Part shown: one piece after another, positions 1 to 55,720 of the stretch
Numbering within the stretch: the first letter of the stretch is position 1
Layout: every line of letters begins with the position of its first letter
Virus record (IMG/VR): IMGVR_UViG_3300023181_000007
Coordinates: 1-55,720 of that record
Direction: 5' to 3' (one strand)
Length of the DNA stretch: 55,720 nt
Source of the DNA: a virus
Lineage: Duplodnaviria > Caudoviricetes
The notes under the pieces: generated by a model
Database searches by the model: none
What the model was told of the DNA's origin: nothing
Seen by the model: only the letters and a program-made list of their open reading frames with translations
Program-made: the position numbers and the translations under genes

Positions 1-127
1 CCATCGAATTCGAGGGAATTAAAAATAAAAAAAAATGGAAAAACTAACATTAGAAAACTTTTTGCTATATATACCTTATGGCTTAGGAATAGGGAATAAA
101 ACGCTAAAAGGAGATTTAGCATCTGTC
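1..127. repeat. 127-bp terminal direct repeat, copy 1 (circular assembly overlap)
   Basis: Identical to 55594-55720; the length equals a common assembler k-mer. Confidence 0.95.
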
Positions 128-514
128 TACATAATGGAGATAGAAAACAAAAACGACAAAGGAATTATGAATGTATTGGAGGGAGCGAATCAAATCCCCT
201 TATTGTATCCATTGTCGGCATTAAATAAAGAATTTCCTCATATTTCATATACAAAGGAATTGGAACCTAGCCTTAAAAATATAATACCTAACGAGTTCTT
301 TAAAAAGCATTGGTTTACTGAAATTAGAGAAGATGGACATTTTTCAACAGACAACGGCGACGGATCGGCGACGGGTTATAAATGGCGATCCTGCCGTATA
401 GATATTATCCTTTTATTGGCAGAGTGGAAAATAGACTATATGGGACTTATTAAAAAAGGTTTAGCTATTGACGTAAATACACTAAAAACAAATCCTTATG
501 AAATCATTGACTAA
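35..514 (+). CDS. hypothetical phage protein, paralog of 498..983
   Basis: ORF; shares YxPY N-terminus and DxMGLIxxxLAxxVxxLxxxPY C-terminus with the next gene. Confidence 0.8.
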   Translation: MEKLTLENFLLYIPYGLGIGNKTLKGDLASVYIMEIENKNDKGIMNVLEGANQIPLLYPLSALNKEFPHISYTKELEPSLKNIIPNEFFKKHWFTEIREDGHFSTDNGDGSATGYKWRSCRIDIILLLAEWKIDYMGLIKKGLAIDVNTLKTNPYEIID

Positions 515-983
515 AGAACAAATTTGCGCTTATTTGCCTTACAATGTAAAATCCGTAATGAGTGCATCGGATTTTAACATTAATAATCTAATCTCAACGG
601 TTAACTTTTCAAACGCAATCAATTTCACGGAACCCGGTTACAGTTCTAAAATAATATTAAGGCCAAATAATCTGACAACTCCTATTGAAATAGCCGGGGA
701 ATTAATAACGCCGCTTAAAGAGCTATTTAATTTACTAATAGCTAAGCCGTCGGATATTTGGTTAAATATTGATGGTTCAGTAATTGGGGTTAGGAAAGAT
801 GATTATGTTTTGAGGCATATAGAAAAGACTCTTTTCGTTTTTACTTGCAAAGGTGAACCTTGTAATTTTGATTCTTTGCCGCTTATCAAATGGCTAGCAG
901 CTAATAAGTTTGATTTTATGGGCTTGATAGATGAAAAGCTAGCCGTAAGCGTGGAATCATTAGAGAAAGATCCTTATGACTGA
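498..983 (+). CDS. hypothetical phage protein, paralog of 35..514
   Basis: ORF overlapping the previous gene; shared terminal motifs. Confidence 0.8.
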   Translation: MKSLTKEQICAYLPYNVKSVMSASDFNINNLISTVNFSNAINFTEPGYSSKIILRPNNLTTPIEIAGELITPLKELFNLLIAKPSDIWLNIDGSVIGVRKDDYVLRHIEKTLFVFTCKGEPCNFDSLPLIKWLAANKFDFMGLIDEKLAVSVESLEKDPYD

Positions 984-1284
984 AAAGGAGGCCATAAACG
1001 AATTATTGAACATGAGCAAAGAGGAGCTTGATCTAGTTCAATACTATAAAGTAAAGCTTATATGTAGCGGCAAGAACTGCCAAAGGATTACGCATGTAAG
1101 AGATTACGGGATTCATCCTATTTACTATCATCCAAGATTTACAAAAGGTTGGCATGATATTACTCAAGAGTTTTTTGCTTGTGCTAAACATTGGAAAATC
1201 TACAAAAGGCTCTTGAAAAAATTTAATCAATCAGCAGTATATTTTAAACTATTTGACCCTAACAAAAATGTAATTATCAAATGA
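976..1284 (+). CDS. hypothetical protein (Cys/His-containing)
   Basis: Tightly packed ORF; CSGKNC...CAKH. Confidence 0.7.
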   Translation: MTEKEAINELLNMSKEELDLVQYYKVKLICSGKNCQRITHVRDYGIHPIYYHPRFTKGWHDITQEFFACAKHWKIYKRLLKKFNQSAVYFKLFDPNKNVIIK

Positions 1285-1736
1285 AAACATTCAAATCAAT
1301 TATCACAGTTTTAGTATTTGCCTTTTCTTTAGCTGCCATTGCCCAAAACGATAGCGTTGTTGCGCGATCATTTGGAAATAGTAAACTTACATTTCATCAA
1401 GTCTATGGCGTGGTAAGGGTTGACTATAGAGGCAACAAAATTGAAGAGGTTATAAAAGTTTGGCCGATTGAATCACGATACAAGCCCGGATTTACCTTTT
1501 TCAACGAGGAGGGTAAAATTACCTTAATCAAATATGAAGAGGTAACAAAAGGCTTTTACCGATGGAAATGCAAACTTCAACGCTACAATTACGGAACCGG
1601 CCCGGATATAGTTACAACGTGCTATATCCCGGAGTTTGAAGTTAACGAAAGCGTCGGCGTTTGGGTGCACGATCCGATAAGCGGCAAAACCTATGAGTAT
1701 GTAACAGAACTAAAAAACACAATACGCAATGAGTAA
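1281..1736 (+). CDS. secreted/periplasmic hypothetical protein
   Basis: Sec-type signal MKTFKSIITVLVFAFSLAAIA followed by Q; ATGA overlap. Confidence 0.75.
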   Translation: MKTFKSIITVLVFAFSLAAIAQNDSVVARSFGNSKLTFHQVYGVVRVDYRGNKIEEVIKVWPIESRYKPGFTFFNEEGKITLIKYEEVTKGFYRWKCKLQRYNYGTGPDIVTTCYIPEFEVNESVGVWVHDPISGKTYEYVTELKNTIRNE

Positions 1737-2538
1737 AAACAAAATAATGTACACAATAGATGGTGAAGCCGTTTTAATACACAGGGAAATTGAGGGAGGT
1801 TATTTGGGGCAATTTCTTTATGATGTTGATTTCGATGAGGATGATGATTTTGACCCGGATGATATGATATGTGATACACGTATAATATTGCACCCGCAAT
1901 TGTTTTCAGAGCCTCCAAAGATTCATATTCATAAAGAGATTCAAGAATTACAAAATGAAAAGAGTAATTTAAATATTGAGCTTCATGAGTTAAGGGTACT
2001 TAAACAGGAGGAAAATATAACTTTAGGCAAGATTGCAAAATTTCCTATCATTCAACAATTAGTTGATTTTTTAAATGGTGATTATGCTTATTTGGTTTAC
2101 TTGAAAGACCTTGAATTAATAGAAAAAAGGCAAAGATATATTTCTAGCCATGTAAGTACTGCAAATATAAAAAGCGATGGCGGTTTTTGTCTTTATCTTA
2201 TGAGTTCAGAAAATTACACTTCAAGAGACGACCGCGCGTTTACAATATTTAAGACTAAGGAGGATGCAGATAAATTTATAATTGGCAAAATTATAGAGCG
2301 TCTTAACTCCCATCAAACTAATGAATACGGAGGCGATCCAATAGAGCAGTTAGAAAGAGTGAAACGAGAATTTTATAATCACTATAACCTATTTAAATTG
2401 CCTGAAATAGAGATTGTTTACAATAAAAAAAGGCAAACAATTTCAGAAGATTTTGAGAAAAAGAAAGAAGAGAAAAGACAGGCTAGATTGTTAGAATTAC
2501 AGGCCGAAACTGATAAATTACTCAACAAAGACAAATAA
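1729..2538 (+). CDS. hypothetical coiled-coil protein, probable distant paralog of 54609..55415
   Basis: 269-aa ORF with colinear shared motifs. Confidence 0.8.
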   Translation: MSKNKIMYTIDGEAVLIHREIEGGYLGQFLYDVDFDEDDDFDPDDMICDTRIILHPQLFSEPPKIHIHKEIQELQNEKSNLNIELHELRVLKQEENITLGKIAKFPIIQQLVDFLNGDYAYLVYLKDLELIEKRQRYISSHVSTANIKSDGGFCLYLMSSENYTSRDDRAFTIFKTKEDADKFIIGKIIERLNSHQTNEYGGDPIEQLERVKREFYNHYNLFKLPEIEIVYNKKRQTISEDFEKKKEEKRQARLLELQAETDKLLNKDK

Positions 2539-2545
2539 TAATATT

Positions 2546-2917
2546 ATGGCAAAAGATATTAAAATACAGGCAGCGAAAGCCAATTTATCAACTACAAGTT
2601 GGGACGCTAAAATGTGGGTTGAGCTTGAAGATATTGACCCTCAAGAATTATTGTCAACTTTGACTCATTCAGAAATTGCCGACAATATGGATGTTGAGGA
2701 GGTTTTACAGGAATTAACATCTAAGCAAATTGTTGACGGTTATGATAACAATGCGGTTTTGCTTGAGGCCATAGACGATGAGGACATTGCAGAGTATTTG
2801 GATGCCTCATTTGTTGCCGGCATATTTAAAACCTCCGCTTTAGTTGAGCACATGGACCGCCAAGAGATCCTTGCATGTTTTACAGAGGAGGAATTAAAAT
2901 CTTATTTAGATCAGTAA
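2546..2917 (+). CDS. acidic hypothetical protein with short helical repeats
   Basis: ORF; D/E-rich repeated E-x-L-x-x-L/I units. Confidence 0.75.
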   Translation: MAKDIKIQAAKANLSTTSWDAKMWVELEDIDPQELLSTLTHSEIADNMDVEEVLQELTSKQIVDGYDNNAVLLEAIDDEDIAEYLDASFVAGIFKTSALVEHMDRQEILACFTEEELKSYLDQ

Positions 2918-2920
2918 GTT

Positions 2921-3121
2921 ATGAGAATATCAAGCGAAACCCCAATTTACATTGATCCATTGCCGGGAACATTATTAATAAATGCCCTGACAGAAACATT
3001 GGCATTTTGTAAAAAATACAATACAGAGGTTTGTTTCAAATTTAATGGCAGACAATGCACAATAACACCAACAACCAACATATTAGAGCTTGAGTCTGAT
3101 TTTTGGAACATCACCAAGTAA
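2921..3121 (+). CDS. hypothetical protein
   Basis: ORF ending just before a terminator. Confidence 0.65.
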   Translation: MRISSETPIYIDPLPGTLLINALTETLAFCKKYNTEVCFKFNGRQCTITPTTNILELESDFWNITK

Positions 3122-3142
3122 TTTATTAACACTCCCCCAATT

Positions 3143-3168
3143 AAGCCCCGCCCCAAGGGGGCTTTTTT
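3143..3168 (+). terminator. intrinsic terminator ending the putative early region
   Basis: AAGCCCC...GGGGCTT stem followed by a T-run. Confidence 0.8.
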
Positions 3169-3198
3169 GTGTTAATAATTCTATGTTAATATATTGCA

Positions 3199-3206
3199 TA
3201 ACTTTG
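3199..3206 (+). promoter_or_regulatory. Bacteroidota -7 promoter box for terS
   Basis: TAACTTTG matches TAnnTTTG, 21 nt before the ATG. Confidence 0.6.
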
Positions 3207-3227
3207 TAACACAAAACATTTTTAATT

Positions 3228-3854
3228 ATGGCAACAGATAAAGACAAAAACAAAAAACCACACCAACAGTTAATTCCTTTTAAAGTAGGAAATCAGCTTT
3301 GGAAACTAAGAGCCTCCGCCGGCATAGATCGCATTTGGAATGACCCGGAAACGCTTTATAAAACATTTGAGGAATATGCCAACATGGTTGATAAAAACCC
3401 TTTAATGGAGATCGCTTATCACCAAGGAAAGAAAGTCAAAATACCCAAAATGTACGCAATGACAATGGCCGGCTTTTGCATCTTTTGCGGAGTAAATAGT
3501 AAATATTTTAACCACTTTGAAAGAGACCTCAAAGAAGAGGCTATAATGTTTGAAAGCCTTGAAAACCCAACAGATAAGCAAATTGAAACCAATAAATTAA
3601 ATAAAGATTTGGCTAACATCATTGCCACTATCAAGGAAATTATCTTTACTCAAAAGTTTACAGGAGCCGCCGCCGGTCTCTTAAACACCAACTTAATCAG
3701 CAGAGAACTAGGCATGTTGGATAAAAGAGAGGTTAACCATAAGAACGACGGAGGCGCGTTTAAAGGGCAAGTAACAACGTTTATGTTGCCAAGTAACAAC
3801 CGGGAGCAATTGAACCCGGATAAGCCTATTGAGATAGAACCGACGGAGGAATAA
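3228..3854 (+). CDS. terS: terminase small subunit (P22 gp3-like)
   Basis: GNQLWKLRA N-terminal motif and QKFTGAAAGLLNTNLISRELG C-terminal motif typical of the gp3 family. Confidence 0.85.
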   Translation: MATDKDKNKKPHQQLIPFKVGNQLWKLRASAGIDRIWNDPETLYKTFEEYANMVDKNPLMEIAYHQGKKVKIPKMYAMTMAGFCIFCGVNSKYFNHFERDLKEEAIMFESLENPTDKQIETNKLNKDLANIIATIKEIIFTQKFTGAAAGLLNTNLISRELGMLDKREVNHKNDGGAFKGQVTTFMLPSNNREQLNPDKPIEIEPTEE

Positions 3855-3860
3855 TTAAAC

Positions 3861-3891
3861 AGGCCCAACTTAAATGTTTGGGCCTTTTTTT
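3861..3891 (+). terminator. intrinsic terminator after terS
   Basis: AGGCCCAA...TTGGGCCT plus T-run. Confidence 0.85.
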
Positions 3892-3942
3892 ATGCTTTAT
3901 AATCATGGCTGTATCGATCTTTCACGGGGTGGAGACAAAAAA

Positions 3943-3997
3943 TAGTACTAAATAAAGTACTTTTTGTTTGTTAGTACCGAATATAGTACTATATTTG
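3943..3997 (+). promoter_or_regulatory. cassette I promoter with four AGTAC(T) operator-like repeats
   Basis: TTTG 3967-3970, 19-nt spacer, TATATTTG 3990-3997; TAGTACTA/AAGTACTT/TAGTACCG/TAGTACTA at 3943, 3955, 3972, 3984. Confidence 0.75.
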
Positions 3998-4010
3998 TAT
4001 AACAAAACAA

Positions 4011-4032
4011 TTAAAAACATAAGATCGTGGAA
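4011..4032 (+). promoter_or_regulatory. putative sRNA target site over a GTG start
   Basis: TTAAAAACATA (4011-4021) and ATCGTGGAA (4024-4032) are perfect complements of 38488-38498 and 38461-38469. Confidence 0.7.
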
Positions 4033-4548
4033 AATCTAACATTTACACCGGAACAATTAGAAGAGGCGTTAACAGCAAATAAGTTTTGGCTTGACGGAAA
4101 CGATGAGGCGGCAAAAGTTGTGCATGAGGCTACCAAAGCCGGTTTTGTATTCAGGGGATCGCATACGCAAGCTCATTGGACTAAGGCGGGTATTGACTGG
4201 TATTATGCATCATTAAACAAGGTTGAATTTGAAGCCCAAGAGGACACTCAAATTTTATACGTTGCAAGCCTTGGCGGCGGTGTTAGTGGTCGTACAGTAA
4301 AGAAAGGTGAAAAGATCCGTTTCTTAGGTGTTACAAATGACTTGGGCCGTGAGAGTGTTAGCACTTACGAAACCTTACACAGAATTGATAAACACTATTT
4401 CTTTTCAGCGTTCAAGCAAGCCAGTCATACAATGCCGGCAAAAATTGCCTTTTTAAAACAGCATGCTAAAAACCTAAGAGAAAACGGCAACTTAAAAGAA
4501 GCCGACGAGGTTGACAATCACATTTACGACCTTGAGGCTTATAAATAA
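4027..4548 (+). CDS. hypothetical protein, first gene of cassette I (GTG start)
   Basis: 173-aa ORF after the promoter. Confidence 0.8.
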   Translation: MENLTFTPEQLEEALTANKFWLDGNDEAAKVVHEATKAGFVFRGSHTQAHWTKAGIDWYYASLNKVEFEAQEDTQILYVASLGGGVSGRTVKKGEKIRFLGVTNDLGRESVSTYETLHRIDKHYFFSAFKQASHTMPAKIAFLKQHAKNLRENGNLKEADEVDNHIYDLEAYK

Positions 4549-4588
4549 CTAACCGGGGGCTTTCGGGCCTCCTTTAAAATTAAAATAA

Positions 4589-4777
4589 ATGAATAAATAT
4601 TTAGCAAAAACCATTGATGGAAAGGATATTTGTAAGCTTATGGAAAAAATAGCACTTACAGCAATGAAAGGAGATACTTTAATTATTAAACAGCAGCTTT
4701 ATATTGTTGATAGAAAAGAAATCAACATTGATACAAAAGAGGGTGCGTTATATCTTATTAAGCCATGCCACACTTAA
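4589..4777 (+). CDS. hypothetical protein
   Basis: ORF with A-rich leader. Confidence 0.65.
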   Translation: MNKYLAKTIDGKDICKLMEKIALTAMKGDTLIIKQQLYIVDRKEINIDTKEGALYLIKPCHT

Positions 4778-5049
4778 CAGTAAAATTCAAGACCATATTT
4801 GACAGATCAGAGGGGGAATATTTCAAAACTGATATTTTTGGGAACAAAGAGGAGCATGGCGACGGCGGTATATCTAAAGCCGATGCAAAATCTTGGCATC
4901 TTATAACGTCACAGGCCGACGGCGAAAGTACAGCTTGTGGTCAGGTTTATGCAGATTACGGCCGTGAAATAAAGGAGGTTGAAAAAGGCGGTATTACATG
5001 TGAAGATTGTCTTTCCCTTATTAGGGAAATGAAAGCCGTAAAGCTTTAA
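4765..5049 (+). CDS. hypothetical zinc-binding protein
   Basis: H...CG...CEDC motif. Confidence 0.7.
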   Translation: MPHLTVKFKTIFDRSEGEYFKTDIFGNKEEHGDGGISKADAKSWHLITSQADGESTACGQVYADYGREIKEVEKGGITCEDCLSLIREMKAVKL

Positions 5050-5116
5050 ATCATCAATTTTAAATCACAAAGTATAAATCCGGGATGCTTAACGGCCTCC
5101 CATAATAATAAATATA

Positions 5117-5392
5117 ATGCCATATCCATATAAAAATAATATTAAGCTATCTTTTACTTTAAGGGGCTATGATATACCGGAGGAGTTTGCAAAAGCAATC
5201 CATACACATTGCCAATTAGGGCAAATAAGACCGTCTTTAGACACTGATAGGCAAACAAGCAATTGTGGTCGAACAATCAGGGACACCCAAAATATAACCC
5301 TTGAATTTGAGAACTTTGCTAAAGTGTATGATTTCATTACTGATATTGACGTAATGGCTAATCTATTAGTAATCGATAGCAATTATATATAA
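5117..5392 (+). CDS. hypothetical protein
   Basis: ORF with A-rich leader. Confidence 0.65.
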   Translation: MPYPYKNNIKLSFTLRGYDIPEEFAKAIHTHCQLGQIRPSLDTDRQTSNCGRTIRDTQNITLEFENFAKVYDFITDIDVMANLLVIDSNYI

Positions 5393-5490
5393 TGGAAACG
5401 ATCACTTTATGCAGTCAATGCGAATGTAACTTATCGGAAATAAACGGCATTTGCTATTCTTGTCACAACTTTAATAACCACATGAAATGA
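5392..5490 (+). CDS. 32-aa zinc-ribbon micro-protein (not in the ORF track)
   Basis: METITLCSQCECNLSEINGICYSCHNFNNHMK; TAATG and ATGA overlaps with both neighbours. Confidence 0.6.
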   Translation: METITLCSQCECNLSEINGICYSCHNFNNHMK

Positions 5491-5744
5491 TAGACTTAGA
5501 AAAAATTAAAAACGAGGTTGCTGTAAAGCATGGGTACAATATGTGGCTTGATATATTAGGCATATTTTCAACATCAACAGATATTAGCTATTTGCAGCTA
5601 ATAGAGTTGGAGAACGAAGTTGCAACCGAGTACGCCCGCCAAATGTGTGATGAGCAGATACATGCGTGTTCAATAGCTGTAAATTCAGAAAGATTAATGG
5701 CTCAAAGATTGGTTCAATCCACCCCTAACGTAGTAAAGCCATGA
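5487..5744 (+). CDS. hypothetical protein
   Basis: Coupled ORF. Confidence 0.7.
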   Translation: MIDLEKIKNEVAVKHGYNMWLDILGIFSTSTDISYLQLIELENEVATEYARQMCDEQIHACSIAVNSERLMAQRLVQSTPNVVKP

Positions 5745-5950
5745 AAGAAGTATGCGAATGTTTTACAGTAATGATTAAAAAAGGTATGGTAAATTTTTAT
5801 AGTTCAGGAACAACTCTTTTTATGCCTTTTATTCCTGATACTAATTTTAGATATAATAATTGCCCTTGCTGCCTTTCAGAGGTTAGGGAGATTGAAACAA
5901 CCAAAAAAGAACTTGATGATAACGGAATTATTTATAATAATATAGATTAA
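5741..5950 (+). CDS. hypothetical Cys-rich protein
   Basis: CEC...CPCC; ATGA overlap. Confidence 0.65.
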   Translation: MKEVCECFTVMIKKGMVNFYSSGTTLFMPFIPDTNFRYNNCPCCLSEVREIETTKKELDDNGIIYNNID

Positions 5951-5962
5951 CAACAAAGTAAA

Positions 5963-6217
5963 ATGGCAAACTCAACTAAAAAATATATTCAGGGTTTGGA
6001 TATGAACCAATTTAAACATATTCCAGAATTAAGCTGTTATAATAACAATTATTATATTGGATTTAAACAAGACGGTTATTCGGTGTGTGATTTAATATTC
6101 GGGGAATCTGACGACGACAACACAACTGAATGGTTTATTATAAACTTAGATGGTGGGGCAAATATACCTTTAGGCTACTCTTATAGCACTAACGGCAATA
6201 AACTTGAAACTGTTTAA
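5963..6217 (+). CDS. hypothetical protein
   Basis: ORF with A-rich leader. Confidence 0.65.
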   Translation: MANSTKKYIQGLDMNQFKHIPELSCYNNNYYIGFKQDGYSVCDLIFGESDDDNTTEWFIINLDGGANIPLGYSYSTNGNKLETV

Positions 6218-6238
6218 AATTAACAAATACAAAATAGC

Positions 6239-6397
6239 ATGGCACTAAATGAATTTTGGCAAGAAAGAGAAATAATGTGGAGGAAACAGGAGGAAAGGTG
6301 TATAAAACTATTTAATTTATACGGCCCCGATTATTCTTATTCTACACAGGAAACTAATACTTTGATACGTTTAAAACTACTAACAGCGAAAGCTTAA
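6239..6397 (+). CDS. 52-aa hypothetical protein (not in the ORF track)
   Basis: MALNEFWQERE...LLTAKA fills the gap between genes. Confidence 0.5.
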   Translation: MALNEFWQEREIMWRKQEERCIKLFNLYGPDYSYSTQETNTLIRLKLLTAKA

Positions 6398-6408
6398 ATA
6401 TTTTAAGT

Positions 6409-6828
6409 ATGGATATAAAAGATATAGAAAGATTGGCTAAGGAAATTGCTGAAATGGCTAATATTCCTATAGAATGCCCAAAAAAACCTAATTGTAATTT
6501 TGAAGAAAAAGGTATTTGTTGTAGGGAATTTGGTTATTTTAAAATTCAAAGACTTTTAACGAAAGGTGTTTTAGAAGGTATTAGAAAGGATGCTTTATTA
6601 CTACCTGAAAACGCTACCGATAAAAGCAAATACAATGTGCAATTACAGCATGACGGACATAATCAGCTTGACACAATGAGAGAATTATTGTATAGAATTG
6701 ATAAAGAAAAACTTGAAACAGGCGATTTAAGAACTACAAGTATTTATGTAGCTGCTGAATACATAAGAACACACGTAGAAAAAATGAGATTCATTCTTAA
6801 CGAGTTATACTTAAATAATAAAACTTAA
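6409..6828 (+). CDS. hypothetical protein
   Basis: 139-aa ORF. Confidence 0.7.
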   Translation: MDIKDIERLAKEIAEMANIPIECPKKPNCNFEEKGICCREFGYFKIQRLLTKGVLEGIRKDALLLPENATDKSKYNVQLQHDGHNQLDTMRELLYRIDKEKLETGDLRTTSIYVAAEYIRTHVEKMRFILNELYLNNKT

Positions 6829-6906
6829 CAACCAACCCGCTATTTAAGATAACACCGGGAAGCTGAAAACGGTATCAAAGAGTAAGCAAACAAAAACTTT
6901 TCATTT

Positions 6907-7305
6907 ATGAAAAAATTACTTTTAATTGCCTTGTTAGGCACAATGTGTTTTGTAGGTTGTAACAATGACGACGACGCAACGTATTTGCGCCCAAGGCCAC
7001 AAAAAACAAATGCATCAGATCCGGTATTTACATTTGATTCGTCAGGTAAAGAGGACGTGTTATTTCAAGACGGCGTTAAGGTTGCCCCGCAAAAGATCAT
7101 TTGCAATACCCCTTATAACCTAGGCGCGGGACATGCGGTTGTAAATACGGACGGTAAGTATTATTTGGTGTATTGGCACACTAACCCAAACATGCTGCCA
7201 ACAGGATTCACACAAACAAAATATACATCAGCATACGGAGGGATTCGATATATGGTTGTATGCCCGGTAACACAGGCGCAAGCGATATTTGTTTGCAATA
7301 ATTAA
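6907..7305 (+). CDS. lipoprotein, probably surface-exposed
   Basis: MKK, hydrophobic core, lipobox FVGC, then NNDDD (acidic, like the Bacteroidota lipoprotein export signal). Confidence 0.8.
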   Translation: MKKLLLIALLGTMCFVGCNNDDDATYLRPRPQKTNASDPVFTFDSSGKEDVLFQDGVKVAPQKIICNTPYNLGAGHAVVNTDGKYYLVYWHTNPNMLPTGFTQTKYTSAYGGIRYMVVCPVTQAQAIFVCNN

Positions 7306-7313
7306 ATAACAAT

Positions 7314-7348
7314 ACCCGTATGTAAATAATCCTTGCATGCGGGTTTTT
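7314..7348 (+). terminator. terminator-like hairpin after the lipoprotein gene
   Basis: ACCCGTATGTAA...TTGCATGCGGGT plus T-run. Confidence 0.6.
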
Positions 7349-7360
7349 AAATCAAAGGCA

Positions 7361-7558
7361 ATGGAAAACAGAAGAGAAAGCGGGTTTTATTGGATAAAAT
7401 ATCAAAAGGGTGATGATTATGAAGTTGCTGAATTTGTTCAATCAGAGGAGGGAGCTATAATTGAAAGTGGTTTTTGGATGAGGACCGGTAGCGACTATAG
7501 TGAGCTAATAGATCCTTTTATAGTGGATGAAATTAGAATTATTAACCCAAACGAATAA
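7361..7558 (+). CDS. hypothetical protein
   Basis: In-frame ATG 7361 preferred over 7337, which lies inside the hairpin. Confidence 0.65.
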   Translation: MENRRESGFYWIKYQKGDDYEVAEFVQSEEGAIIESGFWMRTGSDYSELIDPFIVDEIRIINPNE

Positions 7559-7560
7559 CT

Positions 7561-7884
7561 ATGTACACATACGACGATTGGAAAGCTCTAACGGCAAAAT
7601 TATCTATAACCAACAAAATAGTTGCAGAGATAACCGGCCTTTCAGAGCAAACGGTAAAGAATCAAATATCACCATCTAAAAAGCTGCCAACTTGGGCACG
7701 TTCGATGATATACATGGATAGGCAAGAATCAATTCAGGATTTAATAAAAGAGGCTAAGAATGTTTTAAATGACGAAATACCTCAAAAACCAAATTGCGAT
7801 TGTTACATTGATCATCAAGGATTTTTTAGACGTGGGAAATCAGGTTGTAAAATATCTAAAGAAAATCACCCTATATGGATATAG
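7561..7884 (+). CDS. HTH DNA-binding protein
   Basis: ITNKIVAEITGLSEQTVKNQIS fits an XRE-type HTH; C-terminal CDC...C...H. Confidence 0.7.
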   Translation: MYTYDDWKALTAKLSITNKIVAEITGLSEQTVKNQISPSKKLPTWARSMIYMDRQESIQDLIKEAKNVLNDEIPQKPNCDCYIDHQGFFRRGKSGCKISKENHPIWI

Positions 7885-8198
7885 CGAAATATAAATCCGC
7901 AATGTTTAGTTTTAGTTGGATAGTTATATTGCGTATCTGCCAAGATCATCTTGATAATGAAAATTACAGAGAGGTTGATTTGATAAACAAAGCATTCGAC
8001 GAATATGAAAAGGATTTTGGGTTTAAAATACCAAGGTTTTTCAATAATGAGGCAATTGAGCTATATGAAAGCTTTCTTAAAGAATACAATTTAACAAAAA
8101 CGCATGTATTGACTTTGATTTACGATAACGTGGAACCGGCGCGCCTCTTTTTGTACGGAGACACAACCAACATAAATTTTACTTATGAAAAGGAATAA
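7875..8198 (+). CDS. hypothetical protein
   Basis: Overlapping coupled ORF. Confidence 0.7.
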   Translation: MDIAKYKSAMFSFSWIVILRICQDHLDNENYREVDLINKAFDEYEKDFGFKIPRFFNNEAIELYESFLKEYNLTKTHVLTLIYDNVEPARLFLYGDTTNINFTYEKE

Positions 8199-8529
8199 TT
8201 TAACCAAGGAAAATTTTTGGAATAAAATAGAGGGAAAATACCCTTTATCATTTGCTAATTTCAGTTTGTGGGTTGATTTATGGAAAATATCCAACAAAAC
8301 AGACACTTGGATTAGTTACGCCTTAGACCAACCTATTGGCTCTATAAAGTTTCATCATTACCCATATCCTATGCAATTCGGCGTTTTCTGCCAATATCTT
8401 GAGGATATGGAGTTAATGGAGGAGGATTTTAATTACTTTTCCATCAACTTAGATGAGTATATTGAGGAAACATTTATACTTCTTGAAATGAGATTAAAAT
8501 TAAAACAACAAAACCATGAAAAAGCGTAA
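8185..8529 (+). CDS. hypothetical protein
   Basis: Overlapping coupled ORF. Confidence 0.7.
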   Translation: MKRNNLTKENFWNKIEGKYPLSFANFSLWVDLWKISNKTDTWISYALDQPIGSIKFHHYPYPMQFGVFCQYLEDMELMEEDFNYFSINLDEYIEETFILLEMRLKLKQQNHEKA

Positions 8530-8845
8530 GTTTAAAATACCTATTTATTTTGGAACTCTAATTGTAATTAAAACAAACGATTTTAAAGCAGTAATAAAAA
8601 AGTACGGCTTAGATAAATCATCGTCAGAATGTGACGCTTTTGTTTTTAGAATAGAAACCAAGAAAAGATTGAGATATTTTGCGGTGTTCAAAAAACATAA
8701 CGTTAGCAATATAGCTCATGAGGCCGTGCACATAGTAAGCGACATATTCCGGGACGGAGGCATAATACCGGATGTAAAGAACGATGAGCCGCAAGCCTAT
8801 CTTACCGGTTGGGTAGCTAATAAAATCCATAAAACATTAAAATAG
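8516..8845 (+). CDS. small HExxH zincin-like protein
   Basis: IAHEAVH...DEPQAY motif. Confidence 0.65.
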   Translation: MKKRKFKIPIYFGTLIVIKTNDFKAVIKKYGLDKSSSECDAFVFRIETKKRLRYFAVFKKHNVSNIAHEAVHIVSDIFRDGGIIPDVKNDEPQAYLTGWVANKIHKTLK

Positions 8846-8846
8846 T

Positions 8847-9020
8847 ATGCAAAAATTAAAACATTGGTTTTTAATCTTAATAGGTGTTAGGAGTAAAAAT
8901 AAAATATACTATCATCAGGTAGTAGATAGATCATTATTGAGGGATTTGAAAAGAGCAATAAAGGCATGTAAGCGTTTAAATGAAGTATCGGAAAAATTAA
9001 CATTAACTTTGCATAAATAA
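8847..9020 (+). CDS. 57-aa basic hypothetical protein (not in the ORF track)
   Basis: MQKLKHWFLILIG... fills the gap. Confidence 0.45.
   Translation: MQKLKHWFLILIGVRSKNKIYYHQVVDRSLLRDLKRAIKACKRLNEVSEKLTLTLHK
9004..9011 (+). promoter_or_regulatory. -7 promoter box before the nuclease/terL genes
   Basis: TAACTTTG, identical to the terS box. Confidence 0.5.
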
Positions 9021-9029
9021 TGCAACGTT

Positions 9030-9686
9030 ATGACAGCAAAAGACATACAATCAATACTTGCAAAATACTACTCTAACGGCGTGCGATACCTTGTGCCAAA
9101 CGTTTACTTTTTTGGAGAGGCATATTGTGAAACTGATCTTTTAGTTATCAAAGAGGGCAATGGTTGGGTTTATGATATTGAAATAAAGATAAGCCGTGCC
9201 GACTTCAAAGCCGACTTTAACAAAAAGGACAAACACAACATATTGCGCCAAGGTGAATATTTAAGAAAAAGCACTAAACAAGTGCAAAATGAAGCCGGCC
9301 TTTTTGATCTTGTAGAAGTAGACAAATATTATCAATCCAAAAGACCGAACCGTTTTTACTTTGCGGTTCCTGACGGTTTAATTAAAATAGATGAAGTCCC
9401 GGAATATGCCGGGCTTTTGTATGTTAATGAATTTGGCAATGTAACTAAGGCAAAAGAGGCACCCATATTGCATAGGGAGGTCATAGAGCCGGAAAAAAGT
9501 CTTTGCCGTAAGTTTTATTATGCCTATGCTGAATTAAAGCTCTATAAGCAAGAAAACGGCATAAACAAACTAAAGAGTAAAATTGCAGAATTAGAAAAAG
9601 AGAACGAACAATTATCAAAGCTATTGAGAAAGTCAAATAGTGATTATTGGATTCTTGAGAGACAGTTAAAAAACCAATCAATATGA
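9030..9686 (+). CDS. PD-(D/E)XK nuclease-like protein (MmcB-like) with C-terminal coiled coil
   Basis: ETDLLVI...DIEIKISRADFKADF; PNRFYFAVP. Confidence 0.7.
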   Translation: MTAKDIQSILAKYYSNGVRYLVPNVYFFGEAYCETDLLVIKEGNGWVYDIEIKISRADFKADFNKKDKHNILRQGEYLRKSTKQVQNEAGLFDLVEVDKYYQSKRPNRFYFAVPDGLIKIDEVPEYAGLLYVNEFGNVTKAKEAPILHREVIEPEKSLCRKFYYAYAELKLYKQENGINKLKSKIAELEKENEQLSKLLRKSNSDYWILERQLKNQSI

Positions 9687-11278
9687 GTGCTAAGACAGAC
9701 AATAATGTAATAAGTCCTCAAGCCGGTTATCAAATGGACGCCTTGAGTAGTTCGGCCGATATAGTTATTGGAGGCGGCGCGGCGGGTGTTGGTAAAACAT
9801 TTACTTTGCTGCTTGAAACCTTGCGTAATATTTATACACCCAATTTTGGTGCGGTTGTGTTCCGTAGAACGTCCCCAATGATCAGGGCGGAGGGTGGTCT
9901 TTGGGATGCCTCCGAAAAGATGTTTACTTTGATAGAGGGCGCAACACCAATTGAGAGCCGTTTAGAATGGGATTTTGGTAGGAATGTAAAGATCAAGTTT
10001 TCTCATTTAGAATATGAAAAAAACATTTACGATTGGCAGGGTTCAGAGATTCCCCTTATATGCTTTGATGAGCTTACGCACTTTACTAAAAAGATGTTCT
10101 TTTATCTTTTATCCCGTAACCGATCAACTTGCGGTGTTAGGCCGTATGTAAGAGCCACGTGTAACCCGGACCCGGATAGTTGGGTTGCTGATTTAATTGC
10201 TTGGTGGATCGGTCCGGATGGTTACCCATTACCGGAGCGTCAGGGAGTGTTACGTTATTTTATGGTTGATAAAGACAATTATGTATGGGGTGATTCTTAT
10301 GAGGAGGTTATAGCCAAATGTTGGGACACTTTAAAACCTATGGTTGAGAAATCAGGATTAAACCCAAGAGACTTTGTTAAATCAATTACATTTATAGGCG
10401 GTTCCATTTATGATAACAAAGAACTATTAACTGTAAACCCGCAATACTTAGGAAATCTTAACGCCCAAGATGAAGCGACAAAGAGCCAACTTTTAGGGGG
10501 AAATTGGCACGTTAAAGTTTCACGAAATGACATATATGATTTTAATAAATTCAACGATATATTTACCAATACCCACGTTAAGGTAAAAATTGAGCAGCTT
10601 AAAAAAGATATTATTACCTATGAGGGTTCATATTTGCCAAACATTGAGAATGATATTAAGCTTTGGAGATCATTAGTCAAAAAATGCATAACGGCGGATA
10701 TAGCGTTAAAAGGATCTGATTTATTTGTTGCCTTAGCATGGGAGGGTAAAATGATCATTGATTTTGTAGTTTATGAAGTAAGCAAGGGGAATGTTGTTGT
10801 AAATGCAATAAAAGGCTTGGCTATAAGGCACGGAATACCAAACAGCGAGATATATTTTGATAATGATGGTGCGGGAGCTTTCGTTGATGGATTTATTGAG
10901 GGTGCTATAGAATTTAAAAACGGTGCCGCCGCCGTAAACGGAGAGGCTTATAATCATTTGAAAAGCCAATGTTATTTTAAATCAGGTGCGGCCGTGTCAC
11001 GTGGTGAGTACTATTGCCCGGAGGAGATCGCTAATAAAAAGACCGTTGGAGATATGACTTTTAAAGAAGCCCTTAAGCGAGAGCGTAAAGCAATTAAGCA
11101 AGGAAAGGCCGACGACGACGGAAAATTACAGGTAATACGTAAGAAAGAAATGAAACTTTATCTAAACGGACAAAGCCCGGATTACATGGATGCGTTTATG
11201 ATGAGAGAATTTGTAGATTTGCATGTACTAATAATTCATGAGACTGATAATGAAACCGCTAATCGAATAATAAGATAA
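9683..11278 (+). CDS. terL: terminase large subunit
   Basis: PQAGYQ Q-motif, Walker A GGAAGVGKT, Walker B ICFDELTHF, ATCNP, nuclease ITADIA...PDYMD. Confidence 0.95.
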   Translation: MSAKTDNNVISPQAGYQMDALSSSADIVIGGGAAGVGKTFTLLLETLRNIYTPNFGAVVFRRTSPMIRAEGGLWDASEKMFTLIEGATPIESRLEWDFGRNVKIKFSHLEYEKNIYDWQGSEIPLICFDELTHFTKKMFFYLLSRNRSTCGVRPYVRATCNPDPDSWVADLIAWWIGPDGYPLPERQGVLRYFMVDKDNYVWGDSYEEVIAKCWDTLKPMVEKSGLNPRDFVKSITFIGGSIYDNKELLTVNPQYLGNLNAQDEATKSQLLGGNWHVKVSRNDIYDFNKFNDIFTNTHVKVKIEQLKKDIITYEGSYLPNIENDIKLWRSLVKKCITADIALKGSDLFVALAWEGKMIIDFVVYEVSKGNVVVNAIKGLAIRHGIPNSEIYFDNDGAGAFVDGFIEGAIEFKNGAAAVNGEAYNHLKSQCYFKSGAAVSRGEYYCPEEIANKKTVGDMTFKEALKRERKAIKQGKADDDGKLQVIRKKEMKLYLNGQSPDYMDAFMMREFVDLHVLIIHETDNETANRIIR

Positions 11279-11280
11279 TT

Positions 11281-12708
11281 ATGGATGAGATAATAAAGTT
11301 ACTTAAGGCAAAACCGGAGGAGGCAATAACACAGTTAACGCAATATCAAAAACCTACCGAGAAAATAGAGCGAAACCGCAAAGAATATTCCGAGCTTAAA
11401 CGAGATAATCGTGATACTCAAGTTGGCAAGGCTATTAAAGATAAAGATATACCCGCATCAGGAAATAAACCCGCATCAAGGGTAATAGGAAATCGTGTTG
11501 CGGTTCCATTTCAAAAAAAGATTGTTACTACATCAACAGCTTTTGAGGTTGGCGAAAAGGTTGTTATAACGCCAAGGATCTCAAGCAACCTATCAATAGA
11601 GATATTGCGCCTATGGGATGTTATCAGGATTGACGATAAAATACAAAAGCTTATTGAGGTTAAGAAGTCAGAGACAGAAAGCGCAATTGTTTTCTATATT
11701 GATAAGATTGACCCGGATAAAAGTTTCAACAAAATACTTGGGCCAAATAAAACCATTGACATAAAAGCCGTTGTTAGAACCTCAAAGGAGGGCAAAATGA
11801 GCATTTATAAAGACTCTTATGGAGACATGAAAGCCTTTGTTTGGCAGTTTACCGAAAAAGTAGGTGATAAAGAGATTAAAAAAGTATGGATATATGACGA
11901 CACTAAATTGTACATACTTGATGATTCAACCGGTAAACTTGGGTTGGTTAGTGAATTGGCACACGGTTTTTCTAAAATACCGGTTGTTTACTTTGAGCAA
12001 GATTTCCCGGAGTGGTACGATGTTGAGGAAATGATAGATCGTTTCGAGGTTAATCTTAGTAAATTAGGTTCGGCCAATGATTATGCCGGTTATCCTTTGC
12101 TTAAATTATACGGTACCCTTACGAGTGGCATGCCTACTAAAGACGATGATGGTAAAACCTTGAGGTTTCCGGTTAAAGAAAGGCAGTCAGACGGGAAAAC
12201 ATCACACGGAGACGCGGAATTTTTAACAATGGATAACGCCCCGGAAAGCGTTAAGTTAGAAATGGACACTTTAGAAAAGCTTATATACACCCTGTCAAAT
12301 ACACCACAATTAGGTTTAAGCGAGTTAAACGGCTTAGGTGCTATATCAGGTATTGCAATACGTTTATTGTTCTTAGATGCAATAATTAAGGCAAAACTAA
12401 ACGAGGGAGGGAATAGAACGAGTATAGAGAGGATTTTAAATGTTTTGATTTCCGGAACTGTAACAACCACAAACGCCTCAATGAAAGGAGAGGCCGAAAA
12501 CTTATTTTTTGATGTAAGTTTTAAAAGTATATTACCAATTGATTTCACGGAATTAGTTGAATACCTTACCCAAGGGGTTGAGGCCGGTGTAATAAGCAAA
12601 AAGACAGCCGTTGAAAAGCTTGCGTTAACGGGAGATAGTGAGGGGGAGATAAAACAGATTGAGACGGAAAAAGCAGCCGAACCCACAAAACCAACTCCAA
12701 CAATTTAA
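11281..12708 (+). CDS. portal protein (SPP1 gp6-like)
   Basis: Follows terL; HGFSKIPVVYF and SGIAIRLLF motifs; 475 aa. Confidence 0.9.
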   Translation: MDEIIKLLKAKPEEAITQLTQYQKPTEKIERNRKEYSELKRDNRDTQVGKAIKDKDIPASGNKPASRVIGNRVAVPFQKKIVTTSTAFEVGEKVVITPRISSNLSIEILRLWDVIRIDDKIQKLIEVKKSETESAIVFYIDKIDPDKSFNKILGPNKTIDIKAVVRTSKEGKMSIYKDSYGDMKAFVWQFTEKVGDKEIKKVWIYDDTKLYILDDSTGKLGLVSELAHGFSKIPVVYFEQDFPEWYDVEEMIDRFEVNLSKLGSANDYAGYPLLKLYGTLTSGMPTKDDDGKTLRFPVKERQSDGKTSHGDAEFLTMDNAPESVKLEMDTLEKLIYTLSNTPQLGLSELNGLGAISGIAIRLLFLDAIIKAKLNEGGNRTSIERILNVLISGTVTTTNASMKGEAENLFFDVSFKSILPIDFTELVEYLTQGVEAGVISKKTAVEKLALTGDSEGEIKQIETEKAAEPTKPTPTI

Positions 12709-12730
12709 AAAATAATATATTTTTATTGCT

Positions 12731-12757
12731 TTGTATAATAAAATATTATTATATTTG
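12731..12757 (+). promoter_or_regulatory. cassette II promoter with TAATAA-N4-TTATTA operator
   Basis: Palindrome 12736-12751 overlaps TATATTTG 12750-12757. Confidence 0.7.
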
Positions 12758-12810
12758 TCCCTGTAATACAATATGTGTTGCAGGGATTTTTAATTAAAAA
12801 ACGTGGAATA

Positions 12811-13032
12811 ATGACAAATTCAAACAAAGCAGACATTGCAAAGAGAAACCAAGAAACCGAAAGAGACATACAGTTTATGATAAAAGGTTTTAAAGATGAG
12901 GGTTATGATTCTGAAAAATTAAATACAGTTCTTTTTCATGCCAATAACTTTGAACAAAGAGGAGGATCTAATGCAAACAGAAGAATGATACAGGCAGCAA
13001 AAAGGCTGTTGAGTACTCCTGAAATATTTTAA
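12811..13032 (+). CDS. hypothetical protein, first gene of cassette II
   Basis: ATG 12811 preceded by CGTGGAATAA (sRNA-complementary); start revised from 12775. Confidence 0.7.
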   Translation: MTNSNKADIAKRNQETERDIQFMIKGFKDEGYDSEKLNTVLFHANNFEQRGGSNANRRMIQAAKRLLSTPEIF

Positions 13033-13049
13033 TTAAAAACATTATTGTC

Positions 13050-13289
13050 GTGGAAAACAATTGGAAAAACTTCAATCAAAGAGCAATAGTAAACATGCAA
13101 ACTATTGTAAATGTTCATGAGCATAGAACAAATAGAATTTGTCCGTATGTAATAGAGAAAGAAACCCTATTACATTACAGCGATACAAAAATTACAATGT
13201 TCGATTATCATTTTGAACATGAGACGTATTTATTTTCAACTGACAACAAAAACATTGGGTTTGTTGCAAGTGTATTTTGCTTAAACTAA
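13050..13289 (+). CDS. hypothetical protein (GTG start inside an sRNA target site)
   Basis: TTAAAAACAT..TTGTCGTGGAA. Confidence 0.7.
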   Translation: MENNWKNFNQRAIVNMQTIVNVHEHRTNRICPYVIEKETLLHYSDTKITMFDYHFEHETYLFSTDNKNIGFVASVFCLN

Positions 13290-13317
13290 TTTATAAATCA
13301 ATAAAACTTTATTTATC

Positions 13318-14103
13318 GTGGAAACTACAAAAAAAACTATCACAGTACTTTTAATGATGATCTCATTAACTTCATTTTCTCAAACAAATTTTAATTACGG
13401 GATGGGTTCAATTGTCTCTCAAGTCATAAGCCCAACTATAGATGTAAATAGTGAGCAAACTAGTCTTTACGGAGGAAAAGGATTGGCAGCTTTTTACATA
13501 AACAAACCAATAACAACGCGTCATGATTCTTTTACCTTAGGAGGCGGTTATAAATATAGCGACGATGGTAATTTTAGCAATCCTGAATTATACGTAAGTC
13601 GTTGCGGTGCTAATGATGATCGTTTTAGAATGGCCTTAATATTTGGAATGTATAGAATAACCGGAGACAATCAGCAAACCGCAAGGGGTACAACTTATTT
13701 ATCGAGGCGCGCAAGTTATGCCGGGGCTGCTTTGTCTTATCACTTTGAAAACAATAATTACTTTGGCGTTAAAGTTGGAGACGTTTATGATGTGGCATAC
13801 ACCGACGGGAGTGACAGCGTTTATTATTTATTTGAAGCTATGACTCCAACAGCTTTCACAAACTTCAATGTTTTTGATAATGGGTTTGAAAAAGTATCTA
13901 TATACGCTCAAGCCTCTTATAATGCTGTTGAGAAAACAAAATACACCGCCGCCGTAAACTTTGAAAATGAGAGGTTGGTTTTAGGAGCTTGGGCCGACGT
14001 TAATATTGGAGCACGTGCCAAATACAAAACCGATTGGCTAGATGTTCAAGTTACTTATGAAAAAGGTTTCTTTGTTGGATTGATAATAAAAGATATACCG
14101 TAA
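13318..14103 (+). CDS. exported, probable outer-membrane beta-barrel protein (GTG start inside an sRNA target site)
   Basis: Signal peptide ...LTSFS-Q; alternating aromatic/Gly beta strands. Confidence 0.65.
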   Translation: METTKKTITVLLMMISLTSFSQTNFNYGMGSIVSQVISPTIDVNSEQTSLYGGKGLAAFYINKPITTRHDSFTLGGGYKYSDDGNFSNPELYVSRCGANDDRFRMALIFGMYRITGDNQQTARGTTYLSRRASYAGAALSYHFENNNYFGVKVGDVYDVAYTDGSDSVYYLFEAMTPTAFTNFNVFDNGFEKVSIYAQASYNAVEKTKYTAAVNFENERLVLGAWADVNIGARAKYKTDWLDVQVTYEKGFFVGLIIKDIP

Positions 14104-14552
14104 TGGATGCCTTAGATATAAGAAGCTTATCCGTTGGAAATGCTGCAATAAGCTTAAAAGGCAAATTGATTGAGCTTAATACAACTATGTTGGGGCAATA
14201 TCAGCTTTGGTTAACTAATGAACAAAAATGGCAATGCCCTTTTCAGGGAATTATCATTACAAACTTAACATTGCCAAGATTAGGTTTTGTTTTGGAGGCG
14301 GAATTAAAAACAGTTATCCCGGAGGATTTGGATTATGGAGGGTTTGAAAACGTCCACATGCACGAATTAGGCTTTGCGATCGGTTTTAAAGATAATGATT
14401 GGCGTTTGCTTACAATTCTATTTGAGCCCGGCAATACAATATTAATCTCACAGGGTAGTAAACCATTGATGTATATACATGAGATACAAAACAATTTATT
14501 TTGGGTGCATGGTGAGCATTTGGATTATCAAATAGATCAAAACGAAAAATAA
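14103..14552 (+). CDS. hypothetical phage protein
   Basis: TAATG coupling; C-terminal YIHEIQN...GEHL motif. Confidence 0.75.
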   Translation: MDALDIRSLSVGNAAISLKGKLIELNTTMLGQYQLWLTNEQKWQCPFQGIIITNLTLPRLGFVLEAELKTVIPEDLDYGGFENVHMHELGFAIGFKDNDWRLLTILFEPGNTILISQGSKPLMYIHEIQNNLFWVHGEHLDYQIDQNEK

Positions 14553-14569
14553 ACTAAATCTAAAATAGT

Positions 14570-14665
14570 ATGATAGGTAAATTCATAATTGGCGTAATAT
14601 TGGGGTTTTGTATTTGCGTTGCTGCAAGTGCATTGATCGGTTTAGTAATAATAATATTTTGGTAG
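14570..14665 (+). CDS. 31-aa single-pass membrane peptide (not in the ORF track)
   Basis: MIGKFIIGVILGFCICVAASALIGLVIIIFW; A-rich leader; ends 1 nt before the next ATG. Confidence 0.55.
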   Translation: MIGKFIIGVILGFCICVAASALIGLVIIIFW

Positions 14666-14666
14666 C

Positions 14667-15302
14667 ATGAAAAATAAAACAGTAAAAAAGCTCATTAAAA
14701 AGCAGCTTAAGACAAAAGAGGCTTTAATTGATGCAAAAAATGGAATGATAAAGTTTTTTAATTTTATAACCCTGTTTTTGTGTTGTTGGTTCTTTGCTTG
14801 TTTAATAGCGGGAATAAATATTAAAGATGATACTTTAGAAATAGCATCTTACGTAAACGCATCGGCAATTATAATATGGCTGTTGTTTGTATTTTGTTAC
14901 AATTACTCACTTTCAAAAAAAATATCTAAAAGTGATATTGCTCTTGAGGAATTGGTTAAATCATGGAACTTTGGAGAGAAAAAATATAAATCTAAAAAAA
15001 CACAGCCTTTACACGTTAAAAATAGTTGTCTTAATCCTGTTATTCAGGAGGGGGATGAGGAGTATAGATATAGGGTTACAGCATTGGCAACATACATAAC
15101 TGTTAACCATGATTTAGATGCAGCAATAAATAAAATAATCCTTTGGCTAGATAATACCCCTCTTAGCCTTGATGATTTAGAAAAAATATTTAATTCATTT
15201 ACTGCAAATACTATTATAAAACACAGCAATCTAATTGAGATATATTCCAATAAAGACGTTGATTATATAATTGATGAAATACAAAAAGAAGCTAACAAAT
15301 AA
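14667..15302 (+). CDS. two-TM membrane protein
   Basis: Two hydrophobic segments followed by a soluble domain. Confidence 0.7.
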   Translation: MKNKTVKKLIKKQLKTKEALIDAKNGMIKFFNFITLFLCCWFFACLIAGINIKDDTLEIASYVNASAIIIWLLFVFCYNYSLSKKISKSDIALEELVKSWNFGEKKYKSKKTQPLHVKNSCLNPVIQEGDEEYRYRVTALATYITVNHDLDAAINKIILWLDNTPLSLDDLEKIFNSFTANTIIKHSNLIEIYSNKDVDYIIDEIQKEANK

Positions 15303-15310
15303 ATAAACGC

Positions 15311-15592
15311 ATGAAATCAATTAATTTTAAAGAGGCCAACGGAAATATAACCGACATTGACGGCACCGAAATAAAGGCCTATAAAAGCGGAGACAGAAAA
15401 GGCATTATTGTATTGGGTTATAAGTTAAGTATAAAGGAAAGGCTTTATATTTTGTTTTTCGGCAAGCTTTGGTTTGCCCAAGTAACCAATAACGCCAATG
15501 TAAAACCGTTTAGGTTAACGATTAACAAATATCAGTTGATACAAAAAATACCAAAGAAAGAAAATACAGAATCAAAACTAAAAAAGACTTAG
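15311..15592 (+). CDS. hypothetical phage protein
   Basis: YKLSIKERLYILFFGKLW motif; weak N-terminal similarity to 44379. Confidence 0.7.
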   Translation: MKSINFKEANGNITDIDGTEIKAYKSGDRKGIIVLGYKLSIKERLYILFFGKLWFAQVTNNANVKPFRLTINKYQLIQKIPKKENTESKLKKT

Positions 15593-15599
15593 ATTTGTC

Positions 15600-15675
15600 T
15601 TGTAATAAAAATGTTTAGTTTGATTGATTTGGTTAATGAGGCCCCTCCCGGTAACACGGAGCAGGGGCTTTTTTT
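15600..15675 (+). ncRNA. candidate small RNA (U/G-rich body plus terminator)
   Basis: TAGATTTG box 15590-15597, non-coding U-rich stretch, GCCCCT...AGGGGC-T7 terminator. Confidence 0.35.
15641..15675 (+). terminator. intrinsic terminator closing cassette II
   Basis: GCCCCT/AGGGGC stem with inner CCG/CGG stem and T7. Confidence 0.8.
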
Positions 15676-15707
15676 ATGGTAAATAGTGTTTGTATAGTAT
15701 TTATTTA

Positions 15708-15715
15708 TAGCTTTG
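15708..15715 (+). promoter_or_regulatory. -7 promoter box for head genes
   Basis: TAGCTTTG with upstream TTTG. Confidence 0.55.
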
Positions 15716-15746
15716 TCCTATTATTAACAATTTAATCACTATCATT

Positions 15747-16382
15747 ATGAATGAGGAATTAATTAAGGCCCTGAAATTAGCCCTTAAAAAAAAGGGACTA
15801 AGTGAGGAACTTTACGAATTTATCAATGTTACCGAGGAGGGTGAGATTGAGGCAGCTATAGCCAAACTAGAGCCGCTTTTGCCTAAACCTACTGTTGACG
15901 TAACTAAAACGCTAGAATTACCTGAATTTAAAAAGGAAATTGACCGACGTATTACTAAAGCAATCCAAACTCACAAAGCCAAAGCGGGCGGTAATGACGC
16001 TCCGGAGGATGAAGAGGAGGATCTTGATGAAGCTAAAGTTTCACCCGAAATGAAAGTTGTATTAAAAGCTTTATCAACGCTTACAACGGAAGTCACAAAC
16101 CTAAAAGCAGGAAAGGAAACCGAGACAAAACAGCAGCAAGCGCAAACCGTTCTTAAATCTTCAAAAATTATCCCGGAAAGCGTGCAAACAAATTGGTTAT
16201 CGCGTATTGATTTAAATTCTGAAACCTCGTTCGAGGATCAGCTTACCGCCTTAGAAAGCGAATTCACGCAAATAGCGCAAACCATTAACAACGGGAGCAC
16301 TTACGCGCCGAAACCGGGGGCGGGAGGTAATAACGTCAAACCCTCTCAAGAGGAGATTGATGCAGTTGTTGGAAACATTTAA
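15747..16382 (+). CDS. capsid scaffolding-like protein
   Basis: Before decoration/MCP genes; EIDRRITKAIQT motif; acidic coiled coil. Confidence 0.7.
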   Translation: MNEELIKALKLALKKKGLSEELYEFINVTEEGEIEAAIAKLEPLLPKPTVDVTKTLELPEFKKEIDRRITKAIQTHKAKAGGNDAPEDEEEDLDEAKVSPEMKVVLKALSTLTTEVTNLKAGKETETKQQQAQTVLKSSKIIPESVQTNWLSRIDLNSETSFEDQLTALESEFTQIAQTINNGSTYAPKPGAGGNNVKPSQEEIDAVVGNI

Positions 16383-16403
16383 AAATCTTAAAAAAAAATC
16401 ATC

Positions 16404-16802
16404 ATGAACGATTTAACCACAGCGGAACAAACTTTCGACACGTCAGCAGACACCGTTATTATCGTTGCGCATTTTGAAAACATTCCGGGGGGCAAAACCC
16501 TTGATGTTTCAAGACTGCCAAACACTACAAAGTATATTGTAGCGGGACACCCTGTTATCTTAGAGACTGCAACTAAAAAGGCAAAAGCTTTGGGAATTTC
16601 AGGAACAACATTTGAAGCGGTTCCGGCCGGTCATGAAGTTATTGGAGCTACAAGAGCAACAGTACCTTATGAAAAGCCGTTTGCATCAGTAATGGTGCGA
16701 GGTACAATTAACGAGGAGGCGTTTAAAAACGCAACCGGGTTAACTTACACACAGGCTGTAAAAGACGCATTTGATCCACTAATCAGATTAATGACCGAGT
16801 AA
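16404..16802 (+). CDS. head decoration protein
   Basis: 132 aa directly before the MCP; IPGGKTLD...AGHPVI...VMVRGTINE. Confidence 0.7.
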   Translation: MNDLTTAEQTFDTSADTVIIVAHFENIPGGKTLDVSRLPNTTKYIVAGHPVILETATKKAKALGISGTTFEAVPAGHEVIGATRATVPYEKPFASVMVRGTINEEAFKNATGLTYTQAVKDAFDPLIRLMTE

Positions 16803-16835
16803 CACCGGTCATTTATCTTAAAACCTTAACACAAA

Positions 16836-18395
16836 ATGGAAAAGAGTTTATTTATTGAATTAGTAGTAAAGTATTTTGCTAGTTATATACTACGCTTAAC
16901 TACTTTCATCAATGACAAAGAGGGCACTCAACGTTATTGGTTTGCTGAAATGCTTGATAAGCAATACACGCCGGACCTGAAATGGACCAACATTAGTATC
17001 AATGATCGTGCGGTTATGGCCGACGTTGTTGCGCTTGATGCTAATTTCCCACTTAAAAAGAGAGGGCGTTTATCTACTGCATCAGGTGAAATTACCAAAC
17101 TAGCTACAAAAAGAACGCTTAACGAGACTCAAATGAGCGAGATTATACGTTTACAGGATAGCCGTTTTGGTACTGAAACCCAAATTGCACAAATTCTATT
17201 TGCAGACACCAAAGCTGTTGTTGTTAGTATTTGGGAGCGTATAGAATATATGTATTTACAAGGTCTATCATCAGGTTTTTACGCTGTTGAGCAAGAAAAT
17301 AATGTTGGCTTGAGCGAAATCAGGGTTAACCTTGGTTTACCTGAATCTCAAAGATTTGGCGCGGTTGTAAAATGGAGCGATCCATTGGCTAAACCAATCG
17401 ATGATATTGAAAGAGTGCTACAAAATCAGACGGACAACAATAAACGTAAGTCGGCCGCTATTATGATGGATCGTTCTACTTGGTTTGCCTTTAGATCAAA
17501 CGAGCAAGTTAAACAATACATTGCGGGTTACTTGAGGTATCAAATAGCTGATAATTTAGCAACTCCACAACTTGAGGTTGTAAATGAGTTCTTGAGTAAA
17601 GAATACGGCTTAACAATTGTTATTGTAGACAGAAGCGTTGTATTTGAGAAAAACAACCAAGAGCAATCTTTCAACTGTTGGACTCCTAACGCTGTTGTAT
17701 TTGTGCCACAACTTAGAGGTATAGGTAAATTATTCCATAGTACACTTGCGGCGGAGGCTTTCCCGGATGAGACTAGAAGCCAACAAAAAGTTGATGGATA
17801 TATTATTGTTCAGAAATACAGCGAAAGAGGTGATACGCCTTTTGAAGTAACAAGCTCTCAAGCATTGGCCGTACCGGTTCCGGATATGTTTAACGTTTGG
17901 ATTCTTGATACAGAAGAGGCGGAGGACACTAGCGACGCAAGCCAAACAGAGGGTGACGATAGTATTAACATCTTTGGAGGCTCTATTGTTTCAAAAACCA
18001 AAGTAATAAACGCTCTTAACTCTATGGGTGTAACAGTTGCAAGCAATTCAACTGATAAAAATATCATTAAAAAAGTAAATGCTTTGAGTGATGAGCAAAA
18101 AGAGCAACTACAATTTGCGCTTGAGATTCCGGTTGTAGTCGTTGAGGATGATAACACCGTTACAACAAACTCAACAACTCTATCAGCAACAGCAACACCG
18201 GCAACAGGTAAAACTATCGCTTCAACTCTTTGGAGTAAAGTAAGCGGAGGCGCGGCAACAATCACAACGGCGGCGGCACTTACCACAACCGTAACCGGAT
18301 TAGTTGAGGGTGTATATGTGTTCAAGCTTACAGCAACGGACAGCGCGGGAACCGTTTCAAGTGATACGGTAACAATAACTGTTGATTTACCATAA
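16836..18395 (+). CDS. major capsid protein (lambda gpE-like) with C-terminal PKD/Ig-like domain
   Basis: MADVVALD, ERIEYMYLQGLSSG, KWSDPLAKPIDDI; C-terminal WSKVSG...GLVEGVYVFKLTATDSAG. Confidence 0.88.
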   Translation: MEKSLFIELVVKYFASYILRLTTFINDKEGTQRYWFAEMLDKQYTPDLKWTNISINDRAVMADVVALDANFPLKKRGRLSTASGEITKLATKRTLNETQMSEIIRLQDSRFGTETQIAQILFADTKAVVVSIWERIEYMYLQGLSSGFYAVEQENNVGLSEIRVNLGLPESQRFGAVVKWSDPLAKPIDDIERVLQNQTDNNKRKSAAIMMDRSTWFAFRSNEQVKQYIAGYLRYQIADNLATPQLEVVNEFLSKEYGLTIVIVDRSVVFEKNNQEQSFNCWTPNAVVFVPQLRGIGKLFHSTLAAEAFPDETRSQQKVDGYIIVQKYSERGDTPFEVTSSQALAVPVPDMFNVWILDTEEAEDTSDASQTEGDDSINIFGGSIVSKTKVINALNSMGVTVASNSTDKNIIKKVNALSDEQKEQLQFALEIPVVVVEDDNTVTTNSTTLSATATPATGKTIASTLWSKVSGGAATITTAAALTTTVTGLVEGVYVFKLTATDSAGTVSSDTVTITVDLP

Positions 18396-18398
18396 CAA

Positions 18399-18974
18399 AT
18401 GCATACACAAACCACAATAGAGTATTTGATGAGTTGCGTTGGTTGGAATGATCCGATTAACATGCCTATTGATGGTGCTATATCGGATGAAAACAAAGAA
18501 TCGCTAACAGGACGTTTATTTAAAGATTTTCACCAATTAACACTTAGTGAGGATATTTATAAAACAGGAGGCGACGATGTTTTAACCATAGAACAACTAA
18601 ATACTCTATTACTTGGTTTTAAAAAGGCCGGAGCATTAGAAACTCTAACCCTAATCTTTAACAACAGCCCTCGTTATGATCCCTTACAGGATTACGAGGG
18701 CACAGTTGTTAAATACCAAGGCGTTATATCACAGGTTTACGGCTTGGTTGTCTGCAAGCTTGCTTTACAAATGATGGCAACATCAAAGCGTGTTAATGAT
18801 ACGGAACGTAAAACCAAATACGGCTTACTTAAAACAGAGTTGGAGGGTGTGCGTAATGAGCAAGGGATTATTGTTTCGCGAGGGGTAATTGGCAATTTGG
18901 CCAATGCAGTTTTTAAAGCTCAAGAGATAATTTTTCCCCAACCGATTGAAATAATAGCGGAAAATCTTTGGTAA
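18399..18974 (+). CDS. putative head-tail adaptor
   Basis: Synteny after the MCP; size. Confidence 0.5.
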   Translation: MHTQTTIEYLMSCVGWNDPINMPIDGAISDENKESLTGRLFKDFHQLTLSEDIYKTGGDDVLTIEQLNTLLLGFKKAGALETLTLIFNNSPRYDPLQDYEGTVVKYQGVISQVYGLVVCKLALQMMATSKRVNDTERKTKYGLLKTELEGVRNEQGIIVSRGVIGNLANAVFKAQEIIFPQPIEIIAENLW

Positions 18975-19507
18975 TGACAGGAACAAACAACACCATATTA
19001 GAGCCTAAAGGGAGTGATTTTGTTATTCAAAGACTTCAAAACAGATTATTCAAGGATCTTGATTGGGAAGATATTCAAATGTTCGGAAGAGCATCAAAAA
19101 TACCTTACCCGGAGGAAAAAACAAGGTTTTCGCCTCAAGTATGTAAAAGCAACGGCGAATATATAGACCCGTTATTATCAGATTCTAATAATGGAAATGT
19201 TTTTTTTGTCTTAGGAGACAGAGCAACCACAACGGAGGGTTTTTTGTACAAAATAGAGTGTAAAATAATATTTATGCTTAATCTGAAAAAAGTATATAGC
19301 ACTTACGTTGGTCGTGCTGACGAAAAGGCACATGAGGACGTTGTTAGTGTTTTAAAAGGTCAACAAAATATTGCTATTACTTCTATCGGGACCGGATTAA
19401 AGGAATGTTTGGGAGAGTTTGACACAGAAAATATAAAATTTACAGATGTTCACCCTAACCATATATTTTGCATAACCGGACAACTTTCTTATAGTGTAAC
19501 GTGCTAA
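18974..19507 (+). CDS. putative tail terminator/neck protein
   Basis: TAATG coupling at 18974; located before the tail tube gene. Confidence 0.5.
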   Translation: MTGTNNTILEPKGSDFVIQRLQNRLFKDLDWEDIQMFGRASKIPYPEEKTRFSPQVCKSNGEYIDPLLSDSNNGNVFFVLGDRATTTEGFLYKIECKIIFMLNLKKVYSTYVGRADEKAHEDVVSVLKGQQNIAITSIGTGLKECLGEFDTENIKFTDVHPNHIFCITGQLSYSVTC

Positions 19508-19523
19508 AAATAATAATGAAAAT

Positions 19524-20444
19524 ATGAGAAATTTAGATCACAACTTTATGACGCCTTTTTTATGCATGGCAATCATAAATGAGCTTTGCGGCTCCGACAC
19601 CTCAAAGCCTAAAAATACCGGGTTTTCAGGTAAACAATGTTTGGAGGGGCTAATGGAAAAGGTAGCGGTTGCCCGTGATGGGTTTTCGTTCGATTCATTA
19701 GCTGATTTCAAGGATAAAGATAAATGGCTTGAGGCAATTGCTAACAAAGATATTGTTCCATTGTTCGACGCTTACGTTGTTACTCCTGCTAACACAGATG
19801 CAACACAGTACACCGTTGGAAACTTCTCTTTTGAAACTGCATCGGCTGTTAAGATCACTACTTTCGAGAGTTATCTTGGTTTTTGTTCCCACGCGGCACT
19901 TAAATCGTATGCTAATTCTGAATATACACAGGTTTTCGAGTTCAACAATGATGGTTCGATTCTTGGAGTAGGTAACGAGGACGGAAGCGTAAAAGGCCAA
20001 GACCTTAAAGACTTAAACGTTGGAATCAGGACCATTGCAACGAGCGACAAACCGGCAACAACTTTGGTAAGATTAACTTACAAAGATTATAACCAACTTG
20101 AGGACAACGCGGTTGTAATAAAACCATCTTGGAGCCCGGCAGACATTGACGGTATATTTGATGTTGAATTAGAGTTTGTTAGTGCAACAGCTACAACAAT
20201 CAAATTTAAAGCTACAAGAGAGTGCGGTCATGCTCCTGTATTAGTTCTAACAACAGCCGATGTTGTTGTGAAAAATGCCTCCGGAGTAGTTCAAACAACT
20301 AGTTTTGTAGGTGCTGACGCTAACGGAGTTTATACTTTAACCGGTACTGCATTTGCTACAGGTTACACAGTAGAAATTGACGGAGTTGTTACGGTTGTTG
20401 ATACACTTTATGAGGGTGTTGAGCCAATGCCAATAACAGTTTAA
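19524..20444 (+). CDS. major tail (tube) protein with C-terminal beta-rich domain; start may be 19566
   Basis: Synteny, Thr/Val-rich C-terminus, followed by a terminator. Confidence 0.65.
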   Translation: MRNLDHNFMTPFLCMAIINELCGSDTSKPKNTGFSGKQCLEGLMEKVAVARDGFSFDSLADFKDKDKWLEAIANKDIVPLFDAYVVTPANTDATQYTVGNFSFETASAVKITTFESYLGFCSHAALKSYANSEYTQVFEFNNDGSILGVGNEDGSVKGQDLKDLNVGIRTIATSDKPATTLVRLTYKDYNQLEDNAVVIKPSWSPADIDGIFDVELEFVSATATTIKFKATRECGHAPVLVLTTADVVVKNASGVVQTTSFVGADANGVYTLTGTAFATGYTVEIDGVVTVVDTLYEGVEPMPITV

Positions 20445-20452
20445 TAAAAATC

Positions 20453-20479
20453 AAGGGGCTGTTAACGCAGCCCTTTTTT
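20453..20479 (+). terminator. intrinsic terminator after the tail tube gene
   Basis: GGGCTG-TTAACG-CAGCCC plus T-run. Confidence 0.85.
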
Positions 20480-20494
20480 AAATTTAATATTATC

Positions 20495-20716
20495 ATGAAA
20501 AAAGCAAAAAAACAGATCGGGCCAAGTTACGGAAACATAACGTTTGCCATTGGCTATAATAAAACGTTACCGGAGTTTGAAAAAGAGTTTTCCGATATGG
20601 AAATATTCAAAAACATGCCGGAAGTTGAGAGAAAAATAGAACTTGAAAAAGCTCATAAAATTGCAACCGATGGCAACACTACTAAAGCAGTTGGCACGAG
20701 CCAAACAGGTAAATAA
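20495..20716 (+). CDS. hypothetical tail-region protein
   Basis: ORF after the terminator. Confidence 0.6.
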   Translation: MKKAKKQIGPSYGNITFAIGYNKTLPEFEKEFSDMEIFKNMPEVERKIELEKAHKIATDGNTTKAVGTSQTGK

Positions 20717-21146
20717 AAACGAGCTTATAGTAGATATTGTTACAGTCATTAGAAAGTTAGAAAAGGTTTTTGTTGATAAAAATATATCTCAAATTTATGA
20801 TGATAGTTCGGATATTTTCGGGAATGCATTAGGGTTTTATTCAGAGGCGACGGAGTATATAACCACAAACCGGGCATTGTTAGGCCAAGACGGGGAGATA
20901 AAACAAGCCGGGGAACCTTACACGGGAAAAGACACCGGTGATTGGTTCAAAGGTTTTTACATGAGGGTAAGCGGTGATACTTTGTTTTTTGGTTCTGACG
21001 ACCCTAAGACCGACGAAATATTAAAGGGGGAACATTGGTTATCAACACAATTTTTTGGGCTTACTGACGACAATTTAAAGGGAGTAATTGAGCAATCAAT
21101 ACTCCCTTTGTTTCTTTCTGCTATAAGGGTAAAATTATCAATATGA
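20670..21146 (+). CDS. putative neck/tail completion protein
   Basis: KDTGDWFKGF motif resembles gp10-like proteins; start revised to ATG 20670. Confidence 0.5.
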   Translation: MATLLKQLARAKQVNKNELIVDIVTVIRKLEKVFVDKNISQIYDDSSDIFGNALGFYSEATEYITTNRALLGQDGEIKQAGEPYTGKDTGDWFKGFYMRVSGDTLFFGSDDPKTDEILKGEHWLSTQFFGLTDDNLKGVIEQSILPLFLSAIRVKLSI

Positions 21147-21200
21147 GATTGTAAATCATAAATACCGTAATTTTACAATCAAATACATATTGATAATATT

Positions 21201-21770
21201 ATGATATACAAAAGATTTGATACAATCCCCTATAAAATGCTAATAGAAATATTATCAACAGGGGATTTTAAATTATTATCGGATGAGGAAACCCCGGAGG
21301 AGGAATTAAAAGATATTTGGGAGTCAATCGAAAGGGAGTATATGCAGCAAAACCCAACCGACAATGAGGAGAAAATAATAAAATACACAAAAGAGGTTTA
21401 TTATTTTGAGACGAAGCACAAGCAAGTTTTAACCTTTTGCGAGGTTCTTAAATTTGACTATGATAGTGAAGTTGTGGAAATACTTAAAAATTACGGTTAT
21501 AGCATTGATCACCACAATTATCTTGAAAGAGTCCCGGTTGTAGAAAGAGAGGCAAACGCTTTACTTGATAAGGCTATGAAGTTTCAAAATATGATTCCAA
21601 AAACCGAACCGGGTAAACGTGTAACGGTTGATGAAATGTTAGCAAGTTACGGCGCAATACTTCAAATAGATTTTGATTATAATACGGTAACAGCTTCTAA
21701 GGTTGTTGCTTTAGGCAAACAAATTGATCTTAAGGTGAAAGCCTTGGAGCGATCACAAATTAACCAATAA
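21201..21770 (+). CDS. putative tail assembly chaperone
   Basis: Directly upstream of the tape measure gene. Confidence 0.45.
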   Translation: MIYKRFDTIPYKMLIEILSTGDFKLLSDEETPEEELKDIWESIEREYMQQNPTDNEEKIIKYTKEVYYFETKHKQVLTFCEVLKFDYDSEVVEILKNYGYSIDHHNYLERVPVVEREANALLDKAMKFQNMIPKTEPGKRVTVDEMLASYGAILQIDFDYNTVTASKVVALGKQIDLKVKALERSQINQ

Positions 21771-21782
21771 CATCTTTTAGCT

Positions 21783-24700
21783 ATGGCAGGAAAGGACGGA
21801 ATAATTACGTTAAAGGACATCATTACAAATGATGCTCTTAGTTTTGGTGACATATACGCCAAAAACGTTGAGACAGCTATAAAAGCCAATGAAAAACTTA
21901 AACAATCCGCCAAAGGATTGAGTGAGGTTATGGATTTATATAGGTCGTCAGATACAAATTATAAATTAATAGAAACAAAAAATAAAGAAAAAACAGCTAT
22001 CGACTCCATTACTCAAGCCTTGCGGGATGAAGTACTAGCCATAAAAGAAATAACTCAAGCAAGGCAAGAACAACTTGCGGTTGAAAAAGCTCTTGACGCT
22101 GTAAATTCAGCAAGAAAAAAAACAAAGAGTAATGATTACGCCAAGGCTCTTGAGGAGGAGGCTCTAAATCACAAAAAAATAACTAACGCGATAAAAGAAC
22201 AAGAGTTGTCCGAAAAGGCTCTTGAGAAAGTAAAACAGGAAAAAAATAAGACTCAAAAACAAGAGGAGGCCGCTATTAAACGCAATACGGTGCTCACAGA
22301 AGAGGAAAAAATACAAAACCAACTATTACGTAAGGAAAAGGCATTGCAAGCCCGTGAGAACCTTGGATTGGTTGGTGCCTATGAAAAATTAAACAGAGAG
22401 AGAACCAAGGCGCAAAGAGTTCTTGCCGACTTATTGGCAGCAGAGGAAAAGGACACCCGCGCTATTATTAAGGCGCAAAGAGAATACGATGTTTTAAACT
22501 CAAGGGTGCAATCAGTTGACAAAGCCGTTGATATATTTTCTAAAAATATAGGTAATTACGGGAGCGCGTTTGGTGGTTTTGGTGATCTGCTTCAAACATT
22601 AACCGCCGCCTTTGGAGTTGCAACGGGAATACAACTATTTTCCGATGCTGTAACCAAGGCTAAAGATATATTAATAAACTACGAAAAAGAGGTTGTTAAT
22701 TTGGCGGCTATTGCCGGGCATACAAGAGAAGAGATTAAACCGCTTGAGGACACTATTCAAGATGTTGCGGCCGCAAGTATTAACAGCGCAACAGATGTAG
22801 CGAAATTGGCAACGGAGTTAATTAAATTAGGTTCAACCCCGGAAGAGGCCGCAAAGCTTCTAAAGCCTGTAAATGATTTATCATTAGCGTTGCAAGCGTC
22901 GGCGGAGGATGCCGCAACACTTGTAAAATCTTTACTTAATGCTTACGGAGAGGGTGCCGATCAAGCCGCAAGATATACAGATGTGTTAGCAGAAAGCGCA
23001 AACCGTTCGGCTTTGGATTTCCAAGGCTTAAGGGATGCATTCAGTTATTTAGCACCAACAGCAAAAACATTAGGTTTCTCTTTAGAAAAAACAGCCGCAT
23101 TGCTTGGGGTTCTTGCTGATAACGGTATTAAGGCGGAAAGTGCCGGGCGTTTAACTTCAACAGCCTTGGCAAGACTTGCCGGGAACGGCCTAACTCTTGA
23201 GGATGCTTTAGATAAGATAAATAAAGTACAAAGAGAATCTAACGATGAGCTGAAAGTTGCAGCAGTTGCCGCCGACTTATTCGGTGCGGAGGCTTTAAAG
23301 GTTGGTATTATATTAGCCAACAACAGAGAAAAGATAGACGAAAATACAATAGCTTATCAAAACTCAAGGGGTGCATTAGAAGAGCTTACCAACAAACAGC
23401 TTAAAAGCCTTGACGCTCAATTAGAAATCTTAGATAGTTCTTTTGAGGATTATATTATAAAGCTAAATGAAAGTACAGGCTTTACAGATTCATTTACAAA
23501 GGTTGTTAAGTTCCTAGCTTCAAACCTTGATACAATTATTGATGTAGCTTTTCAAGCAGTTGCGGCGTTTGTGGTTTATAAAACTGTAATGTTAGCATCG
23601 TCAGCAGCTACAAAAATACAAACAGCCTCTATTTATGCTCAAATACTTGCACAGGCTTTAATGACTAACGGGATAAAAGGATTGAGGGCGGAATTAACGG
23701 CTTTATCAGCTACAACAAAATTAAATCCTTATGCTTTAATTATAACGGCAACCATTGGTTTGATTTATTATTTAACCACGTTACAAAAGTCATTGGCACA
23801 AACAACAGCCGAAACCAAAAAAAATACCGATGCTTTTTTAAAAAATAGGGATATTCAGGAAAACAACATTGATCAAACCGAAAAACTTGCAGATAGATAC
23901 GATGAGTTAAGCGGAAAAGTCAACCTTACAACGAAAGAGCAAACAGAACTTGCAGAGATTACAAAGGTTTTAGGTAAGTTGGTACCGGATGCAACTACTA
24001 ATATAAATAAGTATGGAGAGGCTTTGGTTATTAGTTCCGATAAAATAAGGGAGTATGTTAAGTTACAAAAAGAAGTTCTTGCGCTAAAGACAGATGTTGA
24101 GCTTGATAAAAATGTTAAATTGCTTTCAAAACTACAAAGTGAGCAAGGCCGTTTTAATCAAGCGGTTGACTCAAGCAAGAGCACACAGGCATTTTTGGAA
24201 TCCTTGGGCAATAGCTACAAAACCATAAACGGCCGCTTAAGTGTTAGGAATGATTTATTAGGTACCTATAGCGAGTTATCCAAAGAAGAGCTATTATTAT
24301 TTAAACAGGCGGCGCTTAAAAATGAGACCGAAATAGCACAAACAGAAAACAGGATTAAGGCGTTAAAAAGGCTTCAAGATCAAGCGCAAGCAACTAATAA
24401 AGCAACGACCGGGAGCGCAACCCCTGACGCTACAGGAAAAGGCAGGACTATAGAGGTTATTGATGCCGAAATAAAAGCGGAGGAGGATAGGATAGATTCT
24501 CTTACTTACGTTACTAGGGCGGAGGGCCAATTAATAGATAAGCGTGTTGCAGCCCTTAAAAAGGAGAGAGAGGCAATTTATAGCACCTCAAAGGCTCAAA
24601 AAGACGCTAAAAAAATAAGGGAGGATTATCTAGCAAATCTTAAAAAGACCGATGAGGATGCGTTCAATTTAGCGGTGTTTAGGCTAAACAGAATAAAAGA

Positions 24701-26189
24701 TCAAAATGATGATGTTCTTGAAAACATTGATAGCGGTTACCAAGATCAAGCCGACGCAATTATACAAAACGAGGCCGTTTTAAAAGCTATAGCGGAGGAA
24801 AATGTTGAGAAAAGGCTTAAGGAAATAAGCCGTTACAATGACAAAGTTAGAGATTTGACAGACCAAGAAATTTCTATTTTGATTAACGGCGGTACAATCA
24901 AGAAAAAGCTGAATAATGAGGAAATATTAGCCTTGGAGCAATTCCAAAAGGAAAAGCAAGAGATTGTTTTAAAAGGCGAAAAAGACATTGACGCTCTACA
25001 GTTAAAAAACTTTGAGAAAAACCTTAAGGAGCAACTTAGGCAAAATGATCTTGCTATCAATAATGATCTTATTGCGGAAAATGATAGATATAATGCGGAG
25101 GATATTACTTTAATAAACAGGGAGGTAAAAACCGAGGAGCATGAGAAAAAGATTGCGGAGATTAAAAAGAAATACGCAATACAGGCTTTAAAAGATCAGA
25201 TTGCCGCAATGGAGGTTTTATTGTCAACTGAAACCGTTACGGCCGAAAAAAGAAAAGAGGTTGAAACCGACATTTCAAACAAGAAAAAAGAATTATCCGA
25301 TCTAACATTAAAATTTCAAACTGATACGGCTAAAAGTTACAAAGAACTTATTCTTGGAGAGGAATTAAGTGAGGAGGGCAAAAAGCAACGCCTTATTGAA
25401 TTGGCTCAAGAATTAAAAGACAGCTTAATTAGTTTATCAACTGCAATATTTGACGCAAGAATACAGAAAATTGACGATGAAATTGCAGCTAATGAGGAAT
25501 ATTACAACAGACAATTAGAGCTTGCCGGTAATGATCAAAGGCAAAAAGATTTAATTGAAGCGGAGGCCGAAAAGAAACGCCAACAACTTGAAAAGAAAAA
25601 GCGTGAAGAGCAAAGAAAACAGGCGGTTTTTGAAAAGGCTCTTAAAATAACCGATGTTATTGCCTCAACTGCTTTAGGTATAATGCAAGCTTATGCGCAA
25701 TTAGGCCCTATTCTTGGAAATGTGGGAGCCGCAATTGTTGGGGCTATAGGAGCTATTCAATTAGCCGCTATCATTGCAACGCCTATCCCGAAATATAAAG
25801 GAGGTCGTAAAGGCGGACCCGCTGAAACGGCTATTGTTGGTGATGGAGGAGTTAGTGAGGTCATTGAGAGCACCGACGGAAATGTTAGATATACACCAAG
25901 TAAATCAACATTAGTACACTTACAACAGGGTGACACGGTTCACAGTTCAAAAGAAGCCTATAGAAAAGATTTACGATCACGAATGTTAGATCAAGCCGAA
26001 AGAGACAGCCAACGAATCCAAGGTTATCATCAAATAATGGTTGTTGAGAAAAACCACGATAAGTTAGAGGCCAAGATAGAGGCCGGAATTGATCGAGGTT
26101 TCAAAAAAGCTAAAATTAATATTAACAATACATTGCCAAAAATAGATATTGATCATTTGTTTTGGGCGCGTAATAATGTAAAATGGTAA
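21783..26189 (+). CDS. tail tape measure protein (TP901-family core)
   Basis: 1468 aa, helical; LADNGIKAESAGR core; TM segments; PKYKGG C-terminal motif. Confidence 0.92.
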   Translation: MAGKDGIITLKDIITNDALSFGDIYAKNVETAIKANEKLKQSAKGLSEVMDLYRSSDTNYKLIETKNKEKTAIDSITQALRDEVLAIKEITQARQEQLAVEKALDAVNSARKKTKSNDYAKALEEEALNHKKITNAIKEQELSEKALEKVKQEKNKTQKQEEAAIKRNTVLTEEEKIQNQLLRKEKALQARENLGLVGAYEKLNRERTKAQRVLADLLAAEEKDTRAIIKAQREYDVLNSRVQSVDKAVDIFSKNIGNYGSAFGGFGDLLQTLTAAFGVATGIQLFSDAVTKAKDILINYEKEVVNLAAIAGHTREEIKPLEDTIQDVAAASINSATDVAKLATELIKLGSTPEEAAKLLKPVNDLSLALQASAEDAATLVKSLLNAYGEGADQAARYTDVLAESANRSALDFQGLRDAFSYLAPTAKTLGFSLEKTAALLGVLADNGIKAESAGRLTSTALARLAGNGLTLEDALDKINKVQRESNDELKVAAVAADLFGAEALKVGIILANNREKIDENTIAYQNSRGALEELTNKQLKSLDAQLEILDSSFEDYIIKLNESTGFTDSFTKVVKFLASNLDTIIDVAFQAVAAFVVYKTVMLASSAATKIQTASIYAQILAQALMTNGIKGLRAELTALSATTKLNPYALIITATIGLIYYLTTLQKSLAQTTAETKKNTDAFLKNRDIQENNIDQTEKLADRYDELSGKVNLTTKEQTELAEITKVLGKLVPDATTNINKYGEALVISSDKIREYVKLQKEVLALKTDVELDKNVKLLSKLQSEQGRFNQAVDSSKSTQAFLESLGNSYKTINGRLSVRNDLLGTYSELSKEELLLFKQAALKNETEIAQTENRIKALKRLQDQAQATNKATTGSATPDATGKGRTIEVIDAEIKAEEDRIDSLTYVTRAEGQLIDKRVAALKKEREAIYSTSKAQKDAKKIREDYLANLKKTDEDAFNLAVFRLNRIKDQNDDVLENIDSGYQDQADAIIQNEAVLKAIAEENVEKRLKEISRYNDKVRDLTDQEISILINGGTIKKKLNNEEILALEQFQKEKQEIVLKGEKDIDALQLKNFEKNLKEQLRQNDLAINNDLIAENDRYNAEDITLINREVKTEEHEKKIAEIKKKYAIQALKDQIAAMEVLLSTETVTAEKRKEVETDISNKKKELSDLTLKFQTDTAKSYKELILGEELSEEGKKQRLIELAQELKDSLISLSTAIFDARIQKIDDEIAANEEYYNRQLELAGNDQRQKDLIEAEAEKKRQQLEKKKREEQRKQAVFEKALKITDVIASTALGIMQAYAQLGPILGNVGAAIVGAIGAIQLAAIIATPIPKYKGGRKGGPAETAIVGDGGVSEVIESTDGNVRYTPSKSTLVHLQQGDTVHSSKEAYRKDLRSRMLDQAERDSQRIQGYHQIMVVEKNHDKLEAKIEAGIDRGFKKAKININNTLPKIDIDHLFWARNNVKW

Positions 26190-26192
26190 ATT

Positions 26193-28478
26193 ATGGGACA
26201 AATTAGCCCGGCATACGACGATAGAGTACGTTATACACTAATGTACAAACCATACGGAACCGAAGTAATTGACGACCCGATTGGTTGGGAAAATGACGAT
26301 AAAGAAATTGCCCGCAATGAGGATTATGACGGCATTATTACAAACTTTTCTAACGGATTAACCTTTGTTGGTTCAGGTGCCCAATATATACTTGCTGTTG
26401 ATGAGATTTATGGCGTTAATGCAAACATTAGATTGGTTAAGGAGGTAAGAAACCCTAAAACCGATCTATGGGAAAGGGCTTACTTTGGTTATTTAGATTT
26501 ATCTACAATGGAGGAGGAAAACAAGCAAGTTAAAATTAAATTCAACTCCGGAGGAATAGAGCAAATATTAAAAGCCCGTGAAAGTGAAAGCGTTGAGATT
26601 GACAGATTGACCACTATGGACGGCAAGCCAATAGATCCTATCCGTGTAGATATGGTATATTTAGAGGGTAGGGAGATTTTATTAAATACTTCTTACAATA
26701 TAAAAGAATCAGCTAACACCGCAACTGTAACCTTGGACAGTAAAGGCAATATTAGGCAAGAAACGGTTGGCGTTCCGTTGGCAGTAATTAGCCAAAGCCA
26801 TGAGGAGGCGCAAAGCGTTCTTGCTGAAACCAACGCTAATGAGGTTAACGGTACAAACGGGATAATGTTTTTTGCAGATAACGAAAGTGAAAGAGTGCTT
26901 AACATCACATTAGACTTATCTTTTGTAACAAACATTACCCGGATGGATGATACAACACAATCGCGTTATGCTTTATGTTTAACAAAATACACTAACGGCA
27001 TTGATTATGTGAGGAGCACCGTTATAGAGTTATTTAACACAGATACAAACGGCATTGATGCTTTGGGAGGTGATCATTGGAGAAATCCGTTTACAGGAAT
27101 AAATGAGAATCCTAAAACCTCGCATTCTGTATCATGGGGAGGCCAAATACATCTTTTAGAGGGTGAAAGTTTAGCCCTTGAGTTTATAGCAAAAAGTAAG
27201 TTAGGAGGAGATTTTAGTGTTGGGCATCTTGATATTGTTGCGGAAAGCATAACCGGAGGGCTTAAAATAATAGACAATAGTTATTATCCATCAAGCCAAT
27301 CAAAGTGCGTTTTAGCTTTTGAACTTGCAAACAAGCTTATAGAGATAATGACAGGAAGCGACACGGCGTTTTATAGCGAGTTTTTAGGCCGTACCGATAT
27401 TGGATATACAAAAGACGGAAAAGGCTCTTTAAATGGCTTTACTCATGGTTTTTGGGTGAGGGGTTTTGATTCACTCCCGGAAAGTACCGAAACGAATATA
27501 AATTCATTCAAACCCTTAACAACCTCATGGAAAGATTTTATGACCTCTATGGAGGCTATTTGGAACGTTGGTTTAGGTATTGAAACCGTCGGATATACTG
27601 ACCGTATTGTTTTAGAGGATAAAACATATTTTTGGCAACGTCAGGTAACAGTAAGATTGCCTAACCAAATAACCAAAAACAAAAATAGTGTTGCTACTAA
27701 ATATTACTATTCAGGTTTAGAGTTTGGATATGCCAAGGGCGGAGAGTATGAGGAGGCTATGGGATTGGATGAGTACAATGGAAAATCAACTTTCACAACA
27801 GTAATAACACGACTTAAAAATACTTTCTCTCAACTTTCGTTGTATCGTGCTGATAGTTTCGGTAAAGAATTTGCAAGGCGTAAACCCCGCATAAAATACC
27901 CAACCGAGGACTCCCAATATGATAATGATATTTTCATAATGGATATGAAGAGAACCGGCACCGATTCCGGGCAACCAATCGGAGAGGGTCCCGCGCCTGT
28001 ATTTTTAGAAAGAAAATGGCAAGATGATTTTGCAGAGGCACCAACCGGAACATATAGCCCGAATACTGCAACTAACTTAAGACTATCACCTGTAAACAAC
28101 TTATTAAGACACGGTTGGTTTATTGCGGCGGGATTTACAAAATACCTATCGGATTATGTTAGGTACGGAAGCTCAACAGCTAACAGCAGTTTAAAAACTA
28201 GGCTAATCGGAGGTAATGAACATGCTGAAAACGGTAATATTATCAACAAAGAGTTGGGAAATGCTAGGTTTATACCTCAATTCAAAGAGTTTGAGCATGA
28301 AGTTACTCCGGAAATAATGGCACAAATAGAGGGATTCACGGTTATAAATGGCCGTAAAGTTCCTAATGTTTACGGGCTATTTGAATTTAGAGACGAAAAC
28401 AATGATATAAGGCTTGGTTATTTAATAAATTTGAAGCCTAACGAAAACAAGTTCAAATTACTAACAGCTAATAGATAA
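26193..28478 (+). CDS. tail tip/hub protein
   Basis: 761 aa right after the TMP; DPIGWEND N-terminus. Confidence 0.6.
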   Translation: MGQISPAYDDRVRYTLMYKPYGTEVIDDPIGWENDDKEIARNEDYDGIITNFSNGLTFVGSGAQYILAVDEIYGVNANIRLVKEVRNPKTDLWERAYFGYLDLSTMEEENKQVKIKFNSGGIEQILKARESESVEIDRLTTMDGKPIDPIRVDMVYLEGREILLNTSYNIKESANTATVTLDSKGNIRQETVGVPLAVISQSHEEAQSVLAETNANEVNGTNGIMFFADNESERVLNITLDLSFVTNITRMDDTTQSRYALCLTKYTNGIDYVRSTVIELFNTDTNGIDALGGDHWRNPFTGINENPKTSHSVSWGGQIHLLEGESLALEFIAKSKLGGDFSVGHLDIVAESITGGLKIIDNSYYPSSQSKCVLAFELANKLIEIMTGSDTAFYSEFLGRTDIGYTKDGKGSLNGFTHGFWVRGFDSLPESTETNINSFKPLTTSWKDFMTSMEAIWNVGLGIETVGYTDRIVLEDKTYFWQRQVTVRLPNQITKNKNSVATKYYYSGLEFGYAKGGEYEEAMGLDEYNGKSTFTTVITRLKNTFSQLSLYRADSFGKEFARRKPRIKYPTEDSQYDNDIFIMDMKRTGTDSGQPIGEGPAPVFLERKWQDDFAEAPTGTYSPNTATNLRLSPVNNLLRHGWFIAAGFTKYLSDYVRYGSSTANSSLKTRLIGGNEHAENGNIINKELGNARFIPQFKEFEHEVTPEIMAQIEGFTVINGRKVPNVYGLFEFRDENNDIRLGYLINLKPNENKFKLLTANR

Positions 28479-28483
28479 AAGTT

Positions 28484-30547
28484 ATGCCGGGAAATATCAT
28501 AAATATAACATTCAATGAGGACTTGGCCGTTAATGGCTATGTTTACATTAACGCTACTCAAGTAGGATTTGGAGGAGAGAGCATTAACCTAGACTTTGAG
28601 GAGCGTTGGTATGTTTTGAGGGACGCGCCGAAAAGAGTGACAACAGGCACCCCAACAACGACGCCGGGAGAGAGAAGCGCGATAAACTTTCAAGAAGCTT
28701 TTGGCCTTGACTATAATGGTACAAATCTATATACTATAACAAGAGTCGCAAATGTTGTGACTATAACCGCTATTAATACAAGCCTAACCGGAATTAGCTT
28801 TCAAAGCGGATTTGCATTGGATCAATACGGCCAACCGGGATATGCGGATGTTACTTTTACATTTGGAACGGTAAGCACCGCGACGTTTAAAATTGATAAA
28901 GTAACATATAGCCCTAATCCTGCCAATGTTTGTGATTCTGTAATTGTAAACGTGTTCACTTCAACGCAAGCATCACAGATATTAGAACCCGCATCATTGG
29001 CCGGTACTGTAAACACAAATCCGTTTTCTTTTGTTTGGCCTAGGGGTTCATCATTAACTTTAAAGGTTAAAAACGGTCAAAATGTTGAGGCCAAAACAAG
29101 TATTGTGACAGCTAGAAGATTAACAGCAGATAATTACAATGCTAAAATCTACAACAGTCCTAACGGGGCAACGGTAATCATAGCTGTTAATAGATTTGTA
29201 GCTACTTACATAAATCAAGCATTACTTGTTTTAACTTATAGCCTTGACGGAATAACATATCAAGATTCAAACCAATTTACAGGTTTGGCACCGGGGCAAT
29301 ATACTGTTTACTTAAAAGATCAGTATGGATGTATAAAAACTCTAAATTTCACCATTGAGGAGGTATCAAGCGGTTACAAGCCGTATTTCCATATATCCAA
29401 GGCTATGAGTTTAAGATTTGCTTATAGAGTTGACTTTGATGCTAATTTCAGGACCGACGAAAATACATTAAGTTGTGAATCAAATGTACTGTTACCGTAT
29501 AAAGAAATTCAGCAATTCCAATCTAACGATGTTATTACAACCCAATTCAAGAGTAACTTTTCAGATAACACCGCAACGGCTATAAAACAAGATGGAACGT
29601 TGATTGATTTGCCGGTAATTCAAAAATCAAATAACATTGGAGTTACCGACAAAAGGGACGCTACTAGGGTTGGCCTAGGTAATGGTAAAACAGGTATTTA
29701 TTTTACTAGCGGCAAAACTTACGATTACACAACTAACGTCGAAAATGGTACTTATGCTTTAAATGGTGCACTTCCTTATTGGGCAACAGAAAACCAATAT
29801 TTTAGTATAAATAATGTTTGGTATCAAGTTGATGAGGTTATTTTTAATGAGGATTTAAACGCCGACATGATTATTATAGATATATTTTCATCGTTTACTC
29901 CTACAACCGTAATAGCTGCATCAGTATTTAATTTATTCAATTACGAAGTTTATGAATTCTCAATTGATTTTTCTCTATACAATAATCAAAACTTACAAAT
30001 AAAGATTGATTGCATAGATGATAACTATGGTGAAGTTCATTTATTGAGTGAAAAGATAAACGTAAAAGACAAACAGCCCGGAACTGTTGAGATTAAATAT
30101 TCAAACCCGACCAATACAGACGTTTTTTATACAACAGGAATAGAAAACCTAATTAGGCAGGGGCTAGCGCAATACATACCTATTGCAGATGAGGATAGTG
30201 AGACAAACAGAAACGACAATAACAGTTATTTGTTAAGCTCTCAAGTTAGGGAGGCCGTTCAGTTTGTTTTTAAACCTGTTACCTTAGAAATAATGCGTAA
30301 AATGGTTCAAGCATTTAATCATAAGATTTTACAGATTGACGGGGTGTATTTTGTTAAAAATGGAAATTGTGAGGTTAGTGAGCCTTTAGGAGACACAAAC
30401 ACCTTTGTTGTAAAAGCTAACCTATTGAAAACAGCCGGTCCGTTAAATACAAATCTATCTAATTCGGGCAATGATATTATTGATACAAGTAATACCGATG
30501 TTCCGGGATTAATAGATATTGGAGACGGTAATTTTATAAAATACTAA
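28484..30547 (+). CDS. tail/baseplate structural protein with Ig-like segment
   Basis: YSLDGITYQDSNQFTGLAPGQYTVYLKD (SprB-like beta repeat). Confidence 0.6.
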   Translation: MPGNIINITFNEDLAVNGYVYINATQVGFGGESINLDFEERWYVLRDAPKRVTTGTPTTTPGERSAINFQEAFGLDYNGTNLYTITRVANVVTITAINTSLTGISFQSGFALDQYGQPGYADVTFTFGTVSTATFKIDKVTYSPNPANVCDSVIVNVFTSTQASQILEPASLAGTVNTNPFSFVWPRGSSLTLKVKNGQNVEAKTSIVTARRLTADNYNAKIYNSPNGATVIIAVNRFVATYINQALLVLTYSLDGITYQDSNQFTGLAPGQYTVYLKDQYGCIKTLNFTIEEVSSGYKPYFHISKAMSLRFAYRVDFDANFRTDENTLSCESNVLLPYKEIQQFQSNDVITTQFKSNFSDNTATAIKQDGTLIDLPVIQKSNNIGVTDKRDATRVGLGNGKTGIYFTSGKTYDYTTNVENGTYALNGALPYWATENQYFSINNVWYQVDEVIFNEDLNADMIIIDIFSSFTPTTVIAASVFNLFNYEVYEFSIDFSLYNNQNLQIKIDCIDDNYGEVHLLSEKINVKDKQPGTVEIKYSNPTNTDVFYTTGIENLIRQGLAQYIPIADEDSETNRNDNNSYLLSSQVREAVQFVFKPVTLEIMRKMVQAFNHKILQIDGVYFVKNGNCEVSEPLGDTNTFVVKANLLKTAGPLNTNLSNSGNDIIDTSNTDVPGLIDIGDGNFIKY

Positions 30548-30564
30548 CCTAAAAAATTAATAAA

Positions 30565-31830
30565 ATGGGATTAGAGCAAACAATACTAAAAAGGTTGGCG
30601 GATATAACCACATGGATAGATGGAATAAACGCCAATTCCAAGAAAATAAGCGAATTCCCCGTTGCGTCAGATAACGCCGGGGATTTGGCTATTTTCAATA
30701 ATACGTTGCAGAGAACGGAAAAGATAAGCCGCGAAAACCTAGTTGATCAAAATAACATTGTGCTTTGGAAAAACATTGGTTTGTTACCGGGCAACGGTAC
30801 GGTTACAAATAAAGAGTTGGCTTTGTTTTTAAATGATATACCAATATTGTTCTTGGTTGATCAACATTCAACGCCTGTTGTGATAGAGTGCACAAAATAC
30901 AATGGTGCTTCTATTTTTAGATACTTATATTTTCTAACGACGGGTAGGGGAACATATGGAGGCAATTACACTCATGTATTACCTAGCTCTTTGAGGCAAG
31001 TGAGCGCGCAAGCTGCTACTCCGGCCGACATTAACCCCGGTCCTAATATTCAAATAACATCATTGGGGGAATTGCCAAGCATTGACGATTTTTTAGACAC
31101 AGTAAATCAAGAGTCGTATGATTTTACAGATGATTCTATTGAGTATTATTTTAGTTACTCAGTAACATATTTTCCGGGCACTATAAATGAACGGGAGGTT
31201 TTATATTTAGTTCAGTTTGTTGGAGAGCCGGGAGAGTATGGCGGGACCGATCCGGGGGCAACTCTTTTTCAAGACACCGACTTTGTTGATACTACAAGCA
31301 GCGCGGCCGATTATGTATCAAATCAGGATAATATCACAATAGTAAAAACCTTTAGTTACAATGATGGTGATTCACAAGCTACTATTCTAGGAAAAATAAA
31401 CGCTATAGCAGCCTATACAGTCGATGAATACCAAAGTGTAATATTTAGAGGTGTTAATTCAGCAAATAGCAGCCGTATTATACGCTATAAAATGCTAAAC
31501 AAAGGTAAAGGCAATTATGGAGCCGGCCAAAGTCCGTTATTAGCTGATGATATAGAGTTAATATATGAGCCGCCTTTTAGGTTGGATTTTGGTAAGATTT
31601 ACAAGATAGGCAAGGGATATGTTGAAACCGTTGGAGGTATAACCCCAAACTCCGGAGCCTTTGATTTAAACGAAAAAGGAGATTATTTTGTTGGTGTTGA
31701 TCTTGATGGTTATGTTAGATTCCCAATGAGGTACGGAGGCACGGGTGATGTTAATGTTTTTTCAAATCATTATTGGGAGACAGGCGTTAAAGTTAATATT
31801 CCCGGAGAGCCTAATTATATAGCTCCTTAG
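30565..31830 (+). CDS. tail fibre/baseplate-associated protein with internal repeats
   Basis: SKKISEFP N-terminus; repeated GxGxYG motifs. Confidence 0.5.
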   Translation: MGLEQTILKRLADITTWIDGINANSKKISEFPVASDNAGDLAIFNNTLQRTEKISRENLVDQNNIVLWKNIGLLPGNGTVTNKELALFLNDIPILFLVDQHSTPVVIECTKYNGASIFRYLYFLTTGRGTYGGNYTHVLPSSLRQVSAQAATPADINPGPNIQITSLGELPSIDDFLDTVNQESYDFTDDSIEYYFSYSVTYFPGTINEREVLYLVQFVGEPGEYGGTDPGATLFQDTDFVDTTSSAADYVSNQDNITIVKTFSYNDGDSQATILGKINAIAAYTVDEYQSVIFRGVNSANSSRIIRYKMLNKGKGNYGAGQSPLLADDIELIYEPPFRLDFGKIYKIGKGYVETVGGITPNSGAFDLNEKGDYFVGVDLDGYVRFPMRYGGTGDVNVFSNHYWETGVKVNIPGEPNYIAP

Positions 31831-31833
31831 TAA

Positions 31834-31878
31834 AAAAGCGAATCACTCTAAATTATTGAGTGGTTCGTTTTACATTTG
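31834..31878 (+). terminator. terminator fused to a -7 promoter box
   Basis: GCGAATCACTC/GAGTGGTTCGT stem, T-run, then TACATTTG 31871-31878. Confidence 0.7.
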
Positions 31879-31900
31879 TATAATAATTTAAAACTTTAAT

Positions 31901-34510
31901 ATGAAAAAATCAATCTTAATTTTATTTATTCTTTTGTGCAACTTGATGAGTGCACAAACAGAAATTGGAACATTGAAATTAACCGGCAATCCTTTAACGG
32001 TAAATGACACAACAAAAGTTGATATACTAGTTAGGGACAAAACCGCAACTTCAACAAAGGGTATAGTTAGAAAAATAACTTGGCCTTATTTTTCTACAAT
32101 AATAAACAGCACGGTTGCCGGCAATATCAAAACTGTTGGCGGGCAATCTTTAATTGGAGTTGGAAATGTTACAGAGATTCAAAACTCTTTGGCAGCATCA
32201 ACAATATTAGGGCCAAGCGCAACGGCTGTTAATACAGGTCTTGCAACTAAACAAGCAACACTTGTATCGGGCACTAATATTAAAACAATAGAAACTCAAA
32301 CGCTTTTAGGTTCCGGGAATATTGACTTGGTTAAGACGGATGTAGGATTATCAAATGTTGATAATACAAGTGATGCAAACAAACCCGTTTCAACGGCGCA
32401 ACAAACGGCTATTGATGCAAAAGTTGAAAACAATTTAACGGCATCAACAACGGTTGCGCCAAGTAAAACAGCAGTAAATACAGCTTTAGCAGGAAAGCAA
32501 AATACTTTGGTAAGTGGAACTAATATAAAAACCGTTGGAGGCAACTCATTATTGGGTAGTGGTGATGTTCCGTTTCCAACTCCTGCATCACAGGTGCAAA
32601 ACTCTTTATCCCCGGCATCAACTACATTAGCCCCAAGTGTTGACGCCGCAAATGCAGGATTAGCATTAAAGGCTAATGACAATGCAGTTATTCACACAAC
32701 AGGCAATGAATCAAGAACGGGGACTTTAAATAATACAGGAACTGTTACTATATCGGATGGGTCAGGGGGTACAAGCCTTAAATTAGAAAGAGGTACAGGA
32801 GGCGTATATTTTGCTAACTTACTAAATGATGATGGTTTGCTGTTAAATAATAAAGCAAATACAATAAGATACCAAACATGGTTTAATAATGGAAATACAA
32901 TTATAGGAGGTACAACAGCTAATATTGATAATAATTATAAATTTGAAGTAAGAGGAACTACAAGGCTATTGAGAACGGGTGTAGATGGTGGGGGCTTAGC
33001 CGGAAGTGCCACAATAGCCTCAGATGCGAAAACAATAAATGATGGTGTTGCCATTGATTTTCAAGCATTAAACAGCAGTAGTAATACTGCAACTTATGGT
33101 CTTATATATTCAATTTTAGAAGGTGTTACGGCAGGCTCTCATTCAGGTAGTTTAAACTTTAGAACTATAAATGCTAACACTAATGTTTTAGCTCTTAAAT
33201 TAACAAAAGAGGGTAGGGCTATAATAGGAAACGGAACAGACAACGGAGAAATATTACAAGTAACAGGAAAAGCAACGGTTTCAAGTGCGCCAACCAATAG
33301 TACAGATGTAGCAAGACTCTTGGAACTTAATGGAAAAGCTAACACAAATGGTTCTAATGCTTCGGGTACGTGGTCTAATATAGTTGCCGGAAATAGTAAT
33401 GGTTTAGGAGGCTATCAATATGTAGATGCTCTTACAAATAACATTAGTACGTTCTTAGTTAGAGAAGCGGGAAATATAAATTGGAAAGTGGCTAGCCCTA
33501 CTGCGGTTATTAATGCTTTAGGGATAAATACAAAATCAGAAATAGCAAGCACCTTAACTGTAAATAATACTGATATACCTACTGGAAGCGATTTAAATAC
33601 ATATACTACAACAGGATTATATTTTTGTCAAACAAATGCAATAGCAGGAGCAGGAACAAACTTTCCGGTTGCAAATGCAGGAAAATTAGAAGTTGTCACA
33701 CGTAATGGTGATACTAATACTATTTATCAAACTTATCATACATATCAAGCTGTTAATACAGTATATACGCGCGCAAGATTTGGGGGTACATGGAGTACTT
33801 GGGCATTACTTACAAATGATGCAACTTTAACAACAGGATTAAACAATAAACTTACTATTGGAGGTGACGCAAAGGGTACGACTGTTAGTGTGGGTACAAC
33901 AGATGCTCAAACATTCCAAGTAATAGCAGGGGGCGCAACTAAGGCACAATTTGCATCCGGAACAACAACATTTTTTGGAGCAACTGCAATAATAAATGGA
34001 AGTCTTATTTTAACGCCCGGTCAAGTTATTGGAACGCCGCCGGGAACAGGAACACAAATATTAATAGCAGCAAGCGGAAGCCCTACAGTTTATCGATCAG
34101 CTACAGTCACAACAGTTGGGCATTCTTTTACAGGAGGGACAACGGATATAGTAAATTTTGGCAATCCAGTAGTTGCAGGCATTAGAGTAGATGGGCGTGC
34201 TTATGGTACAAACGGAAGTGTTGCCGCCGATTTTGCTACAGTAGGTCAATTACCAATTATATACACGGCAACCGCAACATTAGACTTTCCAAGTACGTCA
34301 GCAAACAACTCAAGTGAATTAACAATAAGCGTTTCAGGAGCCGCAATTGGTAATGTAGTAACTGTTGGTCCTCCTGCAACAGAATTAGCGGGGGTATGCT
34401 TTACAGGGAGAGTTACAGCCGCCGGAGTTGTAACGCTAAAATGCAATAATTATAGCGCAAGCGTTAAAGATCCGGCATCGGGTTCATATACCGTAAAAGT
34501 GATGCCTTAA
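31901..34510 (+). CDS. tail fibre/receptor-binding-like protein with pyocin-knob-like domain and N-terminal signal-peptide-like segment
   Basis: T/G/N/S-rich; DVGLSNVDNTSDANKPVSTAQQ fibre motif; DLNTYTTTGLY...RFGGTWSTW knob. Confidence 0.75.
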   Translation: MKKSILILFILLCNLMSAQTEIGTLKLTGNPLTVNDTTKVDILVRDKTATSTKGIVRKITWPYFSTIINSTVAGNIKTVGGQSLIGVGNVTEIQNSLAASTILGPSATAVNTGLATKQATLVSGTNIKTIETQTLLGSGNIDLVKTDVGLSNVDNTSDANKPVSTAQQTAIDAKVENNLTASTTVAPSKTAVNTALAGKQNTLVSGTNIKTVGGNSLLGSGDVPFPTPASQVQNSLSPASTTLAPSVDAANAGLALKANDNAVIHTTGNESRTGTLNNTGTVTISDGSGGTSLKLERGTGGVYFANLLNDDGLLLNNKANTIRYQTWFNNGNTIIGGTTANIDNNYKFEVRGTTRLLRTGVDGGGLAGSATIASDAKTINDGVAIDFQALNSSSNTATYGLIYSILEGVTAGSHSGSLNFRTINANTNVLALKLTKEGRAIIGNGTDNGEILQVTGKATVSSAPTNSTDVARLLELNGKANTNGSNASGTWSNIVAGNSNGLGGYQYVDALTNNISTFLVREAGNINWKVASPTAVINALGINTKSEIASTLTVNNTDIPTGSDLNTYTTTGLYFCQTNAIAGAGTNFPVANAGKLEVVTRNGDTNTIYQTYHTYQAVNTVYTRARFGGTWSTWALLTNDATLTTGLNNKLTIGGDAKGTTVSVGTTDAQTFQVIAGGATKAQFASGTTTFFGATAIINGSLILTPGQVIGTPPGTGTQILIAASGSPTVYRSATVTTVGHSFTGGTTDIVNFGNPVVAGIRVDGRAYGTNGSVAADFATVGQLPIIYTATATLDFPSTSANNSSELTISVSGAAIGNVVTVGPPATELAGVCFTGRVTAAGVVTLKCNNYSASVKDPASGSYTVKVMP

Positions 34511-34582
34511 TTTAAGAAGTCATTAACTATAATATTTAAGGTTAGTCATAATTTTGGCTAACCTTACTTTAATTATAATGTT

Positions 34583-35062
34583 ATGATACAAACCTATCTA
34601 TGTGTAGAGAGCAAAGCAGCTCTAAAAGCCGAAGTAGACAGAATTAACGACGGCCAACCAATTACTTTATTAGACACTCCCGGTTTAGTGTATGTTTGGA
34701 ACGCAAGCAGCACGGCGGCGGATGATAATAATTTAGTTCTAAGGCCGGATAATATTCCGTCAGGTGATCCCGGACGTTATTTGTTTGCTTATAAGTGGAA
34801 TCTAAACGCAACCGTTAAGCTTACCGGTACAACCGATAGCTCCGGAAACTTTACGTTTGCTTATCCGGCGGCTTACCCAACATTACCAAATGTACAGCCT
34901 GTAATAATGGGAGGTACAAACACTCAAACCTTTAAATTAACCGCATCTACTGTAAACGGATTTACGGTAAATGTTGTAAATAGGAATGAGGGAGTTCTTG
35001 GGGTCTTACCTAGCTACTCAAATGTAGTTGGGGCAACTGTTACGGTTTTGGTTACGGCATAA
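34583..35062 (+). CDS. small tail fibre/spike-related protein
   Basis: YVWNASSTAADDN...GRY N-terminus; FAYPAAYPTLP C-terminal domain. Confidence 0.55.
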   Translation: MIQTYLCVESKAALKAEVDRINDGQPITLLDTPGLVYVWNASSTAADDNNLVLRPDNIPSGDPGRYLFAYKWNLNATVKLTGTTDSSGNFTFAYPAAYPTLPNVQPVIMGGTNTQTFKLTASTVNGFTVNVVNRNEGVLGVLPSYSNVVGATVTVLVTA

Positions 35063-35081
35063 GTTTTAAATTATGATTATT

Positions 35082-35120
35082 AAAGCCTCTCATTATTGGG
35101 AGGCTTTTTTTATATCTTTG
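35082..35120 (+). terminator. terminator fused to a -7 promoter box
   Basis: AAAGCCTCTCA/TGGGAGGCTTT stem plus T-run; TATCTTTG 35113-35120. Confidence 0.75.
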
Positions 35121-35154
35121 CTTTATAATAATATTAACAAATAAATTTTTTATC

Positions 35155-35379
35155 ATGTGCAAACCGGTTAGATGTGTAGCTAAGATTTCAGAAGCATTAG
35201 CAGTAGAATTAGGACTTACCTTTAAAGACAACAATAATCAATTTGTTGTATCTATGCAACTTGCGGAGGAATTGGAATTTGGGGAGTTTACTATTATACC
35301 CGCAAACTATCAGGTAAGTGATGCAAAGGGTATATTGCCGATAAATCCAAAGAAACCAATAGTTAGGCCAAGGCCATAA
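35155..35379 (+). CDS. hypothetical protein
   Basis: First ORF after the promoter box. Confidence 0.6.
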   Translation: MCKPVRCVAKISEALAVELGLTFKDNNNQFVVSMQLAEELEFGEFTIIPANYQVSDAKGILPINPKKPIVRPRP

Positions 35380-35382
35380 TTT

Positions 35383-35802
35383 ATGACTATCCCTAAACAC
35401 ATAGGCAACATATTAATATACTTGAGTACTTTTTTAAAAAGGCACATAGATATTATATGTTGCTTTTATCTTTTTAGCATGTTTTGGCTAGATGTTGAGT
35501 ATTTTATTTTTTATGATCGATTTTATGGGATTCATGAGGGAGAAATAAAACATTACTTTGACTTTAGCGTTGCCGGTTGGATATTTCTATTTGCTCATTA
35601 TAAAGAAATGAGATCATTTGGAAAGATAGCAACGATTGGTTTTACCGGAATATTAGCGATTAACTCATATCAGGTGCATGTTAATTTCAACTCAAGGGAT
35701 TATTTTATAGCGTGGGTTGTTAGTATGTTTATTTTAGTTTTTCTGATATACTGTTATCACATAGCAAAATATTTAAATCAGTATATAAACCCTAAATATT
35801 AA
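35383..35802 (+). CDS. multi-TM membrane protein
   Basis: About four hydrophobic segments. Confidence 0.65.
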   Translation: MTIPKHIGNILIYLSTFLKRHIDIICCFYLFSMFWLDVEYFIFYDRFYGIHEGEIKHYFDFSVAGWIFLFAHYKEMRSFGKIATIGFTGILAINSYQVHVNFNSRDYFIAWVVSMFILVFLIYCYHIAKYLNQYINPKY

Positions 35803-35805
35803 TAT

Positions 35806-36099
35806 ATGAAAAATGTAGTTACATCAAAGCAAGGCCAATGGAACCTAAGAGATTTATCAAGGGGACTTATAAGGGCAATCTTGGGGGCTATCCTGCCAAT
35901 TATCTATGAAGCGATGAACACAGTTATTGCGGGAGGTGATTTTGAGATTAATTGGAATGCAGTTTTGGCAATGGCAGGAGTCGCGGCAATCACTTATCTT
36001 GGGCCAAACCTTACCGATTCATCAAAGGTTATCATTACAACCTCAAGTAAAGAGGAGGCCGATCAAATTAAAAAAGAGATTATTAGGAAAGGCATTTAG
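35806..36099 (+). CDS. holin
   Basis: 97 aa, two TM helices, charged C-terminus, near the endolysin. Confidence 0.65.
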   Translation: MKNVVTSKQGQWNLRDLSRGLIRAILGAILPIIYEAMNTVIAGGDFEINWNAVLAMAGVAAITYLGPNLTDSSKVIITTSSKEEADQIKKEIIRKGI

Positions 36100-36121
36100 A
36101 TTAAATGCAAATTAATTCGTC

Positions 36122-36158
36122 AAAATACCCATATTCAAAAGATATGGGTATTTTTTTT
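36122..36158 (+). terminator. intrinsic terminator (possibly bidirectional)
   Basis: AAAATACCCATAT/ATATGGGTATTTT. Confidence 0.8.
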
Positions 36159-36218
36159 GCCAATATTGAGTTAAAAGTATTTTAATAGCTAATTTTGAGA
36201 CAACTAAAACCGACTACA

Positions 36219-36638
36219 ATGCATAAAGAGATATTGCCTTTACTTAGGCAGCTAATTAAATTGCCTCCAATCCAAAAAGTAATTGTACTATGTTTGATTA
36301 TAGCATTTAGTGTACCTTTGTTTTTAGGTTATTATTACGCCGACGTTATGGATGATAACAAAGCGTTAAAAATAGAGTTAAAAGAGGAAAGGGTTAAAAA
36401 TGAGCGTATTAATAATGAGTACATTAGCACGTTGGCAAAATGTGAGGAGGAAAAAAGAGAAATACAAGATTATCATGTAAACAAGTTTAACGAATACAGG
36501 GATAAAATAGAGGCTTATAACGCAGAAAAAAGTCAGCAATTAGAAAAAGATTATAAGGACGCTATTAGAACTATAACTCAAACACGTAAGGTTATTGACC
36601 GGACGGCAAAGAATTTGGATAAAAACAATAAACAATGA
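36219..36638 (+). CDS. TM-anchored coiled-coil protein (lysis accessory candidate)
   Basis: One TM segment plus coiled coil; start revised because 36195 overlaps the TAATTTTG box 36190-36197. Confidence 0.6.
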   Translation: MHKEILPLLRQLIKLPPIQKVIVLCLIIAFSVPLFLGYYYADVMDDNKALKIELKEERVKNERINNEYISTLAKCEEEKREIQDYHVNKFNEYRDKIEAYNAEKSQQLEKDYKDAIRTITQTRKVIDRTAKNLDKNNKQ

Positions 36639-36931
36639 AACAAATTTGCATCATATTATTTTTAATTTTCACTTCAACAAATCCGGGACAATCAACATTG
36701 CCCGACACGGTAAATGTAAAAAAGGAATCCGTTGTTGTTGATAGCACAATTTATAATATACCTATCCGAACTGATTTGGATAAGCATATTGAGAAAGTAG
36801 ATAAATTAAAAATTGAAGCAAAGCAACTCCTTAATAAAAGTCTACAACTTGAGGATAAAGTTAAAGAAGTACAAATGCAAAAAGATGTAAAAGAGGCATT
36901 TGAAACCCTAAACAAAAATATAAACCACTAA
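36635..36931 (+). CDS. exported coiled-coil protein
   Basis: Signal-like N-terminus; ATGA overlap. Confidence 0.6.
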   Translation: MKQICIILFLIFTSTNPGQSTLPDTVNVKKESVVVDSTIYNIPIRTDLDKHIEKVDKLKIEAKQLLNKSLQLEDKVKEVQMQKDVKEAFETLNKNINH

Positions 36932-36970
36932 ATCAATATCTTTGAGCTATAATTCTAAACTTATTTTATT

Positions 36971-37546
36971 ATGGCTAACATTAAAAATTTATCACCAATC
37001 ATTGCTAAATGGGAGGGCGGTTTTGTAAACGATCCAACCGACAAAGGCGGAGCAACCAACATGGGTGTAACAATTGGAACTTGGAAACAAGTTGGATATG
37101 ACAAAGACGGGGATGGAGATATTGACGTTGCAGATATTAAACTCTTAAATTATAACGACTTTTCAGCAGTATTAAAACAATATTGGAATAGGTGGCAAGC
37201 TGACAAGATAAACAATCAAAGTATTGCAAATATATTGGTTGATTGGGTTTGGGGTTCCGGGGTTTGGGGTATAAAGATACCTCAAAGAATATTGGGGGTT
37301 GTTGATGATGGAGAGGTTGGAGAAAAAACTATTTGTGCTTTAAATGCCCAAGACCAAAAAAAGTTTTTCAATGAGATATTTTTAGCCCGCGTTAAATTCC
37401 TAAATGACAATGTAAAAAACTCTATTGCCAAATATGAGGAGAAAATTGGCAGAAAAGCAAGCGAGGCCGAATTACTAAAGTACACTAACAAAAGATTCAT
37501 CAAAGGATGGATAAATAGATTGAATGACTTTAAGTTTTCGGAATAG
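36971..37546 (+). CDS. endolysin, glycoside hydrolase family 108 with C-terminal peptidoglycan-binding region
   Basis: [21 protein letters not shown] catalytic motif; RFIKGWINR; promoter box TATCTTTG 36937-36944. Confidence 0.93.
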
Positions 37547-37564
37547 ATAATATTTATATATTTG

Positions 37565-37637
37565 TATAATTACTTTTGTGGAATTACTTTATTTCATTGC
37601 TGCCTAAAACCGCCGATCATCCCCCGGCGGTTTTTTT
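37565..37637 (+). ncRNA. candidate small RNA or structured 3' UTR
   Basis: TATATTTG 37557-37564, non-coding body, AAAACCGCCG/CGGCGGTTTT terminator. Confidence 0.3.
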
Positions 37638-37648
37638 ATATACATTTG
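37606..37648 (+). terminator. terminator followed by a -7 box
   Basis: GC-rich stem plus T7; TACATTTG 37641-37648. Confidence 0.85.
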
Positions 37649-37674
37649 TTTAATCAATTTAAAATTAAACTAAA

Positions 37675-38298
37675 ATGTTAGAATCATTAAAACCATACTC
37701 CGGTATCTTAAAAGTAATAGGCTATATAGCAATAGCCTTGTTTATACTATTTGGTATATTTTACATTCAGGACCTAAAACACGAAAAGGAAATAGCTTTG
37801 ATTAATAAGCAAATGGAAAGAGTCGAGGAGACCGCTAAATTTAAGCAACAGATAGAAGATTTGGACGGAATCAATAACTATCTACAACGAGACAATAAAA
37901 CCCTCTTAGATCAGCTTAAAAAAGACAATATAAAAACTAACAGGATTGAAAGTATTATTTCTCAAGTTCTAAAATATAGAGATACAGTTTCGAGGAAAAC
38001 AGATTTTACACCATTGCTGTCTTATATAAAACAAAATAAAGTGTACTCTATGCCTTTTGTAGATAGTACCAAATGTTTGAAAATAAAAGGCTTCATAGAA
38101 TACAAAAACGATTCGTTAAAACTGAATATTACCTCAAGAGATATAAGTAACAAAAATGATATTGTTGCGTATTGGGAGCGCAAAGAATGGAGGTTTTTAT
38201 TTTTCAAAACTAGATTCTTGGGAAAGAAAGAATTTACAGCCAAAAATTATAATGAATGCGGAGAGGCTAAAGTTGTGAGAATAGAACGAAAAAAATAG
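37675..38298 (+). CDS. TM-anchored periplasmic protein, spanin-like candidate
   Basis: N-terminal TM segment, coiled coil, follows the endolysin. Confidence 0.5.
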   Translation: MLESLKPYSGILKVIGYIAIALFILFGIFYIQDLKHEKEIALINKQMERVEETAKFKQQIEDLDGINNYLQRDNKTLLDQLKKDNIKTNRIESIISQVLKYRDTVSRKTDFTPLLSYIKQNKVYSMPFVDSTKCLKIKGFIEYKNDSLKLNITSRDISNKNDIVAYWERKEWRFLFFKTRFLGKKEFTAKNYNECGEAKVVRIERKK

Positions 38299-38419
38299 AA
38301 TATTTGATTTAAGAGGTTTTCCTTAAAAAGCCATATATAGATATACTTTTAATTGATATAATCAAACACCGACTTTTAAAACAATAAAATATAATTATAA
38401 GACACTCATTAAAGTAATA

Positions 38420-38452
38420 TTTGGATAGTAAAATATAAATGATATATATTTG
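38420..38452 (+). promoter_or_regulatory. promoter of the antisense sRNA
   Basis: TTTG 38420-38423, 21-nt spacer, TATATTTG 38445-38452. Confidence 0.75.
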
Positions 38453-38455
38453 CAA

Positions 38456-38526
38456 TGTTATTCCACGATAACAAGCAAAAAGCAAAATATGTTTTTAAAC
38501 CGGTCTACTCAAAGGCCGGTTTTTTT
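38456..38526 (+). ncRNA. putative trans-acting bipartite antisense sRNA (~70 nt)
   Basis: Promoter and terminator with no credible gene between; hairpin TGTTAT-TCCACG-ATAACA; seeds complementary to 10 leader/start sites. Confidence 0.75.
38497..38526 (+). terminator. intrinsic terminator of the sRNA
   Basis: AAACCGGTCT-ACTCAA-AGGCCGGTTT plus T-run. Confidence 0.85.
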
Positions 38527-38550
38527 ATTTATTAAAATAATATAAAAATA

Positions 38551-38582
38551 TTGTTTCAAGTAATAAATAATTATTACATTTG
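38551..38582 (+). promoter_or_regulatory. replication-operon promoter with TAATAA-N4-TTATTA operator
   Basis: TTG 38551, palindrome 38561-38576, TACATTTG 38575-38582. Confidence 0.75.
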
Positions 38583-38604
38583 TCAAAACATAAAACCTTA
38601 AGTC

Positions 38605-38796
38605 GTGGAAAACTCAAGTAAATCTTATCCTATAATCATAGAAATATCTAAGAACAAAAAACCGTTCAAAGTAGATATTAAAGACCCTAATTTTTATAAT
38701 CCTATTAGCTGCTTAAATAAACAATATGAGGAGCCGGTTAAAAAGGTTTATAAAAAAATTGATTATTCCCCTTTTGAAATTATAAGCCCGAATTAA
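38605..38796 (+). CDS. hypothetical protein (GTG start inside an sRNA target site)
   Basis: AAAACATA...GTCGTGGAA; first gene of the operon. Confidence 0.6.
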   Translation: MENSSKSYPIIIEISKNKKPFKVDIKDPNFYNPISCLNKQYEEPVKKVYKKIDYSPFEIISPN

Positions 38797-38818
38797 TATA
38801 AACTTTAATAATAATTAC

Positions 38819-39070
38819 ATGCCACAAGAGAAAATTTTAATCAAACCGGAAGATGTTAGTATTGATGTAAAACTAGCAATTGAAGAGTATCGAAAAAAAC
38901 ACCCGGAACTAAAGGATAAGACGCAAAAAGCCCTTGCCTTAGAAATCAAAACGACTATGGACACTTTCGTAAAATGGAAAAAGAACCCGCCGAAAGTGAT
39001 TGCAGACCTTTTAAATATCGCTGCAATTTGCGAATGTGAAATAACAGACTTTGTTAAAAAAAAGAATTAA
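38819..39070 (+). CDS. Cro-like HTH transcriptional regulator
   Basis: TQKALALEIKTTMDTFVKWK...IAAICECEITDF. Confidence 0.75.
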   Translation: MPQEKILIKPEDVSIDVKLAIEEYRKKHPELKDKTQKALALEIKTTMDTFVKWKKNPPKVIADLLNIAAICECEITDFVKKKN

Positions 39071-39081
39071 AAAATTAAAGT

Positions 39082-40146
39082 ATGCCGATAGTAGACATAA
39101 GGCCGGTTAAAAGCGGTCAATCAAAAGCAGTAATAGGAATAGCCGGACCATCCGGAAGCGGCAAGACTTACACCGCGTTATTAGTAGCAAGAGGAATGGT
39201 AAACAAACCGGAGGAGATCGGTTTTTTAGATTCTGAAAATAAAAGAGGCTCTTTATATGCAGGAGTATTGGACGGGCCTTTTTTAATAGGTGATCTTTAC
39301 CCTCCGTTTTCCCCGGCAAGATATGCGGAAGCTATAAAAGAGTTCCAAGAGGCGGGTGTAAAGGTTTTGGTTATTGATAGTGTTACCCACGAGTGGGAGG
39401 GAGACGGCGGTTGTGATGATATAGCAAATGCACCAAAGGCCGATGGATCTCCGCGAAAAGTAGCCAATTGGATTGAAGCCAAAAGGGAGCATAAGAAGTT
39501 TATGAATGTTCTTTTACAATCTGACATGGATATTATTTGCTGTATCAGGGCAAGGGAAAAAACCGACTTTAAAAATCCGGCTCAACCTGTCTCTTTAGGA
39601 ATACAGCCAATATGCGAGAAAAATTTCATGTTTGAAATGACGGCATCAATCATGATGTATAACGAGGGCAAAAACCAATTTTTCTCAAAGGTTCCATCAT
39701 TTTTAAAAGAAGCTTTTGGGAAAGGTGACAATTATTTGACTATGGAAACCGGTAAAAAAATACGTGCATGGTTGGATAAGGGAGAAAAGGGGAGTCCTGA
39801 AATAGAGAGAATCAAATCAGAGGCTTTGCTTATTTGTGAAAAAGGAGTTGTTGCACTTGAGGAGTATTGGAAAACGCTAACAGACGAACAAAAGAAAGAA
39901 ACGGCTAAACATTTCAATATTTGTAAAGAGAGTGCTAAATCTTACGATGAGCAAAATGAAGCTGCCAAATATGAAGAGGGCAACGGGCCAATTGATCAGG
40001 AGCAACAAAGGATTTATAATTTCATCATTGAATGTAAAGACATTAACGCTCTATTACAGTTCGACAATATTGAACTAAACGACGTGAACAAAGATTTATT
40101 AAAGAAAACAAAAGTAAAATTATTAAAAGATGCAGCAGCCAATTAA
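39082..40146 (+). CDS. Sak4-like AAA ATPase (single-strand annealing recombinase)
   Basis: Walker A GPSGSGKT, Walker B VLVIDSVTHEW; adjacent to an exonuclease. Confidence 0.8.
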   Translation: MPIVDIRPVKSGQSKAVIGIAGPSGSGKTYTALLVARGMVNKPEEIGFLDSENKRGSLYAGVLDGPFLIGDLYPPFSPARYAEAIKEFQEAGVKVLVIDSVTHEWEGDGGCDDIANAPKADGSPRKVANWIEAKREHKKFMNVLLQSDMDIICCIRAREKTDFKNPAQPVSLGIQPICEKNFMFEMTASIMMYNEGKNQFFSKVPSFLKEAFGKGDNYLTMETGKKIRAWLDKGEKGSPEIERIKSEALLICEKGVVALEEYWKTLTDEQKKETAKHFNICKESAKSYDEQNEAAKYEEGNGPIDQEQQRIYNFIIECKDINALLQFDNIELNDVNKDLLKKTKVKLLKDAAAN

Positions 40147-41050
40147 ATTCAAATGCAGAGCCTCTAAAGTTGGGGCTATAATGACAGAGCCTAAAGAAAA
40201 AAGCAATCTTGATAAATACATAGAAGCCAAAGAGAGGCTTAAGGGTCTTGAGGTTCGATTAGCGGCGTTTAAAGACCAACAATGTAAATCCGCATTAAAA
40301 ATAAAAAACGAGACAATACCGGGCTTAAAAATAACAATTCACAACTTGGAAAATGTTAAGCATATAAAACAGCTTTCCGAAACCTGTAAAACTTACTTGC
40401 GTGAATGGATAATTGAGAGAAAGTACGGGAGGAAAAAAGAATTTACAAGTAAGCCAATAGAAAAAGGCAATGCAACAGAGCAAGACGGATTTCAATTAAT
40501 TCAAGATGTTTTGTTTCCAAATGTATTTTTACCTAAGAGCCGTAATTTTTATGAAGATGATTACAAAACAGGAAATCCCGATGTTGAAATACTTGGTTTT
40601 GTAATAGACAACAAAAGCAGTTACAACATTTTTACATTTCCATTTGGTGAAACTGAACTAACAAACAAAGACAATATTTATCAAATTCATACGTACATGG
40701 ATCTGATAAAGGTTGAAAAAGGAAAAGTTTGTTATACGTTAAATGATACCCCTTTTTCTATAGTAGATAAAGAGCTTAAGGATTGGGCTTGGAAAAATGA
40801 CGTTCCCTATGATCAGATTCCGGAGGATAAGGCCTATGAAATAATTAAGAACCACATATATACTAAAGAGGGACTTAAGATGTACAACTTTGTCCTTGGT
40901 ACTTTAGATACATCCGATTTCGTTGAAATACCGGCGGAAAAGAGACTTATAAGCTTTGACTTTGAAAAGGATGAGGAGCTTATACAGGCAATAAACCAAC
41001 GTTGTATTGATTGTGATGCTTGGGTTAAAGAAAATTGGGATAAATTTTAA
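40130..41050 (+). CDS. YqaJ/lambda-exonuclease-like nuclease
   Basis: RASKVG, KGNATE, GNPD...IDNKSS, YQ...YM. Confidence 0.8.
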   Translation: MQQPIKFKCRASKVGAIMTEPKEKSNLDKYIEAKERLKGLEVRLAAFKDQQCKSALKIKNETIPGLKITIHNLENVKHIKQLSETCKTYLREWIIERKYGRKKEFTSKPIEKGNATEQDGFQLIQDVLFPNVFLPKSRNFYEDDYKTGNPDVEILGFVIDNKSSYNIFTFPFGETELTNKDNIYQIHTYMDLIKVEKGKVCYTLNDTPFSIVDKELKDWAWKNDVPYDQIPEDKAYEIIKNHIYTKEGLKMYNFVLGTLDTSDFVEIPAEKRLISFDFEKDEELIQAINQRCIDCDAWVKENWDKF

Positions 41051-41052
41051 TT

Positions 41053-41883
41053 ATGAATGTTAGGAACAATTTAAGGCGGGATTTTACTCAAACACCAAAC
41101 GAGTTAATAAATAACGATTCTATATCGAGACATGCCCGGTTTTTATTTGTTTGGTTATGTAGTAAGCCCGATAATTGGGAGTTTTACAGTCAGGGAGTAA
41201 ATAAGGCTTTAGGCTGCAAAGATGATGCTAGGCGTAAATACATGAAAGAGCTTTATGACACAGGTTGGATTGATGTTTGCCAAAAAAGGAATCCGGACGG
41301 GAGTTGGGCGGCAAATGACATAATATTAAATTCAAGTCCTGTTTTACCCGTATCGGAAAAAATCGGCGACGGTAAAAAACCCGAACCGGTAAAAAATGGG
41401 GACGGAAAAAACCCCACACATAGTAATACTATAGATAATAATAATACTTTAAAAAAAGAAATTAATAATACTAAAGAATCTTTGTCCCTTTTTCAAAGCG
41501 ACGCCGTTACTCCGGAGGATGATTTTAAATCTATTTCTTTTGATTTGCCAAGTTTACCGGAGGAAATATTACAATACCTAAATGAAAAAAAAGGAGGTAA
41601 AAAAGGTTTTGAAATTAAATCGGCATCTAATCAAATAGATATAAAGGCGCGTATAAAAGAAAAAAAATACACGCTTGAGGATTTTAAGAAAGTTATTGAT
41701 TTTAAAGTAAGCGAGTGGAAAAACGACCCTAAAACGAGACAATGGTTGAGGCCCGAAACGTTATTTGGTAAAAAGTTTAATGGTTATCTAATAAATGCAG
41801 AGGATAGCAAAGACAATTTAACCGCCGCCGGTGGTTCTCAAAACTTTGTTGATTCTGTATCATCAAGCGAAGATTTATTATGA
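41053..41883 (+). CDS. replication initiator (N-terminal HTH, conserved phage C-terminal domain)
   Basis: FTQTPNELIN...SKPDNW; WLRPETLFGKKFNGYL. Confidence 0.85.
   Translation: MNVRNNLRRDFTQTPNELINNDSISRHARFLFVWLCSKPDNWEFYSQGVNKALGCKDDARRKYMKELYDTGWIDVCQKRNPDGSWAANDIILNSSPVLPVSEKIGDGKKPEPVKNGDGKNPTHSNTIDNNNTLKKEINNTKESLSLFQSDAVTPEDDFKSISFDLPSLPEEILQYLNEKKGGKKGFEIKSASNQIDIKARIKEKKYTLEDFKKVIDFKVSEWKNDPKTRQWLRPETLFGKKFNGYLINAEDSKDNLTAAGGSQNFVDSVSSSEDLL
41354..41475. repeat. putative replication origin: four iterons plus an AT-rich tract
   Basis: CGG(T)AAAAAA at 41354, 41370, 41387, 41403, inside the initiator gene. Confidence 0.7.
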
Positions 41884-42944
41884 CACAAGAAAATAAAAAA
41901 TTAAAGCCCTCCGAAATAGCCTTTGATAGATTCAAAGAGGAGGCCGAATTGTTTTTTGTGAAAAAATTCATAACGAGCAACTCCATACAAAGCAAGTATA
42001 GTTTTTGTTTGGATGTTTTCTTTGAGTTAGATAATAACCCTGAAATTGAATACGGGAGAGGTATAATCATGTATAGCCCTCATTACGGCCAAGGCAAATC
42101 ATTTTTTTTCGATGTTATTGAACACCGTTGCAGACGTATAGAAAACCGAAACATTTTTAAAAGAACAACCGCAAAAGATTTGGTTACTTACTGCATTGAA
42201 AACGGGGAGGATGCTTTAAAAGACTTCATTAAGGTTAAAAACCTGTACATTGATGATATTGGTGATGAGGGTGATAATAAAAACTTTCAAATCAAGAAAA
42301 GTAAAAACATGATTAATGTTTTGAGGTTTGTTCTTTTGTATCGTTATGAAATGTGGGTTAAACATGGTTGGAAAACTTACGGAACCACAAATTTAAATAT
42401 TGATGAGTTAGCAAGATGTTACGACGGCCGATTATCTGACAGGATAAAACAAATGGTTCATTGGGTTGATGTTGAATTTCTAAAAAATGGCAAATCATTT
42501 AGACAGTACGAGGGCACAAGAAAACTAACCCAAAATGAAATTGCCCTTAACTACAAAAAGATAGCTCCCAAGGAAAAAGAACCGGAAGCCCCCGACACGA
42601 CAAAATATCTTAATGATTTAATTAATGAAAGTCATGAATACATTAACCGTATGGGATGGGTTGATTGGAAATTAGTGAAAACATTATTGATTGACAGGAA
42701 ATTATTAGACTATACCGACTTTATGTTTACAGATAATCAGCTAGAACACGCCGAATTTGTTTTAAAACATGACATTGTAGATACTGTAAAATTCCTGCTT
42801 AGAGATACAGACAGAGAGGTGAGGCTTGCGGAAAGGCAAAGGAGGCTTGCCGATGTTGGAGATAAAGAGATTACCGACATGGCAGCTACTATAGTTGCAA
42901 AGCAAAAGTTTATTGAATTAAGGGATAACGAACACAAATTTTAA
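41880..42944 (+). CDS. DnaC/IstB-like P-loop ATPase (helicase loader)
   Basis: YGQGKS, LYIDDIG, TTNL, RLSDRIKQM. Confidence 0.75.
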   Translation: MTQENKKLKPSEIAFDRFKEEAELFFVKKFITSNSIQSKYSFCLDVFFELDNNPEIEYGRGIIMYSPHYGQGKSFFFDVIEHRCRRIENRNIFKRTTAKDLVTYCIENGEDALKDFIKVKNLYIDDIGDEGDNKNFQIKKSKNMINVLRFVLLYRYEMWVKHGWKTYGTTNLNIDELARCYDGRLSDRIKQMVHWVDVEFLKNGKSFRQYEGTRKLTQNEIALNYKKIAPKEKEPEAPDTTKYLNDLINESHEYINRMGWVDWKLVKTLLIDRKLLDYTDFMFTDNQLEHAEFVLKHDIVDTVKFLLRDTDREVRLAERQRRLADVGDKEITDMAATIVAKQKFIELRDNEHKF

Positions 42945-42945
42945 A

Positions 42946-43125
42946 ATGGATTTAATTTTAGATCAACCAATTCAGGTGAGCAAAAAACAATACGATCAGG
43001 TTAAAAATACACATGATGGTTATGTTTTCTTTAGGCAAGATCAGCAAACGGGAAATTATTATATCAAAGTGGCCTTTAAGTCACATTTAAAAGCCGTTGC
43101 ATTAACATTAGAAAAATACAAATAA
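42946..43125 (+). CDS. 59-aa hypothetical protein (not in the ORF track)
   Basis: MDLILDQPIQVSKKQY...; TAATG coupling to the resolvase. Confidence 0.6.
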   Translation: MDLILDQPIQVSKKQYDQVKNTHDGYVFFRQDQQTGNYYIKVAFKSHLKAVALTLEKYK

Positions 43126-43646
43126 TGGAAAGGACAATAATAGGCATAGACCCCGGAAAAGGCGGCGGAATAGCCATAATTAAAAAAGGTCGTGCCTATG
43201 CTGTCTCTATGCCGGCAACATTACCACAACTTAACGAATACCTGAAAGATATAAGAAACAATAACGATGAGATCATTGCATTCGTTGAAAAGGTTCAGAT
43301 ATTCGATAGTGACGATAAAGAGGACGGTAAAAAGTACGGTATTAAAAAAATGCTAGATCAATTTGCAGAGTTAAAAAGCTGTTTGGTTTTTCATAATATA
43401 CCATTTGTTGAAGTGGCTCCAATTACTTGGCAATCGGAACTTTGTTTAACTTCAAAGGGAGATACAAAAGCAGTACGTAAAAATAAATACAAGTTATTTG
43501 CGGGTAGGACTTTCCCGGATGCCAAGGTTAATCTAAATACATCCGATGCTCTTTGCATTTCTTATTTTGGAATTCAAAGATTGAAATTAAATCCCGGTTG
43601 GGTTAATGAAAGGATTGTAAAAAAGAAAACAGATTTATTTAAATAA
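43125..43646 (+). CDS. RuvC-like Holliday junction resolvase
   Basis: IIGIDPGKGGGIA, FVEKV, VAPITWQ, SDALCI. Confidence 0.8.
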   Translation: MERTIIGIDPGKGGGIAIIKKGRAYAVSMPATLPQLNEYLKDIRNNNDEIIAFVEKVQIFDSDDKEDGKKYGIKKMLDQFAELKSCLVFHNIPFVEVAPITWQSELCLTSKGDTKAVRKNKYKLFAGRTFPDAKVNLNTSDALCISYFGIQRLKLNPGWVNERIVKKKTDLFK

Positions 43647-43685
43647 TAATATTTTATTGATAGTAATAATATTTTATTATATTTG
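43644..43685 (+). promoter_or_regulatory. promoter with tandem TAATAA-N4-TTATT(A/G) operators
   Basis: Copies at 43644-43659 and 43664-43679; TATATTTG 43678-43685. Confidence 0.75.
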
Positions 43686-43713
43686 CTACAGTAAAAACAT
43701 AAACATTTATATC

Positions 43714-44049
43714 GTGGAAAATATAAAATCAATGTTATTGCAAAATCTGCAAGACATAAATCAACTAGCTGACCCTCACAAATCAGATGAACATATTGCC
43801 CTTACATCAACTTATTTTGATGAATCAACTCAAGATAACTATGAGCTAATAGTTGAGTTAATAGCTTATAAAAGCGAAAGAGAAGAGCCGGGAACTTATC
43901 ACAGCGATAGAGGCGACGTTGAGGGGCATGGCTTTTATAATGTAATTACTTCAATAGAGATTCAACAAATTTATATATTCATGAATTTTGAGGATGAACC
44001 ACAATTCAAAATAACCAACCAAGAAGCTGTTGAGGCTATAAAATTTTAA
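43714..44049 (+). CDS. acidic hypothetical protein (GTG start inside an sRNA target site)
   Basis: In-frame GTG in TATCGTGGAA; the track start 43657 lies within the promoter. Confidence 0.7.
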   Translation: MENIKSMLLQNLQDINQLADPHKSDEHIALTSTYFDESTQDNYELIVELIAYKSEREEPGTYHSDRGDVEGHGFYNVITSIEIQQIYIFMNFEDEPQFKITNQEAVEAIKF

Positions 44050-44051
44050 TA

Positions 44052-44375
44052 ATGGAAATAGAAGATTTAAAAACCCGCCAAGAGTTCAACGCCTATTATA
44101 GGGCTAATCACATGGACTTATTCGATTTTAATGAAATTGATTTTTATGGCAAACCTGACATTGAACAAAACGCATATTATTTGGCTTTTCTTGAGTCAAA
44201 AGGGATAATTGTTTATCCGGGTATTAAGAAAAAAATTGAAAATAAATTCTTTGCGGTCGTGTATTTTAATGAAACGCTTAAGATTTCAACATTAGGTTCA
44301 AATTTTCCTAAAGCAAGTGATGCGGTTGCGTATGGTATTAAATATGCATTTAAAATATTAATCAAAAAACAATAA
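44052..44375 (+). CDS. hypothetical protein
   Basis: ORF. Confidence 0.7.
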   Translation: MEIEDLKTRQEFNAYYRANHMDLFDFNEIDFYGKPDIEQNAYYLAFLESKGIIVYPGIKKKIENKFFAVVYFNETLKISTLGSNFPKASDAVAYGIKYAFKILIKKQ

Positions 44376-44378
44376 CTT

Positions 44379-44639
44379 ATGAGGGCAATTGATTTCCCCG
44401 GAGCAAACATTACATTAACAAAGCCTAGCACTATGACAGATGAGGAGTGCACACCGTTAAGGGCGCAAACAGGCGTTAACCAAAGCGGTTTTCCTTACTT
44501 CATTACAGCATGGATGCCAAATGTTGATGATTTGAAAGCCATAAACGAGGGCAAGCCTATTTATTTGAACATGCTAGGTTTACAGTTCCAACCTAGCAGT
44601 TTATTTACTTTAAACGAAAATGGAGAAGCAAATGAGTAA
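44379..44639 (+). CDS. hypothetical phage protein
   Basis: MRAIDFPGAN...KP..MTDEEC motif. Confidence 0.7.
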   Translation: MRAIDFPGANITLTKPSTMTDEECTPLRAQTGVNQSGFPYFITAWMPNVDDLKAINEGKPIYLNMLGLQFQPSSLFTLNENGEANE

Positions 44640-45168
44640 GGCAAGAACATTTTCAAGAACTTTCCCGGTTGGGCATGATTCAGCAGGAAATAAAACGCTT
44701 TTCGTTGAAAAGATATTAAATACCTTAGACATAAATTATAGTTCAATAAGTTATAAAAATTGGCTAATAAACAACAATCCCAATATTGACGAAAAAACAA
44801 TAAATGATTTTTTTGATAACCTTGAGCAAACCGATAAAACAAAGTCACATACTGTTAGAAAAGGTCAAAGTATTAAAAAAGGTGAATTAGTCAGTTTTAG
44901 GGTTTGGAGTGAAAAACCTTATAGATCAAAGCAAATTAAATTTGCTCCGGATATTAAGGTAAATATCTTTCCTGTAAAGTTTGATGATTTAGGATTTGTT
45001 TATTTAAATGACTCTCCGGATTATTTAAAACATGATAAGCAATCTATTCTTGCCAAAAACGACGGATTAACAAACATTGAGTTTATGAATTGGTTCTTTT
45101 TGAGGCAAAAACCATTTAAAGGTTTTGAGGGGCAAGTTATTTGTTGGGATTCTAAAATTGAATATTAA
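44632..45168 (+). CDS. ASCH/PUA-like domain protein
   Basis: KSHTVR, WSEKPYRSKQ, LAKNDGL...FMNWF. Confidence 0.55.
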   Translation: MSKARTFSRTFPVGHDSAGNKTLFVEKILNTLDINYSSISYKNWLINNNPNIDEKTINDFFDNLEQTDKTKSHTVRKGQSIKKGELVSFRVWSEKPYRSKQIKFAPDIKVNIFPVKFDDLGFVYLNDSPDYLKHDKQSILAKNDGLTNIEFMNWFFLRQKPFKGFEGQVICWDSKIEY

Positions 45169-45184
45169 TTTAAAATTACATACA

Positions 45185-45862
45185 ATGAGCGAAAAAAAGG
45201 AGGGCGAAAAAATACGTTTCGTCAATTATGAAAACTTTTTATTGAAAAAGTTAACCTATAATGAAAAGCAACAATTGCTTGTTATAGATTGGGAAGAGAA
45301 AACAGGGACCAAGGACGGGCACCAAGATAAACCAAAAGACGTGCCTCATCCGGATTTGTTAGCAGCTTTGGACGCTTTAAAGCCTCACTTATCAAGAACT
45401 TTAGGTTTACAACAGGGTTGGGACTTTGCTAGGGAAAATGTAAAAGAGAATGGCGACGCCCTTAAGCAAGCAATGGCAGGAGCCAAGTCCGCCGATAATT
45501 CAGTTAAGGTTATCGGTATTGTTATGATGGGAGAGGGAGAGACAGAGGGCGTTAAAATAAATGGTTTTATGCAATGCTTAAACGGCCAAATGAAAGTTAA
45601 TTGCCCGGTTATTCGTTTTGGTTCCGATGCAATGGCTATTGAAAAAACTGTTGAGGGACTTATTGAAAAGGTAAAGATTGAGGCGTATGGCTTTTTACAC
45701 CAAAACAAACGCAAGCAATATAGTATTGAAGAGCAAGAGGAAATTGACCGTAAGAAACTAAAGAAACGCGGCATTTCTAAAAACCAAATGAGCATTCTTG
45801 ATGGAGAGCAACAGGATGCAGCTAAAGAAATTGAAGCTACAGCCGAGGCGGATCTTAATTAA
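45185..45862 (+). CDS. hypothetical protein
   Basis: PHPDL motif; start revised to ATG 45185. Confidence 0.75.
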   Translation: MSEKKEGEKIRFVNYENFLLKKLTYNEKQQLLVIDWEEKTGTKDGHQDKPKDVPHPDLLAALDALKPHLSRTLGLQQGWDFARENVKENGDALKQAMAGAKSADNSVKVIGIVMMGEGETEGVKINGFMQCLNGQMKVNCPVIRFGSDAMAIEKTVEGLIEKVKIEAYGFLHQNKRKQYSIEEQEEIDRKKLKKRGISKNQMSILDGEQQDAAKEIEATAEADLN

Positions 45863-45866
45863 TAAC

Positions 45867-45889
45867 AAGGGGCTTTTATGCCCCTTTTT
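45867..45889 (+). terminator. intrinsic terminator
   Basis: AAGGGGC-TTTTAT-GCCCCTT plus T-run. Confidence 0.75.
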
Positions 45890-45900
45890 AAATTAGAATT

Positions 45901-46050
45901 ATGAAATCATTTTTTCATTTTATATGGGTGCTTATTGTGATTATAGGCGCAGCATTTCTAACCTGTATTTTGTATTGCTTGAGGTTATTGGCTAGGATAG
46001 TTTATTTTTGGAAAAGAGCACCTTGGATAGTTGGTAAATCAAAACTTTAA
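45901..46050 (+). CDS. 49-aa membrane peptide (not in the ORF track)
   Basis: MKSFFHFIWVLIVIIGAAFLTCILY... Confidence 0.5.
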   Translation: MKSFFHFIWVLIVIIGAAFLTCILYCLRLLARIVYFWKRAPWIVGKSKL

Positions 46051-46053
46051 AAA

Positions 46054-46515
46054 GTGAAACAAAAAACCCATAAAAATTGCGCAAACCCGAATTGCAACAA
46101 AGAGTTTAAATTGTATAATTCAACACAAAAATATTGCTCATATTCTTGCCAATTAGAGGTTGAGGGAAGAAAAGAAAAAAAAGTACAAAAGAAAATAAAT
46201 CCTATTTCTGAAAAGAGAAAAGCGGAAAAACCTATTTACGATTTAAAAAGAGACGCTTTTTTATCTTTGGAGAAAAATAAATTTTGTAAGGTTCACGGAA
46301 AAAATTGTACAAAAATTGCAACAACTGTTGAGCATAGAATGGGAAGACGTGGTTTTGCGGATGATTGGGCAAGAGATAACAAAATTAGCCTTTATATTGA
46401 TGAAAGGTTTTGGTTGGCATCATGCAACCCTTGTAACTTAGAGTTAGAAAACAATCCCGAATTATCATATCAATTTCAATTATCAAAAATACATGGCGGC
46501 AAGAAATTCAAATAA
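46054..46515 (+). CDS. Zn-finger/HNH-like protein (NinG-like)
   Basis: CANPNC...YCSYSC; C..C...TVEH...SCNPCN. Confidence 0.6.
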   Translation: MKQKTHKNCANPNCNKEFKLYNSTQKYCSYSCQLEVEGRKEKKVQKKINPISEKRKAEKPIYDLKRDAFLSLEKNKFCKVHGKNCTKIATTVEHRMGRRGFADDWARDNKISLYIDERFWLASCNPCNLELENNPELSYQFQLSKIHGGKKFK

Positions 46516-46702
46516 CAACGCACCCAATACACCCCCGGAGACAATTGTTGATGTAGTATCAACAAAAGGGGATAAAGTCATTGTTAACTCCATGACTCAC
46601 GGCCAAGCAATTTTATTGAAGTCAAAAAACGGTTGGGTAAATAAAATATATCAACCCGGTTATCATGGGTATAAAACTAATATAGAAACTAAAAAAACAT
46701 AG
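46493..46702 (+). CDS. hypothetical protein
   Basis: Overlapping ORF. Confidence 0.55.
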   Translation: MAARNSNNNAPNTPPETIVDVVSTKGDKVIVNSMTHGQAILLKSKNGWVNKIYQPGYHGYKTNIETKKT

Positions 46703-46706
46703 TAGT

Positions 46707-47120
46707 ATGGATTTATTCGGTAGGATTAAAGTAATAGGCGAAACCACGACTTATGGCGAAAGTGGTTTTAGAAAAAGGGAAATAGTTATAACAACTGACG
46801 AGCAATACCCCCAAACGATACTAATTGAGTTTACTCAAGACAAATGTGATTTGTTGAATAGCTTTACAATTGGTCAACCCGTTAAAGTAGCTTTTAACGT
46901 AAGGGGGAGAGAATGGGTTAACCCTCAAGGAGAGACAAAGTATTTTAACCAAATACAAGGTTGGAGGATTGAACTACTGGCAGCAGCAGGGGCACCCGTT
47001 CAGCAAGGTTATCAAGGACCGGGAAGCGCGGCGGATGCTTACCATAATAACCAAACAAATACTAACCCTCAAGCCGGGTCAAATAACTCGGAGGAAGAGC
47101 ACGACGATCTCCCATTTTAG
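46707..47120 (+). CDS. single-stranded DNA-binding protein (DUF3127-like)
   Basis: FRKREIVITTDEQYPQ, GREW, QGWRI; acidic DDLPF tail. Confidence 0.85.
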   Translation: MDLFGRIKVIGETTTYGESGFRKREIVITTDEQYPQTILIEFTQDKCDLLNSFTIGQPVKVAFNVRGREWVNPQGETKYFNQIQGWRIELLAAAGAPVQQGYQGPGSAADAYHNNQTNTNPQAGSNNSEEEHDDLPF

Positions 47121-47121
47121 C

Positions 47122-47147
47122 AAAGCCCCAATTGAGGGGCTTTTTTT
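47122..47147 (+). terminator. intrinsic terminator
   Basis: AAAGCCCC-AATTGA-GGGGCTTT plus T-run. Confidence 0.85.
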
Positions 47148-47159
47148 ATTTAAAATAAA

Positions 47160-47204
47160 TAATAAAATATATTTGTTTTAAATAATAATATTTTATTATA
47201 TTTG
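47160..47204 (+). promoter_or_regulatory. promoter with TAATAA-N4-TTATTA operator
   Basis: Palindrome 47183-47198; TATATTTG 47197-47204. Confidence 0.75.
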
Positions 47205-47235
47205 ACGTGTGGAATAATAACAAAAACATTGTATC

Positions 47236-47529
47236 GTGGAAAATACAAAAACAATCTCAACACGTTCAGGTGCGTTAAAATCTGATGATCAATTAAGGGC
47301 TTATATAAACAAAAACTTTATTATTCGTTGGCGAATGAAAGGAGATAAAAAAAGTAATCTTATTTCCGCCGGTAAATTTGTAAAGTTATTGCAGGACAAA
47401 ACAAGCATGGTCACAATTACCCCGGAGGAAACAAAACAAAAATACTTTGATAAAGTGATTAACGGTCGAAAGTATCGTTATGACTTTTTGATAATGGGTA
47501 TTTTACAAGTTCAATTTATATCTAAATAA
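47236..47529 (+). CDS. basic hypothetical protein (GTG start inside an sRNA target site)
   Basis: AAAAACAT..TATCGTGGAA. Confidence 0.7.
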   Translation: MENTKTISTRSGALKSDDQLRAYINKNFIIRWRMKGDKKSNLISAGKFVKLLQDKTSMVTITPEETKQKYFDKVINGRKYRYDFLIMGILQVQFISK

Positions 47530-47580
47530 AAAAAAGCTAAATCACTACTAAAATATAATAATAAGCTAAAAATTAAAGCT

Positions 47581-48126
47581 ATGTATAAAGGTAAAGAATG
47601 TTGCCAAGGGTGTGGCAAAGACGGCACACAAAAACCAAGATACTCAAAAGATAAACTTTGTGAAGATTGCAAAAAAATAATGGAATTAGGTAAAGCGGTT
47701 ACATCCGAGAGTCTTGTTGAATATGTAAGAGTTAGAGACTGGTATAATGGGCTTTCATCTTGGGGATTTGATGATAATACCTTAAATAAATTTGCAACAG
47801 CAGTATTAGAGCGTATAAACAACCCAAACGCACCAACTAAAGGAGAGTTAACATTGAGGGCTAACACGGGTCATAGTACTGTATTTTATACGGTGCCAAA
47901 AGCATTTGCAGAGCCTTTTATTGAATTTGTAAAAATTTTAAACGAAGTTGTTAGAGATATAAAAAAACAAAAAGAGGATATTTCAATACAAGCCAAAAAC
48001 GCAGTTAGGAATGAGAAAAATGAAATATTCAACTTAGGAGTTGAAGCCGGGAGAGATTTATTAATGCAGCTTAACCGGGGTGATATAACTATAGATCATT
48101 TTAATAAAACGGTAATCAAATATTAA
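47581..48126 (+). CDS. hypothetical protein with N-terminal zinc finger
   Basis: CQGC...CEDC. Confidence 0.75.
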   Translation: MYKGKECCQGCGKDGTQKPRYSKDKLCEDCKKIMELGKAVTSESLVEYVRVRDWYNGLSSWGFDDNTLNKFATAVLERINNPNAPTKGELTLRANTGHSTVFYTVPKAFAEPFIEFVKILNEVVRDIKKQKEDISIQAKNAVRNEKNEIFNLGVEAGRDLLMQLNRGDITIDHFNKTVIKY

Positions 48127-48128
48127 TC

Positions 48129-48560
48129 ATGATTCAATATACTAAAGAAAACCCCGGAGGGCCTTACTCAATGCTTAAATATCTTTCAGAGATTAGCGGC
48201 ATAAGTTTGAGAAAAGAATTAGAGTTTGACTCTATGGATAAGCTAAGGCGAAAAAACGGCTCAAAAACCAAATCTAAAAGCTACCTCATTTATAATGCTT
48301 ACGATATAAAAGTTGTTATAAATGGTGAAATAATTCCTTACATGATACCCGGCCCGTCTTTTGGTGATTGGCGTTTTGATAATGTTTACAAGGACACCCC
48401 GGAGAAGTTTATTGTTACGGTTGATAGGTCTTATGAGGAATTCGGAATTGAAATAAAACCCGCCGGAACTTATAACGATAGCTTAGGCGGCGGTTGGAGT
48501 AGCAAAATAGATTTGTATAATATAAACGGCAATTACTTTGCCCCTGACATGGAGGTTTAG
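48129..48560 (+). CDS. hypothetical protein
   Basis: ORF. Confidence 0.7.
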   Translation: MIQYTKENPGGPYSMLKYLSEISGISLRKELEFDSMDKLRRKNGSKTKSKSYLIYNAYDIKVVINGEIIPYMIPGPSFGDWRFDNVYKDTPEKFIVTVDRSYEEFGIEIKPAGTYNDSLGGGWSSKIDLYNINGNYFAPDMEV

Positions 48561-48562
48561 AA

Positions 48563-49273
48563 ATGGGTAAAAATTTCAACACAAACACAGACAATAATGA
48601 TGTGTGGTTAACGCCTCCATCATTGATAAAAAGCTTAGGTAATTTTGATCTTGACCCATGCAGCCCAATAAATAGACCTTGGGACACGGCAAAAAATCAC
48701 ATGACTATTGACGACGACGGTTTATTACTGCCTTGGTTTGGCCGTGTATGGCTTAATCCTCCTTACGGCAATCAGCTTGGCAAATGGCTTGAGAAAATGG
48801 CATTGCATCAAAACGGAACCGCTTTAATATTTGCACGAACCGAAACAACGGCAATGCAATACTATGTTTTCCCTCATGCCGAAAGCATTCTATTTATAAA
48901 AGGCCGAATTAATTTTCATTATCAAGACGGCCGTGTTGGGGATCGGGCAAACGCCCCAAGTATATTGATTGGCTATAATGAGTATAATTCGGACATGATC
49001 GAGCAAAGCGGAATACAAGGGCATCACATAAGCCTTAGACCAAAAATATTTATAGCGGGCATTTCTTTAGATCAAAACAAAACTTGGCGCGTTATAGTAG
49101 GAGAAGTTTTGGAGGAGTTAAACCGGGAGGCAACATTAACCGATATATACGAAACCGTTATAAAGTTAGCTCCGGAAAAAGTACGTAAGAATCAAAACTA
49201 CAAGGCTAAAATAAGACAGGTTTGCCAACAACATTTTGATAGAATTTCAAAAGCCACTTATAAACTAAATTAA
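48563..49273 (+). CDS. phage Dam-family N6-adenine DNA methyltransferase with C-terminal winged-helix-like extension
   Basis: WLTP, FDLDPC, DGL, VWLNPPYG, ARTET, KGRINF. Confidence 0.88.
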   Translation: MGKNFNTNTDNNDVWLTPPSLIKSLGNFDLDPCSPINRPWDTAKNHMTIDDDGLLLPWFGRVWLNPPYGNQLGKWLEKMALHQNGTALIFARTETTAMQYYVFPHAESILFIKGRINFHYQDGRVGDRANAPSILIGYNEYNSDMIEQSGIQGHHISLRPKIFIAGISLDQNKTWRVIVGEVLEELNREATLTDIYETVIKLAPEKVRKNQNYKAKIRQVCQQHFDRISKATYKLN

Positions 49274-49278
49274 CCATC

Positions 49279-49485
49279 ATGATAAACAAAGACCAAGTAC
49301 AGGCAACACCAACATTTAAATCGTTGGATGCTTTACAGCAAAAGTTAATTCTTAATAAAGAGACTTTTGAGAAAATCCAAAACGGCGTTAATGTGGCTAA
49401 ACACAAAGGGATTGAGCTTTACATTAAAGATCACAACCCCGCGCCAAGAGTATTGAGTATTGTAACCGAATTATTAAAATCATAA
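49279..49485 (+). CDS. hypothetical protein
   Basis: ORF. Confidence 0.65.
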   Translation: MINKDQVQATPTFKSLDALQQKLILNKETFEKIQNGVNVAKHKGIELYIKDHNPAPRVLSIVTELLKS

Positions 49486-49486
49486 A

Positions 49487-49819
49487 ATGAAATTATCCAA
49501 ATACGAGGCGTTTTTAGAAAACGCTAAAAGAGATCAAAAATCTTTTAACTCTCATGTTGAAAAAATGAAAGGAAGCGGATCTTTTGAATTTAAAGAATTG
49601 GCAGAGAAATTATTTGAGTTGCAAAATAAGCTAAATAATGCTTTGATTGTTTATTTGTTTTCTAATGATAAAAACGATAGACTTATTGAGCATATAGTAA
49701 ATAAATATTTGGAAAAACATAGAAATATATTGCTTTTCCTTTTTGCTTTGGATAATGAAATGAGGTTTTTCATTTTGCATGAGCTAAAGACAAATCAAAA
49801 CTTATTTTCAAACTGTTAA
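49487..49819 (+). CDS. hypothetical protein
   Basis: ORF. Confidence 0.7.
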   Translation: MKLSKYEAFLENAKRDQKSFNSHVEKMKGSGSFEFKELAEKLFELQNKLNNALIVYLFSNDKNDRLIEHIVNKYLEKHRNILLFLFALDNEMRFFILHELKTNQNLFSNC

Positions 49820-49830
49820 AATAAATTCAA

Positions 49831-51102
49831 ATGAAGTACATTAAAATTAAAAATGATGGTATAATAGAGCCGGAGGCTTTACATCTAATGGGAGCATCTA
49901 CAAAAGTGGGTGATAGTTCTAAAATAGGCCAATTTGGTTCCGGCACGAAATACGCTTTGGCTTATCTTTTACGTAATAATTATGAAACCTTTATTTACGC
50001 AGGGTTAAACCCTATATCGGTTAATACACAACCTAAGAATTGGAAAGATAAAACATTTAACGTTATTTACATTGATGGCAAAGAAACGTCAATAACTACC
50101 GACATGGGTAAGGATTGGAGAATGTGGCAAGCTTTGAGAGAGATATATTGTAACGCAATAGATGAGGGCGGTGTTATAATGGAATTTGTGGCAGAAATGG
50201 CACCAAAAGAAAATGAAACTCATTTTTATATAGAAAACAAAGATGATGCGTTGAGCTTTACACAAAACTTCAATGATTATTTTTCTCAAAACAAAGAGGT
50301 TTTGTTTGAATGTGAGTTTGGCAGAATTCTAAAGAAAACAGGTGAAAAAGCGAACATATACAGAAAAGGAATAAAGTGTTTTGAAACAAACAAAACTAGT
50401 GTATTTGATTATGATTTCAATGATATACTCATAGACGAAAATAGGCTCGTAAGATATTTTTGGACCGTTGAGGAAAAGATTTGGCAATTAATATATCAAT
50501 GTGATAATAAAGATGTAATAATTGAAGCCTTAAGAGGTGCTAAAAATGAAAATTCTATTGAGGGCACTATATCTGAATATGCAAGCATTCAAAATAAAAT
50601 ATCTAATCAATTTAAAGAGGTGATTGATGAAAATGAATTAATGCCAAAGAGTTTTGATATTGATGATAATTCGGATGATAAAAGTATATACATGCCAACG
50701 CTTTTATTTAAAAACATTTATTCAGCAGCAGGAAAAGAAAGTTTCGCTAATGATTATACAATAAATGAAGATGGGACACTTTACAAATTAATTCCATCTA
50801 AAAACGAATACGATCTCAAAATAAATGAATGTTTGGAGTTTTTTGATAAACACAACTATTCTATTGACTTCCCTATTGAGATAGCTAAATTCGACAAATC
50901 GGGTGTTTTGGGTTGCGCTCATGAGGGATGTATTTTATTAAGCGAAAAGGCTTTTGATCAAAACATAAATGATTTATGTAATACTATAATTGAGGAGCAG
51001 ATTCATTTAAAGACAGGAGCAAAAGATAAAACAAGGGAATTCCAAACCGCAATAATTGATGAATTGCTTAATTATATGGTAACGCAAAGAGAAATATCTT
51101 AA
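49831..51102 (+). CDS. GHKL (HATPase-like) protein with C-terminal zincin-like segment
   Basis: MGASTK...IGQFGSGTKYA; REIYCNAIDE; NTIIEEQIH. Confidence 0.7.
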   Translation: MKYIKIKNDGIIEPEALHLMGASTKVGDSSKIGQFGSGTKYALAYLLRNNYETFIYAGLNPISVNTQPKNWKDKTFNVIYIDGKETSITTDMGKDWRMWQALREIYCNAIDEGGVIMEFVAEMAPKENETHFYIENKDDALSFTQNFNDYFSQNKEVLFECEFGRILKKTGEKANIYRKGIKCFETNKTSVFDYDFNDILIDENRLVRYFWTVEEKIWQLIYQCDNKDVIIEALRGAKNENSIEGTISEYASIQNKISNQFKEVIDENELMPKSFDIDDNSDDKSIYMPTLLFKNIYSAAGKESFANDYTINEDGTLYKLIPSKNEYDLKINECLEFFDKHNYSIDFPIEIAKFDKSGVLGCAHEGCILLSEKAFDQNINDLCNTIIEEQIHLKTGAKDKTREFQTAIIDELLNYMVTQREIS

Positions 51103-51104
51103 TA

Positions 51105-51314
51105 ATGAAAAACACGCTAAAAGATTGGCCGGATATACGGGATGGTACACGCGGACTTAGATCAATAGATGTTTTGATTTACATTAAAAAAATTGATCAA
51201 CATTTTATTGGTTGGTTTGACTTTTCAGAAATGAAATGGAAAACAGATAGCGGAGAGATTTTATATAAAGGTTTCCGTTGGCGAAAACTAGATTTAAAAA
51301 CAGATAAATATTAA
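51105..51314 (+). CDS. hypothetical Trp-rich small protein
   Basis: ORF. Confidence 0.6.
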   Translation: MKNTLKDWPDIRDGTRGLRSIDVLIYIKKIDQHFIGWFDFSEMKWKTDSGEILYKGFRWRKLDLKTDKY

Positions 51315-51317
51315 AAA

Positions 51318-52061
51318 ATGCAAATAAGTAAACCTATCGTTTTTTTCGACTTGGAGACTACGGGCAAAAACCCGGAGATTGATAGGATTGTTGAGATAGC
51401 AGTTATTAAAATAAACCTAGACGGGCAAAAAGAGGAAAAAAGGTATCTTTTAAATCCAAACATAGAAATACCTCCGGAGGCAACTTTGATACATGGCATA
51501 ACTAATGAAATGGTTGCAGACCGGCCAACGTTTAAACAAATATCAAAAGCCTTGTTTTCCTATCTTTCAGATTGTGACCTTGCCGGATATAATTCTGATC
51601 GTTTTGATATTCCTTTATTATCTACTGAATTTCAAAGAGTAGGTTTAATATATCCCAATCCCGGCACAAATCAAGTTGATGCATATAAACTATATACGTA
51701 TCATTACCCCAATACATTGGAGGCTGTATATGAGAGAATATTTGGAGATAAATTGGACGGAGCACATGGGGCACATGCCGACACAAATGCAACCGTAAAG
51801 ATTTTATTTCATTTGTTAGATAAATTCTATAGCGATGATGTAACACCTCAACAGCTTGATGATTTATTGCAGGGAGATAAAAAACGTGTAGACAATTCTC
51901 AAAAATTGTATCGTAATAGTGCCGGGGAGGTGTGTTGGGCATTTGGACCAAATAAAGATTCGCCGGTATTGAGTAACTTAGGTTTTTTAAATTGGGTATT
52001 GAGTAAAGATTTCCCGGAGGAAACTAAAGGGATATTAAGGCAGCTAATAATAAATTCCTAA
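51318..52061 (+). CDS. DEDDh 3'-5' exonuclease (DnaQ-like)
   Basis: FFDLETTG, GYNSDRFDI, AHGAHAD. Confidence 0.92.
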   Translation: MQISKPIVFFDLETTGKNPEIDRIVEIAVIKINLDGQKEEKRYLLNPNIEIPPEATLIHGITNEMVADRPTFKQISKALFSYLSDCDLAGYNSDRFDIPLLSTEFQRVGLIYPNPGTNQVDAYKLYTYHYPNTLEAVYERIFGDKLDGAHGAHADTNATVKILFHLLDKFYSDDVTPQQLDDLLQGDKKRVDNSQKLYRNSAGEVCWAFGPNKDSPVLSNLGFLNWVLSKDFPEETKGILRQLIINS

Positions 52062-52062
52062 A

Positions 52063-52287
52063 ATGAAAGTCGTTTACAAATCTGAAAGCCCAACGCCAAA
52101 TAATAAAATTCATTATTATAAATGTGATCATTGTTCTAAGGAATTCGGATATGACGAAAATAATTGCGCTAATCAAATGGTTATGCCGCCGATTAAGGAA
52201 ATATTAAAAAACCCATACACAGCACACGAGAGTTATAAATATTGGTGCAAGGATTGTGTGATAGAATTAAAAATAAACCCGACTTAA
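52063..52287 (+). CDS. small zinc-finger protein
   Basis: CDHC...CKDC. Confidence 0.65.
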   Translation: MKVVYKSESPTPNNKIHYYKCDHCSKEFGYDENNCANQMVMPPIKEILKNPYTAHESYKYWCKDCVIELKINPT

Positions 52288-52302
52288 ATAGTTGGGTTTT
52301 TT
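52275..52302 (+). terminator. intrinsic terminator overlapping a stop codon
   Basis: AAACCCGAC/GTTGGGTTT plus T-run. Confidence 0.7.
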
Positions 52303-52324
52303 ATTTTAAAAATATTTTAAAAAA

Positions 52325-52369
52325 TAATAATATATTATTTGGTATAATAATAAAATATAATTACTTTTG
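52325..52369 (+). promoter_or_regulatory. promoter with two degenerate TAATAA-N4-TTATTA operators
   Basis: Copies at 52325-52340 and 52348-52363; TACTTTTG 52362-52369. Confidence 0.65.
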
Positions 52370-52395
52370 ATGAGTGGAATAACAAAATACAAAAC

Positions 52396-52794
52396 ATGAT
52401 ACCTGAAAAATTTACTGTAACAAAGGAGTATAAACATGAAAGTTATTGTTTGATACTTGATTGCATTGTTGTCATTAAAAAACATCTTCATAAATCACCG
52501 ATCATAGTAGATAGAAAGCTTGATAAGTTTTATAGAAGATTTGACATGCAAAGATTCACACTCGATATAGGTGATGATTCTAATTTTTATTTAGAAGTAA
52601 ATATAAAAGAGCAAAAGTTAACAATCTGTATTAAGATAGCTTTAAGGGGTATATCTCAACGTATTGCTTGCGTCATAGAATTGCCGGTAACTCAAATGAT
52701 TCATTATATAGGAGACGCTAATGAGATAGTTTTTGAGGAAATAGAAAGAGCTGAAAAAAACCTAAATAATCTCTTGGTATGCGATACAGAATAA
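52396..52794 (+). CDS. hypothetical protein
   Basis: First gene after the promoter; leader carries GTGGAATAACA. Confidence 0.7.
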   Translation: MIPEKFTVTKEYKHESYCLILDCIVVIKKHLHKSPIIVDRKLDKFYRRFDMQRFTLDIGDDSNFYLEVNIKEQKLTICIKIALRGISQRIACVIELPVTQMIHYIGDANEIVFEEIERAEKNLNNLLVCDTE

Positions 52795-52904
52795 AAAAAA
52801 GGTTCCGCTTATTTGTATTGCGTAATCGTGAAAAGATAGTTGTTGGAGGCATGTTGCTCGGTGTAGTAATAGCCTATTGTCTAATCAAACATTTTGTATC
52901 ATGA
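52779..52904 (+). CDS. 41-aa membrane peptide (not in the ORF track)
   Basis: MRYRIKKRFRLFVLRNREKIVVGGMLLGVVIAYCLIKHFVS. Confidence 0.5.
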   Translation: MRYRIKKRFRLFVLRNREKIVVGGMLLGVVIAYCLIKHFVS

Positions 52905-53068
52905 AATAGTTTTATCATTATCGTCTTACCGGTTCAAAGGCCGGAGCTACAACCAAAACAAATATTAATTTAATAAAGGCTTTATTTACCTTGGTGTTAT
53001 ACTAAAGTAGCTTTTTGATGAGGGGCGGGATGCCCTTAAAAACCTAAGACAAATCAAACTTAAATATT

Positions 53069-53284
53069 ATGGATAAATACACCCTAAATGATGTTAAACT
53101 AGACATCGAAATTGTAAAGAGGTCGATTGCTGACCCTGATAAGGCTCATTGTATAGAGGATCAAATAATGTACAGGTTTATAGAGTGTTTATCTATTGGC
53201 ATGTATGAAATTGATGAGGCTATAGAGATTGCAGCCTTAATTAAAGAATGCAACGAGTTACAATTCCCAAGGTACACATCTTAA
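53069..53284 (+). CDS. hypothetical protein
   Basis: DPDKAHCIED motif. Confidence 0.7.
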   Translation: MDKYTLNDVKLDIEIVKRSIADPDKAHCIEDQIMYRFIECLSIGMYEIDEAIEIAALIKECNELQFPRYTS

Positions 53285-53298
53285 AAAACATTTTTATC

Positions 53299-53604
53299 GT
53301 GGAAAATAAAAATCACAAAAGACCAATGAAAGTATTATATCAAATACTTTTAGAAACGGCTAAAGAAAAAGGATTTGGAGAGAATGGAATTTGTCAACTC
53401 ATAGGTAGGCTTCTCATAAAAAAACATTTTAATACCTATGAAGCTAATGCATTAATTTGTGATATTGACAATAACAAACCTGAAAGCTATAATCCTCATA
53501 ATGGTTATTTTTTCCCGGTTGGTAAAAATTACGAATTGAAAAGAATCAAATTAATAGAACAACGTTTAAACTTTTACAGCAATGAGCCAACCGCATTCAC
53601 CTGA
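53299..53604 (+). CDS. hypothetical protein (GTG start inside an sRNA target site)
   Basis: AAAAACAT..TTATCGTGGAA; in-frame GTG just after the upstream stop. Confidence 0.65.
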   Translation: MENKNHKRPMKVLYQILLETAKEKGFGENGICQLIGRLLIKKHFNTYEANALICDIDNNKPESYNPHNGYFFPVGKNYELKRIKLIEQRLNFYSNEPTAFT

Positions 53605-53785
53605 AAAAATGGAGCAAGTATTAATTGACTTGGGGTTAGATGTAATATCGGCCGATAAAACAGTAATTGTATTTTGGTATAAAGGAAATAAAATACAATA
53701 TTTCATTAAATCACAATGGGCCTCCGGGAGAGGAATTGAGGACGGCCGGGGTTGGGATAGATTAATAAAACAGCTTCAAAGATGA
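53582..53785 (+). CDS. hypothetical protein
   Basis: ORF. Confidence 0.65.
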   Translation: MSQPHSPEKMEQVLIDLGLDVISADKTVIVFWYKGNKIQYFIKSQWASGRGIEDGRGWDRLIKQLQR

Positions 53786-53904
53786 TAAATCTCATATCTA
53801 AAGTAATCGAAAAGCTATTTGGATCATTCGTATTTTGTTTTGTATTGGCCGGACTTTTAATAATAATCCAATCAATAATACTTTTTATCAATGGAGATCA
53901 ATAA
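53782..53904 (+). CDS. 40-aa membrane peptide (not in the ORF track)
   Basis: ATGA overlap; hydrophobic core. Confidence 0.5.
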   Translation: MINLISKVIEKLFGSFVFCFVLAGLLIIIQSIILFINGDQ

Positions 53905-54014
53905 TAAACCCAAATACAGGTTTGGAGACCTTACGGCAATTTTAATTCATTCTAAGGGCTTAAATGAGCGAATTAACCAAAGTGTAATAAATTATAACCT
54001 TAAAAAACAAAAAG

Positions 54015-54263
54015 ATGCAAAAATCACAAGTTGTACAGTTATTTAATGATGAGCCGGCTATCATAGGCACCCAAGCTGTTGAATATGACGCAAACGAAAA
54101 TTGGTTAACCGTTACACACAACGGAGAAACATTTAACTTGAGTATGAGCAATTGGCAACAATTAGTTGGGCTAGTTAATCAATGCATAAACGAAAGCGGC
54201 CAAGACGATCAGCAAGACCCCGGAGACGAACATAATCCAAAACTAAAAGATGCCAAACTTTAA
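54015..54263 (+). CDS. hypothetical protein
   Basis: ORF with A-rich leader. Confidence 0.65.
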   Translation: MQKSQVVQLFNDEPAIIGTQAVEYDANENWLTVTHNGETFNLSMSNWQQLVGLVNQCINESGQDDQQDPGDEHNPKLKDAKL

Positions 54264-54594
54264 ACAAAAATTGTTAGTTCCGGAAAGCGGCCGGTTAACA
54301 AATATTGACATTGAGGATGCTAAATATTTTTTTAGCGTCTTGCATGAGTTGGGTTACATGAATGTTCAAAAAGAACCCTTTGATAAATTCAGCAGCAGAA
54401 AAATAATTGTTTGGGATGGTAATTGTAAAACGGTTTATTCAGCTAATAAGCAGCTAGGCAACTCTAACAGCTATTTAAACACTAAATATCCTTACATAAA
54501 ATTCAATGATTATTTTGAATTACTGCCTAACAAAAAGAAGTCAGAAAGCGAGTTAATAGAGCCGGTTAAATATTGGCAAGAGTATAATAATTAA
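54250..54594 (+). CDS. hypothetical protein
   Basis: ORF. Confidence 0.65.
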   Translation: MPNFKQKLLVPESGRLTNIDIEDAKYFFSVLHELGYMNVQKEPFDKFSSRKIIVWDGNCKTVYSANKQLGNSNSYLNTKYPYIKFNDYFELLPNKKKSESELIEPVKYWQEYNN

Positions 54595-54608
54595 AAATCA
54601 AATAAATC

Positions 54609-55415
54609 ATGAAAATAAGATATACACAAGAAGGAAAAAAAGTGATTGTAATAGAAAAACTAAACTCATCAGAATGGATAGTTCAGGAAATATTTATCAT
54701 TGATAACAAGGAAACGCCTAGCGGCGAAAAGTTCACGGTTAAAGTTTTGCATAATGCCCCCGCAATATCTTGGCAAGAGAAAAAACTAAATGAAGCTAAG
54801 TTAATGTATGACCGTGATTATAAAGACATAGAAGATCAAAGGGATAAAATGCACAAGAAATGGAGGTATGAGTCAAAGATTTTAAAAGATACCTTGGCAA
54901 GTATTATAAAACTAAAATCAGCTTTAAATCCTGACGATTTTGAACGGCTTATTAATGTTGTTTCCGGTAATGTAACTCATGTTGTTAAATATGGTAGTTA
55001 TGACGGATTTGATATTATTCCTTTTACCGAAGCTATAGAATACCGTGATACATACGATAGCGATATAAAATTACTTACTGTTTACGGAAATACAGAGGGA
55101 AAACTAACTTATAGGATTAACCAATATAAAGACGGAAGTGGCTCAAGTAACACATTTGTAGTGCCTTTTACTTCTTATAAAGAGGCTTTGGATTTTGTGA
55201 AAAATGAATTAATACCAAGCTATACGGATTTAAATGAGTATAAAATTAATTCAGCAACTAAATATAAAATAAAACTCCCAAAACAAATGTTGGCTGCATA
55301 TTACGAAAGTAAATTGAAATCGGCCAACTCAACAATTGAAGTTAATAAAAAGAACTTGTTGAACGCCAAGAAAAACCTATCAAGCATTAAACGCGATATT
55401 AAAAAATACAGTTGA
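54609..55415 (+). CDS. hypothetical coiled-coil protein, probable distant paralog of 1729..2538
   Basis: 268-aa ORF with colinear shared motifs. Confidence 0.8.
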   Translation: MKIRYTQEGKKVIVIEKLNSSEWIVQEIFIIDNKETPSGEKFTVKVLHNAPAISWQEKKLNEAKLMYDRDYKDIEDQRDKMHKKWRYESKILKDTLASIIKLKSALNPDDFERLINVVSGNVTHVVKYGSYDGFDIIPFTEAIEYRDTYDSDIKLLTVYGNTEGKLTYRINQYKDGSGSSNTFVVPFTSYKEALDFVKNELIPSYTDLNEYKINSATKYKIKLPKQMLAAYYESKLKSANSTIEVNKKNLLNAKKNLSSIKRDIKKYS

Positions 55416-55417
55416 TC

Positions 55418-55591
55418 ATGGAAAACTTAAAACAATCACTTTTAGAACAAATGGCAGATTGGTTAGATTCAGGTAATACGCAATTAGAAATGAATCTATC
55501 AGGAATGCAAGATCATGAGGATTTACATTTAAAAATGGCGGATGCAGCGTTTGAAGTGTTTTTGCAGGAAACTACAAAAGGCAAAGTCTAA
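55418..55591 (+). CDS. 57-aa hypothetical protein (not in the ORF track)
   Basis: MENLKQSLLEQMADWL...TTKGKV. Confidence 0.6.
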   Translation: MENLKQSLLEQMADWLDSGNTQLEMNLSGMQDHEDLHLKMADAAFEVFLQETTKGKV

Positions 55592-55593
55592 AA

Positions 55594-55720
55594 CCATCGA
55601 ATTCGAGGGAATTAAAAATAAAAAAAAATGGAAAAACTAACATTAGAAAACTTTTTGCTATATATACCTTATGGCTTAGGAATAGGGAATAAAACGCTAA
55701 AAGGAGATTTAGCATCTGTC
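55594..55720. repeat. 127-bp terminal direct repeat, copy 2
   Basis: Identical to 1-127. Confidence 0.95.

Follow-up and report, generated by a model that had tools for sequence, protein, structure and literature searches.

Complementarity between a candidate 72-nt phage RNA and two classes of leader site in a Bacteroidota-type siphophage

The sequence GTGGAATAA is found on the + strand of this phage DNA at 12803, 47209, and 52374, and its reverse complement at 38458-38466. Each of the three + strand copies can be read as a start codon, a Glu codon, and a stop, and the question is whether they are translated mini-ORFs, DNA elements, or pairing sites for an RNA. The window, i.e., the whole stretch of DNA analysed (55,720 nt), is a complete 55.7-kb siphophage of Bacteroidota type with all genes on the + strand. 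Bacteroidota is most likely also the phylum of the host, and the phage is virulent-looking, with no integrase or repressor detected in it. In a Pfam search at E <= 0.001, 65 of its 69 unassigned proteins had no match, and the curated cut-off was reached only by an AAA domain. The three elements could represent a second class of pairing sites for a phage-encoded 72-nt antisense RNA, a reading which stands at about an even chance.

The stretch 38457-38528 (+) looks like a 72-nt sRNA, possibly trans-acting, as judged from a consensus promoter, a terminator, and its fold. The sigma-A promoter of Bacteroidota has a TAnnTTTG box at -12..-5 (PMC9723704), and the window has 18 intergenic boxes conforming to it, including those at 12750, 38445, 47197, and 52362. 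Use of promoters, +1 positions, and terminators is predicted throughout; five of the promoters imply leaders of 18-27 nt, fitting the published mode or median of 23-24 nt. The -7 box of the sRNA promoter, TATATTTG at 38445-38452 (+), predicts G38457 as +1 according to the published box position (PMC9723704). A tool-called intrinsic terminator at 38497-38529 (+) consists of a 10-pair stem (38497-38522) followed by a T run. The fold has -20.2 kcal/mol and a z-score of -5.27, and none of 200 shuffles was equally stable. Its predicted architecture is a weak 5' hairpin of nt 1-16 (the seed), worth merely -1.3 kcal/mol, an A/U middle hairpin which holds nt 32-42 (38488-38498, +), and the terminator hairpin. 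The longest + strand frames over the unit, 26 and 31 codons, both run past the terminator, and the sole + strand ATG frame (38455) also extends beyond it. The unit thus appears to be free-standing, with a promoter and a terminator to itself and without a credible ORF. No Rfam covariance model matched at gathering score in the whole window, and on 37500-38650 the best sub-threshold scores were 15.9-22.4 bits vs gathering scores of 40-104. TTCCAC is present on the + strand in a single copy, within this unit. The reverse complement of the unit is leader-like, with TTAAAAACAT, 22 nt, and then TTATCGTGGAATAAC.

The strings at 12802-12811, 47208-47217, and 52374-52384 are each at the place given by an earlier sequence-only reading, and their complementarity to 38458-38467 or 38456-38466 is exact. 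Class II site 1, CGTGGAATAA at 12802-12811 (+), is perfectly complementary over 10 nt to sRNA nt 2-11 (38458-38467) and lies about 41 nt downstream of a predicted +1 at 12762. Its TAA (12809-12811) shares the last A with ATG 12811-12813 (TAATG), also as reported in that reading, as is the location of the other two sites just after a -7 box. Site 2, GTGGAATAA at 47209-47217 (+), is perfectly complementary over 9 nt to sRNA nt 2-10; the string TGTGGAATAA (47208-47217) comes 3-4 nt after the TATATTTG box of 47197-47204 and precedes GTGGAA at 47236, the second site of this leader, by 27 nt. Site 3, GTGGAATAAC at 52374-52383 (+), is perfectly complementary over 10 nt to sRNA nt 1-10 and has ATG 52396 22 nt downstream; the string GTGGAATAACA (52374-52384), reverse complement of 38456-38466, comes 4 nt after the TACTTTTG box 52362-52369. 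AAAACAT at 52391-52397 (+), overlapping ATG 52396, is complementary to sRNA nt 33-39; it is downstream of site 3, which reverses the order found in class I targets (below). Sites 2 and 3 start exactly at the predicted +1 (box at -12..-5), so their presence in RNA hinges on the true start, and a transcription start 2-3 nt downstream would cut either duplex to 6-8 bp. T47208 and T38456 are at the predicted -1, outside the leader RNA and the sRNA, respectively.

The number of copies is unusual. On both strands, GTGGAATAA has four matches vs a mean of 0.80 in 100 whole-window dinucleotide shuffles, and at least four were reached in 2 of the 100. Three copies are in non-coding DNA (41 segments, 3218 nt, intergenic DNA with the first 9 nt of genes included), a count reached in none of 5000 mononucleotide shuffles, where the maximum was one. 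The hexamer GTGGAA by itself shows no enrichment (19 observed vs 21.95 expected); its copies are split 18 (+) : 1 (-) between the strands, and 11 of those on the + strand are in leaders or at start codons. Predicted duplex energies of class II sites 1, 2, and 3 are -15.2, -13.4, and -15.7 kcal/mol, in the same range as those of the class I seeds (-13.6 to -16.9).

Class I comprises seven GTG start codons with (TT)ATCGTGGAA, complementary to sRNA nt 5-15, and with a TTAAAAACATA box few bases upstream, complementary to the second segment, nt 32-42. All are on the + strand. GTG 4027 (4011-4032) has an 11-nt box complement (4011-4021) and ATCGTGGAA (4024-4032), and GTG 13050 (13033-13055) a 10-nt box complement and TCGTGGAA. 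At GTG 13318 there is the 11-nt TTATCGTGGAA (13313-13323), and a 10-nt complement to sRNA nt 24-33 is located at 13273-13282. GTG 38605 (38585-38610) has AAAACATA and TCGTGGAA, and an in-frame ATG is wholly absent from its ORF. GTG 43714 (43692-43719) has a 10-nt box complement and TATCGTGGAA; its frame begins MENIKS, as does that of a homologue with 64% identity, and its context score is 6.8 vs 0.8 for ATG 43732. GTG 47236 (47222-47241), which has its leader in common with class II site 2, carries AAAAACAT and TATCGTGGAA, and GTG 53299 (53284-53304) carries AAAAACAT and TTATCGTGGAA. The motif is present on seven of the eight GTG-start genes. Three or four of these genes are without a usable ATG, and the motif therefore goes with translation starts, not with a position in the DNA. 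Three gene starts (12811, 43714, and 53299) were set in the present analysis, partly by the motif itself. All class I and class II sites have GTGG(AA) in common, the complement of the loop CCAC and two stem bases. The use of both hairpin arms, proposed in the sequence-only reading, is borne out in that class II sites complement the 5' arm and the seven GTG sites the loop and 3' arm; the stem invasion proposed with it is hardly needed, since the 5' hairpin has only -1.3 kcal/mol.

When all 16-nt windows of the + strand (n=55,705) were ranked by perfect complementarity to start regions (-45..+12; stacking energy <= -14 kcal/mol), the top six were those at 38453-38458, with a perfect complement in 10 of 91 start regions; the best elsewhere had five. 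Complementarity of the seed to several mRNAs at or near their starts is in this way beyond chance, as would be expected of a trans-acting sRNA. AAAACAT, the complement of sRNA nt 33-39, is found within -30..+3 of seven of the nine target genes vs three of 83 others (Fisher p = 4.6e-7), and the order of the two elements is compatible with antiparallel pairing in eight of the nine. Perfect matches of at least 10 nt to sRNA nt 23-46 are present in 4/9 targets vs 1/82 others. None of 300 shuffles of the first 40 nt of the sRNA reached the observed nine targets at <= -15 kcal/mol (maximum six), but 54 of 400 natural 40-nt + strand windows also give at least nine start regions at <= -15 kcal/mol; the seed stands out only in the perfect-match statistic, and not in the energy-based target count. 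What is new here, and observed directly, is that two segments of the sRNA, apart from each other, are complementary to the two parts of a start-site motif, the sequences of which are not randomly distributed. The case for the sRNA is stronger than in the sequence-only reading, as a second RNA segment matches a second box in the same leaders.

The nearly unstructured 5' 16 nt of the sRNA would act as the seed. The seven C-GTG-GAA-A genes would pair with seed nt 5-15 across the start codon, most of them also through the upstream AAAAACAT box with sRNA nt 32-42, and the three class II leaders would pair instead with seed nt 1-11. The duplex at 12802 would end on the A of the ATG, that at 52374 would span -22..-13 of a 22-nt leader, and that at 47209 would sit 27 nt before the class I site of the same leader. 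Such pairing may keep the 30S subunit off short leaders without Shine-Dalgarno sequence, or may alter 5'-end-dependent decay; transcription starts, expression of the RNA, and repression as the direction of control are presumed here. One RNA would then govern three internal genes and, at each of six operator-type promoters, the first gene. That this 72-nt RNA runs a regulon of the phage's own genes, with seven starts fixed as GUG-GAA and ATG genes reached via class II sites, is put forward more tentatively, as possible but somewhat short of probable. The fixed GUG-GAA would put the start codon itself inside the duplex with the seed, the upstream AAAAACAU box would pair with the second sRNA segment, and ATG-start genes would be recruited via the remaining half of the seed, which is near-palindromic; in two class II cases this would take place by a duplex of the first ten mRNA bases with the first ten sRNA bases. 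If true, this would be an RNA counterpart of the protein translational repressors of phage early genes, set in a phylum whose start-site selection does not use Shine-Dalgarno pairing.

GibS of Bacteroides thetaiotaomicron is the one characterised trans-acting sRNA of Bacteroidota; it has a single-stranded 5' seed and two regions and pairs across start codons without Hfq (PMC7366714). Its phylum is the same as that of the likely host of the phage, with no initiation led by Shine-Dalgarno sequence and no obvious Hfq or ProQ (PMC7366714). Like the candidate sRNA, GibS is described there as encoded by an intergenic gene with its own promoter, intrinsic terminator, and 5' single-stranded seed, and two seed regions are directed against the start-codon regions of several mRNAs, with repression as the outcome (PMC7366714). 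GibS is chromosomal, about 145 nt long, and concerned with metabolic genes, whereas the phage RNA has 72 nt and would be aimed at the phage's own genes (PMC7366714). The candidate phage RNA, predicted from sequence, has putative targets which share a hard-wired GTG-GAA start, unlike those of GibS. There is no sequence or Rfam relationship between the two RNAs.

For the coupling of a leader ORF to the gene behind it, as proposed in the sequence-only reading, c4 and icd would by analogy be the nearest precedent. The c4 RNA has as its target the ribosome-binding region of icd, a small upstream ORF, and translation of icd is needed for the downstream gene. The c4 of phages P1 and P7 (icd-ant operon) is a phage-encoded antisense RNA controlling phage genes (PMC8201110). 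It is directed at one operon, from which it is itself processed, while the phage sRNA would have several targets; it serves lysogenic immunity, and no integrase or repressor was detected in the present phage; and icd is a real protein gene, whereas the mini-ORFs have two codons. The c4 Rfam family had no match at gathering score in the whole window and none at E <= 10 on 37500-38650.

It is improbable that an RNA-binding protein or a sequence-specific ribonuclease reads (C)GUGGAA in the leaders and that the 38457 unit is an inverted leader copy, non-functional or with a different function. Models for such a protein are T4 RegA, a translational repressor, and T4 RegB, an RNA cutter. Conservation of the class I motif on both sides past the paired part, with TATCGTGGAAAATA present three times, is unexplained by pairing and suits a protein, and the leader-like reverse complement of the unit fits an inverted duplication. 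A functionless inverted duplicate would, however, not be expected to have a correctly spaced consensus promoter before it and a strong terminator behind it, or to fold with z = -5.3, and no candidate protein was found in the Pfam search of the 69 unassigned proteins.

Quite improbable is GTGGAATAAC as a DNA element at +1..+10, active in either orientation as a protein site or as an initially transcribed sequence tuning promoter escape. It would be common to the promoters with boxes 38445, 47197, and 52362, and RNA complementarity would be a side effect. All three promoter-adjacent copies begin exactly 4 nt past the -7 box, a placement not demanded by RNA pairing, and these are the only promoters of the 18 intergenic ones with G at the predicted +1. 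The copy at 12802, on the other hand, is about 41 nt downstream of the +1 of its promoter, and the seven class I sites have the GTGGAA core yet occupy start codons, three of them (13050, 13318, and 53299) without a promoter nearby. A DNA element also fails to account for the location of 10 of 11 copies on the coding strand, for the GTG being always in frame, and for a second complementary segment.

That GTG-GAA-TAA is translated and that termination at TAA feeds ribosomes to the next ATG or GTG, so that the sRNA would thereby control genes other than GTG-GAA ones, is very doubtful, although seven real genes start in exactly this C-GTG-GAA context, the stretch of 14 nt ahead of 12803 is almost the same as that ahead of the real start 13050, TAATG overlaps at 12811, and the stop is TAA at all three sites. 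Scored for upstream context, the three GTGs have 1.0, 1.5, and -0.4 (9th-20th percentile among 82 training starts) vs 5.1-7.6 at the seven real GTG starts, which speaks against their translation and coupling. The real ATGs 12811 and 52396 are equally low (1.2 and 1.4; about the 18th percentile), and help from an upstream ORF is conceivable there. With the predicted +1, transcripts starting at 47209 and 52374 would open directly with the GTG, i.e., without leader. Leaderless starts make up 3.7-5.5% of mRNAs in two Bacteroidota species, and in E. coli they favour AUG. Between stop and next start there are 0, 13, and 18 nt, and only one of the three is a coupling overlap. The TAA is forced by complementarity to UUA of the seed and is not independent evidence; a perfect complement of the seed UUAUUCCAC necessarily reads GUGGAAUAA, and the start-Glu-stop reading is most simply a by-product of pairing. 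One sense codon (GAA) is between start and stop at all three sites, which are thus not start-stop ORFs, and mini-ORFs are unlikely.

The start-stop ORFs of E. coli are inside genes, have an SD-like sequence upstream, and bind ribosomes as shown experimentally, with slightly lower expression of the host gene (bioRxiv 10.1101/520783). Almost nil elongation and a suggested tuning of the neighbouring frame are described there as well, and would be likenesses to the mini-ORFs (bioRxiv 10.1101/520783). The putative mini-ORFs differ from these in the one sense codon between start and stop and in their location in leaders, where two of them would be leaderless. The authors suggest that an immediate stop limits the damage from an unwanted start (bioRxiv 10.1101/520783), and by analogy this could apply also to a GTG present only because the sRNA site needs it.

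Highly improbable are functionless remnants of leader duplication: 47209-47231 resembles the first codons of gene 47236 (by eye, two 1-nt gaps allowed) and 12803 and 13050 are preceded by 14 matching nt, but the flanks of the three copies differ on both sides (AAAC, ACGT, and ATGA before them), three copies were reached in 0 of 5000 shuffles, and unselected decay would not keep 9-11 nt perfect vs one partner.

Seed, motif, and synteny are absent from every relative examined at DNA level. One relative, P0003, is known as protein alone. Among sequencing data a single run was listed, a DNA record which probably represents the sample the phage came from. The claim of the sequence-only reading that all six operator-bearing promoters have an sRNA site in the leader is reproduced in outline: the six site-bearing promoters (-7 boxes 3990, 12750, 38575, 43678, 47197, and 52362) each have in their spacer an inverted repeat whose arms measure 6-8 bp; chance readily yields such A/T-only palindromes in the present DNA. 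Among the other gene-proximal intergenic promoters, 6-bp arms are present in only one of eight (36190).

The window, 55,720 bases long and with direct terminal repeats, is a complete virus record. All 92 retained gene calls are coded on the + strand, and the gene content is that of a tailed phage, with genes for small terminase (3228), large terminase (9683), portal (11281), major head protein (16836), tape measure (21783), and endolysin (36971), and a replication block at 38605-52287, all on the + strand. Integrase and repressor families were not detected in the window, the Rfam and tRNA scans of it were empty, and 65 of 69 unassigned proteins had no match in a Pfam search. The intergenic regions contain 18 TAnnTTTG boxes. 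At positions -20 to -1 of the gene starts, G is almost missing and A has maxima at -14 to -10 and at -3. The closest cultured-phage matches of the large terminase over most of the query are Bacteroides and Phocaeicola phages, with 32% identity. The boxes, the base profile of the start regions, and the terminase matches all point to a member of Bacteroidota as the inferred host. Codon-pair usage in the coding regions is strongly biased, as Pro-Glu is coded by CCG-GAG 21 times and never by CCA-, CCT-, or CCC-GAG; of the 14 + strand copies of CCGGAGGA, 13 are in frame 0. A DNA methyltransferase gene is at 48563.

The candidate small RNA (sRNA) of 72 nt at 38457-38528 (+) is coded by a self-contained unit between the gene end at 38298 and GTG 38605. 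Its promoter box is TATATTTG at 38445-38452 (+), and its terminator at 38497-38522 (+) consists of a 10-pair stem with a T run behind it. In the predicted fold (-20.2 kcal/mol, z = -5.27), the 72 nt form three hairpins, and none of 200 shuffles was equally stable. The only + strand copy of TTCCAC is in this unit. With only -1.3 kcal/mol, the first hairpin (nt 1-16) is weak, and therefore the seed, the 5' part of about 16 nt, would be effectively open. A 26-residue peptide from ATG 38455 was rejected as the product of the unit, because its frame stops only after the T run of the terminator and its ATG lies across the predicted +1. This 26-codon frame (38455-38535) crosses the terminator, and its ATG would be a leaderless AUG if transcription began two bases earlier.

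Two classes of sites complementary to the seed were recognized. Class II, the three leader sites at 12802, 47209, and 52374, had been described in the sequence-only reading, and all of its strings were found in place. On the + strand GTGGAATAA occurs at 12803, 47209, and 52374, and on the - strand it has a single copy at 38458-38466. Its count of 4 in the whole window compares with 0.80 expected, and at least 4 copies were reached in 2 of 100 shuffles. All three + strand copies are within 3218 nt of non-coding DNA, where three copies were obtained in none of 5000 shuffles. Sixty-three nine-mers have at least three copies in non-coding DNA, and those with at least three G/C form three groups: terminator stems, the CGTGGAAA family, and GTGGAATAA. 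Aligned on the invariant GTGGAA, class I sites (seven GTG starts) read TATC-GTGGAA-AATA and class II sites GTGGAA-TAA(C/T). The seed's reverse complement, TTATC-GTGGAA-TAAC, combines the two, its left flank being that of class I and its right flank that of class II. Class II is complementary to sRNA nt 1-11 and class I to nt 5-15, which agrees with the earlier proposal that both arms of the hairpin are used, and common to both classes is the complement of the loop CCAC and two stem bases. Nucleation at the loop, proposed at the same time, is consistent with these data but not required by them. The class II duplex energies of -15.2, -13.4, and -15.7 kcal/mol lie inside the class I seed range. 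At 47209-47258, nt 1-23 of the leader, counted from GTGGAATAA, resemble by eye nt 1-21 of the 47236 gene when two single-base gaps are allowed, and this site may have originated as a tandem copy of the gene start.

CGTGGAA occurs 11 times in the window versus 3.59 expected, and 11 copies were reached in none of 100 shuffles. The form (T)ATC-GTG-GAA-AAY has seven copies on the + strand, each an in-frame ORF start (4027, 13050, 13318, 38605, 43714, 47236, and 53299), and is present in seven of the eight GTG-start genes. The 38605 ORF is without in-frame ATG, and the first in-frame ATG is codon 135 of 173 in 4027 and codon 33 of 97 in 47236. Scored with a context matrix trained on the other 82 genes, the class I upstream contexts are at the 72nd-96th percentile of real starts. 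Starts 43714 and 53299 were chosen over longer frames. TTG 43657 was rejected with a context score of 3.2 versus 6.8 for GTG 43714, and its frame also spans a 21-nt copy of the promoter that is clearly non-coding at 47184-47204; ATG 53248 was rejected with -2.5 versus 6.1 for GTG 53299. GTG 43714 is also favoured by P0003, a homologue of the 43714 product encoded by a related phage outside the window, which is 64% identical and likewise opens MENIKS; against it, the PHROG match has 34.8 bits with the 19 upstream codons and 22.2 bits without them. Upstream of the promoter before 4027 (3940-3997) there are four AGTAC(T/C) copies, and the other five site-bearing promoters have ATAATA..TATTAT palindromes, which suggests a different operator for 4027.

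For each 16-nt window of the + strand, start regions (-45 to +12, n=91) with a perfect complement stacking at -14 kcal/mol or lower were counted. The six windows at 38453-38458 are the top ones among all 55,705, with 10 regions each, the maximum elsewhere being 5. The tenth region counted is CGTGGAAT at 950-957, an 8-nt seed complement inside the gene 498-983 and 20 nt before the 976 start; its duplex has -13.2 kcal/mol, and the match may be due to chance. A second pairing segment, missed in the sequence-only reading, is sRNA nt 32-42, the complement of the TTAAAAACATA box located 3-10 nt upstream of GTG in most class I leaders. AAAACAT is present within -30 to +3 in seven of nine target genes versus 3 of 83 others (Fisher p = 4.6e-7). 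The order of the boxes fits antiparallel pairing in eight of the nine targets. In 13318, the second match is to sRNA nt 24-33 instead. When the first 40 nt of the sRNA were shuffled, none of 300 sequences had as many as the nine targets observed at or below -15 kcal/mol, but 54 of 400 natural 40-nt windows reached at least nine start regions at this threshold, an effect of loose pairing between U-rich windows and A-rich leaders. Given this control, the ranking by duplex energy (nine genes at -15.4 to -19.0 kcal/mol, the next at -13.2, median -6.3) is not evidence by itself.

Repeated sites are placed at or before start codons, and two segments of a unit that carries promoter and terminator signals are complementary to them. 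Pairing of the predicted sRNA with the phage leaders is given an even chance of being the correct explanation. The unit would be transcribed from 38457, and the sRNA would pair with nine leaders, those of 4027, 12811, 13050, 13318, 38605, 43714, 47236, 52396, and 53299. Pairing would keep 30S off these short leaders without Shine-Dalgarno, on the model of GibS from Bacteroides, for which a block of 30S binding by sRNA pairing was demonstrated (PMC7366714). Trans-acting antisense sRNA is already known; the new features would be a phage-borne RNA, targets among the phage's own genes, and start codons within a two-class, two-segment match. [quoted passage not shown] It could reveal translation control where Shine-Dalgarno is absent and offer a simple pair of RNA and leader parts for engineering of expression in Bacteroidota. 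sRNA regulation in Bacteroidota is barely charted, and a search of the literature on small RNAs encoded by phages of this phylum, covering titles and abstract openings of the papers listed, returned nothing relevant.

In Flavobacterium psychrophilum, the TAnnTTTG box is at -12 to -5 (PMC9723704). With this spacing, the predicted +1 positions are G47209 and G52374, where two class II sites begin, and G38457, where the sRNA begins. None of the other intergenic promoters, 18 in all, has G at this position (A in 14, T in one). For five of the six promoters with sites, leaders of 18-27 nt are implied, in line with the usual 23-24 nt in two Bacteroidota species. The site ends at 47208 and 38456 proposed earlier are present as strings, but T47208 and T38456 are by these positions predicted to be outside the RNAs, and in two mRNAs the site would be the very 5' end. 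There, a duplex of both 5' ends could also change decay. If transcription actually began two or three bases further downstream, the GTG would be lost and the duplex would be shorter. RNA pairing does not predict that the sites have exactly the same distance to their promoters, and this is the main argument for an alternative in which the class II string is a DNA element at +1 to +10 and its RNA complementarity a side effect. This alternative leaves unexplained the 12802 copy, the start-codon sites, the strand bias, and the second segment. Within 12750-12791, a hairpin of CCCTG (12759-12763) and CAGGG (12781-12785) followed by ATTTTT straddles the predicted +1 (12762) of the promoter after the portal gene; it would be a terminator for upstream read-through, and the promoter's own transcripts would miss its 5' arm.

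It is improbable that the GTG-GAA-TAA frames at the class II sites are translated as start-Glu-stop mini-ORFs and coupled to the downstream start, as had been proposed. In favour of translation, C-GTG-GAA looks like a proven context for starts in this phage, the 14 nt upstream of 12803 are nearly the same as those upstream of 13050, and the TAA overlaps ATG 12811. However, the upstream-context scores of the three GTGs (1.0, 1.5, and -0.4) are well under those of class I, although this test is weak because ATGs 12811 and 52396 score no higher (1.2 and 1.4). At two of the three sites, the GUG start would have no leader, and the TAA is an automatic outcome of complementarity to the seed UUA. A stop directly after an unwanted start may also just curb out-of-frame translation, a limitation of damage suggested for start-stops of E. 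coli (bioRxiv 10.1101/520783). Translation of the mini-ORFs was therefore judged an unneeded extra to the pairing of sRNA and leaders, and the claim alone would bring little gain unless ribosomes are shown on the GTGs.

P0003 is the only sign of a related phage found. It has 111 residues and is recorded on seven contigs, the longest of 56,118 nt; when sought in viral contigs and genome contigs, it was not found. Cultured phages gave no match to the region 38000-42000 (megablast) or to the 43714 protein; searches with the proteins of 12811 and 47236 retrieved only the window's own proteins, and no relatives were found for the 207-aa gene that precedes the sRNA. For the 354-aa gene at 39082, IMG/VR contains 80 relatives with up to 79% amino-acid identity, but synteny is absent from their upstream regions, CGTGGAA is not enriched in them (43 on + and 19 on - in 770 kb), and TCGTGGAA shows no excess in five near-complete ones. 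Portal relatives are at most 48% identical in viral contigs and at most 50% in metagenome contigs, the latter short pieces only. The exact 16-nt seed gave four matches in viral contigs, all unrelated, and TTTG-N4-seed gave none in metagenome contigs or genome contigs. The two-part start-site pattern gave 34 single matches, apparently by chance, and the 21-nt operator-promoter string five unrelated loci. When all loci were screened by k-mers for comparable pairs of motif and antisense, the noise was too high for use.

A second small promoter-to-terminator-like unit is located at 37557-37640. It has two overlapping -7 boxes at 37557 and 37571, a nine-codon frame opening GTG GAA at 37578-37607, and a terminator hairpin at 37606-37634; the fold has -18.6 kcal/mol (z = -3.68). 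The unit's GTGGAATTAC agrees with the seed complement in all but one of 10 positions (duplex energy -12.6 kcal/mol), and the unit could be another target, an sRNA sponge, or a leader peptide.

What the first reader, a model, noticed from the sequence alone, without database searches (positions are those of the whole stretch)
38420..38526. Phage-encoded bipartite antisense sRNA complementary to the GTG start sites of a gene regulon (candidate RNA master regulator)
SEEN: a Bacteroidota-type promoter (TTTG-21nt-TATATTTG, 38420-38452) and an intrinsic terminator (38497-38526) enclose about 70 nt with no credible gene. The RNA would begin with hairpin UGUUAU-[UCCACG]-AUAACA (38456-38473). Its loop is complementary to CGUGGA, so it displays CAC against a GUG start codon. 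An A-rich linker leads to a second seed, UAUGUUUUUAA (38488-38498). Seven genes start with GTG inside TCGTGGAA, with 9-11 nt complementarity to seed 1 (G:U allowed): 4027, 13050, 13318, 38605, 43714, 47236, 53299. Six of these carry the seed-2 complement just upstream in the correct antiparallel order: TTAAAAACATA 4011, TTAAAAACAT 13033, AAAACATA 38585, TAAAAACATA 43692, AAAAACAT 47222 and 53284. The only reverse-complement copy of TCGTGGAA I found is the sRNA itself. KNOWN: two-seed antisense control is how P1/P7 c4 RNA and P4 CI RNA confer immunity, but those act on a local operon. INFERENCE: this RNA occludes initiation, and so silences all putative early units in trans. It sits just upstream of the Cro-like/replication operon in a genome with no recognisable CI, so it may be an RNA-based immunity or early-to-late switch. 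An activating role cannot be excluded. Seed 2 alone is weak evidence because Bacteroidota leaders are A-rich.
Basis: partly seen in the sequence, partly recalled or inferred. Interest (0 to 1): 0.95.

Follow-up and report, generated by a model that had tools for sequence, protein, structure and literature searches.

The report
Phage small RNA against GTG starts
A Bacteroidota phage carries a likely ~70-base regulatory RNA whose hairpin loop and a second stretch are complementary to the start regions of a set of its own genes that begin with GTG, and a similar unit is present in cultured Flavobacterium psychrophilum phages, where the idea can be tested.

Summary
TCGTGGAA occurs 7 times on the + strand, each at a GTG gene start, and once inverted at 38461-38468, against 0.81 expected. 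Six of the seven starts also carry AAAA(A)CAT just upstream. The inverted copy has both halves. It lies between a Bacteroidota-type promoter and a strong terminator.

New here: the unit belongs to a small conserved family. Homologous units (promoter, CAA, hairpin with a CCAC loop, U/G-rich stretch, terminator) occur in Flavobacterium phage FpV9 and 28 identical GenBank phages. They also occur in four IMG/VR contigs. The loop never varies, while the stems change with compensation. The second seed and the 3' arm differ between lineages and match that lineage's own gene starts. Two orthologous target genes keep the GTG motif in both the window and FpV9.

Best reading (about 0.68): a trans-acting antisense sRNA that pairs with the initiation regions of the phage's early-type units, probably repressing them. 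No RNA data exist, and neither repression nor an immunity role is shown. There is no Rfam match, and four library searches found nothing in print. I rate it a new variant of a known kind.

The parts
38420..38452 (+). Promoter of the sRNA: -33 TTTG (38420-38423), 21-nt spacer, -7 box TATATTTG (38445-38452)
   Evidence: Sequence; listed. In F. psychrophilum the sigma-A box TAnnTTTG occupies -12 to -5 (PMC9723704, passages read). This puts the start of the RNA at about 38457. TATATTTG followed by CAA is identical in all seven family members.
38457..38529 (+). Predicted sRNA, about 70-73 nt (predicted start to end of the terminator U-run)
   Evidence: Fold of 38456-38530: three hairpins, -20.9 kcal/mol, z = -5.2. 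No credible ORF. No Rfam family at gathering score. The transcript itself is inferred, not observed.
38456..38473 (+). 5' hairpin. Stem TGTTAT(T)/(G)ATAACA. The loop holds CCAC within TTCCACGA (seed 1, 38461-38468), the exact complement of TCGTGGAA.
   Evidence: The same hairpin with a CCAC, UCCAC or UUCCAC loop appears in six lineages. On window/FpV9/L343, 20 of 21 cells are paired and 5 of 7 pairs changed on both sides; 11 of 500 shuffles did as well.
38488..38498 (+). Seed 2, TATGTTTTTAA. It is the complement of TTAAAAACATA and is partly sequestered in a weak A-U hairpin with the A-rich linker.
   Evidence: The reverse complements of its 8-mers hit 4011-4014, 13033-13036, 38585, 43692-43694, 47222 and 53284.
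38497..38526 (+). Intrinsic terminator
   Evidence: 10-pair stem with 5 G-C pairs, loop of 6, then TTTTATTTAT.
4011..4032 (+). Class I target: TTAAAAACATA-aga-TCGTGGAA, GTG start at 4027. First gene behind the promoter at 3990.
   Evidence: Rank 2 of 89.
13033..13055 (+). Class I target: TTAAAAACAT-tattg-TCGTGGAA, GTG start at 13050
   Evidence: Rank 1 and 3 of 89.
13313..13323 (+). Class I target with seed 1 only: TTATCGTGGAA (11-nt complement), GTG start at 13318. The product has a signal-peptide-like N-terminus.
   Evidence: Rank 7 and 1 of 89.
38585..38610 (+). Class I target: AAAACATA-N10-TCGTGGAA, GTG start at 38605. First gene (63 aa, KDPNF motif) behind the promoter at 38575, directly downstream of the sRNA.
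   Evidence: The N-terminus aligns with homologues.
43692..43719 (+). Class I target: TAAAAACATA-N10-TCGTGGAA, GTG start at 43714. First gene behind the promoter at 43678.
   Evidence: It is the orthologue of the FpV9 gene at 24349, which starts the same way.
47208..47241 (+). Leader with two sites: class II TGTGGAATAA (47208-47217), then AAAAACAT-tgta-TCGTGGAA with GTG start at 47236
53284..53304 (+). Class I target: AAAAACAT-tttta-TCGTGGAA, GTG start at 53299
   Evidence: Rank 5 and 6 of 89.
12802..12811 (+). Class II site CGTGGAATAA, a 10-nt complement of 38458-38467. It reads GTG GAA TAA, with the stop overlapping the ATG at 12811, behind the promoter at 12750.
52374..52384 (+). Class II site GTGGAATAACA, an 11-nt complement of 38456-38466. 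It lies in the leader behind the promoter at 52362, 12 nt before the ATG at 52396.
   Evidence: Rank 6 and 4 of 89.
38575..38582 (+). -7 box (TACATTTG) of the downstream early-type promoter, preceded by an A+T-rich repeat region shared with the promoters at 12750, 43678, 47197 and 52362

Best explanation
The stretch from 38457 to about 38529 encodes a trans-acting antisense small RNA of about 70 nt. It belongs to a previously undescribed family carried by phages of Flavobacterium and related Bacteroidota.

Proposed steps (all inferred):
1. Host RNA polymerase starts at a sigma-A-type promoter, and the RNA begins directly with a 6-8 bp hairpin.
2. The hairpin's invariant loop, (U)UCCACG(A), pairs with a GUG start codon and its neighbours (UCGUGGAA).
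3. Pairing spreads into the 3' arm of the hairpin.
4. A second U/G-rich stretch pairs with the A-rich leader 4-11 nt upstream. In Bacteroidota this leader takes the place of a Shine-Dalgarno site.
5. With both seeds bound, the initiation region is covered, so translation of the marked genes most likely falls, perhaps with mRNA decay.

The marked genes are the first genes behind one promoter class (3990, 12750, 38575, 43678, 47197, 52362) plus three internal genes. The RNA would therefore act as a common post-transcriptional timer for these units in a phage that lacks integrase and resolvase.

What is shown: the complementarity, the family, the covariation, and the promoter and terminator signals. 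What is inferred: that the RNA is transcribed, that it pairs in vivo, and the direction of the effect.
For: In the window:
(1) TCGTGGAA occurs 8 times against 0.81 expected. All 7 + copies are at GTG starts, and the single inverted copy is bipartite and sits between a promoter and a terminator.
(2) Of 89 crude gene starts, the motif genes rank 1-5, 7 and 8 by duplex energy. By cofold energy net of unfolding they rank 1, 2, 3, 5, 6, 7 and 10, at -5.9 to -13.0 kcal/mol against a median of -2.6.
(3) Three leaders carry GTGGAATAA, the complement of the 5' arm plus loop. There are 4 copies on both strands against 0.80 expected, and 2 of 100 shuffles reach 4.
(4) I picked by eye 18 intergenic TAnnTTTG sites from the list. 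Six units of the A+T-rich-repeat promoter class are each followed by a complementary site, and 9 other promoters are not.

The family:
(5) FpV9 carries a homologous unit at 19888-19964, identical in 29 of 29 GenBank records. L338, L339, L341 and L343 carry one too (4 of the 14 pattern hits).
(6) All six fold alike, z = -3.3 to -4.9. The loop is invariant and the stems differ with compensation.
(7) The predicted start, 5 nt after the -7 box (PMC9723704), is the first stem base in every member.

Co-variation with targets:
(8) In FpV9, TCGTGGAA occurs 7 times against 1.96 expected, and the only inverted copy is the unit.
(9) The FpV9 RNA's best partner among 4265 genome windows, and among 61 starts, is the GTG start at 21178 (-28.5 kcal/mol). 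Next come 24349 and 27113.
(10) The 3' arm GAGUCUA (FpV9) versus GAAUCUU (L343) is matched by UAGACUC versus AAGAUUC at the start of the orthologous gene, which is two compensatory changes.
(11) Seed 2 differs by lineage and matches that lineage's own leaders, for example 13-15-nt matches in L339, L338 and L341.
(12) Cognate pairs of sRNA and adjacent leader beat all but 22 of 1854 derangements.
(13) Orthologues window 43714 / FpV9 24349 and window 38605 / FpV9 20040 both keep GTG in the motif.
(14) The G-U pairs in the stems work only in RNA of the + strand.
Against: - No transcript has been seen.
- The A at +7 (GTG GAA A) is kept in 7 of 7 class I sites, yet it faces an A in the RNA. The start motif therefore carries a constraint that pairing does not explain.
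- In this AU-rich genome, plain duplex energies at some non-start sites are as good as or better than the true sites, for example -24.0 at 14771.
- The G002 variant has TTCCACG but no hairpin, and its GTG starts rank only 21 and 87 of 144.
- In L341 and L343 the adjacent gene starts with ATG and has no seed-1 complement.
- In FpV9, 5 of the 6 forward TCGTGGAA copies lie inside annotated CDSs rather than at starts.
- FpV9's own adjacent start (20040) ranks only 12 of 61.
- The family has only six or seven lineages, some of them close (L338/L339).
- MAFFT plus RNAalifold gave no consensus, and neither covariance model unified the family.
- The 80 + 80 loci related through the neighbouring NTPase mostly lack the unit.
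Confidence: 0.68

Rival explanations
1. The start motif is the binding site of a protein, for example a RegA-like translational repressor on RNA or a regulator on DNA. The inverted copy would be an operator or decoy, not an antisense RNA.
For: The motif holds positions that pairing does not explain: A at +7 in 7 of 7 sites. The hairpin is a DNA palindrome. FpV9 has motif copies inside coding regions.
Against: In the family the loop is invariant and the arms vary, the reverse of a palindromic operator. The stems contain G-U pairs, which would be A-C mismatches on the other strand and in duplex DNA. The spacing between the two halves runs from 3 to 20 nt. A promoter and a terminator flank the unit in every member. 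A protein site gives no reason for lineage-specific complementarity of seed 2 and the 3' arm.
Confidence: 0.1
2. The unit is a cis-acting leader or attenuator, analogous to lambda PR'-tR' (6S RNA; recalled). Transcripts from 38445 stop at the terminator unless it is read through. In read-through RNA the 5' part folds back on the start of gene 38605. The other six sites would be shared leader ancestry.
For: The unit lies 100 nt upstream of one of its best complements and always directly upstream of the same small gene. Tandem promoters occur elsewhere in the window, at 47168/47197.
Against: The terminator is strong, and a second full promoter lies between the unit and the gene. Three of the seven sites (13050, 13318, 53299) have no promoter cassette, so shared leader ancestry does not explain them. 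In FpV9 the best complements are 1.2-7 kb away, while the adjacent start ranks 12 of 61.
Confidence: 0.07
3. The RNA is real, but its invariant loop mainly binds a conserved host molecule (a host mRNA set, an RNA chaperone or a ribosomal component). The phage start sites would be secondary targets or sponges.
For: The loop is identical across lineages that differ everywhere else. That fits a fixed host partner as well as it fits a fixed GUG context.
Against: The 16S rRNA of one Chitinophagaceae genome has no TTCCACG (one genome only). The phage genomes are enriched in the complement precisely at their own starts. No host genome could be examined for targets.
Confidence: 0.1
4. Chance, or a decaying inverted duplicate of a leader with no function.
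For: One reverse copy of an 8-mer alone is not rare: about 0.4 are expected per strand.
Against: The copy is bipartite, lies in a promoter-terminator unit, and is conserved with covariation in phages that share no other detectable DNA similarity.
Confidence: 0.03

Closest known systems
P1/P7 c4 antisense RNA (passages of review PMC12197685 read; details of seeds a'/b', processing and Rfam family name are recalled)
   Same: It is a short phage RNA. Its complementary stretches sit in loops and pair with sites around the ribosome-binding region of a phage mRNA to block translation. It also uses two separate seeds.
   Different: c4 acts on one downstream target (ant) in its own operon and is cut out of a longer transcript (recalled). 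This unit has its own promoter and terminator. It has 7-10 dispersed complements, and seed 1 covers the start codon itself. No Rfam family matched.
Phage T4 RegA translational repressor (recalled)
   Same: One phage-encoded factor recognises the initiation regions of many early mRNAs and shuts them off as a group. This is the closest functional analogue.
   Different: RegA is a protein. Here the proposed factor is an RNA, and the targets are marked by a fixed GUG-GAA context.
Trans-acting phage or prophage sRNAs such as DicF (passage), and the sRNAs of a quorum-sensing Vibrio phage (only the reference title was seen)
   Same: They are phage-encoded base-pairing RNAs with their own transcription signals that act in trans on several mRNAs.
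   Different: Those cases are in Proteobacteria, are largely Hfq-dependent (recalled), and are mostly aimed at host genes. This family is in Bacteroidota phages. Its visible targets are the phage's own starts, and the targets share a dedicated non-AUG start codon.
Host sRNAs of Flavobacterium/Bacteroides, e.g. Rfp18 of F. psychrophilum (PMC9723704, passages)
   Same: An sRNA of the same host group, predicted to use one stem-loop as the common pairing region for several mRNAs.
   Different: Rfp18 is chromosomal and its predicted targets are protease mRNAs. No sequence relation was tested or claimed.

Membership tests
Trans-encoded base-pairing sRNA that occludes translation initiation regions | Own promoter and intrinsic terminator enclosing a short non-coding stretch | tested here: met
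   The same layout is present in all six relatives. These are sequence signals only.
Trans-encoded base-pairing sRNA that occludes translation initiation regions | Seed complementarity to several unlinked mRNAs, beyond chance, at their start regions | tested here: met
   for the window; for FpV9.
Trans-encoded base-pairing sRNA that occludes translation initiation regions | Conserved structure with compensatory changes, and co-variation of seed and target between relatives | tested here: met
   (5 of 7 stem pairs changed on both sides in 3 sequences; 11 of 500 shuffles as high). Searches also apply. The sample is small, with six or seven lineages.
Trans-encoded base-pairing sRNA that occludes translation initiation regions | A transcript of the predicted size exists | not testable with these tools
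Trans-encoded base-pairing sRNA that occludes translation initiation regions | Target expression changes with the RNA and is rescued by compensatory mutations | not testable with these tools
   This needs bench work.
P1/P7 c4-type (and P4 CI-type) immunity RNAs | Sequence and structure membership in the curated RNA family | tested here: not met
   No Rfam 15 family reaches its gathering score anywhere in the window.
P1/P7 c4-type (and P4 CI-type) immunity RNAs | Acts on a single linked operon and is made from the same transcript as its target (recalled definition) | tested here: not met
   The unit has its own promoter and terminator. Its complements are spread over 4-53 kb.
P1/P7 c4-type (and P4 CI-type) immunity RNAs | Serves prophage immunity in a temperate phage | tested here: inconclusive
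   The window has no tyrosine or serine recombinase. The unit was not found in 401 sampled Bacteroidota genomes, where the one pattern hit is a chance look-alike. Other forms of lysogeny were not excluded.
The new family itself (CCAC-loop sRNA of Flavobacterium phages) | TATATTTG-CAA, a 5' hairpin with (U)(U)CCAC loop, a U/G-rich linker and a terminator, upstream of the promoter of the small KDPNF-motif gene | tested here: met
   Window 38445-38528 against FpV9, L338, L339, L341 and L343. Synteny with the small gene and the following gene is shown. Covariance models did not confirm this: R1 missed the window, and R2 was trained on the window.

The most novel reading that the evidence does not exclude
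A family of Bacteroidota phages uses a private 'start-codon address'. Genes to be co-regulated are given a GUG-GAA start plus a short leader tag. A single phage RNA with an invariant anti-GUG loop (CCAC) and a lineage-specific second seed then switches the whole set at once. This would be an RNA counterpart of T4 RegA, in a phylum where translation starts without Shine-Dalgarno pairing. The choice of GUG over AUG would itself be part of the regulatory code.
Probability: 0.45. Interest if true: 0.85.

Novelty: new variant of a known kind. Interest (0 to 1): 0.74.

Why it matters
- **Few comparable cases.** Phage-encoded sRNAs that control the phage's own programme are known from only a handful of cases. 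The 2025 review I read in passages discusses only proteobacterial ones and never mentions Bacteroidota.
- **A new RNA family.** If confirmed, this would be an RNA family absent from Rfam.
- **A new type of regulon.** It would be the first phage sRNA regulon defined by a shared non-AUG start codon.
- **A way into Bacteroidota translation control.** It would open post-transcriptional control in a phylum whose initiation signals differ from the textbook (PMC9723704).
- **Directly testable.** The same unit sits in FpV9-type phages of Flavobacterium psychrophilum, which are in culture.
- **Annotation fixes.** It flags errors in those GenBank records: an unannotated small gene and GTG starts that were missed.

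Tried and rejected
- **Rfam.** The whole window at gathering thresholds gave 0 matches.
- **Exact 18-mer of the hairpin in IMG/VR.** One hit (L083) in an unrelated coding context, judged to be chance.
- **Target pattern with a gap in IMG/VR.** 119+ loci, each with a single hit. Those with several TCGTGGAA copies were unrelated coding repeats.
- **Two-seed pattern in IMG/VR.** 11 hits, all antisense to coding sequence and without targets.
- **Relatives through neighbouring proteins.**
  - The 207-aa upstream protein has no relative in IMG/VR or in the metagenomes.
  - The NTPase gave 80 + 80 + 17 loci at up to 81% identity. Their upstream regions are mosaic, and only L027/G002 has a similar unit.
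  - The portal protein gave 6 distant loci.
  - The small KDPNF protein gave 3 loci, two of them identical to G002 and one (L306) without the unit.
- **G002.** Its unit shows no outstanding targets.
- **A general GTG context?**
  - FL-1 has 2 GTG starts, neither in the motif.
  - About 1.0 Mb of related loci holds 152 distinct CGTGGA contexts. Only 12 pass a crude start filter, and about half of those are in the G002 lineage, L035 and L041.
  - So the motif is not a general start context.
- **Pairing with 16S rRNA.** One Chitinophagaceae 16S has no TTCCACG.
- **Expression.** No RNA holder was listed for the stretch; the single listed run is DNA and may be the source sample.
- **Alignments and models.**
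  - MAFFT alignments A2, A3, A4 and A7 are not structure-aware, and RNAalifold on A3 gave no pairs.
  - Model R1 (from L338 + L339) finds L341 (E = 9.5e-5) but not the window, FpV9 or L343.
  - Model R2 (from window + FpV9 + L343) finds its own three sequences (E = 0.03-0.06) but not L338, L339 or L341. Its FL-1 hit lies inside a CDS.
- **Bacterial genomes.** 1 of 401 sampled Bacteroidota genomes matched the pattern, with no hairpin or terminator there.
- **Earlier notes of the scan.**
  - The sequence look-up found nothing.
- **Literature.** Searches found no paper on an sRNA of FpV9 or of other Flavobacterium phages. I saw only search listings, plus passages of PMC12197685 and PMC9723704. 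Supplements were not opened; the promoter and sRNA tables of PMC9723704 might bear on the TSS rule.
Full report
**What the window is.** The window is a complete virus record of 55,720 bases with direct terminal repeats. By a crude ORF call, about 89 of 92 genes lie on the + strand. Its nearest named relative by DNA is Flavobacterium phage FL-1, and only over part of one gene. Prophage-like relatives of the neighbouring NTPase lie in Chitinophagaceae and other Bacteroidota. No tyrosine or serine recombinase was found.

- TCGTGGAA occurs 8 times against 0.81 expected, and 0 of 100 shuffles reach 8. Seven copies are on the + strand and one on the - strand at 38461-38468.
- Each + copy places its GTG at the head of an ORF. 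In five of them the next codons are GAA AAY, so unrelated proteins begin with MEN.
- AAAAACAT is rare: 17 copies on + and 5 on -. Five of the 17 + copies, plus one AAAACATA, lie 4-11 nt upstream of a TCGTGGAA.
- One of the 5 - strand copies lies 20 nt upstream of the only - strand TCGTGGAA. The inverted copy is therefore a true bipartite copy, not a stray 8-mer.
- It sits between a -33/-7 promoter pair and a 10-pair terminator. The stretch has no credible ORF and folds well (z = -5.2).

**More complements than the finding listed.** Three leaders carry GTGGAATAA(CA) at 12802, 47208 and 52374. This is the complement of the 5' arm plus loop. The count is 4 copies on both strands against 0.80 expected. 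I had seen these sites independently.

**Ranking of gene starts.**
- Among 89 crude starts, the seven motif genes rank 1-5, 7 and 8 by duplex energy, and 52396 ranks 6.
- With the cost of opening both partners charged, they rank 1, 2, 3, 5, 6, 7 and 10.

**Link to one promoter class.** I picked by eye 18 intergenic TAnnTTTG sites from the list.
- The six units with A+T-rich upstream repeats (3990, 12750, 38575, 43678, 47168/47197, 52362) are each followed by a complement.
- Nine other promoters are not.

The seven proteins have no Pfam family. PHROGs gave only one weak hit, to a family of unknown function, for 43714. Upstream of the unit lie an endolysin and a weak spanin-like match. The unit therefore sits at the border between the lysis genes and the replication module.

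**Relatives: first attempts.** Close relatives do not exist in the collections, or are withheld.
- The NTPase gave 80 viral and 80 metagenome loci at up to 81% identity, with mosaic upstream regions.
- A scan of these loci for promoter-to-terminator mini-units found 10 such units. Only the window's unit and that of L027/G002 hold the loop motif.
- G002 is syntenic: the unit, then a promoter, then a homologue of the 63-aa protein. However, its unit has no hairpin and no outstanding targets.

**The decisive relatives.** A low-stringency blastn of 38400-38640 against GenBank phages hit FpV9 at 67.6% identity over 177 nt, E = 2e-3. FpV9 is a phage of Flavobacterium psychrophilum. Reading that locus showed the same architecture, in this order:
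1. TATATTTG followed by CAA.
2. A short hairpin holding TTCCACGA.
3. A U-rich stretch.
4. A terminator.
5. An A+T-rich promoter.
6. An unannotated small gene of the same family, starting with GTG behind AAAAAACAT.

The unit is identical in 29 of 29 FpV9-type records. A pattern built from the shared features then found 14 IMG/VR loci. Four of these (L338, L339, L341, L343) are homologues by inspection, and the other ten are chance.

**Structure.**
- Each of the six units folds on its own into the same shape: a 5' hairpin of 6-8 pairs with a CCAC, UCCAC or UUCCAC loop, an open U/G-rich linker, and a terminator. Their z-scores run from -3.3 to -4.9.
- The stems differ. The window has UA GC UA UA AU UA UG, and FpV9 has AU GC AU UG UA UG.
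- On the three members with equal loop size, 20 of 21 cells pair and 5 of 7 pairs changed on both sides. Eleven of 500 shuffles did as well, and slid controls reached 33-52% paired.
- The invariant part is the loop and the variable part is the arms. The G-U pairs work only in + strand RNA. Both points argue for an RNA hairpin rather than a palindromic protein site.
- In F. psychrophilum the sigma-A box lies at -12 to -5 (PMC9723704, passages). The predicted first base is therefore the first stem base in every member.

**Co-variation with targets.**
- FpV9 has 7 copies of TCGTGGAA against 1.96 expected, and the unit holds the only inverted one.
- Its RNA's best partner among 4265 genome windows and among 61 starts is the GTG start at 21178 (-28.5 kcal/mol). 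This site carries an 11-nt complement of loop plus 3' arm and a near-complement of the U-rich stretch. Next come 24349 and 27113, both behind copies of the repeated promoter.
- The orthologous gene in L343 carries an 11-nt complement of L343's own, different 3' arm. Two positions changed on both partners.
- Seed 2 is UAUGUUUUUAA in the window, A6GU6 in FpV9, and (U)UGUUUGUUUG(UG) in L338, L339 and L341. Each matches leaders in its own contig by up to 13-15 nt.
- Cognate pairs of sRNA and adjacent leader beat all but 22 of 1854 derangements. Several of these lineages are related, so this test is weak.
- Two orthologous gene pairs keep the GTG motif in both the window and FpV9, although the genomes share no other detectable DNA similarity.

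**What speaks against, or limits, the reading.**
- No RNA has been seen.
- The A after GTG GAA is kept in 7 of 7 class I sites but mismatches the RNA, so the start motif has a further constraint.
- In this AU-rich genome, plain duplex energies at some non-start sites equal those of the true sites.
- The G002 variant is weak.
- L341 and L343 have ATG at the adjacent gene.
- Five of the six forward copies in FpV9 lie inside annotated genes.
- FpV9's adjacent start ranks only 12 of 61.
- Neither covariance model unified the family, and the automatic alignment gave no consensus.
- The motif is not a general GTG context in relatives.
- It is not complementary to one Chitinophagaceae 16S.
- The unit was not found in 401 sampled Bacteroidota genomes.

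**Mechanism proposed.** The loop nucleates on the GUG start codon and its neighbours. Pairing extends into the 3' arm. Seed 2 clamps the A-rich leader that serves ribosome loading in this phylum. The initiation region is then covered. Repression is the simplest outcome, but it is inferred. With no recombinase in the genome, a timing switch fits better than immunity.

**Comparison with what is known.**
- The unit works like the c4 RNA of P1/P7 in having two seeds, in loops, around the ribosome site (passages of PMC12197685). It is not a member of that family: it has no Rfam match, it has its own promoter and terminator, and it has many dispersed targets.
- Functionally it resembles T4 RegA (recalled), with an RNA in place of the protein.
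- Four library searches found no report of such an RNA in Flavobacterium phages.

**Verdict.**
- I rate it a new variant of a known kind.
- It is directly testable in the FpV9 / F. psychrophilum system.

Noticed in passing
window 37557-37640: A second promoter-to-terminator mini-unit lies between the endolysin gene and the next gene. It holds a sense-orientation UUGUGGAAU that could pair with the sRNA loop over 9 bp (duplex -12.6 kcal/mol) and folds with z = -3.7. It may be a second small RNA or a sponge. It shares TATAATTACTTTTG with the promoter at 52356.
   Followed up: partly
window 12750-12815: A promoter is followed by a hairpin plus T-run, then CGTGGAATAATG. This reads GTG GAA TAA, a start-Glu-stop mini-ORF whose stop overlaps the ATG of the next gene. 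FpV9 has the analogous ACGTGGAAATATG at 27103.
   Followed up: partly
L329 (FpV9, KT876725.1) 20040-20201, 21178, 24349: The GenBank annotation seems to miss a 53-aa gene of the KDPNF family. It also places two gene starts (annotated at 21235 and 24256/24533) away from GTG starts that carry the motif and have homologues in the window, G002 and L343.
   Followed up: partly
L329 (FpV9) 2654, 10449, 15933, 22894, 28881: Five further (A)TCGTGGAA copies lie inside annotated coding regions, out of frame as start codons or opening only 2-24 codons. Why they are enriched is unexplained. They could be internal sRNA sites.
   Followed up: no
window 38819-39070; L086 9655-; L329 20225-20479: The second gene after the sRNA unit is conserved in the window, G002 and FpV9 (38% and 31% identity, E = 4e-15 and 1e-9). 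By eye it looks like a small helix-turn-helix protein, but Pfam gave no match for the window's copy.
   Followed up: partly
window 3861-3990: The promoter at 3990 is preceded by repeated AGTAC(T/C) units instead of the A+T-rich repeats of the other motif-bearing promoters.
   Followed up: no
L103 6919-6988 and L183 1709-1778: Two unrelated IMG/VR contigs (GC 0.40) share an intergenic inverted pair, TTTTCCACGAAAAAAA ... TCGTGGAAA, 61 nt apart. I saw no relation to the present family.
   Followed up: no
window, whole: No tyrosine integrase or serine recombinase domain was found in six-frame searches, and the record has direct terminal repeats. The phage is probably virulent.
   Followed up: partly
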